The notes below the pieces were generated by a model, which saw only the letters and a program-made list of their open reading frames with translations, was not told the DNA's origin and made no database searches. DNA of 63,685 nucleotides, the filler included, from Candidatus Nanoarchaeia archaeon (GTDB lineage Archaea > Nanobdellota > Nanobdellia > Woesearchaeales > DATDTY01): assembly GCA_035290625.1 (NCBI GenBank). It is 4 parts of 4 records of this genome, joined end to end, with 100 filler letters (N's around TTAATTAATTAA, not from the genome) between each part and the next. Parts side by side here need not be neighbours in the genome. Positions count along the whole stretch, not along the records: positions 1 to 16,324 come from DATDTY010000024.1; positions 16,425 to 43,268 come from DATDTY010000027.1; positions 43,369 to 56,950 come from DATDTY010000029.1; 1 more part is not named here. One strand, written 5' to 3'. The translations under genes and the position numbers were made by a program. Below are positions 1 to 63,685 of this stretch, piece by piece (within the stretch, counting starts at the first letter, position 1; each line of letters begins with the position of its first letter).

Positions 1-735
1 TGGTATCATGCATTGAAGCCATCTTTGCCTGGGAGCACGTTTTCGATATTTCTTGCGTTCATGCAAAAGCATTACCTAATCCTGTCGCTGGCTCTGCTCG
101 CTGCATTTGGCTGCCGCAGGAAAAGACTGCTTCTGCCCTTCATTATCGCTTTCTTTTATCTTATATTTTTGCTTTGGGTAAGGCTATTCCATTTCTATTT
201 TGTGTTATGGCTGCCTTTCCTGGCAATGCTTGCTGCTGCTGGATTTATGGATATTCTGAACCAGTTTCCAAAGTATAGGGATATTTTCATTGCAATTTTC
301 CTTATTTTCTTTGGATATTCAATCGTTTCAACAGCGATCTATCTCCAGAGCTTTGATTTTATTGATTTTGCTTCAGAGAGAGAACTTACAGGCTTTATTA
401 TGGACAATGCTTCTCCTCAAGACAGGATCTTCGGGGATGTCCTGACTGTGCCTTTGCTGGCCTTGCGGACCGAGGTTCCTATAGCCTTTGATTTTGTGGA
501 CACGAATGCAATGCGCTTCCTTTCAGGACTGGCTGATTTTGGGGAGGTGCTGAAAAAACTTAAGGAAGAGAAGGTTCGTTTTGTGGTTGTTCGTCCATTA
601 GAAGGCTTTGGAAACTCAGCCATTGTACGGGATTTTCTTGTTGAAAGCTGCCTTCAATCCTACAGAGTTACTGATCCTTATTGGGGGGATGTTTTTGTCT
701 ATGATTGCTCGAAGCAGCCATCTTTAAATAGCTGA
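1..735 (+). CDS. Membrane glycosyltransferase (GT-C/ArnT-PMT-like), C-terminal part; 5' end probably outside the window
   Basis: Multiple TM segments; C-terminal domain IFGDVLTVPLLAL...DFVDTNAMRF parallels LFGDDSLVPLIAL...DFLDLNNLRF in 7611..9008. Confidence 0.6.
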   Translation, partial: WYHALKPSLPGSTFSIFLAFMQKHYLILSLALLAAFGCRRKRLLLPFIIAFFYLIFLLWVRLFHFYFVLWLPFLAMLAAAGFMDILNQFPKYRDIFIAIFLIFFGYSIVSTAIYLQSFDFIDFASERELTGFIMDNASPQDRIFGDVLTVPLLALRTEVPIAFDFVDTNAMRFLSGLADFGEVLKKLKEEKVRFVVVRPLEGFGNSAIVRDFLVESCLQSYRVTDPYWGDVFVYDCSKQPSLNS

Positions 736-752
736 TTTCCTTCCCTCTTTTT

Positions 753-1775
753 ATGCTGAGTTTATGCATTATCACCAAGGATGAAGAGATCTTTCTTCCT
801 GCTTGTTTTCAAGCTGTGCAGGATATTGTTGATGAGATTGTTGTTGTTGATACCGGCTCTACGGACAGGACCGTCGAGATTGCCAAGGGATTTTGCGCAA
901 AGGTTTATTTCACTCCTTGGGAAGAGGATTTTGCAAAGGCAAAGAATGTTGCTTTGGGATACGCGACAGGAGACTGGGTCCTTAACCTTGATGCGGATGA
1001 GATCATTGATGCCAAAGGATGCGAAGAGGTTAAGAGGCTGATTTCTTCCAATACTGCTGATGCGTTTTACTTGTTACAAAGAACTTATACAAATTACACT
1101 AAAGGGCTTGGATTTGTGCGGCTTGCGTCGAATGCTCCTTTCCTCTTAATGCAGCACCTCAATCTTCCTCAAAAGGAATTCTCAGGCCATTATACCACGA
1201 AGATCATCAGGCTTTTCAGGAATAAAAACATCACATTTGTTGGAGCTATCCATGAGGATGCAAGGCCGGCTCTTGAGAAAAAAGGGATGGGGATTGCCGA
1301 ATCTGCCGTAGTCATGCATCATTTTCATGAGTTGAAAGGAGACGCATTTATTGAAAAGAAAAGGGACAGCTATCTTCGGATGCTTCGAAAGAGGTTTGAT
1401 GAATTGCAGACAGCAAAGGCTGCTTATGACCTTGGCTTGGGAATCTATGACCGGAAGAAGGATATTGATGAAGCAAGACAGTATGTGGAAAAGGCTCTGG
1501 AAATGGAGCCTGATTTTGAGGAGGCTTTGTTTACATTGGGAGTTTTTTCCATAAAGGAAAAGAAGTATGAGGGTGGGATTACTTATTTTGAGAAGGTACT
1601 TTCCCTAAATCCGAGGAATTACTGGGCTTACACAAATCTTGCTCTCCTGTATGCAACACTGAAAGAGTGGAAGAAGTGCAAGGTTGTGTATGAGAAAGCT
1701 CTTGAGAAGGGCCATCCTGAGATGGAGGAGATCCTTGGGCAGATAAAGGCGCTGGAGGGGAAACTTTCAGATTAA
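753..1775 (+). CDS. GT2 glycosyltransferase with C-terminal TPR repeats
   Basis: LSLCIITKDEE, VVDTGSTDRT, LNLDADE motifs; TPR-like helical repeats at the C-terminus. Confidence 0.9.
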   Translation: MLSLCIITKDEEIFLPACFQAVQDIVDEIVVVDTGSTDRTVEIAKGFCAKVYFTPWEEDFAKAKNVALGYATGDWVLNLDADEIIDAKGCEEVKRLISSNTADAFYLLQRTYTNYTKGLGFVRLASNAPFLLMQHLNLPQKEFSGHYTTKIIRLFRNKNITFVGAIHEDARPALEKKGMGIAESAVVMHHFHELKGDAFIEKKRDSYLRMLRKRFDELQTAKAAYDLGLGIYDRKKDIDEARQYVEKALEMEPDFEEALFTLGVFSIKEKKYEGGITYFEKVLSLNPRNYWAYTNLALLYATLKEWKKCKVVYEKALEKGHPEMEEILGQIKALEGKLSD

Positions 1776-2497
1776 CTTTTCCCAATCTTCCACAATAACT
1801 GAAAATATTTTCTATATGATTCTGAGGCTTTTTTGCTGATGATCAATACCGCTATTGGCTCTTCCCCCCATACAATGTTCAGCACTCTATCTTCAAAAAC
1901 TGCTATTGTAGAAGGCATGATATTGCTTTCAGAGAGATACCTTGCTTTGAATGGCTTAAGGAATCTGCCTTTTCTGTTCTTAGGAAGGATAATCCTTGCT
2001 TTTATTTTATTCTCCCTGAGTTTTACATGCCATTGTTCATAATACGTTCCCATTGTTTCTCTCATTCCCCAGCCTGTTCCAAAGACAAGGATTTCATCTT
2101 TCGTGGTTGTCATCTCTTCAAGGAGCGTTTTTAGCCCTTTCTTGCCTTTGAAGATGGCAGCTTCCTGCCGTTCTATTGCCCCCCTCCTTTTTTCTATCTC
2201 AGGAAGAATCTGATTTACCAACTGCTCTTTATGAAGAATTTCTCTTTTTTGCTTTTCGATGTATTCTTTCAGTTCTTTGGAGGTTGTTGCCTCGAATTGC
2301 TTAATATTCCTGGCAGTTACAAAGCTGACAAGCCCTTTTTCGATGAGCTTTTCAAGATTGTCATAGACAATATTCCTGTGGAGCTTTGTTTTCTTGATGA
2401 TTTTTCCTGCGTTGGTTGATCCTAACTCCAATAAAGCGAGATATACTTTTGCCTCGTTTTCTGTGAGACCCAATCTTTGAAGGTCTTCTGCGTTCAT
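1772..2497 (-). CDS. TrmB-family transcriptional regulator
   Basis: LQRLGLTENEAKVYLALLELG wHTH; likely start MNAEDL at 2497 rather than the track start at 2584. Confidence 0.85.
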   Translation of the reverse strand: MNAEDLQRLGLTENEAKVYLALLELGSTNAGKIIKKTKLHRNIVYDNLEKLIEKGLVSFVTARNIKQFEATTSKELKEYIEKQKREILHKEQLVNQILPEIEKRRGAIERQEAAIFKGKKGLKTLLEEMTTTKDEILVFGTGWGMRETMGTYYEQWHVKLRENKIKARIILPKNRKGRFLKPFKARYLSESNIMPSTIAVFEDRVLNIVWGEEPIAVLIISKKASESYRKYFQLLWKIGKS

Positions 2498-2598
2498 GTT
2501 ATTTGATACTTTCGCTTCGCTTATAAACTTTTCTAATCTGTCATCATATTCATGACAACATAAATATAAATATCTTACTATCACTCTCTAACTCAAAA

Positions 2599-3300
2599 AT
2601 GCAATCCCACAAATATACCATACAGCCTGTCTGTACGGCGAACTCTTGCAGGAGTAAAATGGCGCAAGCTATTTTAGACTCAAGATTGGCAAAATCAGGT
2701 CTTGAAGACACAATACAGACAAAATCGAGTGGGCTATATGTTGACAACCTTCGTAACTGGGGATCATCCGCGTATTTTCCTATGGGTACTATCCTTAAAG
2801 TTTTAAGGGCTGCCTCCACTAACGGAATTCATGCTATGACTGAATATCAAGATTTTATTGACGTAGTCCTTGCCAACGAATCCGAAGCGACTGGAAAGCA
2901 CAATCGGGACGAGATTTACAAGATGGAGCTAAATAAGGCAGCAAGTCGTGTCTATTCACTTCTTGCGCAATTTGACAAAGCTTCTACGATGCTTGCTCTG
3001 GCGGAGCATGGGCTTGTTTATCCTGGGTGCGATCCATTACAATTCGTTGATGATGGCAGTGACCTCTATGTACCAATGGACCAAAAACACGTTGATACTG
3101 TAAATCAAACTGTTCAGGACCCCAAAAAAGTTGTTCCTTTTGATATATTCATCCCTGGGCGCAAACTAGAAAGCTCTCTTTTATCTATAACCTATTCTGA
3201 TGGAAACCTTGACCTGCTTAAATTCAGGGATTTGTTTAATAAAGTTGAAGAAGGATGTTGCTCCCTCCTTTCTTATGTGAATGATAAAGTCTCGCAATGA
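2599..3300 (+). CDS. Low-molecular-weight protein-tyrosine-phosphatase/ArsC-like protein with a large insertion
   Basis: N-terminal P-loop VCTANSCRS (CX5R), SSGL and DLYVPMD motifs. Confidence 0.65.
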   Translation: MQSHKYTIQPVCTANSCRSKMAQAILDSRLAKSGLEDTIQTKSSGLYVDNLRNWGSSAYFPMGTILKVLRAASTNGIHAMTEYQDFIDVVLANESEATGKHNRDEIYKMELNKAASRVYSLLAQFDKASTMLALAEHGLVYPGCDPLQFVDDGSDLYVPMDQKHVDTVNQTVQDPKKVVPFDIFIPGRKLESSLLSITYSDGNLDLLKFRDLFNKVEEGCCSLLSYVNDKVSQ

Positions 3301-4478
3301 CCCATATAGAAGCTTGGGAAACAGAAGAATTTCCTCTATCAATTGCTGAGATTTGTGTTTATGCGGATACAAAACTTCTTCCGCAGATTACGAATTTTTC
3401 TTATACTGCTGATAGATATGTTTCTAGGAATCAGAGGACTAAACGATTCATCTCCATTGAGGATATCGAAAAAGCGAGAGAAGTGGGTTATAGAAACTAT
3501 AGAGAAAAGTCTTTTTTAGTGAATCTTCTTTCCAATTCTGAGAAGGCTATCCATGAACTTGGACTTTTATCTGAGAAACTAAAAGGAGACCATTCAGGGA
3601 AGTCGAATAAGGAACTTCTTGCTCTCTATACTGATTTTTTTGAAACCTTTTCGTTGGTTGTTGCTTATTATCATGCACTCAGACCGGAAATGATCAAGTC
3701 CTTCGAAGACGACCTCTATGGTTGTCTCAAGGCCATCACACAAGATAATCTACCCGAGATTCAATCAGCATTATTAAGCGGGGAATATACTAGAGAACAC
3801 CTATTGGCAAATTTTCATCTTACTGAGATTCCAGATACGGCATTAGAATCATCTGCTATTATCCTTGGCCTTGGCAGGAGAAGATATGACATGCATACTT
3901 CATGGATGAAGGCGTTGCAATGCAAAAAGCCACTTTTTGAAGAAATTGGCAAACGAATAGGGCTGACCCCTATCGGAGTTGATAATTGCCTTAAGGAGGA
4001 GATCTCACAAGCATTAGCCCCCTTTCATCCAGATTCTATTGCTCGGAGACTTAACCAATTCCAATACCAAATAGAGAACGGAAGAGGAGTTCTTTATCAT
4101 GATATCACCCACAAAGAGGAGGAAATACAGAATACAAAAGAATTTAAAGGTTTATGCGCCCATCCGGGAAAAGTCTGTGGAATTGTGAAGATAATACGGA
4201 GGCAGCTTACTGGTACAGTAGTGGAGGACATGGAGCAAATGACTCAAGGAACCGTCCTAGTATCGGGAAATACTTATCCTGATATGATGCTGGCAATACA
4301 TAAAGCGTCAGCGATTATAACAGACGAGGGAGGGATGCTTTCTCACGCCGCAATCGTCTCCAGAGAATTTAAAATTCCCTGTGTTGTTGGCACTAACATA
4401 GCAACGAGAATACTCAAAGATGGAGATCTTGTAGAAGTAGATGCGCAAAAGGGAATCGTTAAGCTCTTAAAACCCTAA
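3297..4478 (+). CDS. PEP-utilizing enzyme mobile (phospho-His swivel) domain protein
   Basis: C-terminal AIITDEGGMLSHAAIVSREFKIPCVVG...LKDGDLVEVDAQKG; N-terminal region not recognised. Confidence 0.85.
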   Translation: MTHIEAWETEEFPLSIAEICVYADTKLLPQITNFSYTADRYVSRNQRTKRFISIEDIEKAREVGYRNYREKSFLVNLLSNSEKAIHELGLLSEKLKGDHSGKSNKELLALYTDFFETFSLVVAYYHALRPEMIKSFEDDLYGCLKAITQDNLPEIQSALLSGEYTREHLLANFHLTEIPDTALESSAIILGLGRRRYDMHTSWMKALQCKKPLFEEIGKRIGLTPIGVDNCLKEEISQALAPFHPDSIARRLNQFQYQIENGRGVLYHDITHKEEEIQNTKEFKGLCAHPGKVCGIVKIIRRQLTGTVVEDMEQMTQGTVLVSGNTYPDMMLAIHKASAIITDEGGMLSHAAIVSREFKIPCVVGTNIATRILKDGDLVEVDAQKGIVKLLKP

Positions 4479-4495
4479 CACTTTCATACTCCTTT

Positions 4496-6265
4496 ATGGA
4501 GAATGTTAAGAACTACGGATTGCCTCTTCTTGTCTTTACCTCACTAGCCCTCCTCTTCACTTATCCCATCTTCCAGAACATCACCTACTGGGGCGGAGGA
4601 GACTGGGATCAGCATTTCTTCTATTCAGAGGCTGCAAGGAAGACGATCCTTGAGTATCACCAGTTTCCATTCTGGAATCCCTGGTATTGCGGAGGGAATG
4701 CTCTGCTTGCCCATCCGGAATCATTGTTCCTTGGCCCGTTTTTCATTCTGAACCTTATCTTTGGGACTGTTATCGGCTTTAAGCTCCAGATTCTCGTGCA
4801 TCTGATCATTGGGATGTTGGGCATGTACCTGATCTGCCAATGGTATAAACTTAGAAGATTCTCCAGCTACCTTGCGCCAATCCTGTTTATGCTGAGTTCA
4901 GCCTTTGCAAATAGAGTTGTTGCTGGGCACACCCTGTATTTTTCCATGGCTTTTCTTCCTTTTGTCTTTTATTTCTATCTGCGATCCTATTCGGCCATGC
5001 GCTATGGAGCGATTTCTGCGGTATTCCTTGTTTTTATCGTCTTTTCAGGAGGCACCTACCCTTTTCTCTTCTCTGTACTGTTGATAGGAATTCATGGCCT
5101 GCTGCTGATGGCTTTGCGGCGCTCTCTTAATCCTTTGTACAGTATCGGACTGATCTTTCTTCTTGCTTTCGGACTTGGAGCAATCAAATTACTGCCTATG
5201 CTCCAATTTACCTCGGCCTATGGATTTTCTTTTGACGATGATCAGCCAACTTCTCTCAAAACATTACTCTCAGGATTCCTGAGCTTTGACCAGTCTCCTG
5301 AATCAAGGACGTATTACTCGACATTTACCCAACAGGTTGAGTTTTATGAGGCTGGCAAGAAGGTCTCCCAGAAAGCAGCAATTGATACGCAATGGCAATG
5401 GCATGAATATTCAGCATACTTTGGGCTTTCCTTTGTATTATTAGTTGGCTGGTTCTTTGTTTTAGGGAGAAAACATCTTTTGCTGCTGTTGCTTTTTGTG
5501 ATCTTTCTTATTCTCTATTTTGGCGATTCTCTTCTTCTGTACCGCCTCCTGCGAGGCCTTCCTCTGGCAGGCTCATTCCACGGGCCTTCACGGTTTGTGA
5601 ATATACTGTTGTTTTTAGGAAGCATCTTTGCTGCGATGATGCTCTCTTGGATTGAAGGGATTAAGAAGCAGGTCACTATTCTTGGAAAATCTTACCCTCT
5701 AGGAACTGCGGCAGCATTCTCGTTTGTTGTGCTTATGGCAGTAAACCTCTTTTTTGTGGTTGAACCTCTTTACCAGCGTGTCTTTGCTGTAGAGCCCATA
5801 CTGTTGAGGGGTCATGAGGCATTTATGCAGGCGTATACTGCTGATAAATATCGCTTCCAGTTTCCGAACATTCTCCAGAATGTTGGAACTATCAATTGCT
5901 ATGACCGCATCAAGCCTCCGAGGGCCGCTGTCCCAGCTATTACCCTGGAGGGTGAATCAAATCCGGGCTATCTTGGAGAGGCATGGCTTACCAAGGAAAA
6001 TAGAAGTCGGCAGGTTGCATTCTCGCCTAATAAAATCGTTGTTGAGACCAATGCATCTTCAGATCTTCTTGTCGTCAATCAGAATTTTGTTAAGGGATGG
6101 GATGCTGGAAGAGAACTCAGAAACTATAACGGCTTGCTTGCAGTTCCTGTCGAAGGCCAGGAAACAATCGTCTTTCGCTATCTGCCGCCCCTCTTCAGAA
6201 CCGGGATGGCTGTGTCTCTCTTCTCTTTGCTGATTGCAGCAATACTTCTGAGAAAGCTTATTTAA
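4496..6265 (+). CDS. Polytopic membrane protein, YfhO/GT-C-like
   Basis: FPFWNPWYCGGNALLA motif, many TM helices, C-terminal LVVNQNFVKGW. Confidence 0.7.
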   Translation: MENVKNYGLPLLVFTSLALLFTYPIFQNITYWGGGDWDQHFFYSEAARKTILEYHQFPFWNPWYCGGNALLAHPESLFLGPFFILNLIFGTVIGFKLQILVHLIIGMLGMYLICQWYKLRRFSSYLAPILFMLSSAFANRVVAGHTLYFSMAFLPFVFYFYLRSYSAMRYGAISAVFLVFIVFSGGTYPFLFSVLLIGIHGLLLMALRRSLNPLYSIGLIFLLAFGLGAIKLLPMLQFTSAYGFSFDDDQPTSLKTLLSGFLSFDQSPESRTYYSTFTQQVEFYEAGKKVSQKAAIDTQWQWHEYSAYFGLSFVLLVGWFFVLGRKHLLLLLLFVIFLILYFGDSLLLYRLLRGLPLAGSFHGPSRFVNILLFLGSIFAAMMLSWIEGIKKQVTILGKSYPLGTAAAFSFVVLMAVNLFFVVEPLYQRVFAVEPILLRGHEAFMQAYTADKYRFQFPNILQNVGTINCYDRIKPPRAAVPAITLEGESNPGYLGEAWLTKENRSRQVAFSPNKIVVETNASSDLLVVNQNFVKGWDAGRELRNYNGLLAVPVEGQETIVFRYLPPLFRTGMAVSLFSLLIAAILLRKLI

Positions 6266-6566
6266 ATTCCACACGCTTTGCGCGGAATCCTTTCCTTTGC
6301 TGGGAAGATTTCTTGCATACTTTGCATTGAAAGCGGAGATCGGTCTTTTTTGTTGATTTTTTTCCGTAGCGCTTCCATTTTGTCAAGGCTCCTTTGGAGA
6401 GCTTTCCAAGATTGCCATGCCCTGTTCCTCTCCCTCTCTTCCACATTCGCTGTTTTGCACCATGGGTCATGCTTGAAGAAGCCCTTTTTTTGTTCTGCGA
6501 TACAGCATGCTCTGTATGCTTCTTACAATAGGGGCAATACCTCTTCTTCGTTTTGGGCATCTTCAT
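6258..6566 (-). CDS. rpl44e: 50S ribosomal protein L44e
   Basis: MKMPKTKKRYCPYCKKHTEH...KKTDLRFQCKVCKK. Confidence 0.95.
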   Translation of the reverse strand: MKMPKTKKRYCPYCKKHTEHAVSQNKKRASSSMTHGAKQRMWKRGRGTGHGNLGKLSKGALTKWKRYGKKSTKKTDLRFQCKVCKKSSQQRKGFRAKRVEFK

Positions 6567-6638
6567 GTTAATGGGAAAATAGAGAATCGTTTATAAGAGT
6601 TGCGATTTTGTTAAGTAAAGCTGTTAACTTCCCAATCA

Positions 6639-6796
6639 GGCTTTTTGCAGGGGCTTATCAGGGATGCCGCCGAGTTCGCTTCCAGTTTCCTTTGTTCATA
6701 TCGACATTCCCCGCCAGGGACGCCCCCCTTGTCGATGCGCTTCTTTTTTGCTGCAAAGCTCACAAAAAGGCGGCACCCTTCCCCCTGCAAAAAGCC
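6639..6796 (-). mobile_element. Fold-back MITE-like element, copy E1
   Basis: TIR GGCTTTTTGCAGGGG / CCCCTGCAAAAAGCC; internal TGCCGCC/GGCGGCA and ATCGACA/TGTCGAT stems; no TSD recognisable. Confidence 0.8.
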
Positions 6797-6867
6797 TTGA
6801 GGCACTTGGAAACTTTACTTAACAGATTTCTGCTAGCGCTAAGAATCGGAATGGAAGACTTTCATAC

Positions 6868-7482
6868 CTATTCCTTGACAGCCTCTGCGCTCCCGTTATT
6901 GACGAGGATATCTGCAATTTTATTTGGCAGGGAGGCTGTCTGCTCTGGCTCAAACGGCCCATAGATCTCAAGCTCAGTGCCGACAAACTGGGCGACAGGC
7001 TGGGTGAACTTAACCGTGGTTGTTTCTGGATTTGTTCTTGGATTGTTCTCTTGGTCTGTTCCCTTGCCAACCTTTTTACCCTGAAGCGCAACCTCAAGGA
7101 CAGTCCCCCTATGCTCTTCAAGCAGCTTCATCACCTTGTCAAACAATTCTCTCTCATCTTTCAAGAATCGTGAGGTATCAACAATGTTTGCAGGAGCCTT
7201 TGCCTTGTCCATGGCCATCCTCATCACCTTTTTTTGGCGCCTTTCATAGATCTCTTTTACAACCCTCCTGATATTGATAAGCTCCTTCTGGGTCTTTTCC
7301 TTTTCCGGAAGGGAGAATACGTCATCAGCGTGCTTTGAAAGAAGAATCTCATACTTCTGTGACAGGTATTCAGCTACGTCGTCAAAATAGCTCTCTGCAA
7401 GCTCCTGCAGCTCCTCTCTTGTGCGCTCGTTGCGAACAATCTCAAACAAGACCTGAAAGGTCATTCGAATCTCTTTATCCAT
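6868..7482 (-). CDS. DNA replication complex GINS subunit (Gins15/51-type)
   Basis: Helical A-domain (ERTREELQEL, RRQKKV) plus C-terminal B-domain FVGTELEIYGPF...ADILVNNG; lies next to L44e as is usual in archaea. Confidence 0.8.
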   Translation of the reverse strand: MDKEIRMTFQVLFEIVRNERTREELQELAESYFDDVAEYLSQKYEILLSKHADDVFSLPEKEKTQKELINIRRVVKEIYERRQKKVMRMAMDKAKAPANIVDTSRFLKDERELFDKVMKLLEEHRGTVLEVALQGKKVGKGTDQENNPRTNPETTTVKFTQPVAQFVGTELEIYGPFEPEQTASLPNKIADILVNNGSAEAVKE

Positions 7483-7610
7483 GCTCCCCCCTTATTGCTG
7501 GATTCATCCAAGGTTTATAAAGATTCGGGTTTCGACGGGCAGTGCATAACAATCCCTACCCGTGGCGGGCGCAAGAACCTTTATAAGGATAAGAATGCTG
7601 TTCGTGAAGG

Positions 7611-9008
7611 ATGAAGAAATCAGAGTATGTCATTTTGGGATTCATCCTGCTCCTCTATGCCTTTGTCAAGTTCCAGGGGATCTCTTACAGCATCAGCGAC
7701 GAGAATACCTATTTCTTTATGGCAAAAACGCTTGCAGACGGAAAGCTTCCGTACCGAGACTTCTTCCTTTCACATCCTCCTTTGCAGATCCTGGTCCTGG
7801 CTCTTGCGATTAAGGTATCTGGAGTGCATTTTATCCTTTTGAAGCTTGTCTCTACTTTGTTTATTGCTGGAGCGGGCATCCTCTTATATCTGCTTGGGAA
7901 AAGATTATATGGCAGGGTCGTTGGATTCCTCGCTTTGCTCCTGTTCCTGTTTTCCTTTGATTCTCTGAGATTCAGCACCTTTGGAAGCGGTATCAGCATC
8001 ACGCTGTTCTTTCTTGTTTTGGGATACTATCTGCATTTTCTGGAGAGGCATGCATTTGCCGGCGCAAGTTTTGCTTTGGCAGTATTGACGAGCTATTTGG
8101 CTGCTCCTTTTGGGGCATTTTATATTGGCTATCTATTCTTTAAAGATAGGAAGGGAGTTTTAAAAGCAGGGCTTGGATTCTTTGGGGTGATTCTCTTTGC
8201 GCTCATTGCCCTATTTTCTTTTTCAGGCTGGGATTTTGTTGAGCAGACTGTTTTGTATCATCTTGCCAAGCCTTCGTCGGGAACTGCCAGATTTTCCCTG
8301 CTTTTTAAGCAGTTCTTAGGAGAGTGGCTGCTGTTTTTTCCACTGCTTTTCCTTCCCTTTTCAAAAAAGGCGCGAGGCCATCTGATCTTAGGGAGCATTG
8401 TTGCGTATCTGCTGTTCTTGCTAAGCTTTCAGAAGCCCTTTGCATTCTACTATTTCCTGTTGTACCCATTTTTAGCATTGCTTTCTGCGTCTGTTGTTGC
8501 TGGTATCGGATGGATGGCTCATGTGAAGCTTACTGCTGCAAAGCATCATGTTGTTTTTGTCTTATTTTTTATTGTTGCAGCCCTTTCCTCATATTCTGCA
8601 TTTTCCTATCTTATCGATAACCGGCAGGAGGTCAGGGCAATTCCGGAGATGGTTGAATATATCAAGTCCCATACATCCTCTTCTGACTCTCTTTTCGGGG
8701 ATGATTCCCTGGTTCCGTTGATTGCCCTGCTCTCTGACAGGAGGATAAGCCTCGATTTCCTTGATTTGAACAACCTTCGCTTTCGGTCCTTGCCCGGGCT
8801 TGCTGAAGAGACTATTGAGAGACTGAAAGGGTCTGATTTGAAATATTACCTTGATTATCAGATTCAGATTGGGAATCTTGTTGGGAGGAATGGGCCGTCA
8901 GCTCTTGATGAGTTTCAGGCATTTTTAGAAGAGGAATGCAGTGTTGAGAAGGCATTTTCTGAGGAGGTTGAAGAGCAGGGGAGAACCTACACACTCTATT
9001 CTTGCTAG
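7611..9008 (+). CDS. Membrane glycosyltransferase, GT39/ArnT-like
   Basis: SDENTY, LPYRDFFLSHPPL motifs, multiple TM helices. Confidence 0.8.
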   Translation: MKKSEYVILGFILLLYAFVKFQGISYSISDENTYFFMAKTLADGKLPYRDFFLSHPPLQILVLALAIKVSGVHFILLKLVSTLFIAGAGILLYLLGKRLYGRVVGFLALLLFLFSFDSLRFSTFGSGISITLFFLVLGYYLHFLERHAFAGASFALAVLTSYLAAPFGAFYIGYLFFKDRKGVLKAGLGFFGVILFALIALFSFSGWDFVEQTVLYHLAKPSSGTARFSLLFKQFLGEWLLFFPLLFLPFSKKARGHLILGSIVAYLLFLLSFQKPFAFYYFLLYPFLALLSASVVAGIGWMAHVKLTAAKHHVVFVLFFIVAALSSYSAFSYLIDNRQEVRAIPEMVEYIKSHTSSSDSLFGDDSLVPLIALLSDRRISLDFLDLNNLRFRSLPGLAEETIERLKGSDLKYYLDYQIQIGNLVGRNGPSALDEFQAFLEEECSVEKAFSEEVEEQGRTYTLYSC

Positions 9009-9049
9009 AACAGCATCCTTTTTAAGAGCGCTTTAATTCTCGTCATAGG

Positions 9050-10267
9050 ATGGCAACATTAAGTTATGAAGATATTGTCTTTGAGGATGAGCAGGATCAT
9101 CTGAATGCGAGGTTTTCAAAGCTTTTCAGCTTTCGGATTCCGAAAGATGAGTTGCTGAAAATAGACAAGGGATTTCGGGCTGCAGAGCATCAGATTCTCT
9201 TTCCTGCGGTCGGGCAGGAGGTTGCTGAACGGAAGTTTTCCCATCTCCTGCAGAAGCATATTGCTGGGATGAGGAATATGCTTGGAGGAAAGCCTAGCTA
9301 CTACATCCATCGCAATTCCGGTATTCCTTTGTTTGGAACTAACTATTTCGGCCTTGTTGATCGAGGGACCAATATTATTGAGGTTAAGCCTATGACTGGC
9401 TGCAACCTGAGCTGCATCTACTGTTCTGTTGATGAAGGCGTGAATTCTCGACGGAAAGTTGACTATCTGGTTGAGGCTGCATATCTTATCCAGGAATTCA
9501 GGGAACTGGTTGATATGAAAAACATTGACGGCATTGAGGCCCATATTGGCGGGCAGACTGACCCTTCTCTCTATAGCCAACTGCCGGAGCTTGTTCGAGG
9601 TTTGGTTGCTGTCCCGCATGTCAAGGTTGTTTCCATTGACACGAACGGGTGGGTCTTGAGCAAGCAGAGGATTGAGGAACTGGCAGACGCAGGGCTTACG
9701 AGGATTAACTTGAGCTTGAATGCCGTAACTCCCGATGTTGCAAGGCAGATATCAGGAACCTCATTCTACTCTGTTGACAAGGTGCTGAAACTAATCCCCC
9801 TTATCTTGGAGAAGTTCGATTTGATTGTCGCCCCTGTATGGCTTCCTGGAATAAACGATCAGGAGATTCCCAAGATCATTGAGCACATCGTGGCTATTGA
9901 CAAAAAGAGGAAGGTAATCATCGGAATCCAGAACTTTCTCATTTATAAGCATGGAAGGAATCCCGTCAAACAGATGGGATATGATACATTCTATGCTAAA
10001 TTAAAGGAGTTGGAGAGCCACCATAAAGTATCATTGATTCGAAATAAGGATGATTTTCATATACAGAAAGCAAGGCAGCTTGAGAAGCCATTTGTGAAAG
10101 GGGATACTGTAGAGGCTGAATATGTGATGCCAGGAAGGCTGAGAAATGAGGCTCTTTACAAGGCAAAAGGAAGGATTATTGCTATTGGGAATGCAGATTC
10201 AAGGAAGAGGGCAAAAATCAGGATACTGCGGGATAAGCATAACATCTTTACTGGTCAATGCGCATAG
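9050..10267 (+). CDS. Radical SAM protein (archaeal COG2100-like) with probable C-terminal TRAM-like domain
   Basis: GCNLSCIYCSVDEG CxxxCxxC motif; DRGTNIIEVKP. Confidence 0.85.
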   Translation: MATLSYEDIVFEDEQDHLNARFSKLFSFRIPKDELLKIDKGFRAAEHQILFPAVGQEVAERKFSHLLQKHIAGMRNMLGGKPSYYIHRNSGIPLFGTNYFGLVDRGTNIIEVKPMTGCNLSCIYCSVDEGVNSRRKVDYLVEAAYLIQEFRELVDMKNIDGIEAHIGGQTDPSLYSQLPELVRGLVAVPHVKVVSIDTNGWVLSKQRIEELADAGLTRINLSLNAVTPDVARQISGTSFYSVDKVLKLIPLILEKFDLIVAPVWLPGINDQEIPKIIEHIVAIDKKRKVIIGIQNFLIYKHGRNPVKQMGYDTFYAKLKELESHHKVSLIRNKDDFHIQKARQLEKPFVKGDTVEAEYVMPGRLRNEALYKAKGRIIAIGNADSRKRAKIRILRDKHNIFTGQCA

Positions 10268-10269
10268 CT

Positions 10270-11127
10270 CTACGTATTCTTAGATAGGTATTCTTCGTAT
10301 ACCTGATCACCAGTCTTAACCCTGATATTATTCTGCTTGGCGTACCGGAGCAATTCTCTCAGATTCTGGATGTTTTCTTCTCTCTGCAGGGAAAGTACCC
10401 AGGGATGCAAAAGGATGGTGTATGTGCCCTCTGAGGCCTCTAGAGAGTCTTTTACTGCCTTAAAGAAGGCATTTGAATTATTATTCCTCTGAAGTACAAA
10501 CCAACCCCAGTCATTCGGGACAGGATTTATGGGAAGTTCAAGCAGGCCATCCACCCAGTAGGGATCCAACTCTGAGCTCCAGACAGAGCTGTCCCACGTA
10601 TACCCCTCTTCTACAAGGATCTTGAATGAGTCGTCTGTATAGTTTGTGTAGGGAAACCTATTCCCAACAACTGGTTTTCCAATTACCTCTTCAACTGTTT
10701 TTTTGCATTTGGAGGCTTCCTCTGTCATCTCTTGGTTTGAAAGATTAGCCTGAAGCCTGTGAGAGAAACTATGGCAGCTAATCCCCATCTCAGATTCCTG
10801 TAGGCTTCTTATTACCCTTGGATACCTCTGTGCTGTAAGACCAACAACATTAAACTGGAAGGCTACTCCTTCTTCCAATGCAAGATCCACCAGATCCCGC
10901 ATTGTTGCGAGCCAGGACTCTTCTCTGGGGGTATACATCAGAGCTTCGTTCGCAGTCATATCTCCAGGGAAGCCAACACCAAAGGGAAACTCGGTATCAA
11001 AGCTGATTATAACAGTCCTCTCTTGTTTAGGGTGCTCTTTCTGGTCTAAGTTCACAAACAAGAGGGCTATCAGTATGCCAATTCCACAAATAAGAACGAT
11101 TTCAGGCTTCAGGCGATTTTCTGGCAT
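10270..11127 (-). CDS. Polysaccharide deacetylase (CE4), membrane anchored
   Basis: ISFDTE, CHSFSH, RFPY, LLHPW motifs; N-terminal TM. Confidence 0.85.
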   Translation of the reverse strand: MPENRLKPEIVLICGIGILIALLFVNLDQKEHPKQERTVIISFDTEFPFGVGFPGDMTANEALMYTPREESWLATMRDLVDLALEEGVAFQFNVVGLTAQRYPRVIRSLQESEMGISCHSFSHRLQANLSNQEMTEEASKCKKTVEEVIGKPVVGNRFPYTNYTDDSFKILVEEGYTWDSSVWSSELDPYWVDGLLELPINPVPNDWGWFVLQRNNNSNAFFKAVKDSLEASEGTYTILLHPWVLSLQREENIQNLRELLRYAKQNNIRVKTGDQVYEEYLSKNT

Positions 11128-11176
11128 ATTCCATGGCTAAGAATCCTTATCCTTAATAATAATTTCTATAAACTCT

Positions 11177-11207
11177 AAAAAAAGAAAAAAAAGAAAAAAG
11201 AAGAAAT
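11177..11207 (-). terminator. Poly-T terminator of the S-layer gene
   Basis: Runs of T on the minus strand directly after the stop codon. Confidence 0.6.
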
Positions 11208-13781
11208 TTACTCAGTGGTTGTTGCTGCGGCAGTCACTACACTTGGCGCGGAAACTGTTATATCTGTGAGGCTTGAACCTGTTACCTCAACTTCAGTTCC
11301 CTTCAAGGTACCTTCTTTCTGGTACTTTGCATAGTCTGCTACAACTCTGGATGCCCTTTGGGTGTCATCAGCTTCCCATCCCATGACAAGCAATGCTGCT
11401 TTGCCGTCGCTGTGCTCTATCAACTTGATGATAGCTGCATTTTCAGGCACTCCAAGTTTGCCAGTATACCCATAGGTTGGGAATGGCAATCCAAGCAGGC
11501 TTGCTGCTGCCTTGTTGATGGCTGCTGAACCTACCACAATCAGGTTGTTCTGCTTCTCTCTGCCTTCAACAGCAGGGTCTGTGTCAAGGACAGCTGCTCC
11601 GACATCTATCCTGGTGACAGATGTTGTCTCGACTGTTCCTGCTCCTGTGCTTTTTGAGGCAGAGGTTATCCCAGAGGTCACAAAGAGCGCTCCGTAGGCC
11701 TGCTCATCAGGGTAGACAAGATTGAAGTCATTCTGGGTGTTACCAGAACCCTTTCTGTCAACTTCAACAAACACACCATAGGTGGTGTACCAACTGTACT
11801 TGTAGCTTCCATCCTCTGCTTGCCTTGGAGACCAAGACATGGTGTACTTTCCTGTTGTTCCTGTTACTTTGAAGTTGTCTGTTATGTCAATCTTGCCATC
11901 ACCGCTTTCTGTCAGGTTTATCGCTACAACATCTTTTGCGTCGTCTTCATCAGTTTCAGTGGTTATAACTATACTCCCAGCGGAACTATTGCCACCATCC
12001 CCTGCGCCATCTGTTTGGTTTGATGGAGTTAAGGTTATATTTGCCCCATACTGAGTCCAGAGTTCAGGCAACGCAAAATCACTGAGGTCGCCATCTCCAT
12101 TGAAGTCAATATTGAGGGTTGCAGATGTGCCATCTGCCGACAAGTTGACTCGGTAGGTGTTCCCATCAAGCTGCAGAGAGCCTGTCAGGCTTGCATAACT
12201 GATATCAATAGAGTCTCCTGAACCGAGATCCTTGACAGTAACAGTTCCTGCACTGTCTGTTGTCGAGCTTCCTGGAGTGACAGACTTGAACTGCATTATC
12301 CTGCTGTACTCATTCTTGCTCACAACAAAATAGTGGTTCTTTTCAATGTTATCTGTCTCGTTTGTCGCAAGCTTCCTCATCTCTGAGCCAGTGTACCTTC
12401 CAAGGTTGTACGTTCCTGAGGCAGTTCTTCCGAAGATGTCCTCGTTGTATTTCACTCCATTCTTGTTGGTGAACTCTACCTTCACATTGTTGCTGCCGCT
12501 TGGGACGAACTTAATGTCTTCAGTCTTCCCAATCTGCAGGCCTTCAAACTTGTAGTCAAAGCCGTTTGTGAAGAAATTCCCCTTCTGGTTTTCCTTGTCA
12601 TCAGCAACCTCTGATGCTAACTTTCCTGCCTCCAAATACAGGTCAGAACCGGCAGTATAATTGACCTCAATTGAGCTGATCGATACATCTGAGCCATGCA
12701 CAGTTCCACCATCAACAGAGACAACGATATCTGCCTTGACCTGGCTCATATCTTCCTTGCCGATGGTTACTGTTGCTCCCCATGTCTGGTTTCCTGTATT
12801 GGAGTCATCAATCTTTATCTTATTTGCGCCTAGGCTGAAGTCAACCTTTCGTAATCCTCCTGCAAACTCTTGGGCAAGGATATCAACGACACCAAGTTCA
12901 GTGTCATCAGCCAATGTGAAGGTATCTCCTTCCTGAAGGGCGTTTGTTGCCTCTCCATTTACAGTAAACTTTGTTTCTGATGTACTCACAAAGTCAAGGG
13001 ATACATCATAGTCCTTGCCACCTATTGTATAGGTCTTTGATGCGCCTTCTTCAAGGATGTCTGAGACAGCTCCTCCCATCAATGTAAGGGTAGTCTGGTT
13101 GCCTGCAGGGTGGTTTGCCTTCAGGATGGTATATTCCTGACCAAGCAGGTTTATTTTTTTGTTCCTGATATCCTCAAGGAAGTTTCCTGGGCTTGCAGTG
13201 CTGTGATCTGACTTCAATGCTGGCGTAAAGGTAAGCTTGTACCTGTACACTGTTGCTCCTGACGGAATAAGGAAGTAAGGCTTTGCCATATTGTCGTCAT
13301 CATCAGGATCCATGGTGTATTCAATCCTTCCTAGTGTTGGAAGATACAGTGTTTGGGTGTAGTCAAATGTCCCATGTTCATTGTTGATTGAGCCGTCTGC
13401 CAATGCAGTAGCGAGGTCTGACTTTGTTACTGAGGAAGTTATCCCAGACGCAGTCTCGTTAATCTCAAGCTTGTTGCTTGACTTCTCAATCTTCTTGTTT
13501 TCTCCAGAAAGGCTTATGGTTGCTGCAGTTCCTGTTGCAACAGATGATGTTGTTTTGGAGGAGTATTGCAAGCTGGTTGCAATGTCGATTGCTCCAAGAA
13601 CATCCTGGGTAGCTGCACTTTCGCCAACAACGATGAGCGCATCAAACACTCCGTCCTTGACAAATGGCGCAGGGTATGTTGCTAAATCTGCTGCTGCCAT
13701 AGCACTCAGCATGGTTGCTCCAACCATGGATAAGCCTGTACCTAAAGCAGCTATTTTCTTAATTGTTTTACTTATTTTCAT
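11208..13781 (-). CDS. S-layer protein
   Basis: Signal peptide KKIAALGTGLSMVGAT; LIVVGESAATQDVLGAIDIA and C-terminal NLIVVGSAAINK are typical of Methanococcales/Thermococcales-type S-layer N and C domains. Confidence 0.85.
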   Translation of the reverse strand: MKISKTIKKIAALGTGLSMVGATMLSAMAAADLATYPAPFVKDGVFDALIVVGESAATQDVLGAIDIATSLQYSSKTTSSVATGTAATISLSGENKKIEKSSNKLEINETASGITSSVTKSDLATALADGSINNEHGTFDYTQTLYLPTLGRIEYTMDPDDDDNMAKPYFLIPSGATVYRYKLTFTPALKSDHSTASPGNFLEDIRNKKINLLGQEYTILKANHPAGNQTTLTLMGGAVSDILEEGASKTYTIGGKDYDVSLDFVSTSETKFTVNGEATNALQEGDTFTLADDTELGVVDILAQEFAGGLRKVDFSLGANKIKIDDSNTGNQTWGATVTIGKEDMSQVKADIVVSVDGGTVHGSDVSISSIEVNYTAGSDLYLEAGKLASEVADDKENQKGNFFTNGFDYKFEGLQIGKTEDIKFVPSGSNNVKVEFTNKNGVKYNEDIFGRTASGTYNLGRYTGSEMRKLATNETDNIEKNHYFVVSKNEYSRIMQFKSVTPGSSTTDSAGTVTVKDLGSGDSIDISYASLTGSLQLDGNTYRVNLSADGTSATLNIDFNGDGDLSDFALPELWTQYGANITLTPSNQTDGAGDGGNSSAGSIVITTETDEDDAKDVVAINLTESGDGKIDITDNFKVTGTTGKYTMSWSPRQAEDGSYKYSWYTTYGVFVEVDRKGSGNTQNDFNLVYPDEQAYGALFVTSGITSASKSTGAGTVETTSVTRIDVGAAVLDTDPAVEGREKQNNLIVVGSAAINKAAASLLGLPFPTYGYTGKLGVPENAAIIKLIEHSDGKAALLVMGWEADDTQRASRVVADYAKYQKEGTLKGTEVEVTGSSLTDITVSAPSVVTAAATTTE

Positions 13782-14327
13782 CCTCTAAACACCTCCGTGT
13801 TTTTGGTAAGCTTGTTGCTGTCTCTGACAGCTTCATCTCTCGAGTCTACTATTGGAGCTCCATCGTTTATAAACTTTTCGGAACAATTCTCGACGAAAAA
13901 ATGTGGTTTTTGGCAAGACACTGCTCTGGACAAGGAATTTTGCGGTTGCAGCACGTTGTTACTTTTGAATAGTATTTCCCCCCTCTGGCAATATTTGGCC
14001 GGCAGGCTTATAAATGGGGACTAGGCTTATGAGGCAGCCATTGCCCTGGTTTACCTTGTTCTTCTGCCATCTCTGCGGAGCTTAGCCTCAACCCTTCGTT
14101 TCATCACTCTTCTTTGGATCCTTTAATCCCTTGGCTATTGCTTCTGATACTGCTGAAACCGCACTACCCTAACATCCCCTGAGACTACCTACTCAGGTTG
14201 TACTGCCTATTATTACCCTATTATATATATGATGCCTATACTAGCGTAATCAGTTATAGCCAGCCGGGCTTGAAAGGCACAGTTGCTCTGGTGAATGTGG
14301 CATGGCCAGCCCAGGAGTCTTTAGACT

Positions 14328-14528
14328 GGCTTCGGTGAAAATCCAGCAGTGGCTTGCGAGTGAGCTCGTTCTCACTCGCTCATAAGCCGCCGGCTGCCGC
14401 CGGCTCGGCTTGTGTTGTCCGTCTGTATATATATCGTTGAAGCCCCGAAGGGGCCAATCCCCTCAACTCAGTCTATGGCAATCATTAAGGGCCTCGCAAA
14501 AAAGGCGGCAGCCTTGATTTTCAAAGCC
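14328..14528 (-). mobile_element. Fold-back MITE-like element, copy E2
   Basis: Ends GGCTTCGGTGAAAATC / GATTTTCAAAGCC; flanks CTTTAGACT / CTTTAGGCC (7/9 TSD). Confidence 0.8.
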
Positions 14529-14576
14529 CTTTAGGCCTAAATCTTTTTATAGCAAGCCAGGTTACATCTCTGTGAT

Positions 14577-14710
14577 GCGGAGATGCCGGAGTGGCCAAAC
14601 GGGACAGGCTTAGGTATCTGGTGATGTGGTTACCTGTTGGCTTAGACAGAACGAGGCTAAACCTTCGTTTTGGAGCAGTGCCTACGCAGGTTCGAATCCT
14701 GCTCTCCGCA
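14577..14710 (+). tRNA. tRNA-Leu(TAG) with two introns (14615-14631 at position 37/38; 14646-14678 in the variable arm)
   Basis: Acceptor GCGGAGA/TCTCCGC, anticodon stem ACAGG/CCTGT around CT-TAG-G, T arm GCAGG-TTCGAAT-CCTGC; removing both inserts gives a standard Leu cloverleaf. Confidence 0.85.
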
Positions 14711-14837
14711 GTGAATGAAATAAACGAGGAGAGCAGACCAGGAATGAGTGCAGCGAATTCCGCTGCCTGCTCTCCGCAGTGAACGAAGTGAACAAGGGAG
14801 CAGACCAGCAACAGAGTTGTGCTGCCTACTCTCCGCA
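14711..14837 (+). repeat. Two tandem units, each ending in a copy of the tRNA-Leu 3' end
   Basis: Units 14711-14778 and 14779-14837 begin GTGAA(T/C)GAA, contain GAGCAGACCAG and end GCTGCCT(G/A)CTCTCCGCA. Confidence 0.8.
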
Positions 14838-14905
14838 GTTGTCTGTTACCAACTCAATAAACCAATAAGGGGCAAGAATATTACCCTATAACTGCTCCAA
14901 AGCCC

Positions 14906-15073
14906 CTACCTAAGGGTCTGCCAGGTGTAGCTTCTCAGCCTAGAACTCTTGCCATAGCCGCAGCTGGAACAAATCTTCTTTCTCACATGATAGCTGTGCT
15001 TGCTGCATCTCCTACAGTGAATATGGGTTTTTCCTTTGTTCTTCTTACCCATTGAAGGAGTTCCTTTTGTCAT
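14906..15073 (-). CDS. rpl37e: 50S ribosomal protein L37e (not in the ORF track, 55 aa)
   Basis: Hand translation [55 protein letters not shown]. Confidence 0.95.
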
Positions 15074-15075
15074 AG

Positions 15076-15321
15076 CTACCTCTGCGGAGAAATGAGTATT
15101 ATCGTATCTCCCCGTATAAACACTGTTCCGAGCTTCCTCTGCATTTCACCATTCACGAGCTCTTCAGCTCCTTCCAGAACTATATTAATATGGATATCAA
15201 AGGCCTTAAGAATCCCTTGGATTTGCTTGGTGTTCTTCAGGTCCACAATGACTCTTTTATCTCTTGCACTGTTTAATGCATCTAATGGCCTTGATGATTC
15301 TTGCATTGTATCCTCCTCCAT
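15076..15321 (-). CDS. Sm/Lsm-like archaeal protein (SmAP)
   Basis: RPLDAL...[14 protein letters not shown]...FIRGDTI; canonical pairing with L37e. Confidence 0.95.
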
Positions 15322-15369
15322 GTTGCAAACCCTCTATTCTTTTTAAATCTTGTGCTGCTAAGTTGTTAA

Positions 15370-16323
15370 TGTCTTATCCCGAAACTATTTCCCTACGGTG
15401 AGTTACATTGGAGCATGAAACTCACCAGAGGAAGCTTATGGAGACCATAAGGCGCAAGAATGATGGCTGGACAACCTATCAAGCGAGGAAAATAGCCCGT
15501 GTTAGTATTAGGCGAGTGAACCAAGTTTACTCTGAGTACTTGGAAACCGGAAAGGTTCCTGAGATCGGCAGGAATAACGGCAGACCTTCTAAACCAGTTG
15601 AGGATTGGGAAATAGGTCTTGTACGGGTTGCCTGGGTTAAGTACAGAGTGTCAGCAGACACTCTAGAACCGCTCATTGAGCGGGATTATGGCAGGCACAT
15701 CGGTCATAACAGGATCCATAAGATAATGCTCACGCTTGGGTTTGCCAAGCCGAAAGCAAAGAAGGATGTGCGTAAGAAAGAGTGGATACGATATGAGCGA
15801 AGGCACAGCCTGACAGCTGTCCATATTGACTGGCACTATGACTGCGTAAACTATGTTTTTGCGGTTATTGATGATGCCAGCAGGAAAATCTTGGCACTGC
15901 TGGAATGCAATAGTGCAACCACTGACTTCTCAATCCAGGGGATGGAAGAAGCCTTGAAGCAGGGCAAGATACGGCAATGCATTTCTGACCACGGAGCACA
16001 GTTCATTGCCAATATCGGAGGGGATTCAAGGTTCAAGGCTTATCTTGAAAGCAAGGGTGTCCAGCAGATACTGTGCAGGATAAAGCATCCTCAAAGCAAC
16101 GGCAAGATAGAGAAATGGTTCGAAATATACGACAGACACAGACATGCGTTCGACAGCAAGGAAGAGTTTCTGCATTGGTACAACGAGGTAAGACCGCATC
16201 GAAGCTTACGCTTCGAGATTCTGGAAACTCCAGAGCAGGCATTTGTCAGGAAGATGAAAAAGGAGGCTTAATAAACATGAAACGAATTAAGCTATCGAAG
16301 GGAAATACTTTCAGGATAGCACA
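15370..16323 (+). mobile_element. IS481-family insertion sequence
   Basis: Imperfect TIRs TGTCTTATCCCGAAACTATTTCCCT vs TGTGCTATCCTGAAAGTATTTCCCT (reverse complement of right end); TGT...ACA ends; lies at a contig end. Confidence 0.85.
15408..16271 (+). CDS. IS481-family DDE transposase (rve integrase core)
   Basis: HIDW, VIDDASR, SDHGAQF, HPQSNGKIEK, YNEVRPHRSL. Confidence 0.9.
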   Translation: MEHETHQRKLMETIRRKNDGWTTYQARKIARVSIRRVNQVYSEYLETGKVPEIGRNNGRPSKPVEDWEIGLVRVAWVKYRVSADTLEPLIERDYGRHIGHNRIHKIMLTLGFAKPKAKKDVRKKEWIRYERRHSLTAVHIDWHYDCVNYVFAVIDDASRKILALLECNSATTDFSIQGMEEALKQGKIRQCISDHGAQFIANIGGDSRFKAYLESKGVQQILCRIKHPQSNGKIEKWFEIYDRHRHAFDSKEEFLHWYNEVRPHRSLRFEILETPEQAFVRKMKKEA

Positions 16324-16324
16324 G

Positions 16325-16424
16325 NNNNNNNNNNNNNNNNNNNNNNNNNNNNNNNNNNNNNNNNNNNNTTAATTAATTAANNNNNNNNNNNNNNNNNNNN
16401 NNNNNNNNNNNNNNNNNNNNNNNN
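16325..16424. other. Artificial contig linker (N-run + TTAATTAATTAA)
   Basis: Identical linker design at all three gaps. Confidence 0.95.
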
Positions 16425-16572
16425 GTGGGGGGGGGGTTGCCATCGGCTCGGCTCTTGCCTTCTTGAGGAAAGAGCGGCACCTCCCCGTAAGGGGCTTCCC
16501 CCTCCGCTGTATTTTGTTGGCTTGCTTGAGCCTCGCGAAAATGATGGCAACCCTCAATGCTGCGCTGACGCC
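16425..16572 (-). mobile_element. Fold-back MITE-like element, copy E3 (truncated by gap; right boundary approximate)
   Basis: GGGTTGCCATC / GATGGCAACCC stem, GCTCGGCTC / GAGCCTCGC, AGCGG...CCCCGTAAGGGG...CCGCT core. Confidence 0.75.
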
Positions 16573-16615
16573 TTCAAGGCAAACACTTAAAAACCCTGCG
16601 CTCCTTACGCCAAAA

Positions 16616-17746
16616 ATGGATTCAAAGGATGTTCTTGACAGCGTCATCTACAATTACGCGACCACCCTCCCGCAGATGGAGTATGAGAACAAGCTCCTCA
16701 AGGAGACTGCCAACCAGCTGAAGCTAGAGTTGGAGCGCTTCAAGAAGCCGCCATTGATGGTCTGTGAAGTTGTAGAGGTTATAGGGGGTCAGGCAGTTAT
16801 TCGGGTCCCCAACGGCAATCTGTTTCTCGTAGGTATATCAAAGGATGCCGGCACCATACAGCCCGGAGATTCTGTGCTTACCGAGCAGAAGAATCTCACG
16901 GTCCTTCAGAAGCTCTCAACATCCAAGAAGTTTGATGTGGAAAAATTTGTGATTATTGAAAAGCCCGACATGAGCTGGGCTGAGATCGGCGGTTTAGGAA
17001 AGGAGGCAGAGCAGATTAAAGAGGTGATAGAGCTGCCTCTCAAAAAGCCCGAGCTCTTCCGGAAGGTGGGCATATCTCCACCGAAAGGCATCCTGCTGCA
17101 CGGCCCTCCCGGCACGGGGAAGACCCTGCTTGCCAAAGCAGTTGCTTCATCAACGCAAAGCACATTCATAGAAATTGTCGGTTCTGAGCTGGTCCAGAAG
17201 TTTATTGGAGAGGGAGCAAAGCTAGTCAAGGAGATATTTCAGCTTGCAAAGGAAAGGGCGCCCTCGATTATTTTCATCGACGAGATCGATGCTATCGCTG
17301 GCACCCGGATAGAGATAGGCACCTCAGGCGAGCGTGAGGTTCAGAGAACATTTATGCAGCTCCTCGCAGAGATTGACGGCTTCAAGCCGTTGGGGAATGT
17401 CAAGATCATTGGCTGCACAAACAGGAAGGACATCCTTGACCCAGCAATCCTGCGCCCGGGGAGGCTGGACAGGATGATTAAGATCCATCTTCCAAACAAA
17501 GATCAGAGGAGTGAGATATTCACTATTCACACGCAGCGTATGCAATTGTCAAATGATATTGACAGGGAAAAGATCCTAAGGCTCATGGAAGGGTTTTCTG
17601 GTGCTGAAATCAAGGCAGTGGCAACCGAAGCTGGATATGTGGCGATCCGCAACAACAGAACTCGGATCACCGAAGACTATTTCCTTGAGGCAATTGAGAA
17701 GGTCCGCGCAGAGGAGTCAGAGGAATTCAAGCATATGTTTGGATAG
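16616..17746 (+). CDS. pan: Proteasome-activating nucleotidase (AAA+ ATPase)
   Basis: Coiled coil + OB fold (PPLMV), GPPGTGKT, FIDEIDAI, EREVQRT, LRPGRLDR; start at MDSKD because the upstream extension is repeat-derived. Confidence 0.95.
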   Translation: MDSKDVLDSVIYNYATTLPQMEYENKLLKETANQLKLELERFKKPPLMVCEVVEVIGGQAVIRVPNGNLFLVGISKDAGTIQPGDSVLTEQKNLTVLQKLSTSKKFDVEKFVIIEKPDMSWAEIGGLGKEAEQIKEVIELPLKKPELFRKVGISPPKGILLHGPPGTGKTLLAKAVASSTQSTFIEIVGSELVQKFIGEGAKLVKEIFQLAKERAPSIIFIDEIDAIAGTRIEIGTSGEREVQRTFMQLLAEIDGFKPLGNVKIIGCTNRKDILDPAILRPGRLDRMIKIHLPNKDQRSEIFTIHTQRMQLSNDIDREKILRLMEGFSGAEIKAVATEAGYVAIRNNRTRITEDYFLEAIEKVRAEESEEFKHMFG

Positions 17747-17772
17747 GAGTGTTCTGGCGTGGTTCGCACGGA

Positions 17773-17979
17773 AGCTGCGTTCAAAATAGGGGTTGCCGCC
17801 AATGTCGCGAGGCTCAATAAACCAGAGGAAGCGCAGCGGAGGAGGTTGTCCCTTACGGAGAGGCGCCGCTCTTCGCTGAAAACTGCAGGAGCCGAGCTGC
17901 TCCGAAGGAGCGACCAAAAATGCAGGGCATTTTTGAGCACGGCGGCAACCCGAGCAACTGCGAGATTTTGAACGCTGCC
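17773..17979 (+). mobile_element. Fold-back MITE-like element, copy E4
   Basis: TIR (A)GCTGCGTTCAAAAT / ATTTTGAACGCTGCC; GGTTGCCGCC/GGCGGCAACC; GCGAGGCTC/GAGCCGAGC. Confidence 0.8.
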
Positions 17980-18026
17980 GTTCATAGAGGTAAAGGTATT
18001 TAAAGAGTGGGAGGTTCGAATGAGCC

Positions 18027-18099
18027 GGCGTGCGATGATTTCGTGAACACCCGTTGAGGCGCAAGCCAATGAAAGACGGAAGTAACTGCTGAGCGCGCC
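18027..18099 (+). ncRNA. Candidate dual-guide box C/D sRNA
   Basis: Terminal stem GGCGTGC/GCGCGCC, C box (GC)GATGA, D' TTGA, GGC-GCAA-GCC hairpin, C'-like CAATGA, D box CTGA; TATA-like TTTAAA ~25 bp upstream with no ORF following. Confidence 0.7.
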
Positions 18100-18116
18100 T
18101 CTTAGTCTCCGTTGAG

Positions 18117-18962
18117 TTAGCGCGGCCCTTTACGCGAGTATATCTGCGCATCAACGCAGTATCTGCTCCTTCCAGGGCCATAAGCTCCGCAGCGCACAGT
18201 CGCGAGGATTCTGCAGGAGATGCCGTGGCTGATGCACCATGCCGCAATGCTGTCCGCAGGCCCTCCTCCGTCCTTTTTATTCCAGAAAGTATAGTAATGG
18301 ACAACGCCTCCGGGGTTCAAGGCCGCAAGAGCAACATCAAGAAATGACCCTGCGTCCTTCGGAAGCGGCATAATGATCCTATCAAATCTTCCAAGCTTTG
18401 GAACGACCTTCCTCGCGTCTCCTTTGTAGAGGCTGATGTTCTTCGCGTGGTTCAGCTGGGCATTCTTTTGCGCGTACTGGTGCGCTGCAGGATTGATTTC
18501 AACACCGGCAATTTCCTTCGCTAAGCTGTGTTTCGCCAATATCAGGGGGTACACCCCGCAGCCTGAAAACATGACAAGAACCCTTTCCCCTTTACCAACT
18601 AATCTTGCTATGCGCATGCGCTCATTTCCGAGCCGGGGGGAAAAATACATTTTTTCCGGATGGATAAGGAGGACTAAACCATATTCTTTGAACAGTGTTT
18701 GCTTGGATCTTTTTCCTGCCAGGATTCTGTATTTTGGAAGCCGATATTTCCCCGAATACGGATGTGTTTTTTTGAGCACAGTGGTAATGGCGGGATGAAA
18801 CTCGAGGAATGCCTGAGCAATCTCCTTCTGCTTTGGCTCCAGGCTGCCAGGAAAATCAGAGAATATCAGGAGCGACCCAAGGGTATCGTAAGAGGAGGGA
18901 ACAGATCTGAGTTGAGTGCTGGTCAGATGTCTCCTCAGCAGCTTTGCTAGACGGATGTTCAT
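18117..18962 (-). CDS. tRNA methyltransferase, Trm5/Taw2 (Met-10+-like) family
   Basis: SSYDTLGS, MYFSPRLGNER, VMFSGCG, DRIIMPLP. Confidence 0.85.
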   Translation of the reverse strand: MNIRLAKLLRRHLTSTQLRSVPSSYDTLGSLLIFSDFPGSLEPKQKEIAQAFLEFHPAITTVLKKTHPYSGKYRLPKYRILAGKRSKQTLFKEYGLVLLIHPEKMYFSPRLGNERMRIARLVGKGERVLVMFSGCGVYPLILAKHSLAKEIAGVEINPAAHQYAQKNAQLNHAKNISLYKGDARKVVPKLGRFDRIIMPLPKDAGSFLDVALAALNPGGVVHYYTFWNKKDGGGPADSIAAWCISHGISCRILATVRCGAYGPGRSRYCVDAQIYSRKGPR

Positions 18963-19987
18963 TGCAGAAAGTCTCCGAGCCCTTTTTGCTTGGGTTCATG
19001 ATCCAGCCCGGCCAGTGAGCTAAGGACACGATCCTCAGAGAACTCATACGTGTGGATAAGCAGCTGCTGGAGTCTGCTGAGCTGGGGCTTCTTCCAGGTT
19101 AAAGAGTAATCTTTTGTAACAGGCATATGACGGATCAGATTAAAAACCTCTTTCCAGGAAGCGCCGAAAAATTCATTCCATTTGACGTGCCTGAAAAGGC
19201 CATCAAAATCTTTGCCGAACGTCTTAATGATTTTTAATCCAGTTTTTGGCCCAAGTCCTTTGATCCCTCCAACATTAAAATCAGTTCCAACAAGCATCCC
19301 AAGGCAAATCAGCTGGTCATGGTCCAAACCAAGGAGGTTCAGGGTTTCTGAAAGTTCAAGTATCTCCGGCTCAGAGGGGCTGCTTGCCAGCATTCCGGGC
19401 CTCTTCCTCCTTGCAGTTGCTGAGAGGTTCCTCACCAGCCGCGGAGTGCCATACAGCAGGCAATCAGTGTCCTGCGAGGCTACTGCAAAGGCATCCGTGT
19501 TCTTCACAAGAAAAGAGGCTTGCGCCTCTGCCTCAGATGGCGCCTGAACCAGAGGAATGCCAAGCAGCTCAAGGACTTCTTTGGATTGCTCAATCATCTG
19601 AGGCGTAAGCCTGGATGTCCTGCCGGCATACTTCCGCATCTCTGCTTCGTCCTTCCTCTTGTTTGCTTCGTCATATTTTTTTTGTGATTCTATCTTGATC
19701 TCTTTCCTCCTCTGCAATTCCACAAGCTTCAGCTGGGGCGGCTCGCCATCAAAGACATACGCCATCTTGATCCCCTTCTTCATCAGCAGGGTTGTCCTGG
19801 AAAACAGCCCTATCAGATGAGAAGTGACAACACCCTCTGAAGTTGTGAAGAGGCCGCCATCCCGCTGCCGGATGGAGCTTAAAAACTGATACAAAAACAG
19901 AGAGGTGTCTATCGCAATGATCTTCCCTTTCAGGTCTTGGAAGGAGATTGGCGTTGGATGTAAGAGCTCAGTAAGGTTAACCCCCAT
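18959..19987 (-). CDS. fen: Flap endonuclease 1
   Basis: MGVNL start, YQFLSSIRQRDG, APSEAEAQA, GTDFN, C-terminal PIP box QKGLGDF. Confidence 0.95.
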   Translation of the reverse strand: MGVNLTELLHPTPISFQDLKGKIIAIDTSLFLYQFLSSIRQRDGGLFTTSEGVVTSHLIGLFSRTTLLMKKGIKMAYVFDGEPPQLKLVELQRRKEIKIESQKKYDEANKRKDEAEMRKYAGRTSRLTPQMIEQSKEVLELLGIPLVQAPSEAEAQASFLVKNTDAFAVASQDTDCLLYGTPRLVRNLSATARRKRPGMLASSPSEPEILELSETLNLLGLDHDQLICLGMLVGTDFNVGGIKGLGPKTGLKIIKTFGKDFDGLFRHVKWNEFFGASWKEVFNLIRHMPVTKDYSLTWKKPQLSRLQQLLIHTYEFSEDRVLSSLAGLDHEPKQKGLGDFLQ

Positions 19988-20858
19988 GATCGATTCTCCG
20001 GAGCGTGAGCCCCTTATACGAATCCAGCCTTTCTTCAACATTCCTTGATAGCTGGCCAGTGGTAAGCACGAGAATTGGGAGCTTTGCAATCTGCCCTCGG
20101 ACATAGGCTGTTGAAATGTCTGCTTCAGTGATTTTCTTTTTATGGAAAGCCGCGCAATAATAGGCAAGCGGCCCTACGGAGCTTGGGATTGCAACATGAA
20201 AGATATATTGGCTGCCTTGCTTCCCTATGAAAGATTGAATTGAAATGTTGTTCTTGGCAAAATAAGTTTGGAACTGGCCGAGCGAGGCGTCTTGCTTCTT
20301 TTTCTTTGGCCCCTTGGAGGAGACCGGCCGGATCGGGGCTGTCGGTTGTGCTGGTTTTTCTTTTTCCTTTTCTTTTAGTGTCTCTGCAGGAAGATCAGAT
20401 TCTGCGTGCAAAAGGGATCTGATGACCCTGCCTGCTTCTTCATTGCTGAGAATGTACCACTTCCAAAAAAGCTCTGTGTTTCCAGCCATCGTAACCTTGA
20501 GAGGAACTGCAAAGTCCTTCATATTCTGCAGGCTGACCCGCAGGAGAGGGTCGAGCTTGGAATCTTGCAAAACTGCCTCCTGTTTCAGTAATGCGTAAGC
20601 GCGCTGCTCTTTTTCATGAAGGTTTGTGCTGTATTCTTGAAGCCCTGCTCGGTGCTCAGGGAGGTAATAGACTGGGCTTCCTCCTCCCACTTTGAGGGAG
20701 CTTATGCAGACTGCTCCTTGGCTCACAAGCGTGCTCAACAGGGCAGAAGCAAGGAGGATGGAGGTTTTCATTGCCCTTGCAACAGTTGCAGGGATTACAG
20801 GCCCATGCTCTTTCATGAATGTGAGAATTTCATCCTGCTGCATGCCTGTCACGAACAA
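19977..20858 (-). CDS. Hypothetical protein with N-terminal winged-helix-like region
   Basis: Long ORF overlapping the fen start; GPVIPATVAR...SSLKVGGGSPVYYL. Confidence 0.65.
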   Translation of the reverse strand: MFVTGMQQDEILTFMKEHGPVIPATVARAMKTSILLASALLSTLVSQGAVCISSLKVGGGSPVYYLPEHRAGLQEYSTNLHEKEQRAYALLKQEAVLQDSKLDPLLRVSLQNMKDFAVPLKVTMAGNTELFWKWYILSNEEAGRVIRSLLHAESDLPAETLKEKEKEKPAQPTAPIRPVSSKGPKKKKQDASLGQFQTYFAKNNISIQSFIGKQGSQYIFHVAIPSSVGPLAYYCAAFHKKKITEADISTAYVRGQIAKLPILVLTTGQLSRNVEERLDSYKGLTLRRIDHGG

Positions 20859-20887
20859 AAGAGGTTATAAAAAGGTTTCTTAACCTC

Positions 20888-21093
20888 GGTGGCATTGAAA
20901 AGTCATGCAGCGCCCTTTTGTGAGCCATTATAAAGGAGCAGCGGCGCAGCGACAAGGGAGTTGCTCCCTTCGGGGAATGTCGCTATCCTGCCTGACTTGA
21001 GCATGGCGAACTGCTCCGCAGGAGCGACCAAAAATGCGAAGCATTTTTGAGTACTGGCATTGCCGAACGAAGTGAGAAACTTTTCAGCGAGCC
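20888..21093 (+). mobile_element. Fold-back MITE-like element, copy E5
   Basis: Perfect 9-bp TSD CTTAACCTC at 20879-20887 and 21094-21102; TGAAAAGT/ACTTTTCA arms; AGCGACA/TGTCGCT core. Confidence 0.9.
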
Positions 21094-21109
21094 CTTAACC
21101 TCTGTCCTA

Positions 21110-21685
21110 TCACGGCCGTTTCCAGGAGATCTCATAATACGTACAGTCATTCTCCTCATCAACCAAAGCAATCAGCAGCCGTTTCTTTGTAGAGTGCGCT
21201 ACCCTGTTCTTCGCTGCAAAGTCATACCAGGTGTATTTCTCAGCCTCATACACGGGATACACAATCCATTTTGCATGATCCTCTCCCGGCTTTACCCCCC
21301 GGTCATAGACTCTGAAGTCTGCGCCGAACTTGAGCGCGGTCTTCACAACATAGCCTCGGTTCCTGATGTCCTTAAACACGCAATACCTCACCCAGAAGTT
21401 AGGCTCAGATCTCTGGGCTTTCTTCACAAACCCATCGAAGGCGATTTCCATCCCTCTCCCGTCAACAAGGCATACCTTCTTTTTCTCAAGCAGATACGCA
21501 GCTTCGAGGAGAGAGAGCTGGAGCCTTCCATCCTCCATGAGCGCCCCAATCTGAGAAGTGGAGTTGAGTTCTCTGCTGGCATCGCTGCTCTCGGCAACGA
21601 CTCTTCCGCCGATGAACTGGCCGGAGATCCTCTCCTTTACTTCCTTCTTTTCTTCGGGCTTGTCTTCGGTTTTTTTCTTTGCCAT
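21110..21685 (-). CDS. endA: tRNA-intron endonuclease
   Basis: LSLLEAAYL, KTALKFGADFRVYDRG, EDHAKW, RVAHSTKK (catalytic Y/H/K present). Confidence 0.92.
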   Translation of the reverse strand: MAKKKTEDKPEEKKEVKERISGQFIGGRVVAESSDASRELNSTSQIGALMEDGRLQLSLLEAAYLLEKKKVCLVDGRGMEIAFDGFVKKAQRSEPNFWVRYCVFKDIRNRGYVVKTALKFGADFRVYDRGVKPGEDHAKWIVYPVYEAEKYTWYDFAAKNRVAHSTKKRLLIALVDEENDCTYYEISWKRP

Positions 21686-21825
21686 AGGAGAATACCAGAG
21701 AAAGATGATGCCCATTTTAAAAAGCTTGGGTTTTTAGGGCAAGCCACTAAAGTTGACTTAGCCCCGATAATGTCTTCCGCGCATAAATCCAAAAGGAATA
21801 TATAAACAGGGAAGTTTGTGTGTGT

Positions 21826-22716
21826 ATGGACATCGTCTTTTTAGGAACCTCAAGCATGGTCCCCACAAAGGAGAGGAATCATTCTTCAGTCTTCCTCAAA
21901 TACCAGGGAGAGGGGATCCTCTTTGATTGCGGAGAGGGAACTCAGCGCCAGCTCAAGATAGCAGGGGTCTCTCCGACAGAGGTGACTAAATTGTTTATCA
22001 GCCATTGGCATGGAGACCATGTTCTTGGGATTCCCGGCCTTATCCAGACGCTTGCGGGCAGTAATTATACAAAAGAGCTGGAGATCTATGGCCCGGCAGG
22101 GACAAAGAGGAGGATGGAAGCTATGTTCGAGGTCTTTGTGTTTGATAAAAAAATTGCGATGAAGGCGCATGATGTTAAAGAAGGGGTGATTTTTAAGAAT
22201 GCGCAGTATGCAGTTGTTGCCGCTCGCCTTGAGCACGGGATTGCCTGCTTGGGGTACCTCTTCAAAGAGGAAGATCGCAGGAGGATGATTGTAAAAGAGC
22301 TGAAGAAGAGGGGCATCCCGCAAGGCCCGCTGTGGGGGAAACTCCAAAGGGGGGAGACAGTAATCTTCAACGGAGGGAAGATACCCCCCGACGAAGTTTC
22401 AAACATAGTCGAAGGAAAAACGGTGGCATATGTTGTGGACACCAAGCCCTGCAGGGCTGCAGTCGAACTGGCAAAAAATGCAGACCTCTTAATCTGCGAA
22501 GCCACCTACGCAGACGAACTTGAGGAGAAAGGCGGGGAGTACAGCCATATGACAGCGTCCCAGGCCTCTGATCTCGGCAGGAGGGCAGGAGTAAAGAGGC
22601 TGATACTTACTCATTTTAGCCAGAGGTATAAGACTACTGCACTTTTAAAAGAGGAGGCCCAAAAAACATTTCCTGGCGCAGAGTGCGCATACGATTTCAT
22701 GAAAGTGAGGGTGTGA
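21826..22716 (+). CDS. rnz: Ribonuclease Z
   Basis: FLGTSSMVPTKERN, DCGEGTQRQ, SHWHGDH, THFSQRY. Confidence 0.95.
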   Translation: MDIVFLGTSSMVPTKERNHSSVFLKYQGEGILFDCGEGTQRQLKIAGVSPTEVTKLFISHWHGDHVLGIPGLIQTLAGSNYTKELEIYGPAGTKRRMEAMFEVFVFDKKIAMKAHDVKEGVIFKNAQYAVVAARLEHGIACLGYLFKEEDRRRMIVKELKKRGIPQGPLWGKLQRGETVIFNGGKIPPDEVSNIVEGKTVAYVVDTKPCRAAVELAKNADLLICEATYADELEEKGGEYSHMTASQASDLGRRAGVKRLILTHFSQRYKTTALLKEEAQKTFPGAECAYDFMKVRV

Positions 22717-23099
22717 TGTCAAAAATCAAGGGCTCCAAAGCAGAAAGGGAGCTTGTGAGGCTGTTATGGGGTGCGAATTGGGCGGCAGTCCGCGTTGCAG
22801 GAAGCGGCAGCAGCCACTTCCCCTGCCCGGATATTGTTGCAAGGAACAGGCAGCGGACAGTAGGGATAGAATGCAAAGTGACAAAGGAGAATAAAAAGTA
22901 TTTCTATCCTGACGAGATTGATCAGCTGAAGGAGTTCTGCGGCCGTTTTGGAGCAGAGCCGTGGATTGCAGTGAAATTTAAAGGGGGGGAATGGAGGTTT
23001 GTGATGCTGGAAGACCTCAAGCAAACAGGATCCTCTTGGCTTATTGACGAATGGGTGGCAAGGAACAAGGGGCTGAGTTTCTCAGAGCTTACTGAGTGA
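22716..23099 (+). CDS. hjc: Holliday junction resolvase Hjc
   Basis: KGSKAERELV, RVAGSG, PDIVA, IECK. Confidence 0.9.
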   Translation: MSKIKGSKAERELVRLLWGANWAAVRVAGSGSSHFPCPDIVARNRQRTVGIECKVTKENKKYFYPDEIDQLKEFCGRFGAEPWIAVKFKGGEWRFVMLEDLKQTGSSWLIDEWVARNKGLSFSELTE

Positions 23100-23147
23100 A
23101 GCAAACCAAAAGGTATTTAAAGAGAGAACCCTAAAATAGCGAGGGGG

Positions 23148-23666
23148 GTGACAAGGTTGCAGAAGAGGGGATGGTTAGACGAGTTCATAGCTGAGATTGC
23201 CGGCGATGCTGGGGTGCCTATCACGAAGATATTGAAGGGGCGAGGGCGGGTTTCTGAGACAGAGTTGGCAAAGTCGCTCAAAAAAGATATCAATGAAACA
23301 AGAAATCTCCTCTACCAGCTTCACCATAATAACATTGTTGCCTTCAGCAAAAAGAAGGAAGGCAAGAAAGGGTGGTACAACTATTATTGGTCGTTCAATA
23401 AGAAACAGCTCCGCCCATTGTTTGTAGGAAGCCGCAGGCAGCAGCTGAGCGCTATCGGCAGGAGGCTGGAGCGAGAGAGGGGATCCTGTTTCTTCATGTG
23501 CCAGAACGGGTGCATGCGGTTTGAGTTCTCAAGCGCGATGGAGATGGTGTTCAAATGCCCGGAGTGCGGCGGCCTGCTTAACCAGTATGACAACTGCGAG
23601 CATATCCGAAGGCTGGAAGAGGACATGAAAAGGATTACTGCCCAGATTAAAGAGGTTGAGGCCTAA
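23148..23666 (+). CDS. tfe: Transcription factor E (TFE-alpha)
   Basis: wHTH (ETRNLLYQL, KKGWYNYYW) plus zinc ribbon C..FKCPECG. Confidence 0.9.
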   Translation: MTRLQKRGWLDEFIAEIAGDAGVPITKILKGRGRVSETELAKSLKKDINETRNLLYQLHHNNIVAFSKKKEGKKGWYNYYWSFNKKQLRPLFVGSRRQQLSAIGRRLERERGSCFFMCQNGCMRFEFSSAMEMVFKCPECGGLLNQYDNCEHIRRLEEDMKRITAQIKEVEA

Positions 23667-23667
23667 G

Positions 23668-23859
23668 TTACCTTCGTTTCAGCCTTTTTTTGATAGAGGA
23701 TTCTTCGCTAAGGATGTGGCTCGCCATCTTCTCAATATGCAGCTCCATCCTTGCTACTCGGCGTTCCATAAGAACGAGTATCCTCAAAGAGTACACAATT
23801 GCTGCCAAGGTCCCAATGACTATGGCAAGAGTAACTGTAAAGATTTGATCATTCACCAT
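23668..23859 (-). CDS. Small membrane-anchored hypothetical protein
   Basis: Single TM then basic helix; GGAGGTG ribosome-binding site upstream. Confidence 0.6.
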   Translation of the reverse strand: MVNDQIFTVTLAIVIGTLAAIVYSLRILVLMERRVARMELHIEKMASHILSEESSIKKRLKRR

Positions 23860-24002
23860 AAGGCACCTCCTTTTTAGGAATGCCCGAGAGTTGGAGGTAT
23901 TTAAATGTTTTGAAAGCTGGGCGTGTTGGTTCTGCCAGAGCCCGGAGCCCTGTACAGGGCGTGCTTACGCGTGATGCGCAAGTTTGCGCTGGCTGCTAAG
24001 GA

Positions 24003-24809
24003 TCAGCGTGCCTGGTTGCTCCATTCCTGGTCAAAGTAAGAAGAGAGTGTGGTTGCTAAGTAAGGAGACCGAAGCCAGATTGCGGTGTCATAGTTAGGAT
24101 GCGCGTCCTTGTCATCCATCAGCATCAAGACAACGTCTCTCTGGTCAATGATGCAGAATCTTCCCGTGGTTTTCAAAGACCGCACTTCAATGCCGTGCGA
24201 CCCTCCTAATTGAGGGAGCGGGGATTTTGTAATCGGAGCGGAGATCCTCACTTTCGCTCCTCGCTGGGAGGCTTTTTCGAGCATTCCCTTGAACTGGCCC
24301 AGTTTGTTGCCGAGGCCGCTGGAAGTGGTGCTTATGAGGATAGATTTCTTGGCTTGTTTGATGAGGCTGCCAAGATGGAGGTAGATGCTGTCCCTGCCGC
24401 GAAAAGAGCCAGAGAGATCCATGGGTTCTATCATCTCAATGCCCTTGGAATGGAGCAGGTTGAGCTCATCAAAGAGTTTGCTTACCTTTATCTGCGAGAT
24501 GATTGAAGAGGTTTCCTCTGCGTCCTGCATGACTTTCTTCTTGATCCTCTCGATGACCTCTGTCGGATGCACGGCGATGTATTTGATCGGCTTTCCCACC
24601 TTCATTATGATGAACCCTTTTTTTTCCAGGCTTTCGAGGACGTCATAGGTTCTGGACCGGGGAACATTAGAGATATCAGAAAGCTCTCCTGCTGTGGAGA
24701 CTCCCCGGGACAGCAACGCTGTCCACAGCCTTGCCTCATAGGTATTGAGGCCAAAATCCTTCAGTTTATTCAAAAAATCCTTTTGCATCAACATGGACTC
24801 ACTCCCCAT
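24003..24809 (-). CDS. TrmB-family transcriptional regulator / chromatin protein
   Basis: FGLNTYEARLWTALL...VPRSRTYDVLESLEKKG. Confidence 0.9.
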   Translation of the reverse strand: MGSESMLMQKDFLNKLKDFGLNTYEARLWTALLSRGVSTAGELSDISNVPRSRTYDVLESLEKKGFIIMKVGKPIKYIAVHPTEVIERIKKKVMQDAEETSSIISQIKVSKLFDELNLLHSKGIEMIEPMDLSGSFRGRDSIYLHLGSLIKQAKKSILISTTSSGLGNKLGQFKGMLEKASQRGAKVRISAPITKSPLPQLGGSHGIEVRSLKTTGRFCIIDQRDVVLMLMDDKDAHPNYDTAIWLRSPYLATTLSSYFDQEWSNQAR

Positions 24810-25491
24810 TAAGGTGATGGGCTTAGGAACTCTGCGAGGTTTATAAACCTTTCGTTATGTCATTATTTCGAAGTAATGAATTATAGCCCCAGACCCCCCG
24901 AGTGCAGATGGAGAGTAGGAAACGCTCAACATGCCCTTCAATCTGCATGCGTTTGCTTGCGCTATCTAAGTCCATCGTGGTTTGTTTGCGTGCGATTTGA
25001 GCAGAGTTGGAATTTAGTTTGATGCCTGTTTGACCCAGATTAGGTCATAGAAGTTTGGTTACGTTACTAAAACCCAGGACCAATCTACAATCTTGATTTA
25101 ATCGCTGAGTTACTACCATTAACCTTTGCTATTAGTACTATTTGTAAGGTTTTGGGTAGTATCTACTTCCAAGATAATTTAGAGTATATAGTTTCCATAT
25201 AGAAAATAATAATCAAGTTATAATCAAGTTATAACCCCCATAGAAAATAATAATCAAACCACAGCACCAAACCCAAGAACAACATCAAATTTTAACGAAC
25301 CACCACTAAAATGGTTAATCACACGAATACCTACGCCCTCCACTTCCCCCCATCCCATCACTCCTCCACACCTCCAGTTCCATGCGCAATAAAGGACGCA
25401 GGGCCATCTCAGGCATCCACAAAACAGAGACTTAAACCCCAGATTTTCCACCACAACAATCTTTATATACCTCTGTTTCCTCTGCAAAACC
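24810..25491. promoter_or_regulatory. Probable replication origin (oriC) upstream of cdc6
   Basis: ~680-bp ORF-poor intergenic region with an AT-rich core, repeats ATAGAAAATAATAATCAA x2 and TAATCAAGTTA, an abrupt G/T- to C/A-rich switch, and adjacency to cdc6-DP1-DP2. Confidence 0.55.
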
Positions 25492-26691
25492 ATGCAGAAA
25501 GGATTAACCAATTTCTTTGAGGAGTACCTCGCACGAGACACCATCTTCGCTGAAAAAAAAGCAATACAATCCTCCTACATCCCTTCAATAATCAGCCATA
25601 GGGACGAACAAATCAATCAAATCGCATCAATCATTGCTCCCTCCCTTAAATCAGAACGGGTTTCAAACCTCTTCATCTACGGCAAACCGGGAACAGGGAA
25701 GACACTCTCTGTCAAGCACACCACTTCCAAGCTTCTCGAACTTGCAAAATCAAAGGGGGTCCCTCTTTCAACAATCTACATCAACTGCAAACTCAAGAAA
25801 GTAGCAGACACCGAATACCGCCTCATAGCGCACCTCGCAAGGGAGTGCGGGAAGGACGTCCCAGACACCGGCCTTCCAACCTCTGAGGTCTATCGGATGT
25901 TCTTCTCCAGTATAGGCGCCTCAGAAAAAACCTACCTGCTCATCTTGGATGAGATAGACGTCCTTGCAAAAAAGGCAGGGGACGAGATCCTCTACAACCT
26001 CACCAGGATTAACGAAGAGCTCAAAAATGCCCAGATCTCCTTAATCGGAATCTCGAATGACCTCGTCTTTGTTGACAATCTTGACCCCCGCGTTAAAAGC
26101 TCGCTCAGCGAAGAGGAAGTCGTCTTCCCCCCCTACAACGCGCCCCAGATCCAGGGCATCCTCAAGGAGCGGGCGCAGCTGGCATTTAAACCGGGGGTGC
26201 TTGCCGAAGGAGTGATCGAGAAGTGTGCCGCCTACGCAGCCCGCGAGCACGGAGACGCCCGCCGCGCTTTAGAGGTGCTTCGGGTTGCAGGGGAGCTTGC
26301 AGAGCGCGGCAATTCCCCCACAGTGTCCATCTCCCACATCGACCAGGCAGAAGAAAAAATCGAAAAAGACAGGATCTCCCACATCATCTCCACCCAACCG
26401 AAGCAGTATCAGGCCATCCTCTACTCCGTATTGCAGACCGCAGAGAAAAAAGAGCACGTATTCACAGGTGAGGTCTACGAATTTTATCGGGCCCTGACCG
26501 CAAAGACAGGCCTGCGCCCCCTCACCCAGCGCAGGGTTTCAGACGTAATCGCCGAATTTGACATGTTCGGGATTATCAATGCAAAAGTGATCTCAAAGGG
26601 CCGTTATGGAAGGACCCGAGAGATATTCCTCTCCCCCCACCTCCAAACTGAAAACGTTACCCTCGTGCTGCAAAAGGCACTTGATCTTTAG
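25492..26691 (+). CDS. cdc6: Orc1/Cdc6 replication initiator
   Basis: YGKPGTGKT, ILDEID, LDPRVKSSL, HGDARRAL, SKGRYGRT. Confidence 0.97.
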   Translation: MQKGLTNFFEEYLARDTIFAEKKAIQSSYIPSIISHRDEQINQIASIIAPSLKSERVSNLFIYGKPGTGKTLSVKHTTSKLLELAKSKGVPLSTIYINCKLKKVADTEYRLIAHLARECGKDVPDTGLPTSEVYRMFFSSIGASEKTYLLILDEIDVLAKKAGDEILYNLTRINEELKNAQISLIGISNDLVFVDNLDPRVKSSLSEEEVVFPPYNAPQIQGILKERAQLAFKPGVLAEGVIEKCAAYAAREHGDARRALEVLRVAGELAERGNSPTVSISHIDQAEEKIEKDRISHIISTQPKQYQAILYSVLQTAEKKEHVFTGEVYEFYRALTAKTGLRPLTQRRVSDVIAEFDMFGIINAKVISKGRYGRTREIFLSPHLQTENVTLVLQKALDL

Positions 26692-26693
26692 TC

Positions 26694-28133
26694 ATGCACA
26701 CCAAAGACATTATCAAATCGTTCCTGGATCGGGGGGTCCTGTTGCCTCCCAACATTCTTTCAAAGCTTGAAGACCCCAAGTTCGTGCGCCAGCTGGAGGC
26801 CGCGATGCCTGGCGCGGCCAATCAAGCCCAAATGCTTGCATCACCCCCTCCAGAATCTCCCGAACCGTCGGTAGGGGTAGTTTTTTCCTACGAAGCCCTC
26901 CCAAAGAAACACGAGGTCCAGGATTTTGTGCAGCATTTCGGCAACCGGTACGCCCAGCTCAAATCAATCCTTATGCAGCGCGCAGAACTCCAGCACTTAA
27001 CCTCCATAAGCAAGATCCTTGGCCGCAAGGACAAGGAGTCTGTCGCGTTCATTGGCATGATCCGTGAGAAGGAAACCAACAAAAACGGGGGGGTTGTGCT
27101 GACCGTAGAAGACCCGACCGGAGAAATAAAGGTATTGGCCACAAAACACTCGCCCGAAGCCTTCCGCCAGGCCCAATCTGTTGTCCATGACCAGGCGATA
27201 GGGGTCCTCGGCTCGAATGGGCAAAACATTGTGTTTGCAAAATCCATCCTCCTTCCCGACGTCCCCCTCCTGAAAAATGCGAAGAGCTGCCCGGACGACG
27301 CGTATGCGCTTTTCCTTTCGGATCTCCACGTCGGATCCCGGCTCTTCCACGCAGACGAATTTCATAGGTTCCTGGAGTGGATCAATGCCCGCTCAGGCTC
27401 AGATGCCCAAAAGGAAGTTGCAAAAAAAGTGAGGTACATCTTCATCTCAGGCGACCTGGTGGATGGTGTCGGAATCTTCCCCGGGCAGGAGGACGAGCTC
27501 GAGATCCAGGACATCGCCGACCAATACGAAGAATGCTACCGCCTCCTCTCGCAAATCCCCTCGCGCATAAAGCTTATTATCTGCCCAGGAAACCACGACG
27601 CAATCCAGCTGGCGGAGCCGCAATCCGCGTTCTACAAAGACCTCGCGGCCCCCCTCTGGGACCTCCCCAACGCTCTCCTCCTCTCCAACCCCAGCATGGT
27701 CACAATCCACAAAACCGCCGCATTCCCTGGCTTTGATGTGCTGCTCTACCATGGGTACTCCTATGACTACTATGTCGCAAACGTGGAGAAGATCAGGAAT
27801 GCAGGAGGCTACAATAGATGTGATGAGATCATGAAATACCTCCTCCAAGCGCGGCACCTTGCTCCCTCGCACCGCTCCAACCTTTATACCCCCCGCCCCT
27901 ATTCAGACCCCCTTGTGATCTCAAGAGTCCCCGACATCTTTGTTTCTGGTCACATCCACAAGACGCAGGTAGGCATGTACCGCGGCGTCACGCTGATTTG
28001 CGCGTCGGCGTGGCAGGCAAAGACCCCCTACCAGGAGAAGATGGGGCACAGTCCTGAGCCGTGCCGCGCCCCTCTTATAAACCTCAAGACCCGAGAAGTG
28101 AAGATACTCAAATTTATCCAGGATGGAACATGA
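26694..28133 (+). CDS. polB: DNA polymerase D small (exonuclease) subunit DP1
   Basis: OB fold, SDLHVGS, GDLVDG, PGNHD, RHLAP, GHIH. Confidence 0.95.
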   Translation: MHTKDIIKSFLDRGVLLPPNILSKLEDPKFVRQLEAAMPGAANQAQMLASPPPESPEPSVGVVFSYEALPKKHEVQDFVQHFGNRYAQLKSILMQRAELQHLTSISKILGRKDKESVAFIGMIREKETNKNGGVVLTVEDPTGEIKVLATKHSPEAFRQAQSVVHDQAIGVLGSNGQNIVFAKSILLPDVPLLKNAKSCPDDAYALFLSDLHVGSRLFHADEFHRFLEWINARSGSDAQKEVAKKVRYIFISGDLVDGVGIFPGQEDELEIQDIADQYEECYRLLSQIPSRIKLIICPGNHDAIQLAEPQSAFYKDLAAPLWDLPNALLLSNPSMVTIHKTAAFPGFDVLLYHGYSYDYYVANVEKIRNAGGYNRCDEIMKYLLQARHLAPSHRSNLYTPRPYSDPLVISRVPDIFVSGHIHKTQVGMYRGVTLICASAWQAKTPYQEKMGHSPEPCRAPLINLKTREVKILKFIQDGT

Positions 28134-31100
28134 TTGCCTCGCAGGAAACCTCAGAATACCTCAATTCAATGGATCAGCGCCTGAGGTCAGCGTACGCAAT
28201 CGCGGAATCTGCCAGACAGAAAGGATACGACCCCCAGCGGGCGGTGGAAATCCCCATCGCAAGAGACATGGCAGAACGGGTTGAGGGGCTCATAAGCACG
28301 GTTGCGCCCCAGATTCGGAACTCGGGGGTATCAGTACGGATTCATGAGCTTGAACAGCAATACGGAGTCCTTGATTGGCGGGTCTCTCTCACGATCGCAG
28401 AAGAGATTAGCCGGCAGCAATTCTGTTCCTTTCCCTCCGCAATCGAAGCCATGGAAGTAGGGATTCGCGTCGGGTTTGCATACCACACCCTGGGAACCGT
28501 GGCAAGCCCGCTCGAAGGCCTCACCAGCATTAAAGTAATGAAACGACGCGATGGAAAGCCCTACATCTCTCTCTTCTATTCAGGGCCAATCCGGAGCGCA
28601 GGCGGCACCGGGGCCTCGGTCTCCGTCCTCATCGCAGACTATGTCCGAAAGAAGAGAGGGTATGACGATTATGACCCCACCGAAGATGAAATAAAGCGAG
28701 CAATCACTGAAGTAGGCAATTACCACGAGTTTATCACCAATCTCCAATACCTCCCAAGCGAATCAGAGCTTGATTTTATCCTCCGCCACCTGCCAGTCCA
28801 AATTGACGGGGAGCCTTCAGAAACCCGGGAGGTCTCCAACTACAAAGACCTCGATCGCATCCAGACAAATAGGATCCGAAACGGCATCTGCCTTGTTTTA
28901 GGAGAGTGCCTCTGCCAAAAGGCGCCAAAGCTCTGGAAGCAGCTTTCTAAATGGGGGAAGGATTTTGGTCTGGAGCATTGGGGGTTCCTCGAGAAGTTTG
29001 TTAGCCTGCAAAAAAGGATCAAAGCAGGCCAATCTCACAGCGAAGCAAAAGTGACCCCAGACTACACATTCATCAAGGATCTTGTTGCTGGCCGCCCCAT
29101 CCTAACCTACCCGATGCGGCCGGGCGGGTTCAGGCTGCGTTACGGGCGGTGCAGGAATACCGGCTACTCTTCTCACGCAATCCATCCCGCAACCATGGCC
29201 ATCCTTGACAACTATATTGCTATCGGAACCCAGCTCAAGACCGAGCGGCCAGGAAAAGCAACCTCGTTGTCCTCCTGTGACACCATCGACGGCCCGATTG
29301 TGCTCCTCACTTCAGGCGACGTGACGCGCATAGACTCTCTCCAACAAGCAAAAGAAGCCCGCCCCCTTATCAAGGAAATCCTCTACCTCGGCGACATCCT
29401 GGTTACCTACGGAGATTTCTACAACCGCGCCCATGTGCTGGTCCCGGCAGGCTATTGTGAAGAGTGGTGGGCGCAGGAGCTCAAGCAAACACTTAAAGAG
29501 AAAGGGATTGATCCCTCCCATTCCTCAATCGCAAAAGCAGTCAACGCAGACCTCAGTTTCCTCGTTGCCAAAAAGGCGCCAAGCCCAGAAGAGGCGCTGC
29601 TCCTCTCGACAAAACTCCATATCCCCCTCCACCCTCGGTGGACATATTTCTGGGACCAAATCTCTTCAAAAGACGCGCTTAGCCTTCTTGGCTGGTGGGG
29701 CAGAGCAAAACTCCATTATAATGAAGCAGGTCTTGAAAAGGCAGTCGGCAGAACAGGGGCAGAGAAGCAAATTATGGAGCAGCTTGGCCTCCCCCACCTC
29801 CTTATCTCAAACGAATTCATCGTTGTTGCCAAAGACGACGCAAAAATCCTCCACACGCTGTTTCGAAACCGCGAATCGCTCAAAAAGTATCTCGAATCCC
29901 AAACCCCCCTTGCTGCGCTTTCAGCCTCTTCGGCAATCCCGCTCCGCCCAAAAGGCGGGACATTTATTGGCGCTCGTATGGGAAGGCCAGAAAAATCCAA
30001 GCAGCGCGAGCTTGCCGGAAGCCCGCAAGTGCTTTTTCCTGTCGGAGCTGAAGGAGGAAGGCTCCGCTCATTCCAGGAAGCCATAAAATCCGGAAGCGTG
30101 AACGCTGAGATGCCGCTCTTTTATTGCGCCTCCTGCAAGGCGCAGGGCGTGCTCAGCGTCTGTATAGACTGCAACACCCCCTGCCAGCGCATGTACCCTT
30201 GCCCTGTGTGCGGCCTTCTCCCCCTCCCCAGATGCCCCAAACACGGCGAACTCCCCCTCTTTCGAGAGCAAAGCATCCGTATCGGAGAACTCTTCAGCAA
30301 ACTTCAGAAGAGATTGGGGCTTGCAGCCCTCCCGGATATCATCAAGGGTGTCCGCGGAACCTCCAACAAAGACCACACCGCAGAGCATCCAGCAAAAGGC
30401 ATCCTGCGGGCAAAGCACAACCTTCATGTCAACAAGGACGGCACAACGCGCTATGACATGACCCAGCTCGGGCTTTCCCATTTCAGGCCGAAGGAGATCG
30501 GAACTTCCGTAGACCAGCTCAAGTCCCTCGGGTACACGAAAGACATCCATGGCGCTCCATTGGACTCTCCTGACCAGGTTGTTGAGCTTAAGGTCCAGGA
30601 CGTTGTGCTTCCCTCGTGCGAAGGCTCGCCCGACCAGGGCGCACACCGGGTCTTGCTTCGTGTTGCAAATTTCATTGATGACGAACTTTCTCTCCTCTAC
30701 AATCTTGAGCCTTTCTACCATGCCTCTACTGAGAAGGATCTCATCGGCCACCTTATCCTTGGGCTTGCCCCGCATACCTCCGCAGCAATCGTTGGGAGGA
30801 TCATAGGATTTTCAAAAACCCAGGGCTACTATGCCCATCCTCTCTTTCATGCTGCTCAACGCCGCGATTTGGACGGCGATGAATCCTGCGTTATCCTCGC
30901 GATGGATGCGATGCTGAACTTCTCCAGGAAATACCTCCCCTCTCACCGGGGCGCAGTGCAGGATGCCCCCCTTGTTATGACCTCTATCCTTATCCCTTCT
31001 GAAGTTGATGACATGGTCTTTGATCTGGACGTCGCTTGGGAATACCCGCTCAGGCTCTACGAAGCCGCACAGAACTATGAAGCGCCATGGAACGTCCAGA

Positions 31101-31615
31101 TAGAAAAGATTGGGGACAGAATCAACTCCCCCGGGCAGTATGAACTGATGGGGTTCACGCACGACACCTCCAATATCAACAAGGGCGTGACCTGTTCTGC
31201 ATACAAGACCCTCCCCTCTATGGAAGAAAAGCTCAAAGGCCAGATGGATATTGCAGAGCGAATCAGGGCAGTAGACGCAAGCGACGTTGCCAAGATGGTT
31301 ATAGAAAAGCACTTCCTCAAAGATATCAAAGGCAACCTGAGAAAATTCTCCCAGCAGCAGTTTCGCTGCGTGAAATGCAATGAGAAGTACCGCCGCCCGC
31401 CTCTTGTTGGAAAATGCAGATGCGGCGGCAGGCTGATCTTTACGGTCTCAGAAGGCTCCATTATCAAATATCTCGAGCCCTCGCTCAGCCTTGCTGAGAA
31501 ATACCATGTTCCGGCCTATGTGAGGCAAAGCCTTGAACTCACGAGGCGCCATGTAGCCAGCGTCTTCGGTAAGGTAAAAGAGACTCAAGAAGGGCTTGGC
31601 AAGTGGTTCGGCTAA
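28130..31615 (+). CDS. polC: DNA polymerase D large subunit DP2
   Basis: GPIRSAGGT, GGFRLRYGR, RRDLDGDE, C-terminal Zn motifs and PIP-like QEGLGKWF; start at MIASQ. Confidence 0.97.
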   Translation: MIASQETSEYLNSMDQRLRSAYAIAESARQKGYDPQRAVEIPIARDMAERVEGLISTVAPQIRNSGVSVRIHELEQQYGVLDWRVSLTIAEEISRQQFCSFPSAIEAMEVGIRVGFAYHTLGTVASPLEGLTSIKVMKRRDGKPYISLFYSGPIRSAGGTGASVSVLIADYVRKKRGYDDYDPTEDEIKRAITEVGNYHEFITNLQYLPSESELDFILRHLPVQIDGEPSETREVSNYKDLDRIQTNRIRNGICLVLGECLCQKAPKLWKQLSKWGKDFGLEHWGFLEKFVSLQKRIKAGQSHSEAKVTPDYTFIKDLVAGRPILTYPMRPGGFRLRYGRCRNTGYSSHAIHPATMAILDNYIAIGTQLKTERPGKATSLSSCDTIDGPIVLLTSGDVTRIDSLQQAKEARPLIKEILYLGDILVTYGDFYNRAHVLVPAGYCEEWWAQELKQTLKEKGIDPSHSSIAKAVNADLSFLVAKKAPSPEEALLLSTKLHIPLHPRWTYFWDQISSKDALSLLGWWGRAKLHYNEAGLEKAVGRTGAEKQIMEQLGLPHLLISNEFIVVAKDDAKILHTLFRNRESLKKYLESQTPLAALSASSAIPLRPKGGTFIGARMGRPEKSKQRELAGSPQVLFPVGAEGGRLRSFQEAIKSGSVNAEMPLFYCASCKAQGVLSVCIDCNTPCQRMYPCPVCGLLPLPRCPKHGELPLFREQSIRIGELFSKLQKRLGLAALPDIIKGVRGTSNKDHTAEHPAKGILRAKHNLHVNKDGTTRYDMTQLGLSHFRPKEIGTSVDQLKSLGYTKDIHGAPLDSPDQVVELKVQDVVLPSCEGSPDQGAHRVLLRVANFIDDELSLLYNLEPFYHASTEKDLIGHLILGLAPHTSAAIVGRIIGFSKTQGYYAHPLFHAAQRRDLDGDESCVILAMDAMLNFSRKYLPSHRGAVQDAPLVMTSILIPSEVDDMVFDLDVAWEYPLRLYEAAQNYEAPWNVQIEKIGDRINSPGQYELMGFTHDTSNINKGVTCSAYKTLPSMEEKLKGQMDIAERIRAVDASDVAKMVIEKHFLKDIKGNLRKFSQQQFRCVKCNEKYRRPPLVGKCRCGGRLIFTVSEGSIIKYLEPSLSLAEKYHVPAYVRQSLELTRRHVASVFGKVKETQEGLGKWFG

Positions 31616-32022
31616 ACTCCCTTAACCGGATGCTTAGCCCCGCACGCCATGCATTTCAATGAAGCGCCATGGCTGTCATTCGTCAATTTAGTATCGGGCT
31701 TCCCGCAGTCGCGGCAAAGTACAAACTCATTTGCATACTTCCAGATTTTTTCATTGATGCGCGAAGCGCCAATCTTTGCCCCAATCAAGGCTTCAGGCTT
31801 TCTGAGCTCTCCTGGTGTTGCAAGCTCCCTGAGGATATACTTGAACAGGTGCTGCGGCTCCCTATTAAAGCTCGACGCAATCTGGTAGAAGTTGGCGATG
31901 CAGGTCTTGTTGCCCTGAAAATGCCCTCTCACCTTCATAACCTCAAATCTGGCCTTCTCCAGCACAGATTCGGGCATCCGTTTTCTGGCCCTGGCAAGCA
32001 TCTCCTGGTATTCCATTCTCAA
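31612..32022 (-). CDS. eif2b: Translation initiation factor 2 subunit beta
   Basis: RFE, KYILRELATPG, CRDCGKPDTKL, CMACGA. Confidence 0.95.
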   Translation of the reverse strand: MRMEYQEMLARARKRMPESVLEKARFEVMKVRGHFQGNKTCIANFYQIASSFNREPQHLFKYILRELATPGELRKPEALIGAKIGASRINEKIWKYANEFVLCRDCGKPDTKLTNDSHGASLKCMACGAKHPVKGV

Positions 32023-32061
32023 GAGGGAAAATGCCTGCTTTATAAAGGTTTACAAGCGAAT

Positions 32062-32139
32062 GGCCCTATCCCGATTGAAGGTTGCCGCCTCTTTCGCGAG
32101 GCTCTGCAACCCAAAACACGCGAGCGCCGGGCAGCTTCA
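32062..32139 (+). repeat. Left-half fragment of the fold-back element family
   Basis: GGC...GAAGGTTGCCGCCTCTTTCGCGAGGCTC matches the left arm of E4/E9. Confidence 0.6.
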
Positions 32140-32215
32140 TTTATAAACATTTAAAAAGATAGCCTTTAAATAGTCTGCCCAACCCCTGAGCATCATTGGG
32201 GGTAACGGAGGGAGC

Positions 32216-32779
32216 ATGATGAAGAAAGTCAAGAAAGACAAGCGGGAGATAAAAGTTGTCAATATTGTGGTTTCCACGTCGTTGGAGCACGCCATCCCGC
32301 TGGAAAAGATGGCAGCAACGCTTTCAAATACTGAATATAACCCCGAGCAGTTCCCCGGCCTCGTCATCAGGATCAAGGAGCCGAAGACATCAGCTCTCAT
32401 CTTCTCCTCCGGAAAAGTGGTCTGCACAGGGGGCAGGACCATGGCAGAGGTCAAGGAATCTATCCAGCAGATTATCAAAAGCCTCGAAAAGATCAAGGTG
32501 AAGATCACAGTCACCCCCCAGATCAATATCCAGAATATTGTCGCTTCAGGCAGTGTTGGAATGGACCTAAACCTAAATGTCCTTGCAATGAGGCTTGAGA
32601 ACACGGAATATGAGCCCGAGCAGTTCCCCGGGCTTGTCTACAAGCTCCGTGCAGCAAAAGCGACATTCCTCCTTTTTTCCAATGGAAAAGTGGTCTGCAC
32701 AGGCACAAAATCAGAAAAAGAGGTCAACCAGGCGCTGGATATGCTGATCACAAACCTGAAAAAAGTGAAGAAAAAGTAA
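32216..32779 (+). CDS. tbp: TATA-box-binding protein
   Basis: Two repeats NIV.S / EY.PEQFPGLV / FS.GKVVCTG. Confidence 0.98.
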   Translation: MMKKVKKDKREIKVVNIVVSTSLEHAIPLEKMAATLSNTEYNPEQFPGLVIRIKEPKTSALIFSSGKVVCTGGRTMAEVKESIQQIIKSLEKIKVKITVTPQINIQNIVASGSVGMDLNLNVLAMRLENTEYEPEQFPGLVYKLRAAKATFLLFSNGKVVCTGTKSEKEVNQALDMLITNLKKVKKK

Positions 32780-32819
32780 ATCTTTTTAATTTGAGGCCAT
32801 TCTCCCTCTCTGAGGGGGC

Positions 32820-34835
32820 ATGGACAGCACAGAACTTATCCAAAGGATCCAGGATTTTCTTGAAACCCATTACTATAGCGAGCTGCTTACGAACGTCCAG
32901 AAGGGCAAGACATCCCTTACTGTTGATTTTGAGCTTCTTGCCAAAGATGACCCTGAAGTGGCAGATCTGGCCTTGGACCAGCCTGAGGAGATCCTGAAAG
33001 GGACAGAAGTCGTCATAAAGAACATAGATCTCGACTCCTCTAAATGCACCATCCGCTTCTCGAACCTCCCCAAGACCCAGCAGACACTTATCAAAGATAT
33101 CCGCTCCAACCACATCAACAAGCTTCTCAGCATCAAGGGGATTGTGCGCCAAAAATCAGATGTGCGGCCTCAAATCACCTCAGCGAAGTTTGAATGCCCA
33201 AGCTGCGGCAATATCCTCCATATCATCCAGGCAGACGCAGCCTTCAAGGAGCCGAGCAGGTGCGGCTGCGGCAGGAAAGGCAAGTTCATCCAAATCAGCA
33301 AAGAGCTTGTGGACGCGCAGAATATTGTCTTGGAGGAGGATCCTGAAGATCTTGATGGGGGATCCCAGCCAAAGCGGATGAAGGTCTTCCTGAAGGACGA
33401 CCTCGTCTCTCCGCTCTCTGAGAGAAACACAGCTCCCGGTGCAAAGATAAATATTGTTGGCATCATAAAGGAAATCCCGATCACGCTCCGGACCGGAGGG
33501 AAATCAACGCGTTTTGACCTCCTGATAGATGCCAACAGCATCCAGGCGATCGAAGAAACATTTTCTGAGCTCATCATCTCTCCCGAAGAAGAGCAGAAGA
33601 TCAAGGAGCTTGGCAAAGACCCGCAGCTGAGGCAGAAGCTGGTAGGGTCGATAGCTCCATCGATCTACGGCTACGAGCAGATCAAGGAAGCAGTCCTGCT
33701 CCAGCTTTTTGGAGGAACGCATAAGCAGCGCAGGGACGGCTCGACTACGAGAGGAGATATGCATATTCTGCTTGTAGGAGACCCAGGCTCAGGAAAGTCT
33801 CAGATCTTAAAGAGGATCAATGTTGTTGCGCCCAAGGCGCGCTATGTCTCGGGGAAAGGGGTCAGTGCAGCAGGCCTCACAGCAGCAGTTGTGAGGGACG
33901 AATTTTTGCAGGGCTGGAGCCTTGAAGCAGGCGCCATGGTTCTGGCATCCAATGGAATCTGCCTGATCGACGAGCTTGACAAGATGAGCACCGAAGACAG
34001 CGCAGCAATGCACGAAGCCCTTGAAAACCAGACAGTTTCGATCTCCAAGGCAAACATCCAGGCAACGCTGATCGCGAGAACGACAGTCCTGGCAGCTGCA
34101 AATCCAAAGTTCGGCCGTTTTGACCCATTTGAAATCCTTGCAAAGCAGATCAACCTTCCTCCTGCCCTCCTCAATAGGTTTGACCTCATCTTCCCGATTA
34201 AAGACCTTCCTGAAGAGACCAAGGACACCCAGCTTGCAAAGCACATCCTCAGCCTCCACCAGGATCCAGACCAGTTTACAGCAGAACTCTCAACGAATTT
34301 TCTTAAAAAGTACATTGCATATGCAAAACAGCACATCCATCCAAGGCTGACAACAGAGGCAATGACAGAGATGCAGCGCTATTTTGTTGAAATCAGAAAT
34401 AAGGGAGGGGTAGAGGAAGGCGTGCTGCGCGCAATCCCGATTTCAGCCAGGCAGCTCGACGCCTTAGTCCGCCTCTCAGAAGCCGCAGCCCGGATGAGGC
34501 TTTCCAACACAGTTGAAGTCCAAGATTCCCAAAAAGCCATAGAACTCCTGGAGTACAGCCTCCGGCAGGTTGGCCTAGACCCAGAGACAGGAAAGATTGA
34601 TATTGACCGCATTGCCACAGGCATCTCAACCTCCCAGCGCTCCTTAACAAGAGTAATCAAAGATATTATCATTGGACTGGAAGGCAAGGGCTCTTCAGCC
34701 ATCCCGTTTGAAGACATTATTGAAGCAGCAAAGGAAAAAAACATCACCAAAGAGAAGGTTGAGGAAGTCATTGAGATGCTCCGCCGCTCTGGCGATGTCT
34801 TCGAGCCTCGCAGGGGCTTTCTCCAGAGGATGTGA
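32820..34835 (+). CDS. mcm: MCM replicative helicase
   Basis: Zn finger, GDPGSGKSQ, IDELDKM, AAANPKFGRFD, ARQLDALVRLSEA; no intein. Confidence 0.97.
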   Translation: MDSTELIQRIQDFLETHYYSELLTNVQKGKTSLTVDFELLAKDDPEVADLALDQPEEILKGTEVVIKNIDLDSSKCTIRFSNLPKTQQTLIKDIRSNHINKLLSIKGIVRQKSDVRPQITSAKFECPSCGNILHIIQADAAFKEPSRCGCGRKGKFIQISKELVDAQNIVLEEDPEDLDGGSQPKRMKVFLKDDLVSPLSERNTAPGAKINIVGIIKEIPITLRTGGKSTRFDLLIDANSIQAIEETFSELIISPEEEQKIKELGKDPQLRQKLVGSIAPSIYGYEQIKEAVLLQLFGGTHKQRRDGSTTRGDMHILLVGDPGSGKSQILKRINVVAPKARYVSGKGVSAAGLTAAVVRDEFLQGWSLEAGAMVLASNGICLIDELDKMSTEDSAAMHEALENQTVSISKANIQATLIARTTVLAAANPKFGRFDPFEILAKQINLPPALLNRFDLIFPIKDLPEETKDTQLAKHILSLHQDPDQFTAELSTNFLKKYIAYAKQHIHPRLTTEAMTEMQRYFVEIRNKGGVEEGVLRAIPISARQLDALVRLSEAAARMRLSNTVEVQDSQKAIELLEYSLRQVGLDPETGKIDIDRIATGISTSQRSLTRVIKDIIIGLEGKGSSAIPFEDIIEAAKEKNITKEKVEEVIEMLRRSGDVFEPRRGFLQRM

Positions 34836-35414
34836 ATGGAGCAGCGCTTTCGTCGCCAAATTGCTTATAAGCTTGTTGTCAAGGAAATTCTCGATTCCCC
34901 CTACACGAAGACCGAGGGCTGGGGACAGAGCTACCTCGAGGTCGCAGATGCCCAGGTGAGCCGGGTGAACGCCATAGGCATTATTGTCGAGCAGGCAGAG
35001 AGCCGCATTCTCATTGAGGACTCAACAGGCTCCATAGCTGTGGAAACCTCCAGTGCATGCCCGGAAGTTGGAACCCCTGTACTTATCATCGGAAAAGTGC
35101 GTGAAGGAAACCAGCGCATACTCTTTGCTGAAATCATTAAACGGCTTTCATCTCCTGACTGGATCAAGCTGAGAAACCTTGAGTACAGCAAGCGCAGAAG
35201 CGTTCTTGCAGCAAAATCTCCTGATATTCCGATGGCCTCAAACAACCTCACCCAAGAGGTCTATAGCATGATAAAGTCCCATGATTCAGGAGACGGAGTC
35301 GATATCCAGGCCATCACCTCCCAATATCCCCAAGCCGAGAAGATTGTCCAGAACCTTATCGCCGAAGGAGAGGTGTTCGAAATCCGGCCAGGAAGGCTCA
35401 AGGTTCTAGAATAA
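34836..35414 (+). CDS. RPA32-like OB-fold + winged-helix protein
   Basis: VSRVNAIGIIV, IEDSTGSI, C-terminal GEVFEIRPGRLK. Confidence 0.75.
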   Translation: MEQRFRRQIAYKLVVKEILDSPYTKTEGWGQSYLEVADAQVSRVNAIGIIVEQAESRILIEDSTGSIAVETSSACPEVGTPVLIIGKVREGNQRILFAEIIKRLSSPDWIKLRNLEYSKRRSVLAAKSPDIPMASNNLTQEVYSMIKSHDSGDGVDIQAITSQYPQAEKIVQNLIAEGEVFEIRPGRLKVLE

Positions 35415-36251
35415 CAAGGGTGTGAGATACACCTCAAGCAAAGCAGCCACCAGCAGGATAAAAACAGCTATCAGCAAAAGGTCAACAACATCAATAACCA
35501 CCTTCTGGAAATTCTCCTTTCTGAAATCTCTCCTGATGATTGAGACTGACAAGATCCCCCCTGCCAGCCCTCCAATAAAATATGCCAGCACCTCAGGAAT
35601 ACCATGAATAGCATATCTCAGAAAGCCGAGGGAAGCAGCAGTAAAATAGACAGACACCTTCTCCAATCCCAATAATCCGGCATACTGGGCGATGTGGTTT
35701 TTCATAAAATTCCCAACCGCAACTCCAATAACGCTTGCATTCCAGCTCAGGATGAACAACGCCCCAAACCCATAAAACAGCGAGAACAAGACACATAAGA
35801 CCAATACTCTCAGGTTGTTGAAGAAGATGACTGGCAGCAGCTTTTCAGCCGCAACAGCACCCGTCGTCACAGCAGTGTTGATATCAGCTATTGTCTTCTG
35901 CTGGATGGAAAAGATGCTGCCGCTTTCAGGCAATACCACATACCAGAATGCAGTTGCCAAGGTCACTCCTATGAAAAAATAGATAAAGAGGCTGACCACC
36001 CTCCCGTGCTCCTTCAAAAGCGGCTCTTCTCCCATCCCCGTCATGTCTTTCTTTTCCTCTAGTTTGATGGTATAGTAGAAGAAGGGGGCATACGCCATCA
36101 CCACAAAGAACACCATGACCAATCCAGCATTGCTCTCGAAGATCCACACAGCAAGCAGCAAAGCCAGGGAAGCATAAAATGCCCCCAAAGCAATCATCTC
36201 TGTAGGATGCTTCACTGGCCTCTTCGGATTAATCAATGCCTCAAAAACCAT
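35406..36251 (-). CDS. SpoIIM-like (DUF95) membrane protein
   Basis: IFFNNLRV, WNASVIG, IHGIPEVLAY motifs. Confidence 0.8.
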   Translation of the reverse strand: MVFEALINPKRPVKHPTEMIALGAFYASLALLLAVWIFESNAGLVMVFFVVMAYAPFFYYTIKLEEKKDMTGMGEEPLLKEHGRVVSLFIYFFIGVTLATAFWYVVLPESGSIFSIQQKTIADINTAVTTGAVAAEKLLPVIFFNNLRVLVLCVLFSLFYGFGALFILSWNASVIGVAVGNFMKNHIAQYAGLLGLEKVSVYFTAASLGFLRYAIHGIPEVLAYFIGGLAGGILSVSIIRRDFRKENFQKVVIDVVDLLLIAVFILLVAALLEVYLTPLLF

Positions 36252-36297
36252 GTTTTTGTTACCGCCATCAGGATATATATAAGTTTCTAAAAACTAC

Positions 36298-36460
36298 GGC
36301 TCTGCTGAAATCCGGTGCAGTGCCCATTTGCGAGGTCAGTATTCCAAAGAATGAGCATCGACAAGGGGGTTGCCACCTTCGGGGATATGTCGATATATTC
36401 ATAAACGAGCTGAGACCGAGCCCGGCACTGCCGAGCGAAGCGAAGGATTTCAGCAGAGCT
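36298..36460 (+). mobile_element. Fold-back MITE-like element, copy E6
   Basis: TIR GCTCTGCTGAAATCC / GGATTTCAGCAGAGC; GCAGTGCC/GGCACTGC; GCGAGGTC/GACCGAGC; ATCGACA/TGTCGAT. Confidence 0.85.
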
Positions 36461-36532
36461 ATAAACTCTACAGCTATCCCAAAGCTGCCTGTACCAAAGC
36501 CAATATATACCCAAACCAGTTTGCATTCCCTA

Positions 36533-37063
36533 ATGCACGACATCGTCTTCCCAAAAAACAACGAAGAAGAGTTCCTCTCCATAGCCAAAAAGCTCGGCCT
36601 CAGCCTCCTCTTCGCCTACCCAACAGAAAAGCCAGGCTCTTTACTCTGCCTTGATGAAGCCTCACCTTCCTTTTCCAAGCTCGCATCAGGAAAAAACAGG
36701 ATTATCCATGTCCGCTCAGACCCCCGTTTGATCATTGAGCGCTGGAAGCCGGCTTTTATCACAGGCCTTGAAACCCTTTCGCGAAAAGACAGGCTCAACC
36801 AGGCTAGCTCAGGATTGAATCATATCATCTGCGGCATAGCAGTCAAGCACCACACTACTATTATTCTTGATTTCGGAGCAGTCTTTTCAGGCACTCCAGA
36901 CAAGCAGCCACTCCTCCTTGGCAGGATCTCCCAGAACCTCAAGCTCTGCAGGAAGTACAAAACACCTTATATTGCAGCAACCTTTGCCTCTTCTCCTTAC
37001 CAATTGAAATCGCCTCATGATATTGATTCGCTTCTCAACGTGCTTCAAAATCAAAAGGTTTAA
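36533..37063 (+). CDS. RNase P subunit p30 (Rpp30)-like protein
   Basis: SGLNHIICGIA, QNLKLCRKYK, ATFASSPYQLKSPHD; start at MHDIVF because the track extension is repeat-derived. Confidence 0.75.
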   Translation: MHDIVFPKNNEEEFLSIAKKLGLSLLFAYPTEKPGSLLCLDEASPSFSKLASGKNRIIHVRSDPRLIIERWKPAFITGLETLSRKDRLNQASSGLNHIICGIAVKHHTTIILDFGAVFSGTPDKQPLLLGRISQNLKLCRKYKTPYIAATFASSPYQLKSPHDIDSLLNVLQNQKV

Positions 37064-37089
37064 ATATACATTGTGCACATCGTTATACG

Positions 37090-37593
37090 ATGCTTATTAT
37101 CAAGGATACGATGGTGCTAATCCACCTCGCAAAACTCTCTGTCCTTGAGAAAAGCTGCGATTATTTCAAAAACGTGCTTATCCCAGAATCAGTCTATGAA
37201 GAGGTCCTGAAAGGATCCAATAAACAATACGCAGACGTTCCAATCATCACGGGCATAATACGCAACAAGAAAATGAAAATCATGGGAATCAAAGGCAACA
37301 TCCTTGTAAAAAAAGCAAACCAATTTAACCTGAGAGGTGGCGAAGCAGATGCAGTTGCATTATACTGGCAACAAAAAGCAGACATCCTGGCTACCGATGA
37401 CGATAATGTTAGGAAAAAGCGGGAATTGCTCGGCATTGCCGTTACAGGAACTCCCGGAATCCTGCTAACATTATACAAAGAAAAAAGGATTGACAGAACA
37501 AAAATGAGAAACTCCATCGCAGAATTAAAGAATATCGGGTGGTTCAGCACAATAGTCTTAGACAAAATGCTGCAGGAGGCAGAAAATGGCTGA
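37090..37593 (+). CDS. PIN-domain protein (DUF3368-like), putative toxin
   Basis: IKDTMVLIHL, IPESVYEE, LRGGEADAVAL, LATDD, GTPGIL. Confidence 0.8.
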   Translation: MLIIKDTMVLIHLAKLSVLEKSCDYFKNVLIPESVYEEVLKGSNKQYADVPIITGIIRNKKMKIMGIKGNILVKKANQFNLRGGEADAVALYWQQKADILATDDDNVRKKRELLGIAVTGTPGILLTLYKEKRIDRTKMRNSIAELKNIGWFSTIVLDKMLQEAENG

Positions 37594-37912
37594 AGCAATA
37601 GGCATACGCCTAAGCAAGGAGGTCCTAGAGAAGATCGAAAAGATAAGCAAGGAAGACATCTCTGATAGGAGCACTACAATAAGGAAGCTCATCCTGTTGG
37701 GATACCAAAACTTCATAATAGCAAAAGCCGCCGGCGAGTATATCCAAGGAAAAATCACGCTCTCAGAAGCAGCTGCCCAGGCAGAACTCACAGTATGGGA
37801 GATGGAGCAGCGCCTTATAGAAAGAGGCTACAAATCTTCCTACTCAATTGAAGACCTTGATCTGGACCTCAGGGCGCTGAAGCGAACCAGAAAACACTCT
37901 GGAACGCAATAG
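37586..37912 (+). CDS. UPF0175/CopG-like putative antitoxin
   Basis: RHH-like N-terminus (IGIRL...DRSTTIRKL) and YIQGKITLSEAA. Confidence 0.75.
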   Translation: MAEAIGIRLSKEVLEKIEKISKEDISDRSTTIRKLILLGYQNFIIAKAAGEYIQGKITLSEAAAQAELTVWEMEQRLIERGYKSSYSIEDLDLDLRALKRTRKHSGTQ

Positions 37913-37977
37913 AAAGCTTTTTATAACATATTCCCAAAGAAGATTTAATTAGCTTCAAGAATAAAAGAGGAGAAGGG

Positions 37978-40900
37978 ATGAAAAGTCTGCTCATGCTGAT
38001 TTTTGTTTTCACGCTTGTTATAAGCCCCGTGTCTGCTCAGGCTAGTGCAACCCAATGTAATGATGGGATTGACAATGATAATGATGGGAAGATAGATGTC
38101 CTAACTACAGGAAATCATGTTGCTGTTTCAAGGTGGGTAGCTGGTTCAAATTGTGGCACTGTTTGTGGGTCTGTTGCTGGTTTTCACAGTGCCCGCGATG
38201 CCCAAGGTAACTCTTGTACCTCCGGAGAATCGGTAATCAGTAATGCACGGAATAGCCTAGGCGCCGCCATATACCTATATGGCTGCTGGCCAGGAGGCTG
38301 TGCTTCCAGTGGACAGGCAAGAGATGCCCAGAGAACAACGAGTTATGGATCTTACTGTTATCGAGAAGGGCAGAGGTCCGATGACGATATTACTGATATC
38401 ACCGTAGCATGTCATTGCGTAAGCAACGATTTCTTTGTATGCAATGATGGAATTGATAACGACCAGGACGGTTCTACGGACACGCAAGATAGCGGATGTA
38501 ACGGCGAGGAAGATAACAGCGAACTCCAGCATGATGATGGTTGCTCATCCACTTCTGACAACGACGAAACAGGTCAGAACGATTGTGAAGGTAACCATTT
38601 TGCATGGCAGGGATCAATTTCGCAAAATCCATGCTGCGGCGACGATGAATCCGATTACAGCTTCTCCTTAGGAAACAAGCTCTGCATCAAAAACCCCCAA
38701 GGAGCATGGCAATGGATCACAGGCACAACAGGCCAAGTCGTAACTGGGGAACAAGACAGCATTGATAATGATCTTACCACCCAGCATGACTTTATGTATG
38801 ATGGAACACAGTGGAAACAGTGCATGAACGTACCCGATGCAGACGCTCAACAACCACCCGACCGAACAGAATCTGTCACTTGGACAGCCACTATTGGAGA
38901 AGGCAACAACCAATGGTTCGAGGCAGAGAAGTTGGATATAAGAGGCGATGGCGTAAGTAACCCTTTCACGTATATTGACGGGCCGAGAACCCATGCGTAT
39001 GGATACACTGAAGACCTCAGGACAATCCAATCCCCAATCTACAAAGATGATGTAACAGACTTAATATCCCAAACACAAATCCTGCATAGACTATTCTCAA
39101 CATCATCTGTTGTTTCAAACAGCCCATACTGCACAGACAATGCAATCTGTACAGGAAGAGGTCCTCTTGCCGCAGCCTGTCTCTCCCACCGTCCTCCAAT
39201 ACCCTCTGCCTACTGCATTAATGCAATCGACGCAATTTCATTCGTGTACTCGGCTGCGCCTAAAACAATCACCTTTACAGCAACAGCGCAATCACCAACT
39301 TCTCCACGGCATCCTGCATTTAATGTATATCTTGGAGCCGGCCCCTCTCAATGCGGTAAGTCCTGCGCAGACGCAGCTACATGCACCCAGCAATGCAGCA
39401 TAGACATTCCAAGGGGTTGGTCTCAAATGCGCTTCTCAGCAACCTCATATAAAGTAGGGCCAACGGCAAGGAACGTTCAGCTTTCTCTCTCAGCCCCAAT
39501 TTCCTCACTGGTTGACGCCCTGCACTTCAGCACGGAGTGTACCATAGCCGCCCTCACCAAAACCGGGAGCTTTAGCATCCCATTTGCTTCAGGAGAATAT
39601 ACTAAAGACGTGACTGATCAGTTCACCTTCAACGATTGCCTGAATTCTGTAGGTAAAAGCAGCCTCTCAATCACAGACATGAACGAGAACGTCATAATCT
39701 ACCCAGAAGATGACAAAATCATGGCTTGCCTTGATACAGATCATGATGGTAACTGTGACACAGCTCCCGGCAGCGCTGCCAGTAACACCCAGCCCGTTGA
39801 TATTAACCAGAGAGCAACAGCAAATACCCATGAGTATTTCTGTTCCCAAAGTGGCGCAGAACAAAATGCAAACTACGCATTCTCCGAGTGCTGCGGAGAC
39901 GAAACTGAAGACGAAACCGAATCATGTTTATCAGAGAGAGCAACAAATATCTACCATACAGCAGACCCGGAAACCTTCTCCGATACTCCTTATGTATGCT
40001 TAAATGATAAAACCTGGAATTCTAATATAGATTTTGACGCAAACCAGCAAAATTGTGAAAGAGGCGGCTACCAATGGGCTCCAGCAAGCGGATCAGCTCC
40101 TGGCTTCTGCTGCGGAGATGGAGATCCAGAAGATAACGGAAAAAGAAGCGCTGATAATAAGTATCTCTGCGTTCATGCCAACACAGGAAACGCATGGTTC
40201 CTCAACGACGCAACAACATCAAGACACCTCGGAACCATCCGCCGCCCAGCAGGAAAAGACTACCTTTCAGACGGCACATCCTGGAAAAAATGTGAAAACT
40301 CCAGATTTGACGGAGACGGAAACCCAACAGTCGTTCAGATTACTAATCCTTCCAGAAGCGACCAAGACATCTGCATCGGAAACGAGGTTTATGAGTGTGT
40401 AGGAAGTCAAACAGTAAATGGATTTATAAATTTAGCAAATAGAGCAAAACACACAGGAAACATAGTTCTAGACGGATTAAATCCATCCAATCAGATCAGA
40501 TATTACTGTGCCTCAGGAAACTTCTTTACAACAAACCTGGATACTCCTCCTCCTACAAGCGACCCAAGAACAACCGTACCGCCAAATTCCAACTTTGAGG
40601 CAACTTGCAGAGCTGCCCAATTAACTTGGACAGGCCGCTATTGCTGCTCAGAAGCAGAAGATTCCCAAGTAGCAGAAGACGCCAAGGAAACTTATAATGA
40701 TGAAGGCGGCACAGGAATATGCGCCTACAGCCAATTTAAACCGAATGGCCCACTAGCTGATACTCCTAGAATCCTCGTTGTTAACGGAGTTGCCCAAGGC
40801 TGCCAGGCAACCTCGCAAGAGTTAGCACTCCAAAATCACCCTGATCCCGCAAATGACGACTCCTTAGGCCCACTTATCACAGCAAACCCTCTTTGCACAA

Positions 40901-42246
40901 TAAAAACCATCACAAGCGGCGCAACTGAAAATAAATATTACTGCAGCCCAACAGGCTGGCAAGTAACAGAAACCAGCCTAAACCGGCGATACGCTCCAGG
41001 CGCCACCCCAACCGACACTCTCCAGCAAGACTGCTGTCCTGCGAATAAATGTTATAACCCTACGGGTGGCGCTAATGCTGCTCCTGCCTGTGTTGATCCA
41101 GGCGAAACAGCCATTCAGGGCGGATCCCAATATATCTGCGAAGCAGGAACTTGGCAGCAAACCTCAGCAAAACTCAACTGGGATAATGAAGCCGGCTACT
41201 GCCGCGAGCCAACTCAATGCCTTGTCAATCCAAACCCATCAGAGAGCGCAGCCGCAACATTAGCTGGTCTTGAAACTCTCGGCATTGACGACGCATCAAA
41301 TAACGACATCCACTGCATCGACTCCGGCCAATACATTGGCGACCACTATTGTGAATCTGGAAAGTGGACAACCCGCACAAAGCTCCTTGCCTTAACTCTC
41401 AGGGACAGCCCCGACATCAATGGAGAAGACAAATACACGATTTATTGTGATACCTATGATAAGGTTGCGAACAGCTATGGATACTCACTCCCAGAAGCAC
41501 TGCCACAATTTGATGTAAACCAGATCTTTGCTCCATCAGATCCAAAACAAAGGCTCGCCAATAATGTTTGTGTATTGGTTCTCGATGACGGCACAGCGGC
41601 ATTTGGAACATCTTTGAATCAGCCATTTAATGAACCTCAACAAAGAGGCAACGCCCAAGTCAATATCTGGGACCTTGTTGATGCTGAGCAGAACGATTGT
41701 AATGTTAGAATCCCTGGAGACAATTCCATGCAATTCTGCATAGGAAACCAGCTTTGGTATAACCCCTATCTCCAGCTGATGGTCTATTCAAAAGAAGGGA
41801 TAACCCTCAATACCCCCAATTTCGCGCAGCAAACAACAGCATTCCTCTCTAATCCAATAAGAGCCATAATGAATTTAATCAACAGATTCAGAGATACTAA
41901 TCCAACACTCGCAGTCAACGAATTCCTCAGCCAAACAAAAAACTTTGACACCTTGTACCTTGCAAAAAACGGAGAAAGAGAAGTCAAGGCATTCATCGAG
42001 GAAGGGCTTGGAGACAATCACGACAAAGACCATTTCTCAGCGCTCTTCAGCTGCTTTAACGAAGACATCTGCACGAGCATAGAATCAGAGTACCCCCCAA
42101 GCACTAATAATGATGTCCGCTGCTCGGTCCAAGGCACAGACTCAGCTGTGCAATTCCAAAGAACTAGGCAAACCTCAGCAGAAGTCTGGACCAGCCTCAT
42201 CTCTTCATTGCGGCTGAATGCAGACACCAAAAACGCCTGCGATTAA
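37978..42246 (+). CDS. Large secreted cysteine-rich surface protein
   Basis: Signal peptide; repeated CNDGIDNDxDG and CCGD motifs; 1422 aa. Confidence 0.75.
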   Translation: MKSLLMLIFVFTLVISPVSAQASATQCNDGIDNDNDGKIDVLTTGNHVAVSRWVAGSNCGTVCGSVAGFHSARDAQGNSCTSGESVISNARNSLGAAIYLYGCWPGGCASSGQARDAQRTTSYGSYCYREGQRSDDDITDITVACHCVSNDFFVCNDGIDNDQDGSTDTQDSGCNGEEDNSELQHDDGCSSTSDNDETGQNDCEGNHFAWQGSISQNPCCGDDESDYSFSLGNKLCIKNPQGAWQWITGTTGQVVTGEQDSIDNDLTTQHDFMYDGTQWKQCMNVPDADAQQPPDRTESVTWTATIGEGNNQWFEAEKLDIRGDGVSNPFTYIDGPRTHAYGYTEDLRTIQSPIYKDDVTDLISQTQILHRLFSTSSVVSNSPYCTDNAICTGRGPLAAACLSHRPPIPSAYCINAIDAISFVYSAAPKTITFTATAQSPTSPRHPAFNVYLGAGPSQCGKSCADAATCTQQCSIDIPRGWSQMRFSATSYKVGPTARNVQLSLSAPISSLVDALHFSTECTIAALTKTGSFSIPFASGEYTKDVTDQFTFNDCLNSVGKSSLSITDMNENVIIYPEDDKIMACLDTDHDGNCDTAPGSAASNTQPVDINQRATANTHEYFCSQSGAEQNANYAFSECCGDETEDETESCLSERATNIYHTADPETFSDTPYVCLNDKTWNSNIDFDANQQNCERGGYQWAPASGSAPGFCCGDGDPEDNGKRSADNKYLCVHANTGNAWFLNDATTSRHLGTIRRPAGKDYLSDGTSWKKCENSRFDGDGNPTVVQITNPSRSDQDICIGNEVYECVGSQTVNGFINLANRAKHTGNIVLDGLNPSNQIRYYCASGNFFTTNLDTPPPTSDPRTTVPPNSNFEATCRAAQLTWTGRYCCSEAEDSQVAEDAKETYNDEGGTGICAYSQFKPNGPLADTPRILVVNGVAQGCQATSQELALQNHPDPANDDSLGPLITANPLCTIKTITSGATENKYYCSPTGWQVTETSLNRRYAPGATPTDTLQQDCCPANKCYNPTGGANAAPACVDPGETAIQGGSQYICEAGTWQQTSAKLNWDNEAGYCREPTQCLVNPNPSESAAATLAGLETLGIDDASNNDIHCIDSGQYIGDHYCESGKWTTRTKLLALTLRDSPDINGEDKYTIYCDTYDKVANSYGYSLPEALPQFDVNQIFAPSDPKQRLANNVCVLVLDDGTAAFGTSLNQPFNEPQQRGNAQVNIWDLVDAEQNDCNVRIPGDNSMQFCIGNQLWYNPYLQLMVYSKEGITLNTPNFAQQTTAFLSNPIRAIMNLINRFRDTNPTLAVNEFLSQTKNFDTLYLAKNGEREVKAFIEEGLGDNHDKDHFSALFSCFNEDICTSIESEYPPSTNNDVRCSVQGTDSAVQFQRTRQTSAEVWTSLISSLRLNADTKNACD

Positions 42247-42412
42247 CCCATGTTCTCCAATAAACCCAGCCGGATTGTGCTGAGGGCCAACTAACAAAAA
42301 CGCAACACCTGTTACAAAAGCAGCATAAGGGCTGAGGAAGCGATACCAGAATCCAAACCTTTAAATATCTAAACATATCAAACATAATGAACGTAACCAA
42401 CAGGAGGAAACC

Positions 42413-42631
42413 ATGGTAAGCATAACATTATCGGTTCCAGAAGAAATAAAGAAAGAGATGGATCATTTTCCAGAAATGAATTGGAGCGCTGTAGCCAGAG
42501 AGGCAATTAAAAAAAGAATAGTGCTCCTGCAGAAATTTAAAGAATTCACTAAAGACAGCGAACTAACCGAAGACGACGCAATACGGTTAGGAAGAGAGGT
42601 AAATAAAGCCGTTGCAAAGAGATACAGATAA
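42413..42631 (+). CDS. Ribbon-helix-helix antitoxin (VapB-like)
   Basis: MVSITLSVPEE...NWSAVAREAI; directly upstream of a PIN gene. Confidence 0.8.
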   Translation: MVSITLSVPEEIKKEMDHFPEMNWSAVAREAIKKRIVLLQKFKEFTKDSELTEDDAIRLGREVNKAVAKRYR

Positions 42632-42632
42632 C

Positions 42633-43049
42633 ATGAAGCTTATCGTAGATGCAAATATCCTGTTCTCCTCGCTCATCAAAAAGGGATTTACAGCTGATTT
42701 ACTCTTTGATCCACGTCTTCATCTCTTCACTCCTGAATTCATCCTTGATGAGCTGGCAAAACACGAAAAATTTATTTTACAAAAATCCCAGAGACCAAAG
42801 CAGGGGTATATCCAAACATTGCATACATTACAGGAAGTTATCTCCGTAATGCCCCAAAGCGAATTCTCAGCATTCTTAGATGAAGGAAGAAGAATATCTC
42901 CGGACGCTGACGATTTCATGTATTTTGCCCTTGCATTAAACTTAAAATGCCCAATATGGTCAAATGACAAAAGATTAAAAGGCCAGAAAAAAGTAAAAAT
43001 CTACTCTACAGACGAACTGAGGGAGACACTCCGCTTAAACCACTCTTAA
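42633..43049 (+). CDS. PIN-domain toxin (VapC-like)
   Basis: LIVDANILFS, PDADDFMYFALA, IWSNDK. Confidence 0.85.
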   Translation: MKLIVDANILFSSLIKKGFTADLLFDPRLHLFTPEFILDELAKHEKFILQKSQRPKQGYIQTLHTLQEVISVMPQSEFSAFLDEGRRISPDADDFMYFALALNLKCPIWSNDKRLKGQKKVKIYSTDELRETLRLNHS

Positions 43050-43128
43050 TATGCGCCCTGCCAAAAAATCCCAAATCACCCTCTCCATCATTCTCGACGC
43101 AACCTCATGACCAAGAACGGCCTTAAGC

Positions 43129-43268
43129 GGTCGCATTGAAAAGTTGCTCACTTCGTTCGGCAATGCCGACTTCGCCTTGTGCATACTCTCATGGGAAGCG
43201 ACATTTCCCGTATGGAGCAACCCCTTTGTCGCTGTTCTGTACTTTGAATAGAAGGCTCACAAAGGGCA
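43129..43268 (-). mobile_element. Fold-back MITE-like element, copy E7 (truncated by gap)
   Basis: End GGTCGCATTGAAAAGT resembles E5; CTCACTTCGTTCGGCAATGCC shared with E5; AGCGACA/TGTCGCT core. Confidence 0.8.
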
Positions 43269-43368
43269 NNNNNNNNNNNNNNNNNNNNNNNNNNNNNNNN
43301 NNNNNNNNNNNNTTAATTAATTAANNNNNNNNNNNNNNNNNNNNNNNNNNNNNNNNNNNNNNNNNNNN
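43269..43368. other. Artificial contig linker
   Basis: N-run + TTAATTAATTAA. Confidence 0.95.
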
Positions 43369-43441
43369 ATTTTCGACATCCTTTCGAACCGAGGTCCTCA
43401 GGTCCAAAGCCTGAGATGCTTGGCCGCTACACCACGGGGCT
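43369..43441 (-). tRNA. tRNA-Gln(TTG), 5' part; interrupted in the T-loop and cut by the gap
   Basis: Minus strand AGCCCCG-TG-GTGTAGCGGCCAAGCAT-C-TCAGG-CT-TTG-GA-CCTGA-GGAC-CTCGG-TTCGAA then non-tRNA AGGATGTCGAAAAT. Confidence 0.85.
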
Positions 43442-43489
43442 AATGGACGACAAAAAAGAGCCGAGCATTATAAAGATTTCTGATGGGTG

Positions 43490-43649
43490 GTCTCTGGTGA
43501 AAATCCCGCTTCGCGGCTGCCGCCAGGTTCGCCTCGTGCTGTTTTGAGTGTTAAGCGACATTCCCCGTAGGGGGCAACTCCCTTGTAGCTACGATGCCTT
43601 TACCTTCTCGGGCTCACGAAAGGCGGCAGCAATGATTTTCACCAGAGCC
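43490..43649 (-). mobile_element. Fold-back MITE-like element, copy E8
   Basis: TIR CTCTGGTGAAAATC / GATTTTCACCAGAG; core closely similar to E10. Confidence 0.85.
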
Positions 43650-43659
43650 TTGCACGCCA

Positions 43660-46527
43660 TTACGGAGCAGCCGGCTCCCACACTACCTTCCACGTGATGA
43701 TCCGCTCTCCACGCAGCGTGGTGGTGTCATGGAACTTCTCAAATGAATGCAATCCAACTCCATCAAAGAAGAAAAGCCTCGTGAACATACTGCCAACCAA
43801 CTCAGGTGACATAAACGCAGCCTGGACATTATCCCCCTCTTTCTTTGTTGCAATCCCAAATCCAAGGGGATCCTGTGTATTGCGGACAAGCTCATAGGAT
43901 TCTCCCTCCAAAAAACTCACTGCAGCAGGATATGCCCGAAGCCCATCAGCTCGCTCAATAAAAGCCTGTTTTGCGGCGTAATCAACAACTACTGGAAATT
44001 GATTCCCTCCTTGCGAGTATGCACAGACCGATACATTCCCCCTGTTCTCGCATCGATTCAATCCCGTCAGATAGCTTGGCCACGGAGCAATCCAGGCATT
44101 AATGTTATCCTCGTTACGCAGGGATCGGTATTCTTGGATCCATTGCTTCGTCTGCTCTGAAGGAACATCATAATCACTCTGGAACTTCTCAATAAGTTGA
44201 GCATCAGTCTGCTTGCCCACTGCGGCATTCAGGTAGGACTTCTTAAAATCCCAGCTTCCGAAATGCGCCCAGACTCCCCCCTTTCCGATCATATCTTCGG
44301 AGGTGATGAGGAAATCTTCAGGCGGATCGCAGTGGCTGAATGCCAAAACCTTCTCAGCTTCGGATTCTGTGAGCCCGTGCTCGATAAGAAGCGCTTTCGC
44401 CCTTGGCTGATCCTCCGCAATGATCTCATTCAGTAGGTCATAAGCAAAGGGAGTATCGTTCTGAAACCCGAGCAATGTTGCAAAAGCGTCATTTGCTCCG
44501 CAGTCAAGCATCCGCAATATTCCGCGGGAGAGGTTCTCATCAGATGTCAGGAGAAGCTTTCCAAGCCAGTGAAGCTGGGGGCTGTTCTGCGAACTTCCAT
44601 CGAGGGTCACCCCCCGATCAGCGAAATACTTGAACCAATGGCCAAAATCCCACCAGCTGTTGATGATTGCATTTGGCTTTGACTCATTCCGTATCTTTTC
44701 CAGAGTCTCGACCCAGGCATCGGTTACATTCGGCAGATAACTCTGGCTCGTGGCAAAACCGTATTTTACAGGAGGGAGCATGAACATAATCAGAACAAGC
44801 AGCAGGCAAGCGCGAACAGCCCGCTTCGGCGCATGCAGCAGAGTTCCGAGTGTTGAAAAAAGCATCGTTCCTGCTCTAACCAGGAAAAGAGAGGCAAAGA
44901 TGCTCACCGGAATAACCATCAGGAACAAAAACCGCACGCCAGTTGTTGCAAAGTAGGAAACCAGAACAATGATGATCGTCAATAGAAAGACCACATCAGG
45001 ATAGAAATCTGCCTCTTCGCGAATGCGCAGGTGCAGGTAGAGTGCCAGAAGGACAGGCACCATCAGCAGGAAGAAAGAGAGCCCGGATGAGCTTCCCTTG
45101 ATCATGAAGTAAATGAGGACGCTTAAGAACAGCAAAAGCAAAAAAGACTGAAAATGCGCTCGGATAAATCGTGTAGATGGAAAGATGAGAAATATGATGC
45201 CCAAAACTGCCATCAGGTACAAAGGCATGCCAGCCAGCAGTGCATTCTCAAAAGATGAAGGGAGAACCACACCGACAGCCCCCACTATCCAAGATGAGAG
45301 GCCCAGCATATTCTGGGAGTTTGCCACAGTCTCCCTGACACTCAAGCTGTTAAACTCCGCAACAGTCGGCAGCACATTCGGCCAGAGGTTTGGATTTGCT
45401 GCCACCTTAAAGCTCAGCACCTTGATCTGGTCTCCAACAACGCGAACAAGCGCCGACGGAGAATTAAAGAGTATACCGAAAAAGATGATAACCGCCAGGA
45501 GAAATGCGCCTGCAGTGAAGCCAAACTCCTGCAAGGTGCCTTTTTTGAGATGAATCCCGCCTTCTGAAAGCCAGTCATGAAGGACAGCGTATCCTCCCTT
45601 CAGGAAAAGTGCCAGCAGGAACAGGTCAGCAAGATACCACCAGCCAATCCAGAAGAGGGAATAGAGGGAAAGGCAAAGGCCGGCAGAGAATGCCCAGAGG
45701 GATCTTGCTCTCGCTGTCTTTGCGTAGAAGCATCCAATCGCCAGCCACAGGAAGAAAGCTTGGAAGAATATGTTGACGATGTCGCTGTCAGACCCTAAAG
45801 TCCTGCTCAGCACAAAAGGATTAACATTAACCAACACAGTCCCGATGACCGCTGCAGTGTTCCCCCCAATCCTCCGCAGGAGCAGGAAGAGAGGTATTGT
45901 AAGGATAAGTGAAAGCACTAAAGGTGTGAGGAATGAGGCCTGCATGAGACTCAGGTCTGGATTAACCAGCCGCAGGGTGGAGTAGACACCAACAATCACG
46001 ACAGGATAATAATCATAGACCTTCCCTTTAGGCTTTGGCGCAGTCGTATAGGAATCCATGCAAAAGCCGTTTTCTTTGTCGATAAAATCGCATTGGCTTC
46101 CTTTCTCGACAATGTTCCTTGCCATGCGCAGCCAGTAGTAGGAATCAATATCACCGATATAGGCATAACTCTTTTTCCCGGATTGGTACTGGAGCTGTGA
46201 TTTCAGGCTGTTTGCGGCCTCCCGAATCTGATTCTGCACCTGCTCGCGATTGTCCTGCAAGAATCGTTTAAGGCTTTCTTCAGCCTGCGCCTTCCGCGTC
46301 TCCTCAGGAAGGTTGGGATACTGGGCTGCAATTGCCTGGGTTACCTGAGACCGGTAGAAATTGATAACATTCGCCTCAGCAGCGCTCTCAAGAGGAACCA
46401 GCCTTGCCGGCTCAAGCCTGACCACAAGAGTGATAATCAGCGGAATCAGCAGAAGAAGCACCCACTGCTTGCTTAAGAGAAAGGATTTCCAGTCAAACCT
46501 CTTCGCGCCCCCACTCCCCTCTTCCAT
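43660..46527 (-). CDS. aglB: Oligosaccharyltransferase AglB (STT3)
   Basis: DIDSYYWLR, TVAE, SWWDFGHW, many TM helices. Confidence 0.93.
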   Translation of the reverse strand: MEEGSGGAKRFDWKSFLLSKQWVLLLLIPLIITLVVRLEPARLVPLESAAEANVINFYRSQVTQAIAAQYPNLPEETRKAQAEESLKRFLQDNREQVQNQIREAANSLKSQLQYQSGKKSYAYIGDIDSYYWLRMARNIVEKGSQCDFIDKENGFCMDSYTTAPKPKGKVYDYYPVVIVGVYSTLRLVNPDLSLMQASFLTPLVLSLILTIPLFLLLRRIGGNTAAVIGTVLVNVNPFVLSRTLGSDSDIVNIFFQAFFLWLAIGCFYAKTARARSLWAFSAGLCLSLYSLFWIGWWYLADLFLLALFLKGGYAVLHDWLSEGGIHLKKGTLQEFGFTAGAFLLAVIIFFGILFNSPSALVRVVGDQIKVLSFKVAANPNLWPNVLPTVAEFNSLSVRETVANSQNMLGLSSWIVGAVGVVLPSSFENALLAGMPLYLMAVLGIIFLIFPSTRFIRAHFQSFLLLLFLSVLIYFMIKGSSSGLSFFLLMVPVLLALYLHLRIREEADFYPDVVFLLTIIIVLVSYFATTGVRFLFLMVIPVSIFASLFLVRAGTMLFSTLGTLLHAPKRAVRACLLLVLIMFMLPPVKYGFATSQSYLPNVTDAWVETLEKIRNESKPNAIINSWWDFGHWFKYFADRGVTLDGSSQNSPQLHWLGKLLLTSDENLSRGILRMLDCGANDAFATLLGFQNDTPFAYDLLNEIIAEDQPRAKALLIEHGLTESEAEKVLAFSHCDPPEDFLITSEDMIGKGGVWAHFGSWDFKKSYLNAAVGKQTDAQLIEKFQSDYDVPSEQTKQWIQEYRSLRNEDNINAWIAPWPSYLTGLNRCENRGNVSVCAYSQGGNQFPVVVDYAAKQAFIERADGLRAYPAAVSFLEGESYELVRNTQDPLGFGIATKKEGDNVQAAFMSPELVGSMFTRLFFFDGVGLHSFEKFHDTTTLRGERIITWKVVWEPAAP

Positions 46528-46573
46528 ACGAGGAGTAAACTGCCCCGGTTTATAAGATTTATTAATGGTGGAC

Positions 46574-46612
46574 GGCTCTCCTAAACGAAGGTTGCCGCCT
46601 GTTTTGTGAAGC
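46574..46612 (+). repeat. Left-end fragment of the fold-back element family
   Basis: GGCTCT...GAAGGTTGCCGCCTGTTTTGTGAAGC. Confidence 0.5.
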
Positions 46613-46634
46613 TTGGGAGCAAGACATCAACAGT

Positions 46635-47360
46635 CTACTGCCACAATTTCAGCGCTTCTTCCTCTTTGAAATGCAGATTTCCGGGTACAATCAGGCTCTG
46701 CGGAGCATCACCGAAGTCCTGATTCAGCAAAGACGCAGCAGTGCCTGCCTTGATGAATTGATCCGGCCAACCCAGCCGTGCCACGCCTACACAAACCGTG
46801 CTTTCAAAAAAAAGCTTCCTGAAAGATAAAAGATAAGCGATGGCCTGCGGAATAGAAACAAAACGCTCCCCGTCGCACTCAAGCAGGAATAAGGTGTGAC
46901 CGCCTATGGAAAGATTTTCCGCAAGGATGGTGTAGGGGCTCTCGAGATGTTGGTGCTCCAAAGGTATTGAGGCAACCTTCCCAAACTTGTACAATTGCAG
47001 GCCTGTTACGCCCACAGCTGTGAGAATTGATGCATTCGGCACAACAACAACGGGTATCCCGATTTGTTTCGCGTCAAGGAGAAGAGAGCTGTGTGTTGTT
47101 GCTGCAAACGGGTCTCCAGGAAAGAGTATGGCAACATTTTTTGATCGTGCCTCGTCCAAGATGTTTTCCTGTTCAATCACTGCACGGTCTGCAACAATGA
47201 TCTTTTTCTTGATCAGGGATTCGTAGGAGGCAGGTGGAGCAGCTAGCTTCGAGGTATAGCTCTCAAAATAGACCAGATCACACTGATTCAGGATCTCGAT
47301 AGCTTTTAGGGTTAGATCCTTCTCGCTGCACAGGCCTGCGCCTATGAGATAGAGCGTCAT
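46635..47360 (-). CDS. dph5: Diphthine synthase
   Basis: LYLIGAGL, ESYTS, GDPFAATTH, TGLQLYKFGK, LHFKEEEAL. Confidence 0.93.
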   Translation of the reverse strand: MTLYLIGAGLCSEKDLTLKAIEILNQCDLVYFESYTSKLAAPPASYESLIKKKIIVADRAVIEQENILDEARSKNVAILFPGDPFAATTHSSLLLDAKQIGIPVVVVPNASILTAVGVTGLQLYKFGKVASIPLEHQHLESPYTILAENLSIGGHTLFLLECDGERFVSIPQAIAYLLSFRKLFFESTVCVGVARLGWPDQFIKAGTAASLLNQDFGDAPQSLIVPGNLHFKEEEALKLWQ

Positions 47361-47491
47361 CCCGAAGAGGAATAGTTGCGCATATTTAAAGCCGCCGAAG
47401 AAAATGGAGGGGTCTCAATCAGGTTTAGCATCGAGAAAAATGGATGGTTTAGAAAAGTTTATATAGTAGTCTAATTTAGAAAAAAGGTAAG

Positions 47492-47572
47492 TTTCAAGTT
47501 TTTTGGCGAAAACTTGAAAATAAGTTTCGAAGTTTCGTTTTGGCGAACGAAACATTGGCGAATGTTTGCGAA
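47492..47572 (+). promoter_or_regulatory. Tandem TTGGCG-loop hairpins in the ftsZ upstream region
   Basis: TTTCAAGTTTT-TTGGCG-AAAACTTGAAA; GTTTCGTT-TTGGCG-AACGAAAC; AAACATT-GGCG-AATGTTT; TATA-like TTTATATA at 47458. Confidence 0.55.
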
Positions 47573-47704
47573 TTCTTAAGTAGGAAGATGAATAAGCTTC
47601 CTTAAATACTTTTCGCTAGTTGGAACTATATACTTCAGTATATAGATTAGCGGAAAGAAGGCAAAACCAAGGGAAATGAAAAAGCCAAAAAGGGGGGAGA
47701 GAGA

Positions 47705-48787
47705 ATGGAGTTTCTAATCGAGAATGCAAAGAAAGCTATGTCTGACCCGCTGAGCTACGATGCAGTAAAGGTTGGTCAAGCTAACATTAAGGTTATCGGA
47801 TGCGGAGGCGCTGGTAATAATATGGTGAATTGGCTCTATAAAAAAGGGATCAAGGGAGCTGAGATCATGGCCTGCAACACAGACAAGCAGCATCTCGATG
47901 TCACTGAAGCCGATCATAAGTTTATCATTGGGGAAGGAGTAACCCGTGGCCTTGGATGCGGAGGATTCCCTCAAAAAGGGTATGAAGCTGCCCAGGAAAG
48001 CCTTCTTCAGATTAAAGAGAGTATAAAGGGTTCTGATATGGTATTTGTGTGTGCTGGCATGGGCGGAGGCACAGGAACAGGTTCTGCTCCAGTGGTTGCA
48101 GGAACAGCCCGTGATCAGGGTGCGATAGTGATTGGAACAGTCACTATGCCATTTAAGATTGAGCGCGCTCGATGCGACAAGGCAGAGTATGGCCTCCAGC
48201 AGCTGCGAGAGGTGTGTGACACGGTAATTGTCATAGACAACAACAGGCTGGTGGAGATTGCTGGAAGCCTTCCGATTCAGCAGGCCTTTGCAGTTGCCAA
48301 TGAGCTGGTCGCAACCATGATCAAAGGGATTGTCGAGACGATAGCGATTCCATCATTGGTGAACCTTGACTTTGCAGATGTAAAGGCTATCATGAAAGGC
48401 TCAGGAGTTGCTGCAATTGGTGTGGGAACCTCTGACACAGAGAATAGGGTGGAAGAAGCTACTAAAGGAGCGCTTAACAACCCTCTCCTTGACATCAGCT
48501 ATGAAGGAGCAACCGGAGCGCTTATCCACGTGGCAGGAGGGCCGGACATGACCTTGGAGAACATCAACAAGGTAGGAGAACTGGTCACTGAAAGCCTTGA
48601 TGACGACGCCAATGTAATCTGGGGAGCAAGAGTATCTGACGAGCTCAAAGGCAGGATTATAGTAATGACGATTGTCACAGGAGTACAAAGTCCTTGGATT
48701 ACAGGGAAAACCGCAGGAAGGATTGCTGAACCTCTCAGGGAGGCAGAAGAGCTCAATGAAGGATTAGGCATTGAAATAGTACGATGA
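47705..48787 (+). CDS. ftsZ: Cell division protein FtsZ (FtsZ2-like)
   Basis: GCGGAGNN, GMGGGTGTG, PFKIERAR, VNLDFADV. Confidence 0.97.
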   Translation: MEFLIENAKKAMSDPLSYDAVKVGQANIKVIGCGGAGNNMVNWLYKKGIKGAEIMACNTDKQHLDVTEADHKFIIGEGVTRGLGCGGFPQKGYEAAQESLLQIKESIKGSDMVFVCAGMGGGTGTGSAPVVAGTARDQGAIVIGTVTMPFKIERARCDKAEYGLQQLREVCDTVIVIDNNRLVEIAGSLPIQQAFAVANELVATMIKGIVETIAIPSLVNLDFADVKAIMKGSGVAAIGVGTSDTENRVEEATKGALNNPLLDISYEGATGALIHVAGGPDMTLENINKVGELVTESLDDDANVIWGARVSDELKGRIIVMTIVTGVQSPWITGKTAGRIAEPLREAEELNEGLGIEIVR

Positions 48788-48861
48788 CACCCTTGGTTTT
48801 TGTGTGCTGTGTTCTTTGCCTTCATTTACCACCCCCAACACGTAATGAAGGCAGCTGTTAC

Positions 48862-48892
48862 TCTTCACCCGCTTTTGGGTGAAGATTTTTTT
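48862..48892 (+). terminator. Hairpin + T-tract terminator after ftsZ
   Basis: TCTTCACCC-gctttt-GGGTGAAGA followed by T7. Confidence 0.6.
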
Positions 48893-48971
48893 ATTTGGAT
48901 CTATTGCAACCGGCAGGTGGAATAGGCAAAAATAATTAGATTTAAATACAGTCAGCTACCATCTTTGCCTC

Positions 48972-50933
48972 ATGTACCGTACACATACCTGTGGAGAATT
49001 GCGGAAGAAGGACGTGAAGAAGAGTGTCCGGCTTACAGGCTGGAACCAGAGCAGGAGAGACCACGGCGGAATCATCTTTATTGATGTGCGGGACCGGTAT
49101 GGGTTGACGCAGATCGTCTTTGATCCAAAGCACAAGAAGGATGTCCATGCATCTGCCGAGCACCTGAGGAGAGAAGATGTTATTGCCATTTCAGGAACAG
49201 TTAGGCTGAGAGGCAAGGGGCTTGAGAACCTAAAACTGGAGACAGGGGAGATTGAAATTCTGGTTGATGAATTGACAATCCTAAACAAGGCAGAGACCCC
49301 ACCTATTGAGATTGATGATCGGATTGAGGTAAGCGAGGATATTAGCCTTAAATACCGCTATCTGGAGCTGAGAAAGCCAAGGCTGGCACGCAACATTAGG
49401 GTACGGAGTGAGGCAGTGAAGATAGTGCGTGATTATTTTCACTCCAATGGCTTCCTTGAGATTGAGACTCCAATCCTGGCAAAATCCACTCCGGAAGGGG
49501 CAAGGGATTACCTGGTTCCGTCGCGTGTGCACCCGGGAAATTTCTATGCGTTGCCCCAAAGCCCCCAGCTGTTCAAGCAGCTGTGCATGATTGCAGGCCT
49601 AGACCGTTATTTCCAGATTGCGCGATGCTTTCGTGATGAGGATTTAAGGGCGGACAGGCAGCCAGAGTTCACCCAGATTGATGTCGAGATGAGTTTTATT
49701 GACGAAGAAGATATCCACCGCCTTATGGAAGGCATGGTGAAGGAGATCTGGAAGAAGGTTCTTGGCATTGACCTGAAGACACCATTTCGAAGGATGCTGT
49801 ACAGCGAAGCAATGGCAAAGTATGGAAGCGATAAGCCTGACTTGCGCTTCGGCCTGGAATTGGTTGATGTCACAGATATCGTCAAGGCCTCTGGCTTTCA
49901 GGTATTCACAAAGAACATAGCCCAAGGAGGCGTTGTGAAGGCCATCAATGCAAAAAAGGCAGGGCTATCAAGAAATGATATTGACGGGCTGATTTCGTTT
50001 GTGCAGGCGCATGGCGCAAAAGGCATGGCATGGATGAAGGCGACTGAAAAGGGCCTCGAGAGTTCGGTTGTAAAATACTTCAGCGAGGATATCCAGAAGG
50101 AACTGAAGAAGGCACTTCAGGCAAAGCCGGAAGACCTGCTGTTGTTTGTCTCTGATGTTAAAGAATCGGTTGTCCATGCTGCATTAGGTGCGCTGCGCCT
50201 GGAGCTTGGAAAACAGCTCAACCTGATCAGAAAAGGGTATGAGTTTGTCTGGGTAACTGACTTCCCCTTCTTGGAATACAAAGAGGATGAAGGGAGGTAT
50301 GAGGCAATGCATCATCCCTTCACATCGCCAAAGCCGGAAGACCTCAGCCTTTTGGAATCTGAGCCCCGCAAGGTGAGGGCTCGTGCCTATGACCTTGCCT
50401 TAAATGGAGTCGAGCTTGGCGGCGGAAGCATACGGATCCACGATTCAGCAGTTCAAAAAAGGGTATTTAATGTCCTGGGGATCACAGACAAGGAAGCTGA
50501 GGAAAAGTTTGGCTTTCTGCTTTCTGCGCTCAAGTACGGTGCGCCGCCTCATGGAGGGATTGCGTTTGGCGTTGATCGCCTTGCTGCTATGCTTTGCGGA
50601 GAAGAAAGCATTCGTGAAGTCATTGCTTTCCCGAAGAACAAAGCTGCGCAGTCATTGATGGAAGGATCTCCTTCTCCGGTCTCTGAGGCTCAACTGAAGG
50701 AGCTTGGGATTAGATTGGACCACATTAAAGGGAAAGGGGGGTCCAGAGCAATCGTGTCCCAGACTGAAAGCGCAAAACATGACGCCGAAATGGAGATATA
50801 CAGAAATATGGGGGAGATCGAAAGATTGCAAGCTGAGAAAACTGCCTTGGAAACTAAAGGCGAGATGGAACATTTAAAATCAAAAGTAGAAAGAATGAAG
50901 GAAAATGAACGTAACAGGCAGAAAGATGTTTAG
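48972..50933 (+). CDS. aspS: Aspartate--tRNA ligase, bacterial type (GAD insertion), probably non-discriminating
   Basis: MYRTHTCGELR, RRDHGG, LPQSPQLFKQ, RDEDLRADRQPEFTQ, MHHPFT, GAPPHGG. Confidence 0.95.
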   Translation: MYRTHTCGELRKKDVKKSVRLTGWNQSRRDHGGIIFIDVRDRYGLTQIVFDPKHKKDVHASAEHLRREDVIAISGTVRLRGKGLENLKLETGEIEILVDELTILNKAETPPIEIDDRIEVSEDISLKYRYLELRKPRLARNIRVRSEAVKIVRDYFHSNGFLEIETPILAKSTPEGARDYLVPSRVHPGNFYALPQSPQLFKQLCMIAGLDRYFQIARCFRDEDLRADRQPEFTQIDVEMSFIDEEDIHRLMEGMVKEIWKKVLGIDLKTPFRRMLYSEAMAKYGSDKPDLRFGLELVDVTDIVKASGFQVFTKNIAQGGVVKAINAKKAGLSRNDIDGLISFVQAHGAKGMAWMKATEKGLESSVVKYFSEDIQKELKKALQAKPEDLLLFVSDVKESVVHAALGALRLELGKQLNLIRKGYEFVWVTDFPFLEYKEDEGRYEAMHHPFTSPKPEDLSLLESEPRKVRARAYDLALNGVELGGGSIRIHDSAVQKRVFNVLGITDKEAEEKFGFLLSALKYGAPPHGGIAFGVDRLAAMLCGEESIREVIAFPKNKAAQSLMEGSPSPVSEAQLKELGIRLDHIKGKGGSRAIVSQTESAKHDAEMEIYRNMGEIERLQAEKTALETKGEMEHLKSKVERMKENERNRQKDV

Positions 50934-51772
50934 ATTTTCTTTGAGAATTTAGTTATCTCCTCAGCAAGTTCAGAAGCAAGATACGTGTATCCTTTCTTTT
51001 TCTTAAGGGCATCTCCTGCCCTGCCGTTATAGTATGCTGCGAGGCAGGCTGACCTGTAGAGATCGTGAGTTTGCGCCAGGAAGCCTGCTGTTAATCCTGC
51101 CAAGACGTCTCCTGTGCCTGCCTTTGTCATGCCTGCGTTCCCTGTTCTGTTGAAGGTTATTCTTGTTTTTGAGATGATTGCGTCAACAGGGCCTTTCAGG
51201 AGGAGGATGTTATTGTTTAGTATCTTCCTTACTATTGATAATTTCTTTTTTAATGATGCCTTCTTATTGAATATCTTCGTTAGTACTGATTTTTCAATAC
51301 TGGAGTTTTTTAATAGTATCTCAAACTCTTTTTTATGAGGTGTGAGGACTGCGTTTTCAACCGTTCTTATGTTTATTATTTTTAATGCGTCTGCGTCAAT
51401 GACGAGGTATTTTTTATTTTGTACAGAATATGCGACTGCCTTTTTAATGAGTTTCTTTGTGGCTGGCTTTACACCCGCGCCGTTCCCAATTAAGGTTACA
51501 TCATGGGTCTTGATGAGTTTCTTTAATTCAGGATAATGGCTTGTTGAGATATAATCGCCTTTGAGCTTTTTTGTAATGAGGTCTGGGCTTAATTTATTTA
51601 TCGCCCAGGCAACCTTTTCAGGCGCAGCAATCGTTACCCAGTCTGCTCCTGATCTCAGGCAGGCAATCCCTGCCAATGCAACTGCTCCGACATAGTCTGC
51701 TGAGCCCCCGATAATCAGGATTCTTCCATTGTCGCCTTTATGGCTGGCCGGATCCCTTGTAACTGGATGCAT
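50930..51772 (-). CDS. nnrD: ADP-dependent NAD(P)H-hydrate dehydratase
   Basis: SHKGDNGRILIIGGS, VIDADAL, LTPHKKEF, KAGTGDVLAG. Confidence 0.9.
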   Translation of the reverse strand: MHPVTRDPASHKGDNGRILIIGGSADYVGAVALAGIACLRSGADWVTIAAPEKVAWAINKLSPDLITKKLKGDYISTSHYPELKKLIKTHDVTLIGNGAGVKPATKKLIKKAVAYSVQNKKYLVIDADALKIINIRTVENAVLTPHKKEFEILLKNSSIEKSVLTKIFNKKASLKKKLSIVRKILNNNILLLKGPVDAIISKTRITFNRTGNAGMTKAGTGDVLAGLTAGFLAQTHDLYRSACLAAYYNGRAGDALKKKKGYTYLASELAEEITKFSKKI

Positions 51773-51816
51773 GACATATCAGGAATTCTGGAGTATATAA
51801 ATTTTAACTGAAATCA

Positions 51817-51978
51817 GGCTCAGTAGAAAGTCGTCGTTGCCGCCATTTTTGCGAGGCTCTATAAACTTAAGGAAGCGCAGCGGAGGGGGTTGTCCCTTAC
51901 GGGCGAGGTGCCACTCTTTGCCAAAAACATGCAGAGCCGAGCTGGCGGCAACCGCGAAGCTGGACTTTCTACTGAGCT
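51817..51978 (+). mobile_element. Fold-back MITE-like element, copy E9
   Basis: TIR GCTCAGTAGAAAGTC / GACTTTCTACTGAGC; flanks CTGAAATCA / CCGAAATCG (7/9 TSD); overlaps the stop codon of the EEP gene. Confidence 0.85.
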
Positions 51979-52721
51979 CCGAAATCGAAAGAGGCCATCA
52001 GAGGGTAATGGTCTGAGTATTTCTCCGGAAGGATCCCTGCCTCAGAGCAGGTGATATCCCCCCGATAGAAGATATAATCAATCCGCATTTTAACCCAGTA
52101 CCTATAGGAGGGGCCTGCATCAAAAGGGACAGCAGGGCGAAGCCGATTCTCAAAGATAAACTGTTTAAGAACGTCGCTCCGCGGAAACGCGTTGAAATCG
52201 CCTGTCAGGATTACATTCTTGGGGCTTTTTTTAAGAAATCCGCTCAGCCGCCTCATCTGGGATCTCCGGTCATAGGGGGTCAGCCCAAGATGGGTAGTGA
52301 TGACGCGCACAAGTTTCCCCTCAATCCACAAATCTGCATAGGTCGCTCCTCTTGCAATGGGCGGAACCCCGAACTTGGTGTGGACAAAGTGATGGGAGTT
52401 AAGCGCAACGTTCCCGTGGTTGATGAATTCTATCTTGCTAAGGATAGCATTTCCTGAATTCCGGTGGTGAAGAATCTTATGGTTGAAGCCGGCGGTGAAA
52501 TGGATGAAGCCTGCTTTCCTCATTAATGTGCGGATATGATTCTCTCTCTTTTTTGGCGAAAGCCCGATTTCCTGCAGGCAGACGATGTCATAATTGCTGA
52601 GCTGGCTTGCGATGTCGTTTGCGATCGTCTTCTTGATCTTTCTCCTGTGGAAGATATCAATGAGGGCTCTGGCGTGGCTCTTCCCGGAAAGATATTTGAG
52701 ATTATAGGTAAGCACGCGCAT
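51969..52721 (-). CDS. Endonuclease/exonuclease/phosphatase family protein
   Basis: LTYNL, DIVCLQE, GNAILSK, TGDFNA, IDYIF, SDHYP. Confidence 0.9.
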   Translation of the reverse strand: MRVLTYNLKYLSGKSHARALIDIFHRRKIKKTIANDIASQLSNYDIVCLQEIGLSPKKRENHIRTLMRKAGFIHFTAGFNHKILHHRNSGNAILSKIEFINHGNVALNSHHFVHTKFGVPPIARGATYADLWIEGKLVRVITTHLGLTPYDRRSQMRRLSGFLKKSPKNVILTGDFNAFPRSDVLKQFIFENRLRPAVPFDAGPSYRYWVKMRIDYIFYRGDITCSEAGILPEKYSDHYPLMASFDFGAQ

Positions 52722-52769
52722 GGAAAGGAAAAGTTGATTGTTCTATTTAAAGGTTTTCTGATGCAGAAA

Positions 52770-52968
52770 GGCTTCGGTGAAAATCCCGCAGTGGCTTGCG
52801 AATGAGCTCGTTCTCAGTCGCTCACAAGCCACCGGCTGCCGCCCAGTTCGCCTCGTACTGTTTTGAGTGTTAAGCGACATTCCCCGAAGGGGGCAACCCT
52901 CTTGTCGCTGTGATGCCTTTGCGTTCTTGGGCTCACGAAAGGCGGCAGCAATGATTTTCACCGCAGCC
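52770..52968 (-). mobile_element. Fold-back MITE-like element, copy E10
   Basis: Perfect 9-bp TSD ATGCAGAAA at 52761-52769 and 52969-52977; TIR GGCTTCGGTGAAAATC / GATTTTCACCGCAGCC. Confidence 0.9.
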
Positions 52969-53013
52969 ATGCAGAAAGCAACATTTAAATAGAAAGAAGC
53001 TCTTAAAACAGCC

Positions 53014-53451
53014 ATGCCAAAGCGAGGAAGAAAGGTTCCCAGAAGGGCAAAGCGCAAGAGGGGGGCAAAGCGCAAAGGCCGGGCAACGAGCAAGGTGAGG
53101 AGCACTCCTCGGGCCATCAGCTACGAAAACATTCCGCAGATCAGCCCAAATGACATTCTGAAAGAAAAAGCAGATGCCTCAACTGACCAGACAGAAGCGC
53201 AATACAAAACGCTGGATGGAAGCCCCAAGGGTGCCGCAGCCAAGGCACTTAAGACCCCGCGCAAAGGGCTTCCGCTGCTGAAAAGGATATTAGGAGATGA
53301 GTTTTTGGCAGTATCTGCGATTATTATTTTCGGGTCATTTATGAAATTAGGGTATGGCGCGATAGGGGCTGCTGTTACGCTTGGGATCATTGCAGCTTTC
53401 TCCTTTATTTGCGGTGTGGCTGTGAAAGGGTATATCCAGAATAGGTATTAA
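53014..53451 (+). CDS. Hypothetical membrane protein with Lys/Arg-rich N-terminus
   Basis: ATG ~25 bp after TTTAAATA; two C-terminal hydrophobic segments. Confidence 0.6.
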   Translation: MPKRGRKVPRRAKRKRGAKRKGRATSKVRSTPRAISYENIPQISPNDILKEKADASTDQTEAQYKTLDGSPKGAAAKALKTPRKGLPLLKRILGDEFLAVSAIIIFGSFMKLGYGAIGAAVTLGIIAAFSFICGVAVKGYIQNRY

Positions 53452-53539
53452 TTCGATAGATACTAACTCAATTCTCTATATTGTATAAGAAGGATTAGGG
53501 CAAATAAATGTATTTAAAGGCATCGAGAATAGGGCAGCC

Positions 53540-54859
53540 ATGGCCCAGCTCATTTACGTCGATAGCCAGTTGATTGAAAGACACATCAGCGCCCTAGCAA
53601 AGATAGGATGCCTTGGGCCTAACGAAGGTTTCACTCGTGCTGCATGGTCTGACGAGGAAAGCACTGCGATGAACTACATTGCAGCGGAAGGGAAGGCAGC
53701 TGGGTTTCAGCCGTGGTGGGACGCTATAGGGAATCTCTTTCTTACACGGGCTGGATCCATTGAACAGATCCTTCAGATCGGCTCCCACCTGGATACAGTT
53801 CCTGGCGGCGGGAATTACGACGGGGCTGCAGGCATTGCCGCAGGCCTGGAAGCGTTGAAAGCAGTCAGCTCACAGCAAATCAACGCTGGTCTTGAGCTTG
53901 TGGTTTGGAGAGGAGAAGAGTCAGCAACCTTTGGTGCTCCGTATAAAGGGAGCAAGGGAGCATTTGGAGAGCCGTTTGTTGATTCCAAAGGCAGGCGTGA
54001 TATCTTAGCAAATGAATTTTGTGGCGTAAGTCTGGAAAAAGCCATGCGAACACAGGGCGATGACCCGCAATATTTAATGGCAAATACTCCAACACTCACT
54101 CCCACCCACATTGAAAACATTACTGGCCACATCGAACTCCATATCGAGCAAGGCCCGGTCCTTGAGAATAGTGGGAAGGATATTGGGATCGTTACAGCAA
54201 TACGAGGCAACACAAGGCACTGGATCGATGTTGAGGGAGAGTTTAATCATTCCGGAACCACCCCCATGAAGGATAGGAAAGATGCAAATACTGCCATAGC
54301 TCATATGATTGCGGAAGCAGACAAGATGGCTTGGAACGCAGAGCACTACGGAAATGATATCACGCAGACAGTGGGAATCCTAAACGCCGAGAGGTCAAGG
54401 AATGAGACAATGGGTGTATATCACAATGCTTTGACAAAGGTGCCCGGATGCGGATATTTTTCATTGGAGATACGAAGTGCAAACTGGAATTTTCTGCAAT
54501 CGTACACAGGAGAGGTTATGCAGCGGATTGAACAGATCGCAAAGGAAAAGAATGTGAAGGTTAACATCATCCCGATAAGCGCAGAAGCTCCAGTCACTGC
54601 ATTCAGCAGCGAACTTCAGGCAATTGCAGAAAGAAAGGCAGATGAATTAGGTTATGCATCAATGTATATGCAGAGCGGAGCCGGTCATGACTGCGCTGTG
54701 GTTGCCCGACAGCGATTAAAAAGCCCGATACCAACACTGCTCATCTTTATTCCATGCAGAGATGGGAAAAGCCACTGCAAAGAGGAATACGCGTCTCCAG
54801 ATGCCATAACAAAAGGCGCAAATGTTCTGGCAAATACTGTCTACGAATTAGCGCGATAA
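53540..54859 (+). CDS. M20-family Zn amidohydrolase (allantoate / N-carbamoyl-amino-acid hydrolase type)
   Basis: GSHLDTVPGGGNYDG, GEES, ELHIEQGPVL, HSGTTPM, SGAGHD, GKSH. Confidence 0.9.
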   Translation: MAQLIYVDSQLIERHISALAKIGCLGPNEGFTRAAWSDEESTAMNYIAAEGKAAGFQPWWDAIGNLFLTRAGSIEQILQIGSHLDTVPGGGNYDGAAGIAAGLEALKAVSSQQINAGLELVVWRGEESATFGAPYKGSKGAFGEPFVDSKGRRDILANEFCGVSLEKAMRTQGDDPQYLMANTPTLTPTHIENITGHIELHIEQGPVLENSGKDIGIVTAIRGNTRHWIDVEGEFNHSGTTPMKDRKDANTAIAHMIAEADKMAWNAEHYGNDITQTVGILNAERSRNETMGVYHNALTKVPGCGYFSLEIRSANWNFLQSYTGEVMQRIEQIAKEKNVKVNIIPISAEAPVTAFSSELQAIAERKADELGYASMYMQSGAGHDCAVVARQRLKSPIPTLLIFIPCRDGKSHCKEEYASPDAITKGANVLANTVYELAR

Positions 54860-55690
54860 TCTGGCATACGTCTTCTGCATCAGCAGACTGTCCTCCTCGA
54901 TATTCGGAGACTCTGATATGACAACCCCTGCTGCGTTGAATTCCTTTAATGCTTGGAGAACTGCTTTGTAAGTGAAGTGATTATCCTCGTCTTTCATATT
55001 GAGATGGTTCCGTTCTCCCTTCGGTCCATAATGCATGCCAGACAGGTGGATATGCATACTGCTTAGAGCCTCCCTGCCAAGTCCTTTTTCTATCTCAGTC
55101 AGGGCTTCCTTGAAATCAGCCTCAGTATTGAATGAGCCAACAGACCTACTGTAGAGATGGGAGAAATCTACGCAGATGCCAACCTGCTCGACTTCTTGGG
55201 CAAGCCGGATAAGCTCTGAGACAGTTCCGAACTGGGTTCCCTTGCCTGTTGTCTCAGGGCTGATTCTGATGCTATGGCCCTCATCCTTTAGTTTTTTTGT
55301 TATGCTCTTTAAGGATTCCCTTACCTTAAGGTATACATTGTCTGCGGGAAGATCCATGTAATATGCAGAATGGAAGGTCAATGAGAATGCACCGCACAGG
55401 TCAGCAATCCTCGCTGCATTCAAGACACGTTGTATTGACGCTTCTCTCTTCTCTTTTTCCAATGAGTTGAGATTAATGAAGTACTGGCCATGGCAGGTCA
55501 GCAAGATTTCATTCTGCTGGCTAGCCTTCTTGATGCCGGAAGTTTTCTCTTTTGGGATATTGACTTGGCGCACAAATTCAATCTCCATGGCTCCCAGGCC
55601 AATTTTTTTAAGATACGAGATCCCATTGAGGGTATTCCTCTCAGGAGTTGCCAGTGGAATTCCTGCAGTGCCAAAAACAAGCCCTTTCAC
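54848..55690 (-). CDS. nfo: Endonuclease IV (AP endonuclease family 2)
   Basis: CHGQYFINLNS, ETTGKGTQFG, VDFSH, HIHLSG, ISESP. Confidence 0.85.
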   Translation of the reverse strand: MKGLVFGTAGIPLATPERNTLNGISYLKKIGLGAMEIEFVRQVNIPKEKTSGIKKASQQNEILLTCHGQYFINLNSLEKEKREASIQRVLNAARIADLCGAFSLTFHSAYYMDLPADNVYLKVRESLKSITKKLKDEGHSIRISPETTGKGTQFGTVSELIRLAQEVEQVGICVDFSHLYSRSVGSFNTEADFKEALTEIEKGLGREALSSMHIHLSGMHYGPKGERNHLNMKDEDNHFTYKAVLQALKEFNAAGVVISESPNIEEDSLLMQKTYARLSR

Positions 55691-56646
55691 CTTACCCAGA
55701 CTCCACGATGCATAATCTTTTGATTGTCTGCAAACACCGTTGGCTGCAGGACAACACCGTCAACATGGATTGGGACATCGATGCTTCCGCCAAAACCAGT
55801 ATTGTTCCCTAATGCAATGTGGATCGTTCCCTTAACCTTCTCATCCTCAAGGATATTCCCTGTAATCCTTGCCAGCCCATTTGTTCCGATGCCAAGCTCT
55901 GCGATGTTATAGGCATTTGGATCATTGACAGCCTTCAGGCCTGCAGCAAGCTTTTTTGCCTCTTCCCCTCCAGTGACTGAGGTTGCGTATCCATCCTTGA
56001 CACGTATTCTGATTGGAGCTGCAAGCCTTCCTATGCCTGCAAAGGATCCATCAAAAACGATAATGCCTGATGTGCCTTCCTGATGGGGAGCGCAATAAAG
56101 CTCGCCATCCGGAAGATTGCAGACTTCTCCTTTTCTGGCAATCCCTGAATTGAGGCCTTCCCAGGGCTGTTTTGCGACATGAAGGGTTATGCTTGTTCCT
56201 TTTTCTGTCTTGATTATGATTTCTTTTGCCTTTTTCAGGAGATCATATAAAGGGGATACCTGATTTTTCAGATACTGGTAGTCAACGTCAAAAAGCCGCT
56301 CCATGATTGAAACAGTGATGCCGGGCAATGTGGCGATGCGCGCTCCCTTAGCTGATGCCTGCTTCCTGGCTGCTGTATGCGTCAGGGAAGTGGTAGTTGC
56401 TGCAACGATGACATCAAAGTGCTTCATCCGCTCTGCAACCGCATCAGGCGGCTCCTGGCCGTCGTGATCGCCCAGAGGTATCTCCACTTTTTCTGCACGT
56501 GCTAAGAAGGAAGTTGTCTCTGCAAAAAAGGCGTTTGCGATCTCCTCCTTGCTCTTGTCATAGATAACCAGGACAGACTCTCCCTTCTGTAGGCTAAGGG
56601 AATGCTGGTAAGCGTTCCTGGCAGCCTTCCTGAGTAGGGCATTCAT
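55687..56646 (-). CDS. Aminopeptidase, M29 (thermophilic metalloprotease) family
   Basis: NLPDGE, IAELGIGTN, EDEKVKGTIHIALG, IHVDG. Confidence 0.9.
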   Translation of the reverse strand: MNALLRKAARNAYQHSLSLQKGESVLVIYDKSKEEIANAFFAETTSFLARAEKVEIPLGDHDGQEPPDAVAERMKHFDVIVAATTTSLTHTAARKQASAKGARIATLPGITVSIMERLFDVDYQYLKNQVSPLYDLLKKAKEIIIKTEKGTSITLHVAKQPWEGLNSGIARKGEVCNLPDGELYCAPHQEGTSGIIVFDGSFAGIGRLAAPIRIRVKDGYATSVTGGEEAKKLAAGLKAVNDPNAYNIAELGIGTNGLARITGNILEDEKVKGTIHIALGNNTGFGGSIDVPIHVDGVVLQPTVFADNQKIMHRGVWVR

Positions 56647-56662
56647 GGGTCAACGATGAGAA

Positions 56663-56950
56663 TTACCGCCTTGATGGATGGAAGATGTCATACATGATCT
56701 CCTCAAGCTTCTTGAGGTTCCACTTGATTGCATCATATTTTTTTCTGAGCAGCCCATTTCGTAAGTCAAAATGGATGAATTCTCCGTACAACTCCTCCAC
56801 AAACTGCCTGATTCTCTTGACCTCCTCAAAATCACGCACAGTAGCGTGGCGGACAGCTCTTCGTGTCAGCTCTCCAGTGAGGTCGCATAATCCCATCAGG
56901 TAGTCCTCTGTTCCAATCTTGAGCTGCTTTGCTGTAGGCAGTGGCTTCCT
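56663..56950 (-). CDS. Translin-family protein, C-terminal part (5' end lost in gap)
   Basis: LPTAKQLKIGTEDYLMGLCDLTGELTR...LRKKYDAIKWNLKKLEE. Confidence 0.85.
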   Translation of the reverse strand, partial: RKPLPTAKQLKIGTEDYLMGLCDLTGELTRRAVRHATVRDFEEVKRIRQFVEELYGEFIHFDLRNGLLRKKYDAIKWNLKKLEEIMYDIFHPSRR

Positions 56951-57050
56951 NNNNNNNNNNNNNNNNNNNNNNNNNNNNNNNNNNNNNNNNNNNNTTAATT
57001 AATTAANNNNNNNNNNNNNNNNNNNNNNNNNNNNNNNNNNNNNNNNNNNN
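56951..57050. other. Artificial contig linker
   Basis: N-run + TTAATTAATTAA. Confidence 0.95.
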
Positions 57051-57191
57051 ACCTGTTGGAAAGTCACGAAAAACAACGTCACAAAATCACAATACTTTCC
57101 AACCATTGATGATCTGCAAGAATCCCTTGAGAACTTTTGGAAAAAACATATTTTTATGCAGAACTTCATGCGTTACTTATGTCGTTAACTA
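57051..57191 (+). mobile_element. 3' end of a probable IS630-family transposase gene / IS right end
   Basis: Hand translation TCWKVTKNNVTKSQYFPTIDDLQESLENFW...YLCR* resembles the segment after the NPIE motif of IS630 transposases; ends in TA; lies at a contig start. Confidence 0.55.
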
Positions 57192-57300
57192 AACCATCGA
57201 AACCTTTATATATCCAGTTATTAAATTTACTACAATGAATACCTCTATTATCAAACGTATTATTAATATTTTTACTAAATCTAATAAGCCCCCAGCTACC

Positions 57301-57361
57301 CAACTCACCTCAATACCCCTTAGCACCAACTCACCTCAATACCCCTTAGCACCAACTCACC
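57301..57361 (+). repeat. 26-bp tandem repeat (~2.3 copies)
   Basis: CAACTCACCTCAATACCCCTTAGCAC x2 + partial copy. Confidence 0.85.
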
Positions 57362-57403
57362 CCCAAACCAAATCAACACGAAAACAAGCACCAAAGAGGC
57401 TTC

Positions 57404-57601
57404 ATGGCAGTCAAGTTTTCAGGCAAGGCAAGGCTCACAAAGCAGGGCCAGGTGACCTTGCCTGCAGAGTCAAGGCAGAACCTCAAGATTCAGCCTGAGT
57501 CAGACGTTTTCTGGTATCGGGGAGATGGTTTTCTGATTGTGACGAAGGAGCTTATGAATGAAAAGGATCTTGAGTCAGCCATCAAAGGAGGGAAGAAGTA
57601 A
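57404..57601 (+). CDS. AbrB/MazE/SpoVT-family DNA-binding protein
   Basis: RLTKQGQVTLPAESRQNLKI. Confidence 0.85.
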   Translation: MAVKFSGKARLTKQGQVTLPAESRQNLKIQPESDVFWYRGDGFLIVTKELMNEKDLESAIKGGKK

Positions 57602-59364
57602 TGCCATTCAGCAACCTGCTCGGCCTGTATGCTCTTCTCAGCCTTGTCCCTTTCATCATCATGTACTTGATCCGCTCGCGGCCTATCGAAAAGATCATCC
57701 CTTCTTTGATGTTCTTTCTGAAGGAGCAAAAAAAGGCAAAACACCATGCCTTTTTCCGGAGGCTTGTCCAAAACCTGCTTTTTTACCTCCAGCTGGCAAT
57801 CCTCCTGCTCCTCTCATTTGCAGTTGCTGAGCCGTATCTGAAAATCCCCCATGACGAGGCAGCGACCAATACAGTGATCATCATTGATGGATCTGCAAGC
57901 ATGCAGGCATTGTCAGGCGGATCGACGCGCTTCCAGAAGGCTGTGGAGGCTGCCGTTGCCCAGCTGTCCGGAAAGGTCTCTATCATCCTTGCGACAGACG
58001 TGCCGCAAGTGATGCTGCATCAGGGCTCGAATCGGGAGGCAAGATCTGTGCTCTCCAGCATTCGTGCTGCAGACAGCTCGACCAGCATCGAGCCAGCTAT
58101 GTTCCAGGCAGATGCCCTTCTTGGAGAGGAAAAGGGCAAGATTGTGGTCATCAGCGATTTTGTGACAACAGATGAGAGGGACCAGCCGATCAAGGCAGAA
58201 CGCATTCTCGCAGCCAAGGGCAATTCTGTGCAGTTCGTGAATATTGGAGACAAAGCATCCAACCTCGGCATTGTTGATATGGATGTTGGCAGAAAGGAAA
58301 CCATGATCACACTCAAGAATGCAGATACAAAAAAAGCATCCCTCAAGCTGGTTGCAAAGCAGTCTGGAGCAGTCATAGGGGCCAAAGACGTCGAGGTCCT
58401 TCCAAATTCCCTTGAATTTGTGTCATTCGCCACCCCTCCTGGCGAATCCACGATCGAAATAGACGCCAAAGACAGCCTTCCCCTGGATAATCTTGTATAC
58501 CTGGTCACACCTGAGAAGAGCAAGACGAGTGTGCTGCTGATAACCAATGAGAGGGGCTCCTATCTTGAGTACGCCTTATCGGCATCTGACCGGATTAACT
58601 TAGAGATCAGAAATCCTCCGGTCACGAAAGCCTACGACTTGCACCATGATATAATCATCATCAGCAATATCAAAGAAGTCATCATCCCTCCTGATGTCCT
58701 GGATATCCAAAAGGCAGTGGAGAACGGAACAAGCCTTATTATCGCAGCCCAGCCAAACCTGAATGACAGGAACCTGAACTCCTTGCTTCCCGTCCGCATC
58801 CTTGAGCGCTCTGGCCACACATCAGTAAGTATCGATGTCGTCAATGAGATTACAAAAAACGTGGAGATTGGAGATGTTAAGCAGCATCTTGCAGCCCAGG
58901 CGTTGAACTCAACTATCACCCTTGCAACAGCAAACGACCAGAGCCCGATTCTCGCTTTGCAGCAGGGAAAAGCAGCCTCAATATTCTATTATGGAGTCAT
59001 TGACAGCGAGTCAGACTTTCCAAAAACGCATTACTACCCCCTCTTCTGGGACAACCTGATTAGCGTCCTTACGCAGAAAGAGGACATCACCGGCCTCAAC
59101 AGGAGGATAGGAGATGCAGGCTTCCTCGAATATCCGAAGCAGGGAATCTATGACATAGGAGGAAAACGGATAGCCCTAAACCTTCTCAATGAGAAAGAGT
59201 CTACAATCACCAGCGAGACCGATATCTTCTCCCGCCATGAGGATTTCCAGGTTCGCTCCACCATCAGCCGCCAGAACTATGAGCTTGCGGTTCCGCTGCT
59301 TCTCGCAGCCCTGGCATTCCTCTTCCTTGAGATTATCTATATCAAATGGAGGGGTGATGCCTAA
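57601..59364 (+). CDS. BatA-domain + vWA-domain membrane protein
   Basis: N-terminal BatA-like TM pair (PSLMF, AEPY), MIDAS DGSAS, VVISDF; C-terminal TM. Confidence 0.85.
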   Translation: MPFSNLLGLYALLSLVPFIIMYLIRSRPIEKIIPSLMFFLKEQKKAKHHAFFRRLVQNLLFYLQLAILLLLSFAVAEPYLKIPHDEAATNTVIIIDGSASMQALSGGSTRFQKAVEAAVAQLSGKVSIILATDVPQVMLHQGSNREARSVLSSIRAADSSTSIEPAMFQADALLGEEKGKIVVISDFVTTDERDQPIKAERILAAKGNSVQFVNIGDKASNLGIVDMDVGRKETMITLKNADTKKASLKLVAKQSGAVIGAKDVEVLPNSLEFVSFATPPGESTIEIDAKDSLPLDNLVYLVTPEKSKTSVLLITNERGSYLEYALSASDRINLEIRNPPVTKAYDLHHDIIIISNIKEVIIPPDVLDIQKAVENGTSLIIAAQPNLNDRNLNSLLPVRILERSGHTSVSIDVVNEITKNVEIGDVKQHLAAQALNSTITLATANDQSPILALQQGKAASIFYYGVIDSESDFPKTHYYPLFWDNLISVLTQKEDITGLNRRIGDAGFLEYPKQGIYDIGGKRIALNLLNEKESTITSETDIFSRHEDFQVRSTISRQNYELAVPLLLAALAFLFLEIIYIKWRGDA

Positions 59365-61797
59365 TTGGCGCTTGAAATCGTCCTCCCCTTCAAGATCGAG
59401 CATCCTCAATACCTGCTGGCAGCCATCCCACTCATCATCCTTGCCATCTATCTGCTGAAACGAAAGGCAGCAAAGTTCCGGAGCAAGCTTGATGAGATTC
59501 AATTCGAGAAGCAGAGCAGGAGCCTCCGCAGGTTTCTCATCCTGAGCAGGACACTCCTCATTATCCTGCTTCTCATTGCCCTCAGCTCGCCATTCTCCAC
59601 CAAAGAACGCACAATAACAGGCGATTATTCGCTTACGATACTCTCCGAAGAATCAACCTCAATGCAATTGTTTGAAGAAGGCCTGGCTGAACAGGTAAGG
59701 GGCAGGGTCATCAACAGCATACCGGCAAAAATCGAGCAGATCGCATATGGCAATGATTCCTCTATTGCTGAGGGCCTGCTGAATCACATGCAGGGCGACG
59801 ATAACATCTTCCTTGTGACCGATGGAAACACCAACGGAGAGAAAAGCCTTGATGACATCATTCTCCTGGCCAAATCCTTAAACTCCACCATCTCTCTGCT
59901 CGAGATGAGCCCGATTAAGGATGACACCTCGCTCAGGCTTGAAGGAGAGCCAGAAATCCTCTTTGGCACAGACTACACCTATTATATTGATGTGCAGCAG
60001 GTCGGAAGCCCAAGGCCGTATACTGTTGAGCTCTATGTCGATGGCGAGCTGATCTACCAGACCTCAGGTTTAGGCCCAGCTTCCTTTGAGCACACACCCC
60101 AAAAGCTTCTGCTTGACGGGTTCCACCAGATCGAAGCCCGTCTCGTGATTCAAAACGATTACTTCCGTGAGAACAACCAGTTCTTCAAGGTCGTCAGGGT
60201 ATATCCAAAGCCAGACGTGCTCCTTGTGACCCTAAATGAGGATTCAAAATACGAGAGGTTGCTTCAGAACATCTATACACTGGCTATCAGAAAAAGCATC
60301 CCTGCTGATCTTTCCCAGTTTGGCGCCATTATCCTTGACGACATCCCTGGTGCGTTGCTCTCGCCCGATATTGACAAGCTCAGCTCGTATGTCAGCGACG
60401 GAAACGGCCTTCTTGTTTCAGGAGGCCCAAACTCCTATGATCGGGGCGGCTATAAAGACTCCCTTCTTGAAACCCTCTTGCCAGTGGTTGTCGGGGTCGC
60501 AGGAAAGGAGGAGAGCGAGCAGGATATTAATGTAGTCCTTGTGATCGACATCTCAGGAAGCTCGACATTCTCTTTTGCAGGAGACAAAGGCTCATCCAAG
60601 ATCAGCATCCAGAAAGCCCAGGCGCTGGATATCCTCGGCCAGCTTGGCGATGATGTAAGAGTTGGGGCAGTTGCCTTTGATTCCAATGGGTATTACATCA
60701 CCACAAGCCTGCTGCCCAAGTTCGAGCAGCAAGGCCTTAATGACAGCATTGTGAACATCAAAGCAGATCCGAAGGCAGGAACTGTCATCTACGAGGGCCT
60801 TGACAAGGCTGACCTGCTGCTGAGAAAGGCAAAAGGCTCAAAGAACATCATCCTGATCTCTGACGGAATTGTGTCCCGGGGAGTTAGCCAGAGCACCCTC
60901 ACCAAGGTGATCAGCCTTGCAAACCGCGGAGTCAGGATATACCCTGTCGGCATCGGAGAGGATACTGATGTCGAATTCATGAAAAGGCTGGCGTATGATG
61001 GCAAAGGCGTGTTCTTCCAGCCCAAGGAAACGCAAAAGCTTGCATTGCTGTTCAAGAAAGACGACAGCTCGCAGGAACTTGCAGGGAATGAGCTCCTTGT
61101 CCTGAATAGCAATGATTTCATCACCCAGAATCTTGAGCTTCAGGGAACAATCTCCGGTTTCAACCAGGTTGCTCCTAAGCCCACCGGCAGGCCTTTGGTG
61201 ATCACCAACAGGATTTACCCCGTTGTTACAACATGGAGGTTCGGCCTTGGCCGTGTGGTAAGCATTGCAACAAGCCCGGATATCTGGGCAGGAAGCCTTC
61301 TGAGCAAGAAGAACTCAGAGCTTCTCACCCGAAGCCTCAACTGGGCCATTGGCGATCCTTCCAGGGTCAAGGAGTTTGACGTCAAGACAACAGATACCTA
61401 TATAAACAAAGGGACCGATATTGTAGTCATTTCAGAAAACCCAGTAAGCAAGGAAGGCATGACATTCGCCAAGGTCGGAAGCAAGGCATACCGTGCCAGG
61501 TTTGTCCCAAAAACTGCAGGCTTCCAGGATTTTTTTGGCGGCAAGGCAGCAGTGAATTATCCTGAAGAGTACTACGCCATTGGCCTGAACCCCAAGCTTC
61601 CCACCCTGGCCAGCATTACCGGCGGCAAGACATTTACTCTCGCAAATTCGAGCCAGCTGATTGATTTTGTCAAGGAGACCAGCAAGCGGAGAAAGACCGA
61701 TTTTACCTATTTCCGCTGGCCGTTCATTGTTGCTAGCCTTATCATTTTCCTCATTGAAATCCTGGTGAGGAGGATCCACGAAAACGCAAACAGGTGA
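59365..61797 (+). CDS. vWA-domain membrane protein with a class I glutamine-amidotransferase-like domain
   Basis: GLLVSGGPNSY...LETLLPV, MIDAS DISGS, ILISDG, WRFGLGRV. Confidence 0.8.
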   Translation: MALEIVLPFKIEHPQYLLAAIPLIILAIYLLKRKAAKFRSKLDEIQFEKQSRSLRRFLILSRTLLIILLLIALSSPFSTKERTITGDYSLTILSEESTSMQLFEEGLAEQVRGRVINSIPAKIEQIAYGNDSSIAEGLLNHMQGDDNIFLVTDGNTNGEKSLDDIILLAKSLNSTISLLEMSPIKDDTSLRLEGEPEILFGTDYTYYIDVQQVGSPRPYTVELYVDGELIYQTSGLGPASFEHTPQKLLLDGFHQIEARLVIQNDYFRENNQFFKVVRVYPKPDVLLVTLNEDSKYERLLQNIYTLAIRKSIPADLSQFGAIILDDIPGALLSPDIDKLSSYVSDGNGLLVSGGPNSYDRGGYKDSLLETLLPVVVGVAGKEESEQDINVVLVIDISGSSTFSFAGDKGSSKISIQKAQALDILGQLGDDVRVGAVAFDSNGYYITTSLLPKFEQQGLNDSIVNIKADPKAGTVIYEGLDKADLLLRKAKGSKNIILISDGIVSRGVSQSTLTKVISLANRGVRIYPVGIGEDTDVEFMKRLAYDGKGVFFQPKETQKLALLFKKDDSSQELAGNELLVLNSNDFITQNLELQGTISGFNQVAPKPTGRPLVITNRIYPVVTTWRFGLGRVVSIATSPDIWAGSLLSKKNSELLTRSLNWAIGDPSRVKEFDVKTTDTYINKGTDIVVISENPVSKEGMTFAKVGSKAYRARFVPKTAGFQDFFGGKAAVNYPEEYYAIGLNPKLPTLASITGGKTFTLANSSQLIDFVKETSKRRKTDFTYFRWPFIVASLIIFLIEILVRRIHENANR

Positions 61798-62285
61798 TTC
61801 CCATGGCATTTATGAAACAAAACGTGAATCTTGGGCTGCTGCTGCTGATTATAGTAGTCATGATCAGCTTTACAGGCTTTACTGTCTTTTACCAGAAGAC
61901 ATTTGAAGGCCTCAGCCAGGACTATAACACGCGCGTTGGAGAAGTAAGGAATCTTGTCTCAACTCTCCAGTCTGAAAAGGTGAGGCTCAACCAGACAAGC
62001 TTTCAGCTCAAGCTGAAGGAGGAACGCGAGCAATCCCTGAGCGAGAAATACACAGAGCTGAATGCTATCAAGGAAGGCTTAGTTGAGGACAAATCCAGAT
62101 TAACAGGAGAACTGCTCAATACGAAAAATCAGCTTACCCAGGCGCAGGCAGATGTCGCAGCGAAGGATGTTCAGATATCAGGCCTGAACCAGGAAATCAC
62201 AGATCTCAATAGCGATGTCCGCAGGTGGAAGGCAAGGGCTGACCAGGCTGAGGCAAACCTGGCAACATGCGAGGCTGGACCATGA
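61794..62285 (+). CDS. Membrane-anchored coiled-coil protein
   Basis: N-terminal TM followed by a heptad-rich region. Confidence 0.7.
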   Translation: MIPMAFMKQNVNLGLLLLIIVVMISFTGFTVFYQKTFEGLSQDYNTRVGEVRNLVSTLQSEKVRLNQTSFQLKLKEEREQSLSEKYTELNAIKEGLVEDKSRLTGELLNTKNQLTQAQADVAAKDVQISGLNQEITDLNSDVRRWKARADQAEANLATCEAGP

Positions 62286-62307
62286 AGAGAGCCATGAAGA
62301 TACGACG

Positions 62308-63105
62308 ATGAAGCGCTACATAATCCTGCTGAATGAAATAAATTTCGTATTCAACAATCTCATCGTATTTCAGAATCTGCTTGCAAGCATCGTGCTCTTT
62401 TTGGCCATGTACATGCTGTTCAGCATCTTCAGGATCCCAAGTTCGCTCTCGATTGTGCTTGCCATCCTCTATTTCATCTTCTCAACCTACTCCTGGATTA
62501 GGCGAAGGTATGTGCTCTTGATTGAATCAAAGTATCCTGCCCTCAACGAGCGTCTCCGCACAGCTGATGACAACAAATTCCTTGAAAACCCCGTTGCCCA
62601 GGAGCTGGAGGACGAGATTATTGCTAAGGTCAGAGACGTGCATACCTCAGAATTTCTCGACATCAAAAAGAGCTCTCTTAAGATCTTCTCAGCCCTGCTG
62701 CTGGGATTTCTGATCGTCTTCATTGCATCAATGGACTTTCACATTGATCTCAGCTGGCTCCGCGACCAGATTCCCAAGTTTGTGTACAGGGAAGGGGGCA
62801 GCGTCATTGGCGACGGCCCTGCCGGCAATGTCCGTTCAGGCGGCCAGGGATTTGCAGAGAATATATTTGGTGATGAGGAGGTTGCAGAGCTCAGCAGCAG
62901 CCTTACTGCGGCCATCCATGTCTCAGGCTATGAGCTTACGATTGATGACCTCCAGCCTCCCCAGGCCAGGGATTTCACGCCGCTCTTCCCTACTGAGGTT
63001 TTCGGAGAGTCTGCAGAAAGCTTCGAGGAGAACATCCCAAAAGACCAGCAGGAGGTCGTGAAGAATTACTTCAATGAGATAACAAAAGATAATAAATTAA
63101 CATGA
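62308..63105 (+). CDS. Hypothetical membrane protein of the vWA/MoxR operon
   Basis: Three TM segments; IESKYPALNERLRTA and C-terminal IPKDQQEVVKNYF motifs. Confidence 0.65.
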   Translation: MKRYIILLNEINFVFNNLIVFQNLLASIVLFLAMYMLFSIFRIPSSLSIVLAILYFIFSTYSWIRRRYVLLIESKYPALNERLRTADDNKFLENPVAQELEDEIIAKVRDVHTSEFLDIKKSSLKIFSALLLGFLIVFIASMDFHIDLSWLRDQIPKFVYREGGSVIGDGPAGNVRSGGQGFAENIFGDEEVAELSSSLTAAIHVSGYELTIDDLQPPQARDFTPLFPTEVFGESAESFEENIPKDQQEVVKNYFNEITKDNKLT

Positions 63106-63304
63106 AATCCAATAATGAACTCCAATATATGTAAATATGCAAATAATGAAAAAATGAAAAACCAACAATCCTTAAGATTGAAACTGCAATCAACCAATAT
63201 TGAACCCTAATCATACACATCAAAAATAAGAATCCCCATCAAAAACCAATCAAATAAAAAATGAAACACCAGAAACAAAGAATAAGCTCTTATGGAGGTG
63301 CACA

Positions 63305-63685
63305 ATGAAAAACTACAAGGAAACCTTTGAAGAGGTTTTGAAAGAGGTTAATAAGGCAGTCATTGGCCAGGACAAGGTGATTGAGCAGGTCCTTATCGCC
63401 GTGCTCTGTGATTCCCATGCGCTGCTTGAGGGCTATCCTGGCCTTGCAAAGACCCTGCTTGTCCGGACTTTGGCTGACATCATGGATCTGAAGTTCAGCA
63501 GGATCCAGAGCACGCCTGACCTGATGCCCTCAGATATCACCGGGACGTATATTATCGAGGAAGACCGGGGAAAAAGGCAGTTCAAGTTCCAGCCTGGCCC
63601 TATCTTTGCCAATATTGTGCTCGCAGACGAGATCAATCGGGCAACCCCCAAGACGCAGTCAGCCATGCTTGAGGCAATGCAGGAG
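63305..63685 (+). CDS. MoxR-family AAA+ ATPase (runs off the window end; not in the ORF track)
   Basis: Hand translation VIGQDKV...[11 protein letters not shown]...[15 protein letters not shown]...[30 protein letters not shown]. Confidence 0.93.

Follow-up and report, generated by a model that had tools for sequence, protein, structure and literature searches.

The folded repeats scattered through this DNA are miniature transposons of a tiny archaeon, and they land at the upstream edge of promoters. The family is one of DDE-type MITEs, and sequence comparison supports selection on the inner fold. We put at about 0.5 the probability that these are non-autonomous elements whose folded interior is the conserved unit, the fold aiding copying or movement in cis. 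The window, by which we mean the whole stretch analysed (63,685 nt), comprises four contigs of a Candidatus Nanoarchaeia archaeon joined by N spacers. By nhmmer, the 1.37-Mb genome gave 183 matches and the reversed genome gave none, so the family is not a product of chance; nearly all matches are 100–300 nt long, and the copies make up about 2% of the genome. Extending the search to other genomes, as an earlier sequence-only reading of the window had proposed, placed the family in 46 of 151 genomes of the order. That reading had also called the family unrecognised, which holds in that an Rfam covariance-model search returned no match at E ≤ 1, although this search was not fully sensitive, two tRNA-like genes of the window having escaped it as well; the kind of element is nevertheless known, being a DDE-type MITE. 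The tip motif had no match in viral contigs, and one partner transposase had no relative among them. A loose pattern scan of genome contigs gave, among the matches listed, chance hits in GC-rich bacteria and was set aside.

An element was found at all twelve places reported for the window, comprising ten copies and two fragments. The reported positions stood, except that E1 is larger than described, having a second, outer pair of ends. E1 (6609–6824, minus strand) is thus a composite, in which inverted repeats of the TGT...ACA type lie outermost, flanked by a perfect 5-bp target duplication, and enclose a GGC...GCC unit (6639–6796) that holds the folded core and has no duplication of its own. 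E3 and E7, previously listed as copies, are truncated at contig ends: E3 (16425–16572, minus) is cut by the start of contig C27 and lacks its right end, while E7 (43129–43268, minus) is cut by the end of C27, resumes on C22 and has a perfect 8-bp duplication. The E7 core is identical at a second locus (C80/C56), which has its own perfect duplication. The basic form is represented by E6 (36298–36460, plus; 163 nt, duplication 6/9, TATA box 15–16 nt from the left end), E8 (43490–43649, minus; lacking a duplication and lying upstream of the promoter of a tRNA gene) and E9 (51817–51978, plus; duplication 7/9, TATA box 16–17 nt from the left end). Cassettes occur in E2 (14328–14528, minus), a full copy with a hairpin cassette, one degenerate end and a 7/9 duplication; in E4 (17773–17979, plus), full with a two-hairpin cassette and a decayed 4/9 duplication; in E5 (20888–21093, plus), full with a perfect 9-bp duplication and a TATA box 16–17 nt from the left end; and in E10 (52770–52968, minus), with a hairpin cassette, a perfect 9-bp duplication and TATA boxes on both sides. 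A tRNA-Leu-like gene has E2 upstream of its promoter. Fragment F1 (32062–32131, plus) is a left half between divergent eIF2-beta-like and TBP genes, and F2 (46574–46617, plus) is a short left-end fragment.

Terminal inverted repeats, target duplications of 8–9 bp and IS5-like partners whose ends are the same place the family among the DDE-type MITEs. What had been described as an outer stem is the terminal inverted repeat, GGC...GCC in most copies and flanked by the duplications. The duplications and the MITE nature had escaped the sequence-only reading; its suggestion of mobility was borne out by the duplications and by recent movement. Perfect duplications of 8 or 9 bp flank 35 of 123 copies and, outside this genome, perfect 9-mers flank 18 of 62. 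Two loci with identical cores, each with its own perfect duplication, record recent movement, and DDE-type duplications flank all the young copies examined. When seven transposases were searched by tblastn against 108 element loci, no transposase gene was found inside the elements. The partners lie elsewhere: C49 carries an intact 967-bp IS5-like element, and further ends lie at contig breaks; the ends of a second element (C66/C28) match one MITE subfamily, and IS5-like elements of relatives also carry matching ends. The IS5 family has the signature Y-(2)-R-(3)-E-(6)-K, and both the DDE and the Y-R-E-K residues are invariant in 26 partner proteins. Against the NCBIfam model for IS5-family elements, NF033579, the three partners scanned scored 98.9, 88.3 and 130.6 bits, all below the curated cut-off of 140; matches above the cut-off occur in 22 of 301 genomes of the order. 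PF13737 is absent from the genome, and its sole PF01609 match (C61, 518 aa) was rejected as a partner, having no family-type ends. As for an origin of the interior by deletion from a partner, model R1 found only a 35-nt tip module in the 3′ region of one clade. Reciprocal exchange of duplications between copies gave one 8/9 case against 0.3 expected, which is unconvincing, and the 40 relatives drawn for empty sites included none of the same genus or family.

The copies had been described as independent of neighbouring genes, which does not hold: 72 of 123 have a TATA box 12–21 nt from an end, where chance predicts 8.6%. Within the window, a looser pattern places a TATA-like box about 13–20 nt from an end at 11 of the 12 places (after a 3-nt correction to the ends of E2 and E3). 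With copies in either orientation, the duplication stops roughly 6–7 bp upstream of TATA, and orientation relative to the host transcript shows no bias (25:24). Landing of this kind may reflect target capture beside bound TBP/TFB, for which the core would not be needed. Two unrelated end families place their duplications at equal distance upstream of TATA, which suggests that archaea offer a general safe-landing route at TBP/TFB.

Read along one strand, the core runs through three stems: P2, followed by a T-rich bulge; P3, which contains the tandem GA:GA and is followed by an unpaired loop; and P4, which bears a tip made of a G-run, a C-run and a G-run. The unpaired loop, of about 18 × 18 nt, is free in sequence and fixed in length. 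Tandem GA:GA is present in 101 of 105 parsed genome copies; in some relatives it is replaced by plain pairs or by GGA:GGA. Arm lengths are constant at 30–31 nt across genomes, with a left/right length correlation that is partly a parsing artefact. The 36 cassettes among 98 copies all sit at two junctions, so insertions avoid the stems. In the window, the GA:GA helix variants reported for E3/E4/E9, for E5/E8/E10 and for E6, and the second stem of E3 and E6, read as had been quoted; the shared apical stem holds in part, since E8 and E9 have it damaged and E2 has a different type. On inspection, a kink-turn reading was ruled out by two covarying pairs between the bulge and GA:GA, and C/D and H/ACA readings by the lack of box motifs.

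Several lines of evidence bear on selection. A covariation check with a tree-based null found 12 pairs above the null maximum in the ends (P1) and in all three inner stems, seven of them in P1, only one in P2 and two each in P3 and P4; the null is home-made, with 20 null alignments, and mosaic copies violate its tree assumption. When 41 copies were aligned by MAFFT, 82% of cells paired, compared with 67% under column shuffles (reached by 0 of 500) and 35–42% with slid partners. Fold z-scores were −3.9 to −6.0 in seven of the ten window copies and only −1.4 to −1.7 in E3, E5 and E7. Private changes, taken from 44 of 132 copies, amount to 1.2–1.4% in P3 and P4, 2.9% in the ends and 5.2–7.4% in loops, P3 and P4 having 4–6 times fewer than the 18 × 18-nt loop. 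Covariation, private-change rates and the shuffle test thus agree with the earlier proposal that the fold is selected and that simple MITE decay does not account for it.

The same core occurs between three types of end. Besides the GGC-type ends, of which about ten subfamilies share the core fold, it lies between TGT-type ends (5-bp duplication, perfect in 6 of 11), as in E1, and GTA-type ends (8-bp duplication in two copies). One conserved interior in three unrelated end types again suggests that the fold itself is selected. Transposition as such does not need the fold, since the autonomous elements are mobile though they lack the core, and further TGT-type MITEs have different interiors. A search for the TGT-end transposase found none; an IS481-like element in the window was rejected because its ends differ from those of the TGT-type MITEs, and a candidate autonomous TGT element proved to be a sugar dehydratase gene. 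On the core tree, the end class changes 37 times, compared with a minimum of 10, and 14 mosaic pairs show a reshuffling of left and right loops among copies. Some cores appear to be end-less (L234, L236, L244 and one copy each in L229 and L257); the end-less core pattern was found in none of 401 genomes of the phylum.

As to whether DNA or RNA is the working form of the fold, the loop motifs lean towards DNA. Side-hairpin loops are GNA triloops in 81 of 122 cases and GNRA in one, and the tip loop, on the other strand, reads c-GNAN-g (G in 134 and A in 111 of 157), with only 51 of 157 in the UNCG register. The triloop counts are not independent, given shared ancestry, and in other genomes none of 19 loops counted was a GNA triloop. 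The DNA-type motifs do not share a strand, the tip loop lying on the one opposite GA:GA and the triloops. Both tandem GA and GUAA loops also rank as good RNA motifs. An RNA fold, either a protein-bound transcript with the 18-nt loops as guide or spacer, perhaps for locating the element's own DNA, or a terminator or insulator at the promoter edge, is in our view unlikely, though worth weighing. It would account for the likeness to guide RNAs of a stem, tandem GA, two free loops of fixed length and a conserved tip, for the 16:8 excess of G-T over A-C in P3, for the commonest tip loop outside this genome being GUAA, a GNRA loop (21 of 41), and for the tip module seen again in one IS5-like clade, within its 3′ non-coding region (L224, E 0.004; L225, E 0.011). 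However, G-U (G-T) pairs are rare (P2 8/693, P4 11/630), the alignment shows no conserved internal promoter, orientation is unbiased towards host transcription, and across 104 copies the loops give no guide-like match to flanks, ends or each other above shuffles. Selection in cis would also require that the transcript act on its own copy. Folding and processing of MITE transcripts have been described (PMC10969869, PMC3184786).

We consider it improbable that the core is a selfish unit with a separate route (HUH transfer, reverse transcription or nuclease gene conversion) that is merely housed in MITE shells. The three end types, the apparently end-less cores, the mosaics and the excess of end-class changes would fit, as would a genome with six Y1 matches and one reverse transcriptase, yet the DDE-type duplications of all young copies examined argue against it, and the mosaics are explained by ordinary recombination among 180 dispersed copies. 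Moreover, the three Y1 loci read, out of six, are IS200-like with hairpins of their own, adenine bias is absent (loop change rates A 0.061, C 0.054, G 0.091, T 0.055), and the 37 neighbouring proteins scanned include no transposase, HUH or recombinase family. More doubtful still is an absence of fold selection, with template switching in quasi-palindromes restoring symmetry as a mutational by-product. Both ends can change together, to a different end class on each side, around cores only 3.3% apart, as one arm templating the other would produce, but template switching would erase mismatches, whereas GA:GA is kept; nor are loop halves more complementary than shuffles, and the constant arms and the avoidance of stems by insertions also count against it.

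We favour a cis-acting fold in a DDE-type MITE, most likely working as DNA, either single-stranded at the replication fork or as a duplex fold-back. The fold would raise the chance that an element of about 160 bp is copied or moved, possibly by bringing its two ends next to each other, given the cost of plain looping in so short a duplex. Such help would not depend on which transposase reads the ends, so that the core could be recaptured by other ends through recombination and nesting. A bolder version, which we hold only tentatively, makes the core a transposase-independent booster, maybe a duplex fold-back, spread over the archaeal order through recapture by unrelated IS ends. Each of the two 18-bp loop segments might then stay paired with its own complement, the two lying next to each other and bounded by strand-exchange junctions, and host or element proteins would recognise the structure. 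MITE interiors are usually regarded as filler between ends. In this family the interior exceeds the ends in conservation and is common to three unrelated end types, and what makes certain MITEs amplify so successfully thereby becomes directly testable.

The family resembles IS5-family elements and IS5-derived MITEs in its roughly 15-bp GGC inverted ends, which we take to be IS903-like, its 8–9-bp duplications and its 270–320-aa DDE partners. Unlike in IS5-derived MITEs, the interior is not a deleted partner copy, its fold is shared by ten or so subfamilies, and it also occurs in two non-IS5 end types. REP/REPIN elements with RAYT, and IS200/IS605 ends, are dispersed non-coding hairpins with DNA-type loops; here, in contrast to REP/REPIN-RAYT, there are inverted ends and 5–9-bp DDE-type duplications, and a RAYT-like gene was not found beside the copies. 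The IS110 bridge RNA has stems around variable internal loops, whereas the loops here match no target flanks and the partners are DDE transposases. Closer in form is bcr1 of the B. cereus group, described as about 155 bp, mobile, transcribed and cruciform-like, with two stem-loops, 5-bp direct repeats and a fold kept by compensatory changes; the passages seen give no fixed-length double loop, end-type exchange or promoter targeting (PMC3184786). TnGBS, ISLre2 and ISKra4 likewise insert at a fixed distance, 15–17 bp upstream of a promoter element, and their symmetric ends allow both orientations, as here (PMC3942029). Those are bacterial Mutator-like elements at the sigma-A −35, whereas here IS5-like elements and a second end family meet archaeal BRE/TATA promoters.

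Identical copies sit at contig ends, so their apparent absence is an assembly effect. Among the joints listed from four low-depth sequencing runs, none was an E8–E10 crossing joint. Family copies break the genome assembly and appear to mediate rearrangements; the flank of E8 joins a different copy on C71.

The elements are miniature non-autonomous transposons (MITEs), a point absent from the sequence-only reading. Identity between the two flanks is maximal at 9 bp, where 18 of 148 are perfect, and one subfamily has an 8-bp duplication (13 of 21 perfect); overall, 35 of 123 copies carry a perfect 8- or 9-bp duplication and 42 of 123 have an identity below 60% at 8–9 bp. An identical copy of the E7 core stands at a second locus, and each of the two loci has a perfect duplication of its own. 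The ends fall into about ten symmetric types, and IS5-like elements bearing matching ends are present both in relatives and in the host genome. Contig C49 holds an intact 967-bp IS5-like element, five further ends of which lie at contig breaks; both ends were found for a second IS5-like element, the left end being identical to that of one MITE subfamily. The partner transposases carry the DDE triad and Y-R-E-K residues, and their best profile is NF033579, with scores below cut-off. No empty site could be shown: the 40 relatives drawn include none from the same genus or family, and no joint across E8–E10 is among those listed for four low-depth runs.

Other features of the host genome were noted alongside these. 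A second MITE, 219 bp long, whose ends are those of the C49 element and which the core profile does not pick up, lies at C15:2072-2290 and C30:15139-15357. At the ends of C34 and C9, a MITE copy has its tip interrupted by another element, which has 12-bp inverted ends and made a 9-bp duplication. In the 3′ part of the C49 transposase gene, a coding stretch of 16–17 nt looks like a permuted form of the tip motif, which may be chance. C68:38030-38677 contains a reverse transcriptase frame of 375 aa.

The host genome comprises 1.37 Mb in 84 contigs, four of which (C24, C27, C29 and C35) are linked by N spacers in the window, where genes for PolD, TBP, Cdc6, MCM, FtsZ and a tRNA endonuclease mark a small archaeon, probably Woesearchaeota-like. 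A gene neighbouring one related element carries the label Nanoarchaeota in its source. Two long frames, at 37978-42246 (1422 aa) and 4496-6265 (589 aa), have no Pfam match at E 1e-4. All twelve places assigned to ten copies and two fragments do hold the element, and the whole-genome search proposed with them gave 183 matches with an iterated profile, against 0 in the reversed genome. Of 151 genomes in the order, 46 were positive with a covariance model, the host genome and the unpublished G131 being counted among them; in the phylum 27 of 151 were positive, with the listed matches all within the same order. The element had not been recognised as a described family, and Rfam indeed returned 0 matches, in a search that also overlooked two tRNA-like genes in the window. 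Our literature search found no description of the family. A Woesearchaea genome has been reported to hold 105 candidate MITEs per Mb (PMC11602168), and the element sequences may already be in the supplements of that paper.

The folded core consists of stem P2, a T-rich bulge, stem P3 with its tandem GA:GA, a large loop, stem P4 and a tip. In a tree-based covariation test on 132 near-full copies (our own script in the manner of R-scape, with 20 null alignments), 12 pairs exceeded the null maximum: seven in the outer stem, one in P2, two in P3 around the GA:GA and two in P4. A pair counter on 41 copies, whose shuffle disregards kinship, gave the same picture. For the 44 copies, out of 132, that have close neighbours, private substitutions amount to 1.4% in P3, 1.2% in P4, 2.1% in P2 and 2.9% in the ends; the loops reach 5.2% and 7.4%, rates that conversion tracts may have inflated. 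No adenine bias was seen among the substitutions in these 44 copies. The P3–P4 loop has about 18 nt per side in the 105 of 123 bounded copies readable by our parser, and in these no complementarity of the loop halves with each other, the flanks or the ends was found. The spacing from GA to P4 is mostly 29–32 nt on both arms (91 own and 55 outside copies). Optional hairpin cassettes were found inside elements only, and 98 parsed copies have them at no more than two junctions. Covariation, substitution rates, fixed lengths and cassette positions together therefore uphold the earlier inference that the fold is under selection. Compensatory changes that keep the fold of a mobile repeat have a precedent in bcr1 (PMC3184786).

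The copies sit at promoter edges. In 72 of 123 copies a TATA-like box stands outside an end, at a distance of 12–21 nt, compared with 8.6% of 5,000 random intergenic positions, and in 56 of 59 classified cases it is directed at a gene start; the orientation of the element relative to the gene is balanced (25:24). An ATG peak, obtained without the TATA pattern, stands 45 nt from the ends (27 versus about 4). The promoter-edge peak recurs outside the host genome, in 39 of 62 copies. Among the autonomous GGC-ended entries it is present in 18 of 25, a few loci being entered twice. Purging of insertions at harmful sites would not by itself produce this peak, which is too sharp given how wide the free space on the opposite side is. 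Insertion may instead be captured beside bound TBP/TFB. Five pairs only 7–9 nt apart (four MITE-MITE, one IS-MITE) look as if two insertions had occurred at one site. Insertion at a fixed place relative to a promoter is known from TnGBS/ISLre2 (PMC3942029); our literature search found no account of targeting relative to the TATA box in archaea.

What is conserved is the fold rather than the ends. E1 extends over 6609-6824, where TGT...ACA ends, flanked by a perfect 5-bp duplication, enclose its GGC-ended unit; the host genome has four complete composites of this type. In genome G093, TGT-type ends immediately flank two cores, with no GGC ends in between. Perfect 5-bp duplications flank 6 of 11 paired TGT-type elements, and 10 of the 11 have a TATA at 10–15 nt, so that there too the duplication stops some 6–7 bp before the box. 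GTA-type ends occur in two metagenome copies, with 8-bp duplications matching at 8/8 and 7/8, and for five core copies ends were looked for and none were found. Along the core tree, end class changes 37 times, against a minimum of 10 and 82 when shuffled; our own classifier finds discordant ends in nine copies, some merely decayed. One IS5-like clade has the tip module too, in its 3′ non-coding region.

The majority of outside TGT-type elements have other interiors. Loci L404, L378, L380, L384, L390, L400 and L407 are TGT-ended MITEs that carry 5-bp duplications and have rod-like interiors of other kinds, that of L404 being similar to the 3′ non-coding region of a 318-aa IS5-like clade. Core-like folds lie between yet other short inverted ends at L216:3019-3172 and L257:180-350. 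At 15360-16324 in the window is an IS481-like element, below the cut-off of NF033577, whose own ends start with TGT; on C52 and C53, MITE fragments lie next to it.

We favour a DNA over an RNA fold by roughly two to one, judging from sequence motifs. Side hairpins have mainly 2–5-pair stems, and c-GNA-g triloops, very stable in DNA (PMC3201870), make up 81 of 122 side-hairpin loops counted, though these counts share ancestry, and 0 of 19 loops counted outside the host genome is a GNA triloop. On the opposite strand the tip loop reads c-GNAN-g, which fits stable DNA tetraloop classes named in the title of a reference cited by PMC3201870; the UNCG register has least support. G-T pairs are few, which also points to DNA. 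Against DNA it can be said that the DNA-type motifs are spread over different strands, and that GUAA loops and tandem GA suit RNA as well.

DDE-type insertion, promoter-edge position, selection on the fold and end exchange are established, and the fold would help in cis. Most simply, it could draw together both ends of a very short element or form on lagging-strand DNA during transposition. The boldest form would be a duplex fold-back in which each loop segment remains paired with its own complement; this would account for why loop sequence is free, why loop lengths are fixed and equal, and why cassettes are palindromic.

Some elements lie beside tRNA genes. At 14570-14850, a tRNA-Leu-like gene, apparently intron-bearing and overlooked by ARAGORN and Rfam, precedes two hairpin cassettes, both terminating in a copy of the tRNA 3′ end. 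A partial tRNA gene occurs on the minus strand at 43369-43440 and at the ends of C64 and C71; its promoter flank runs into E8 on C29 but into a different copy on C71, which suggests either that the region was rearranged or that two strains are present. A pair similar to this split flank is seen on C2 and C60.
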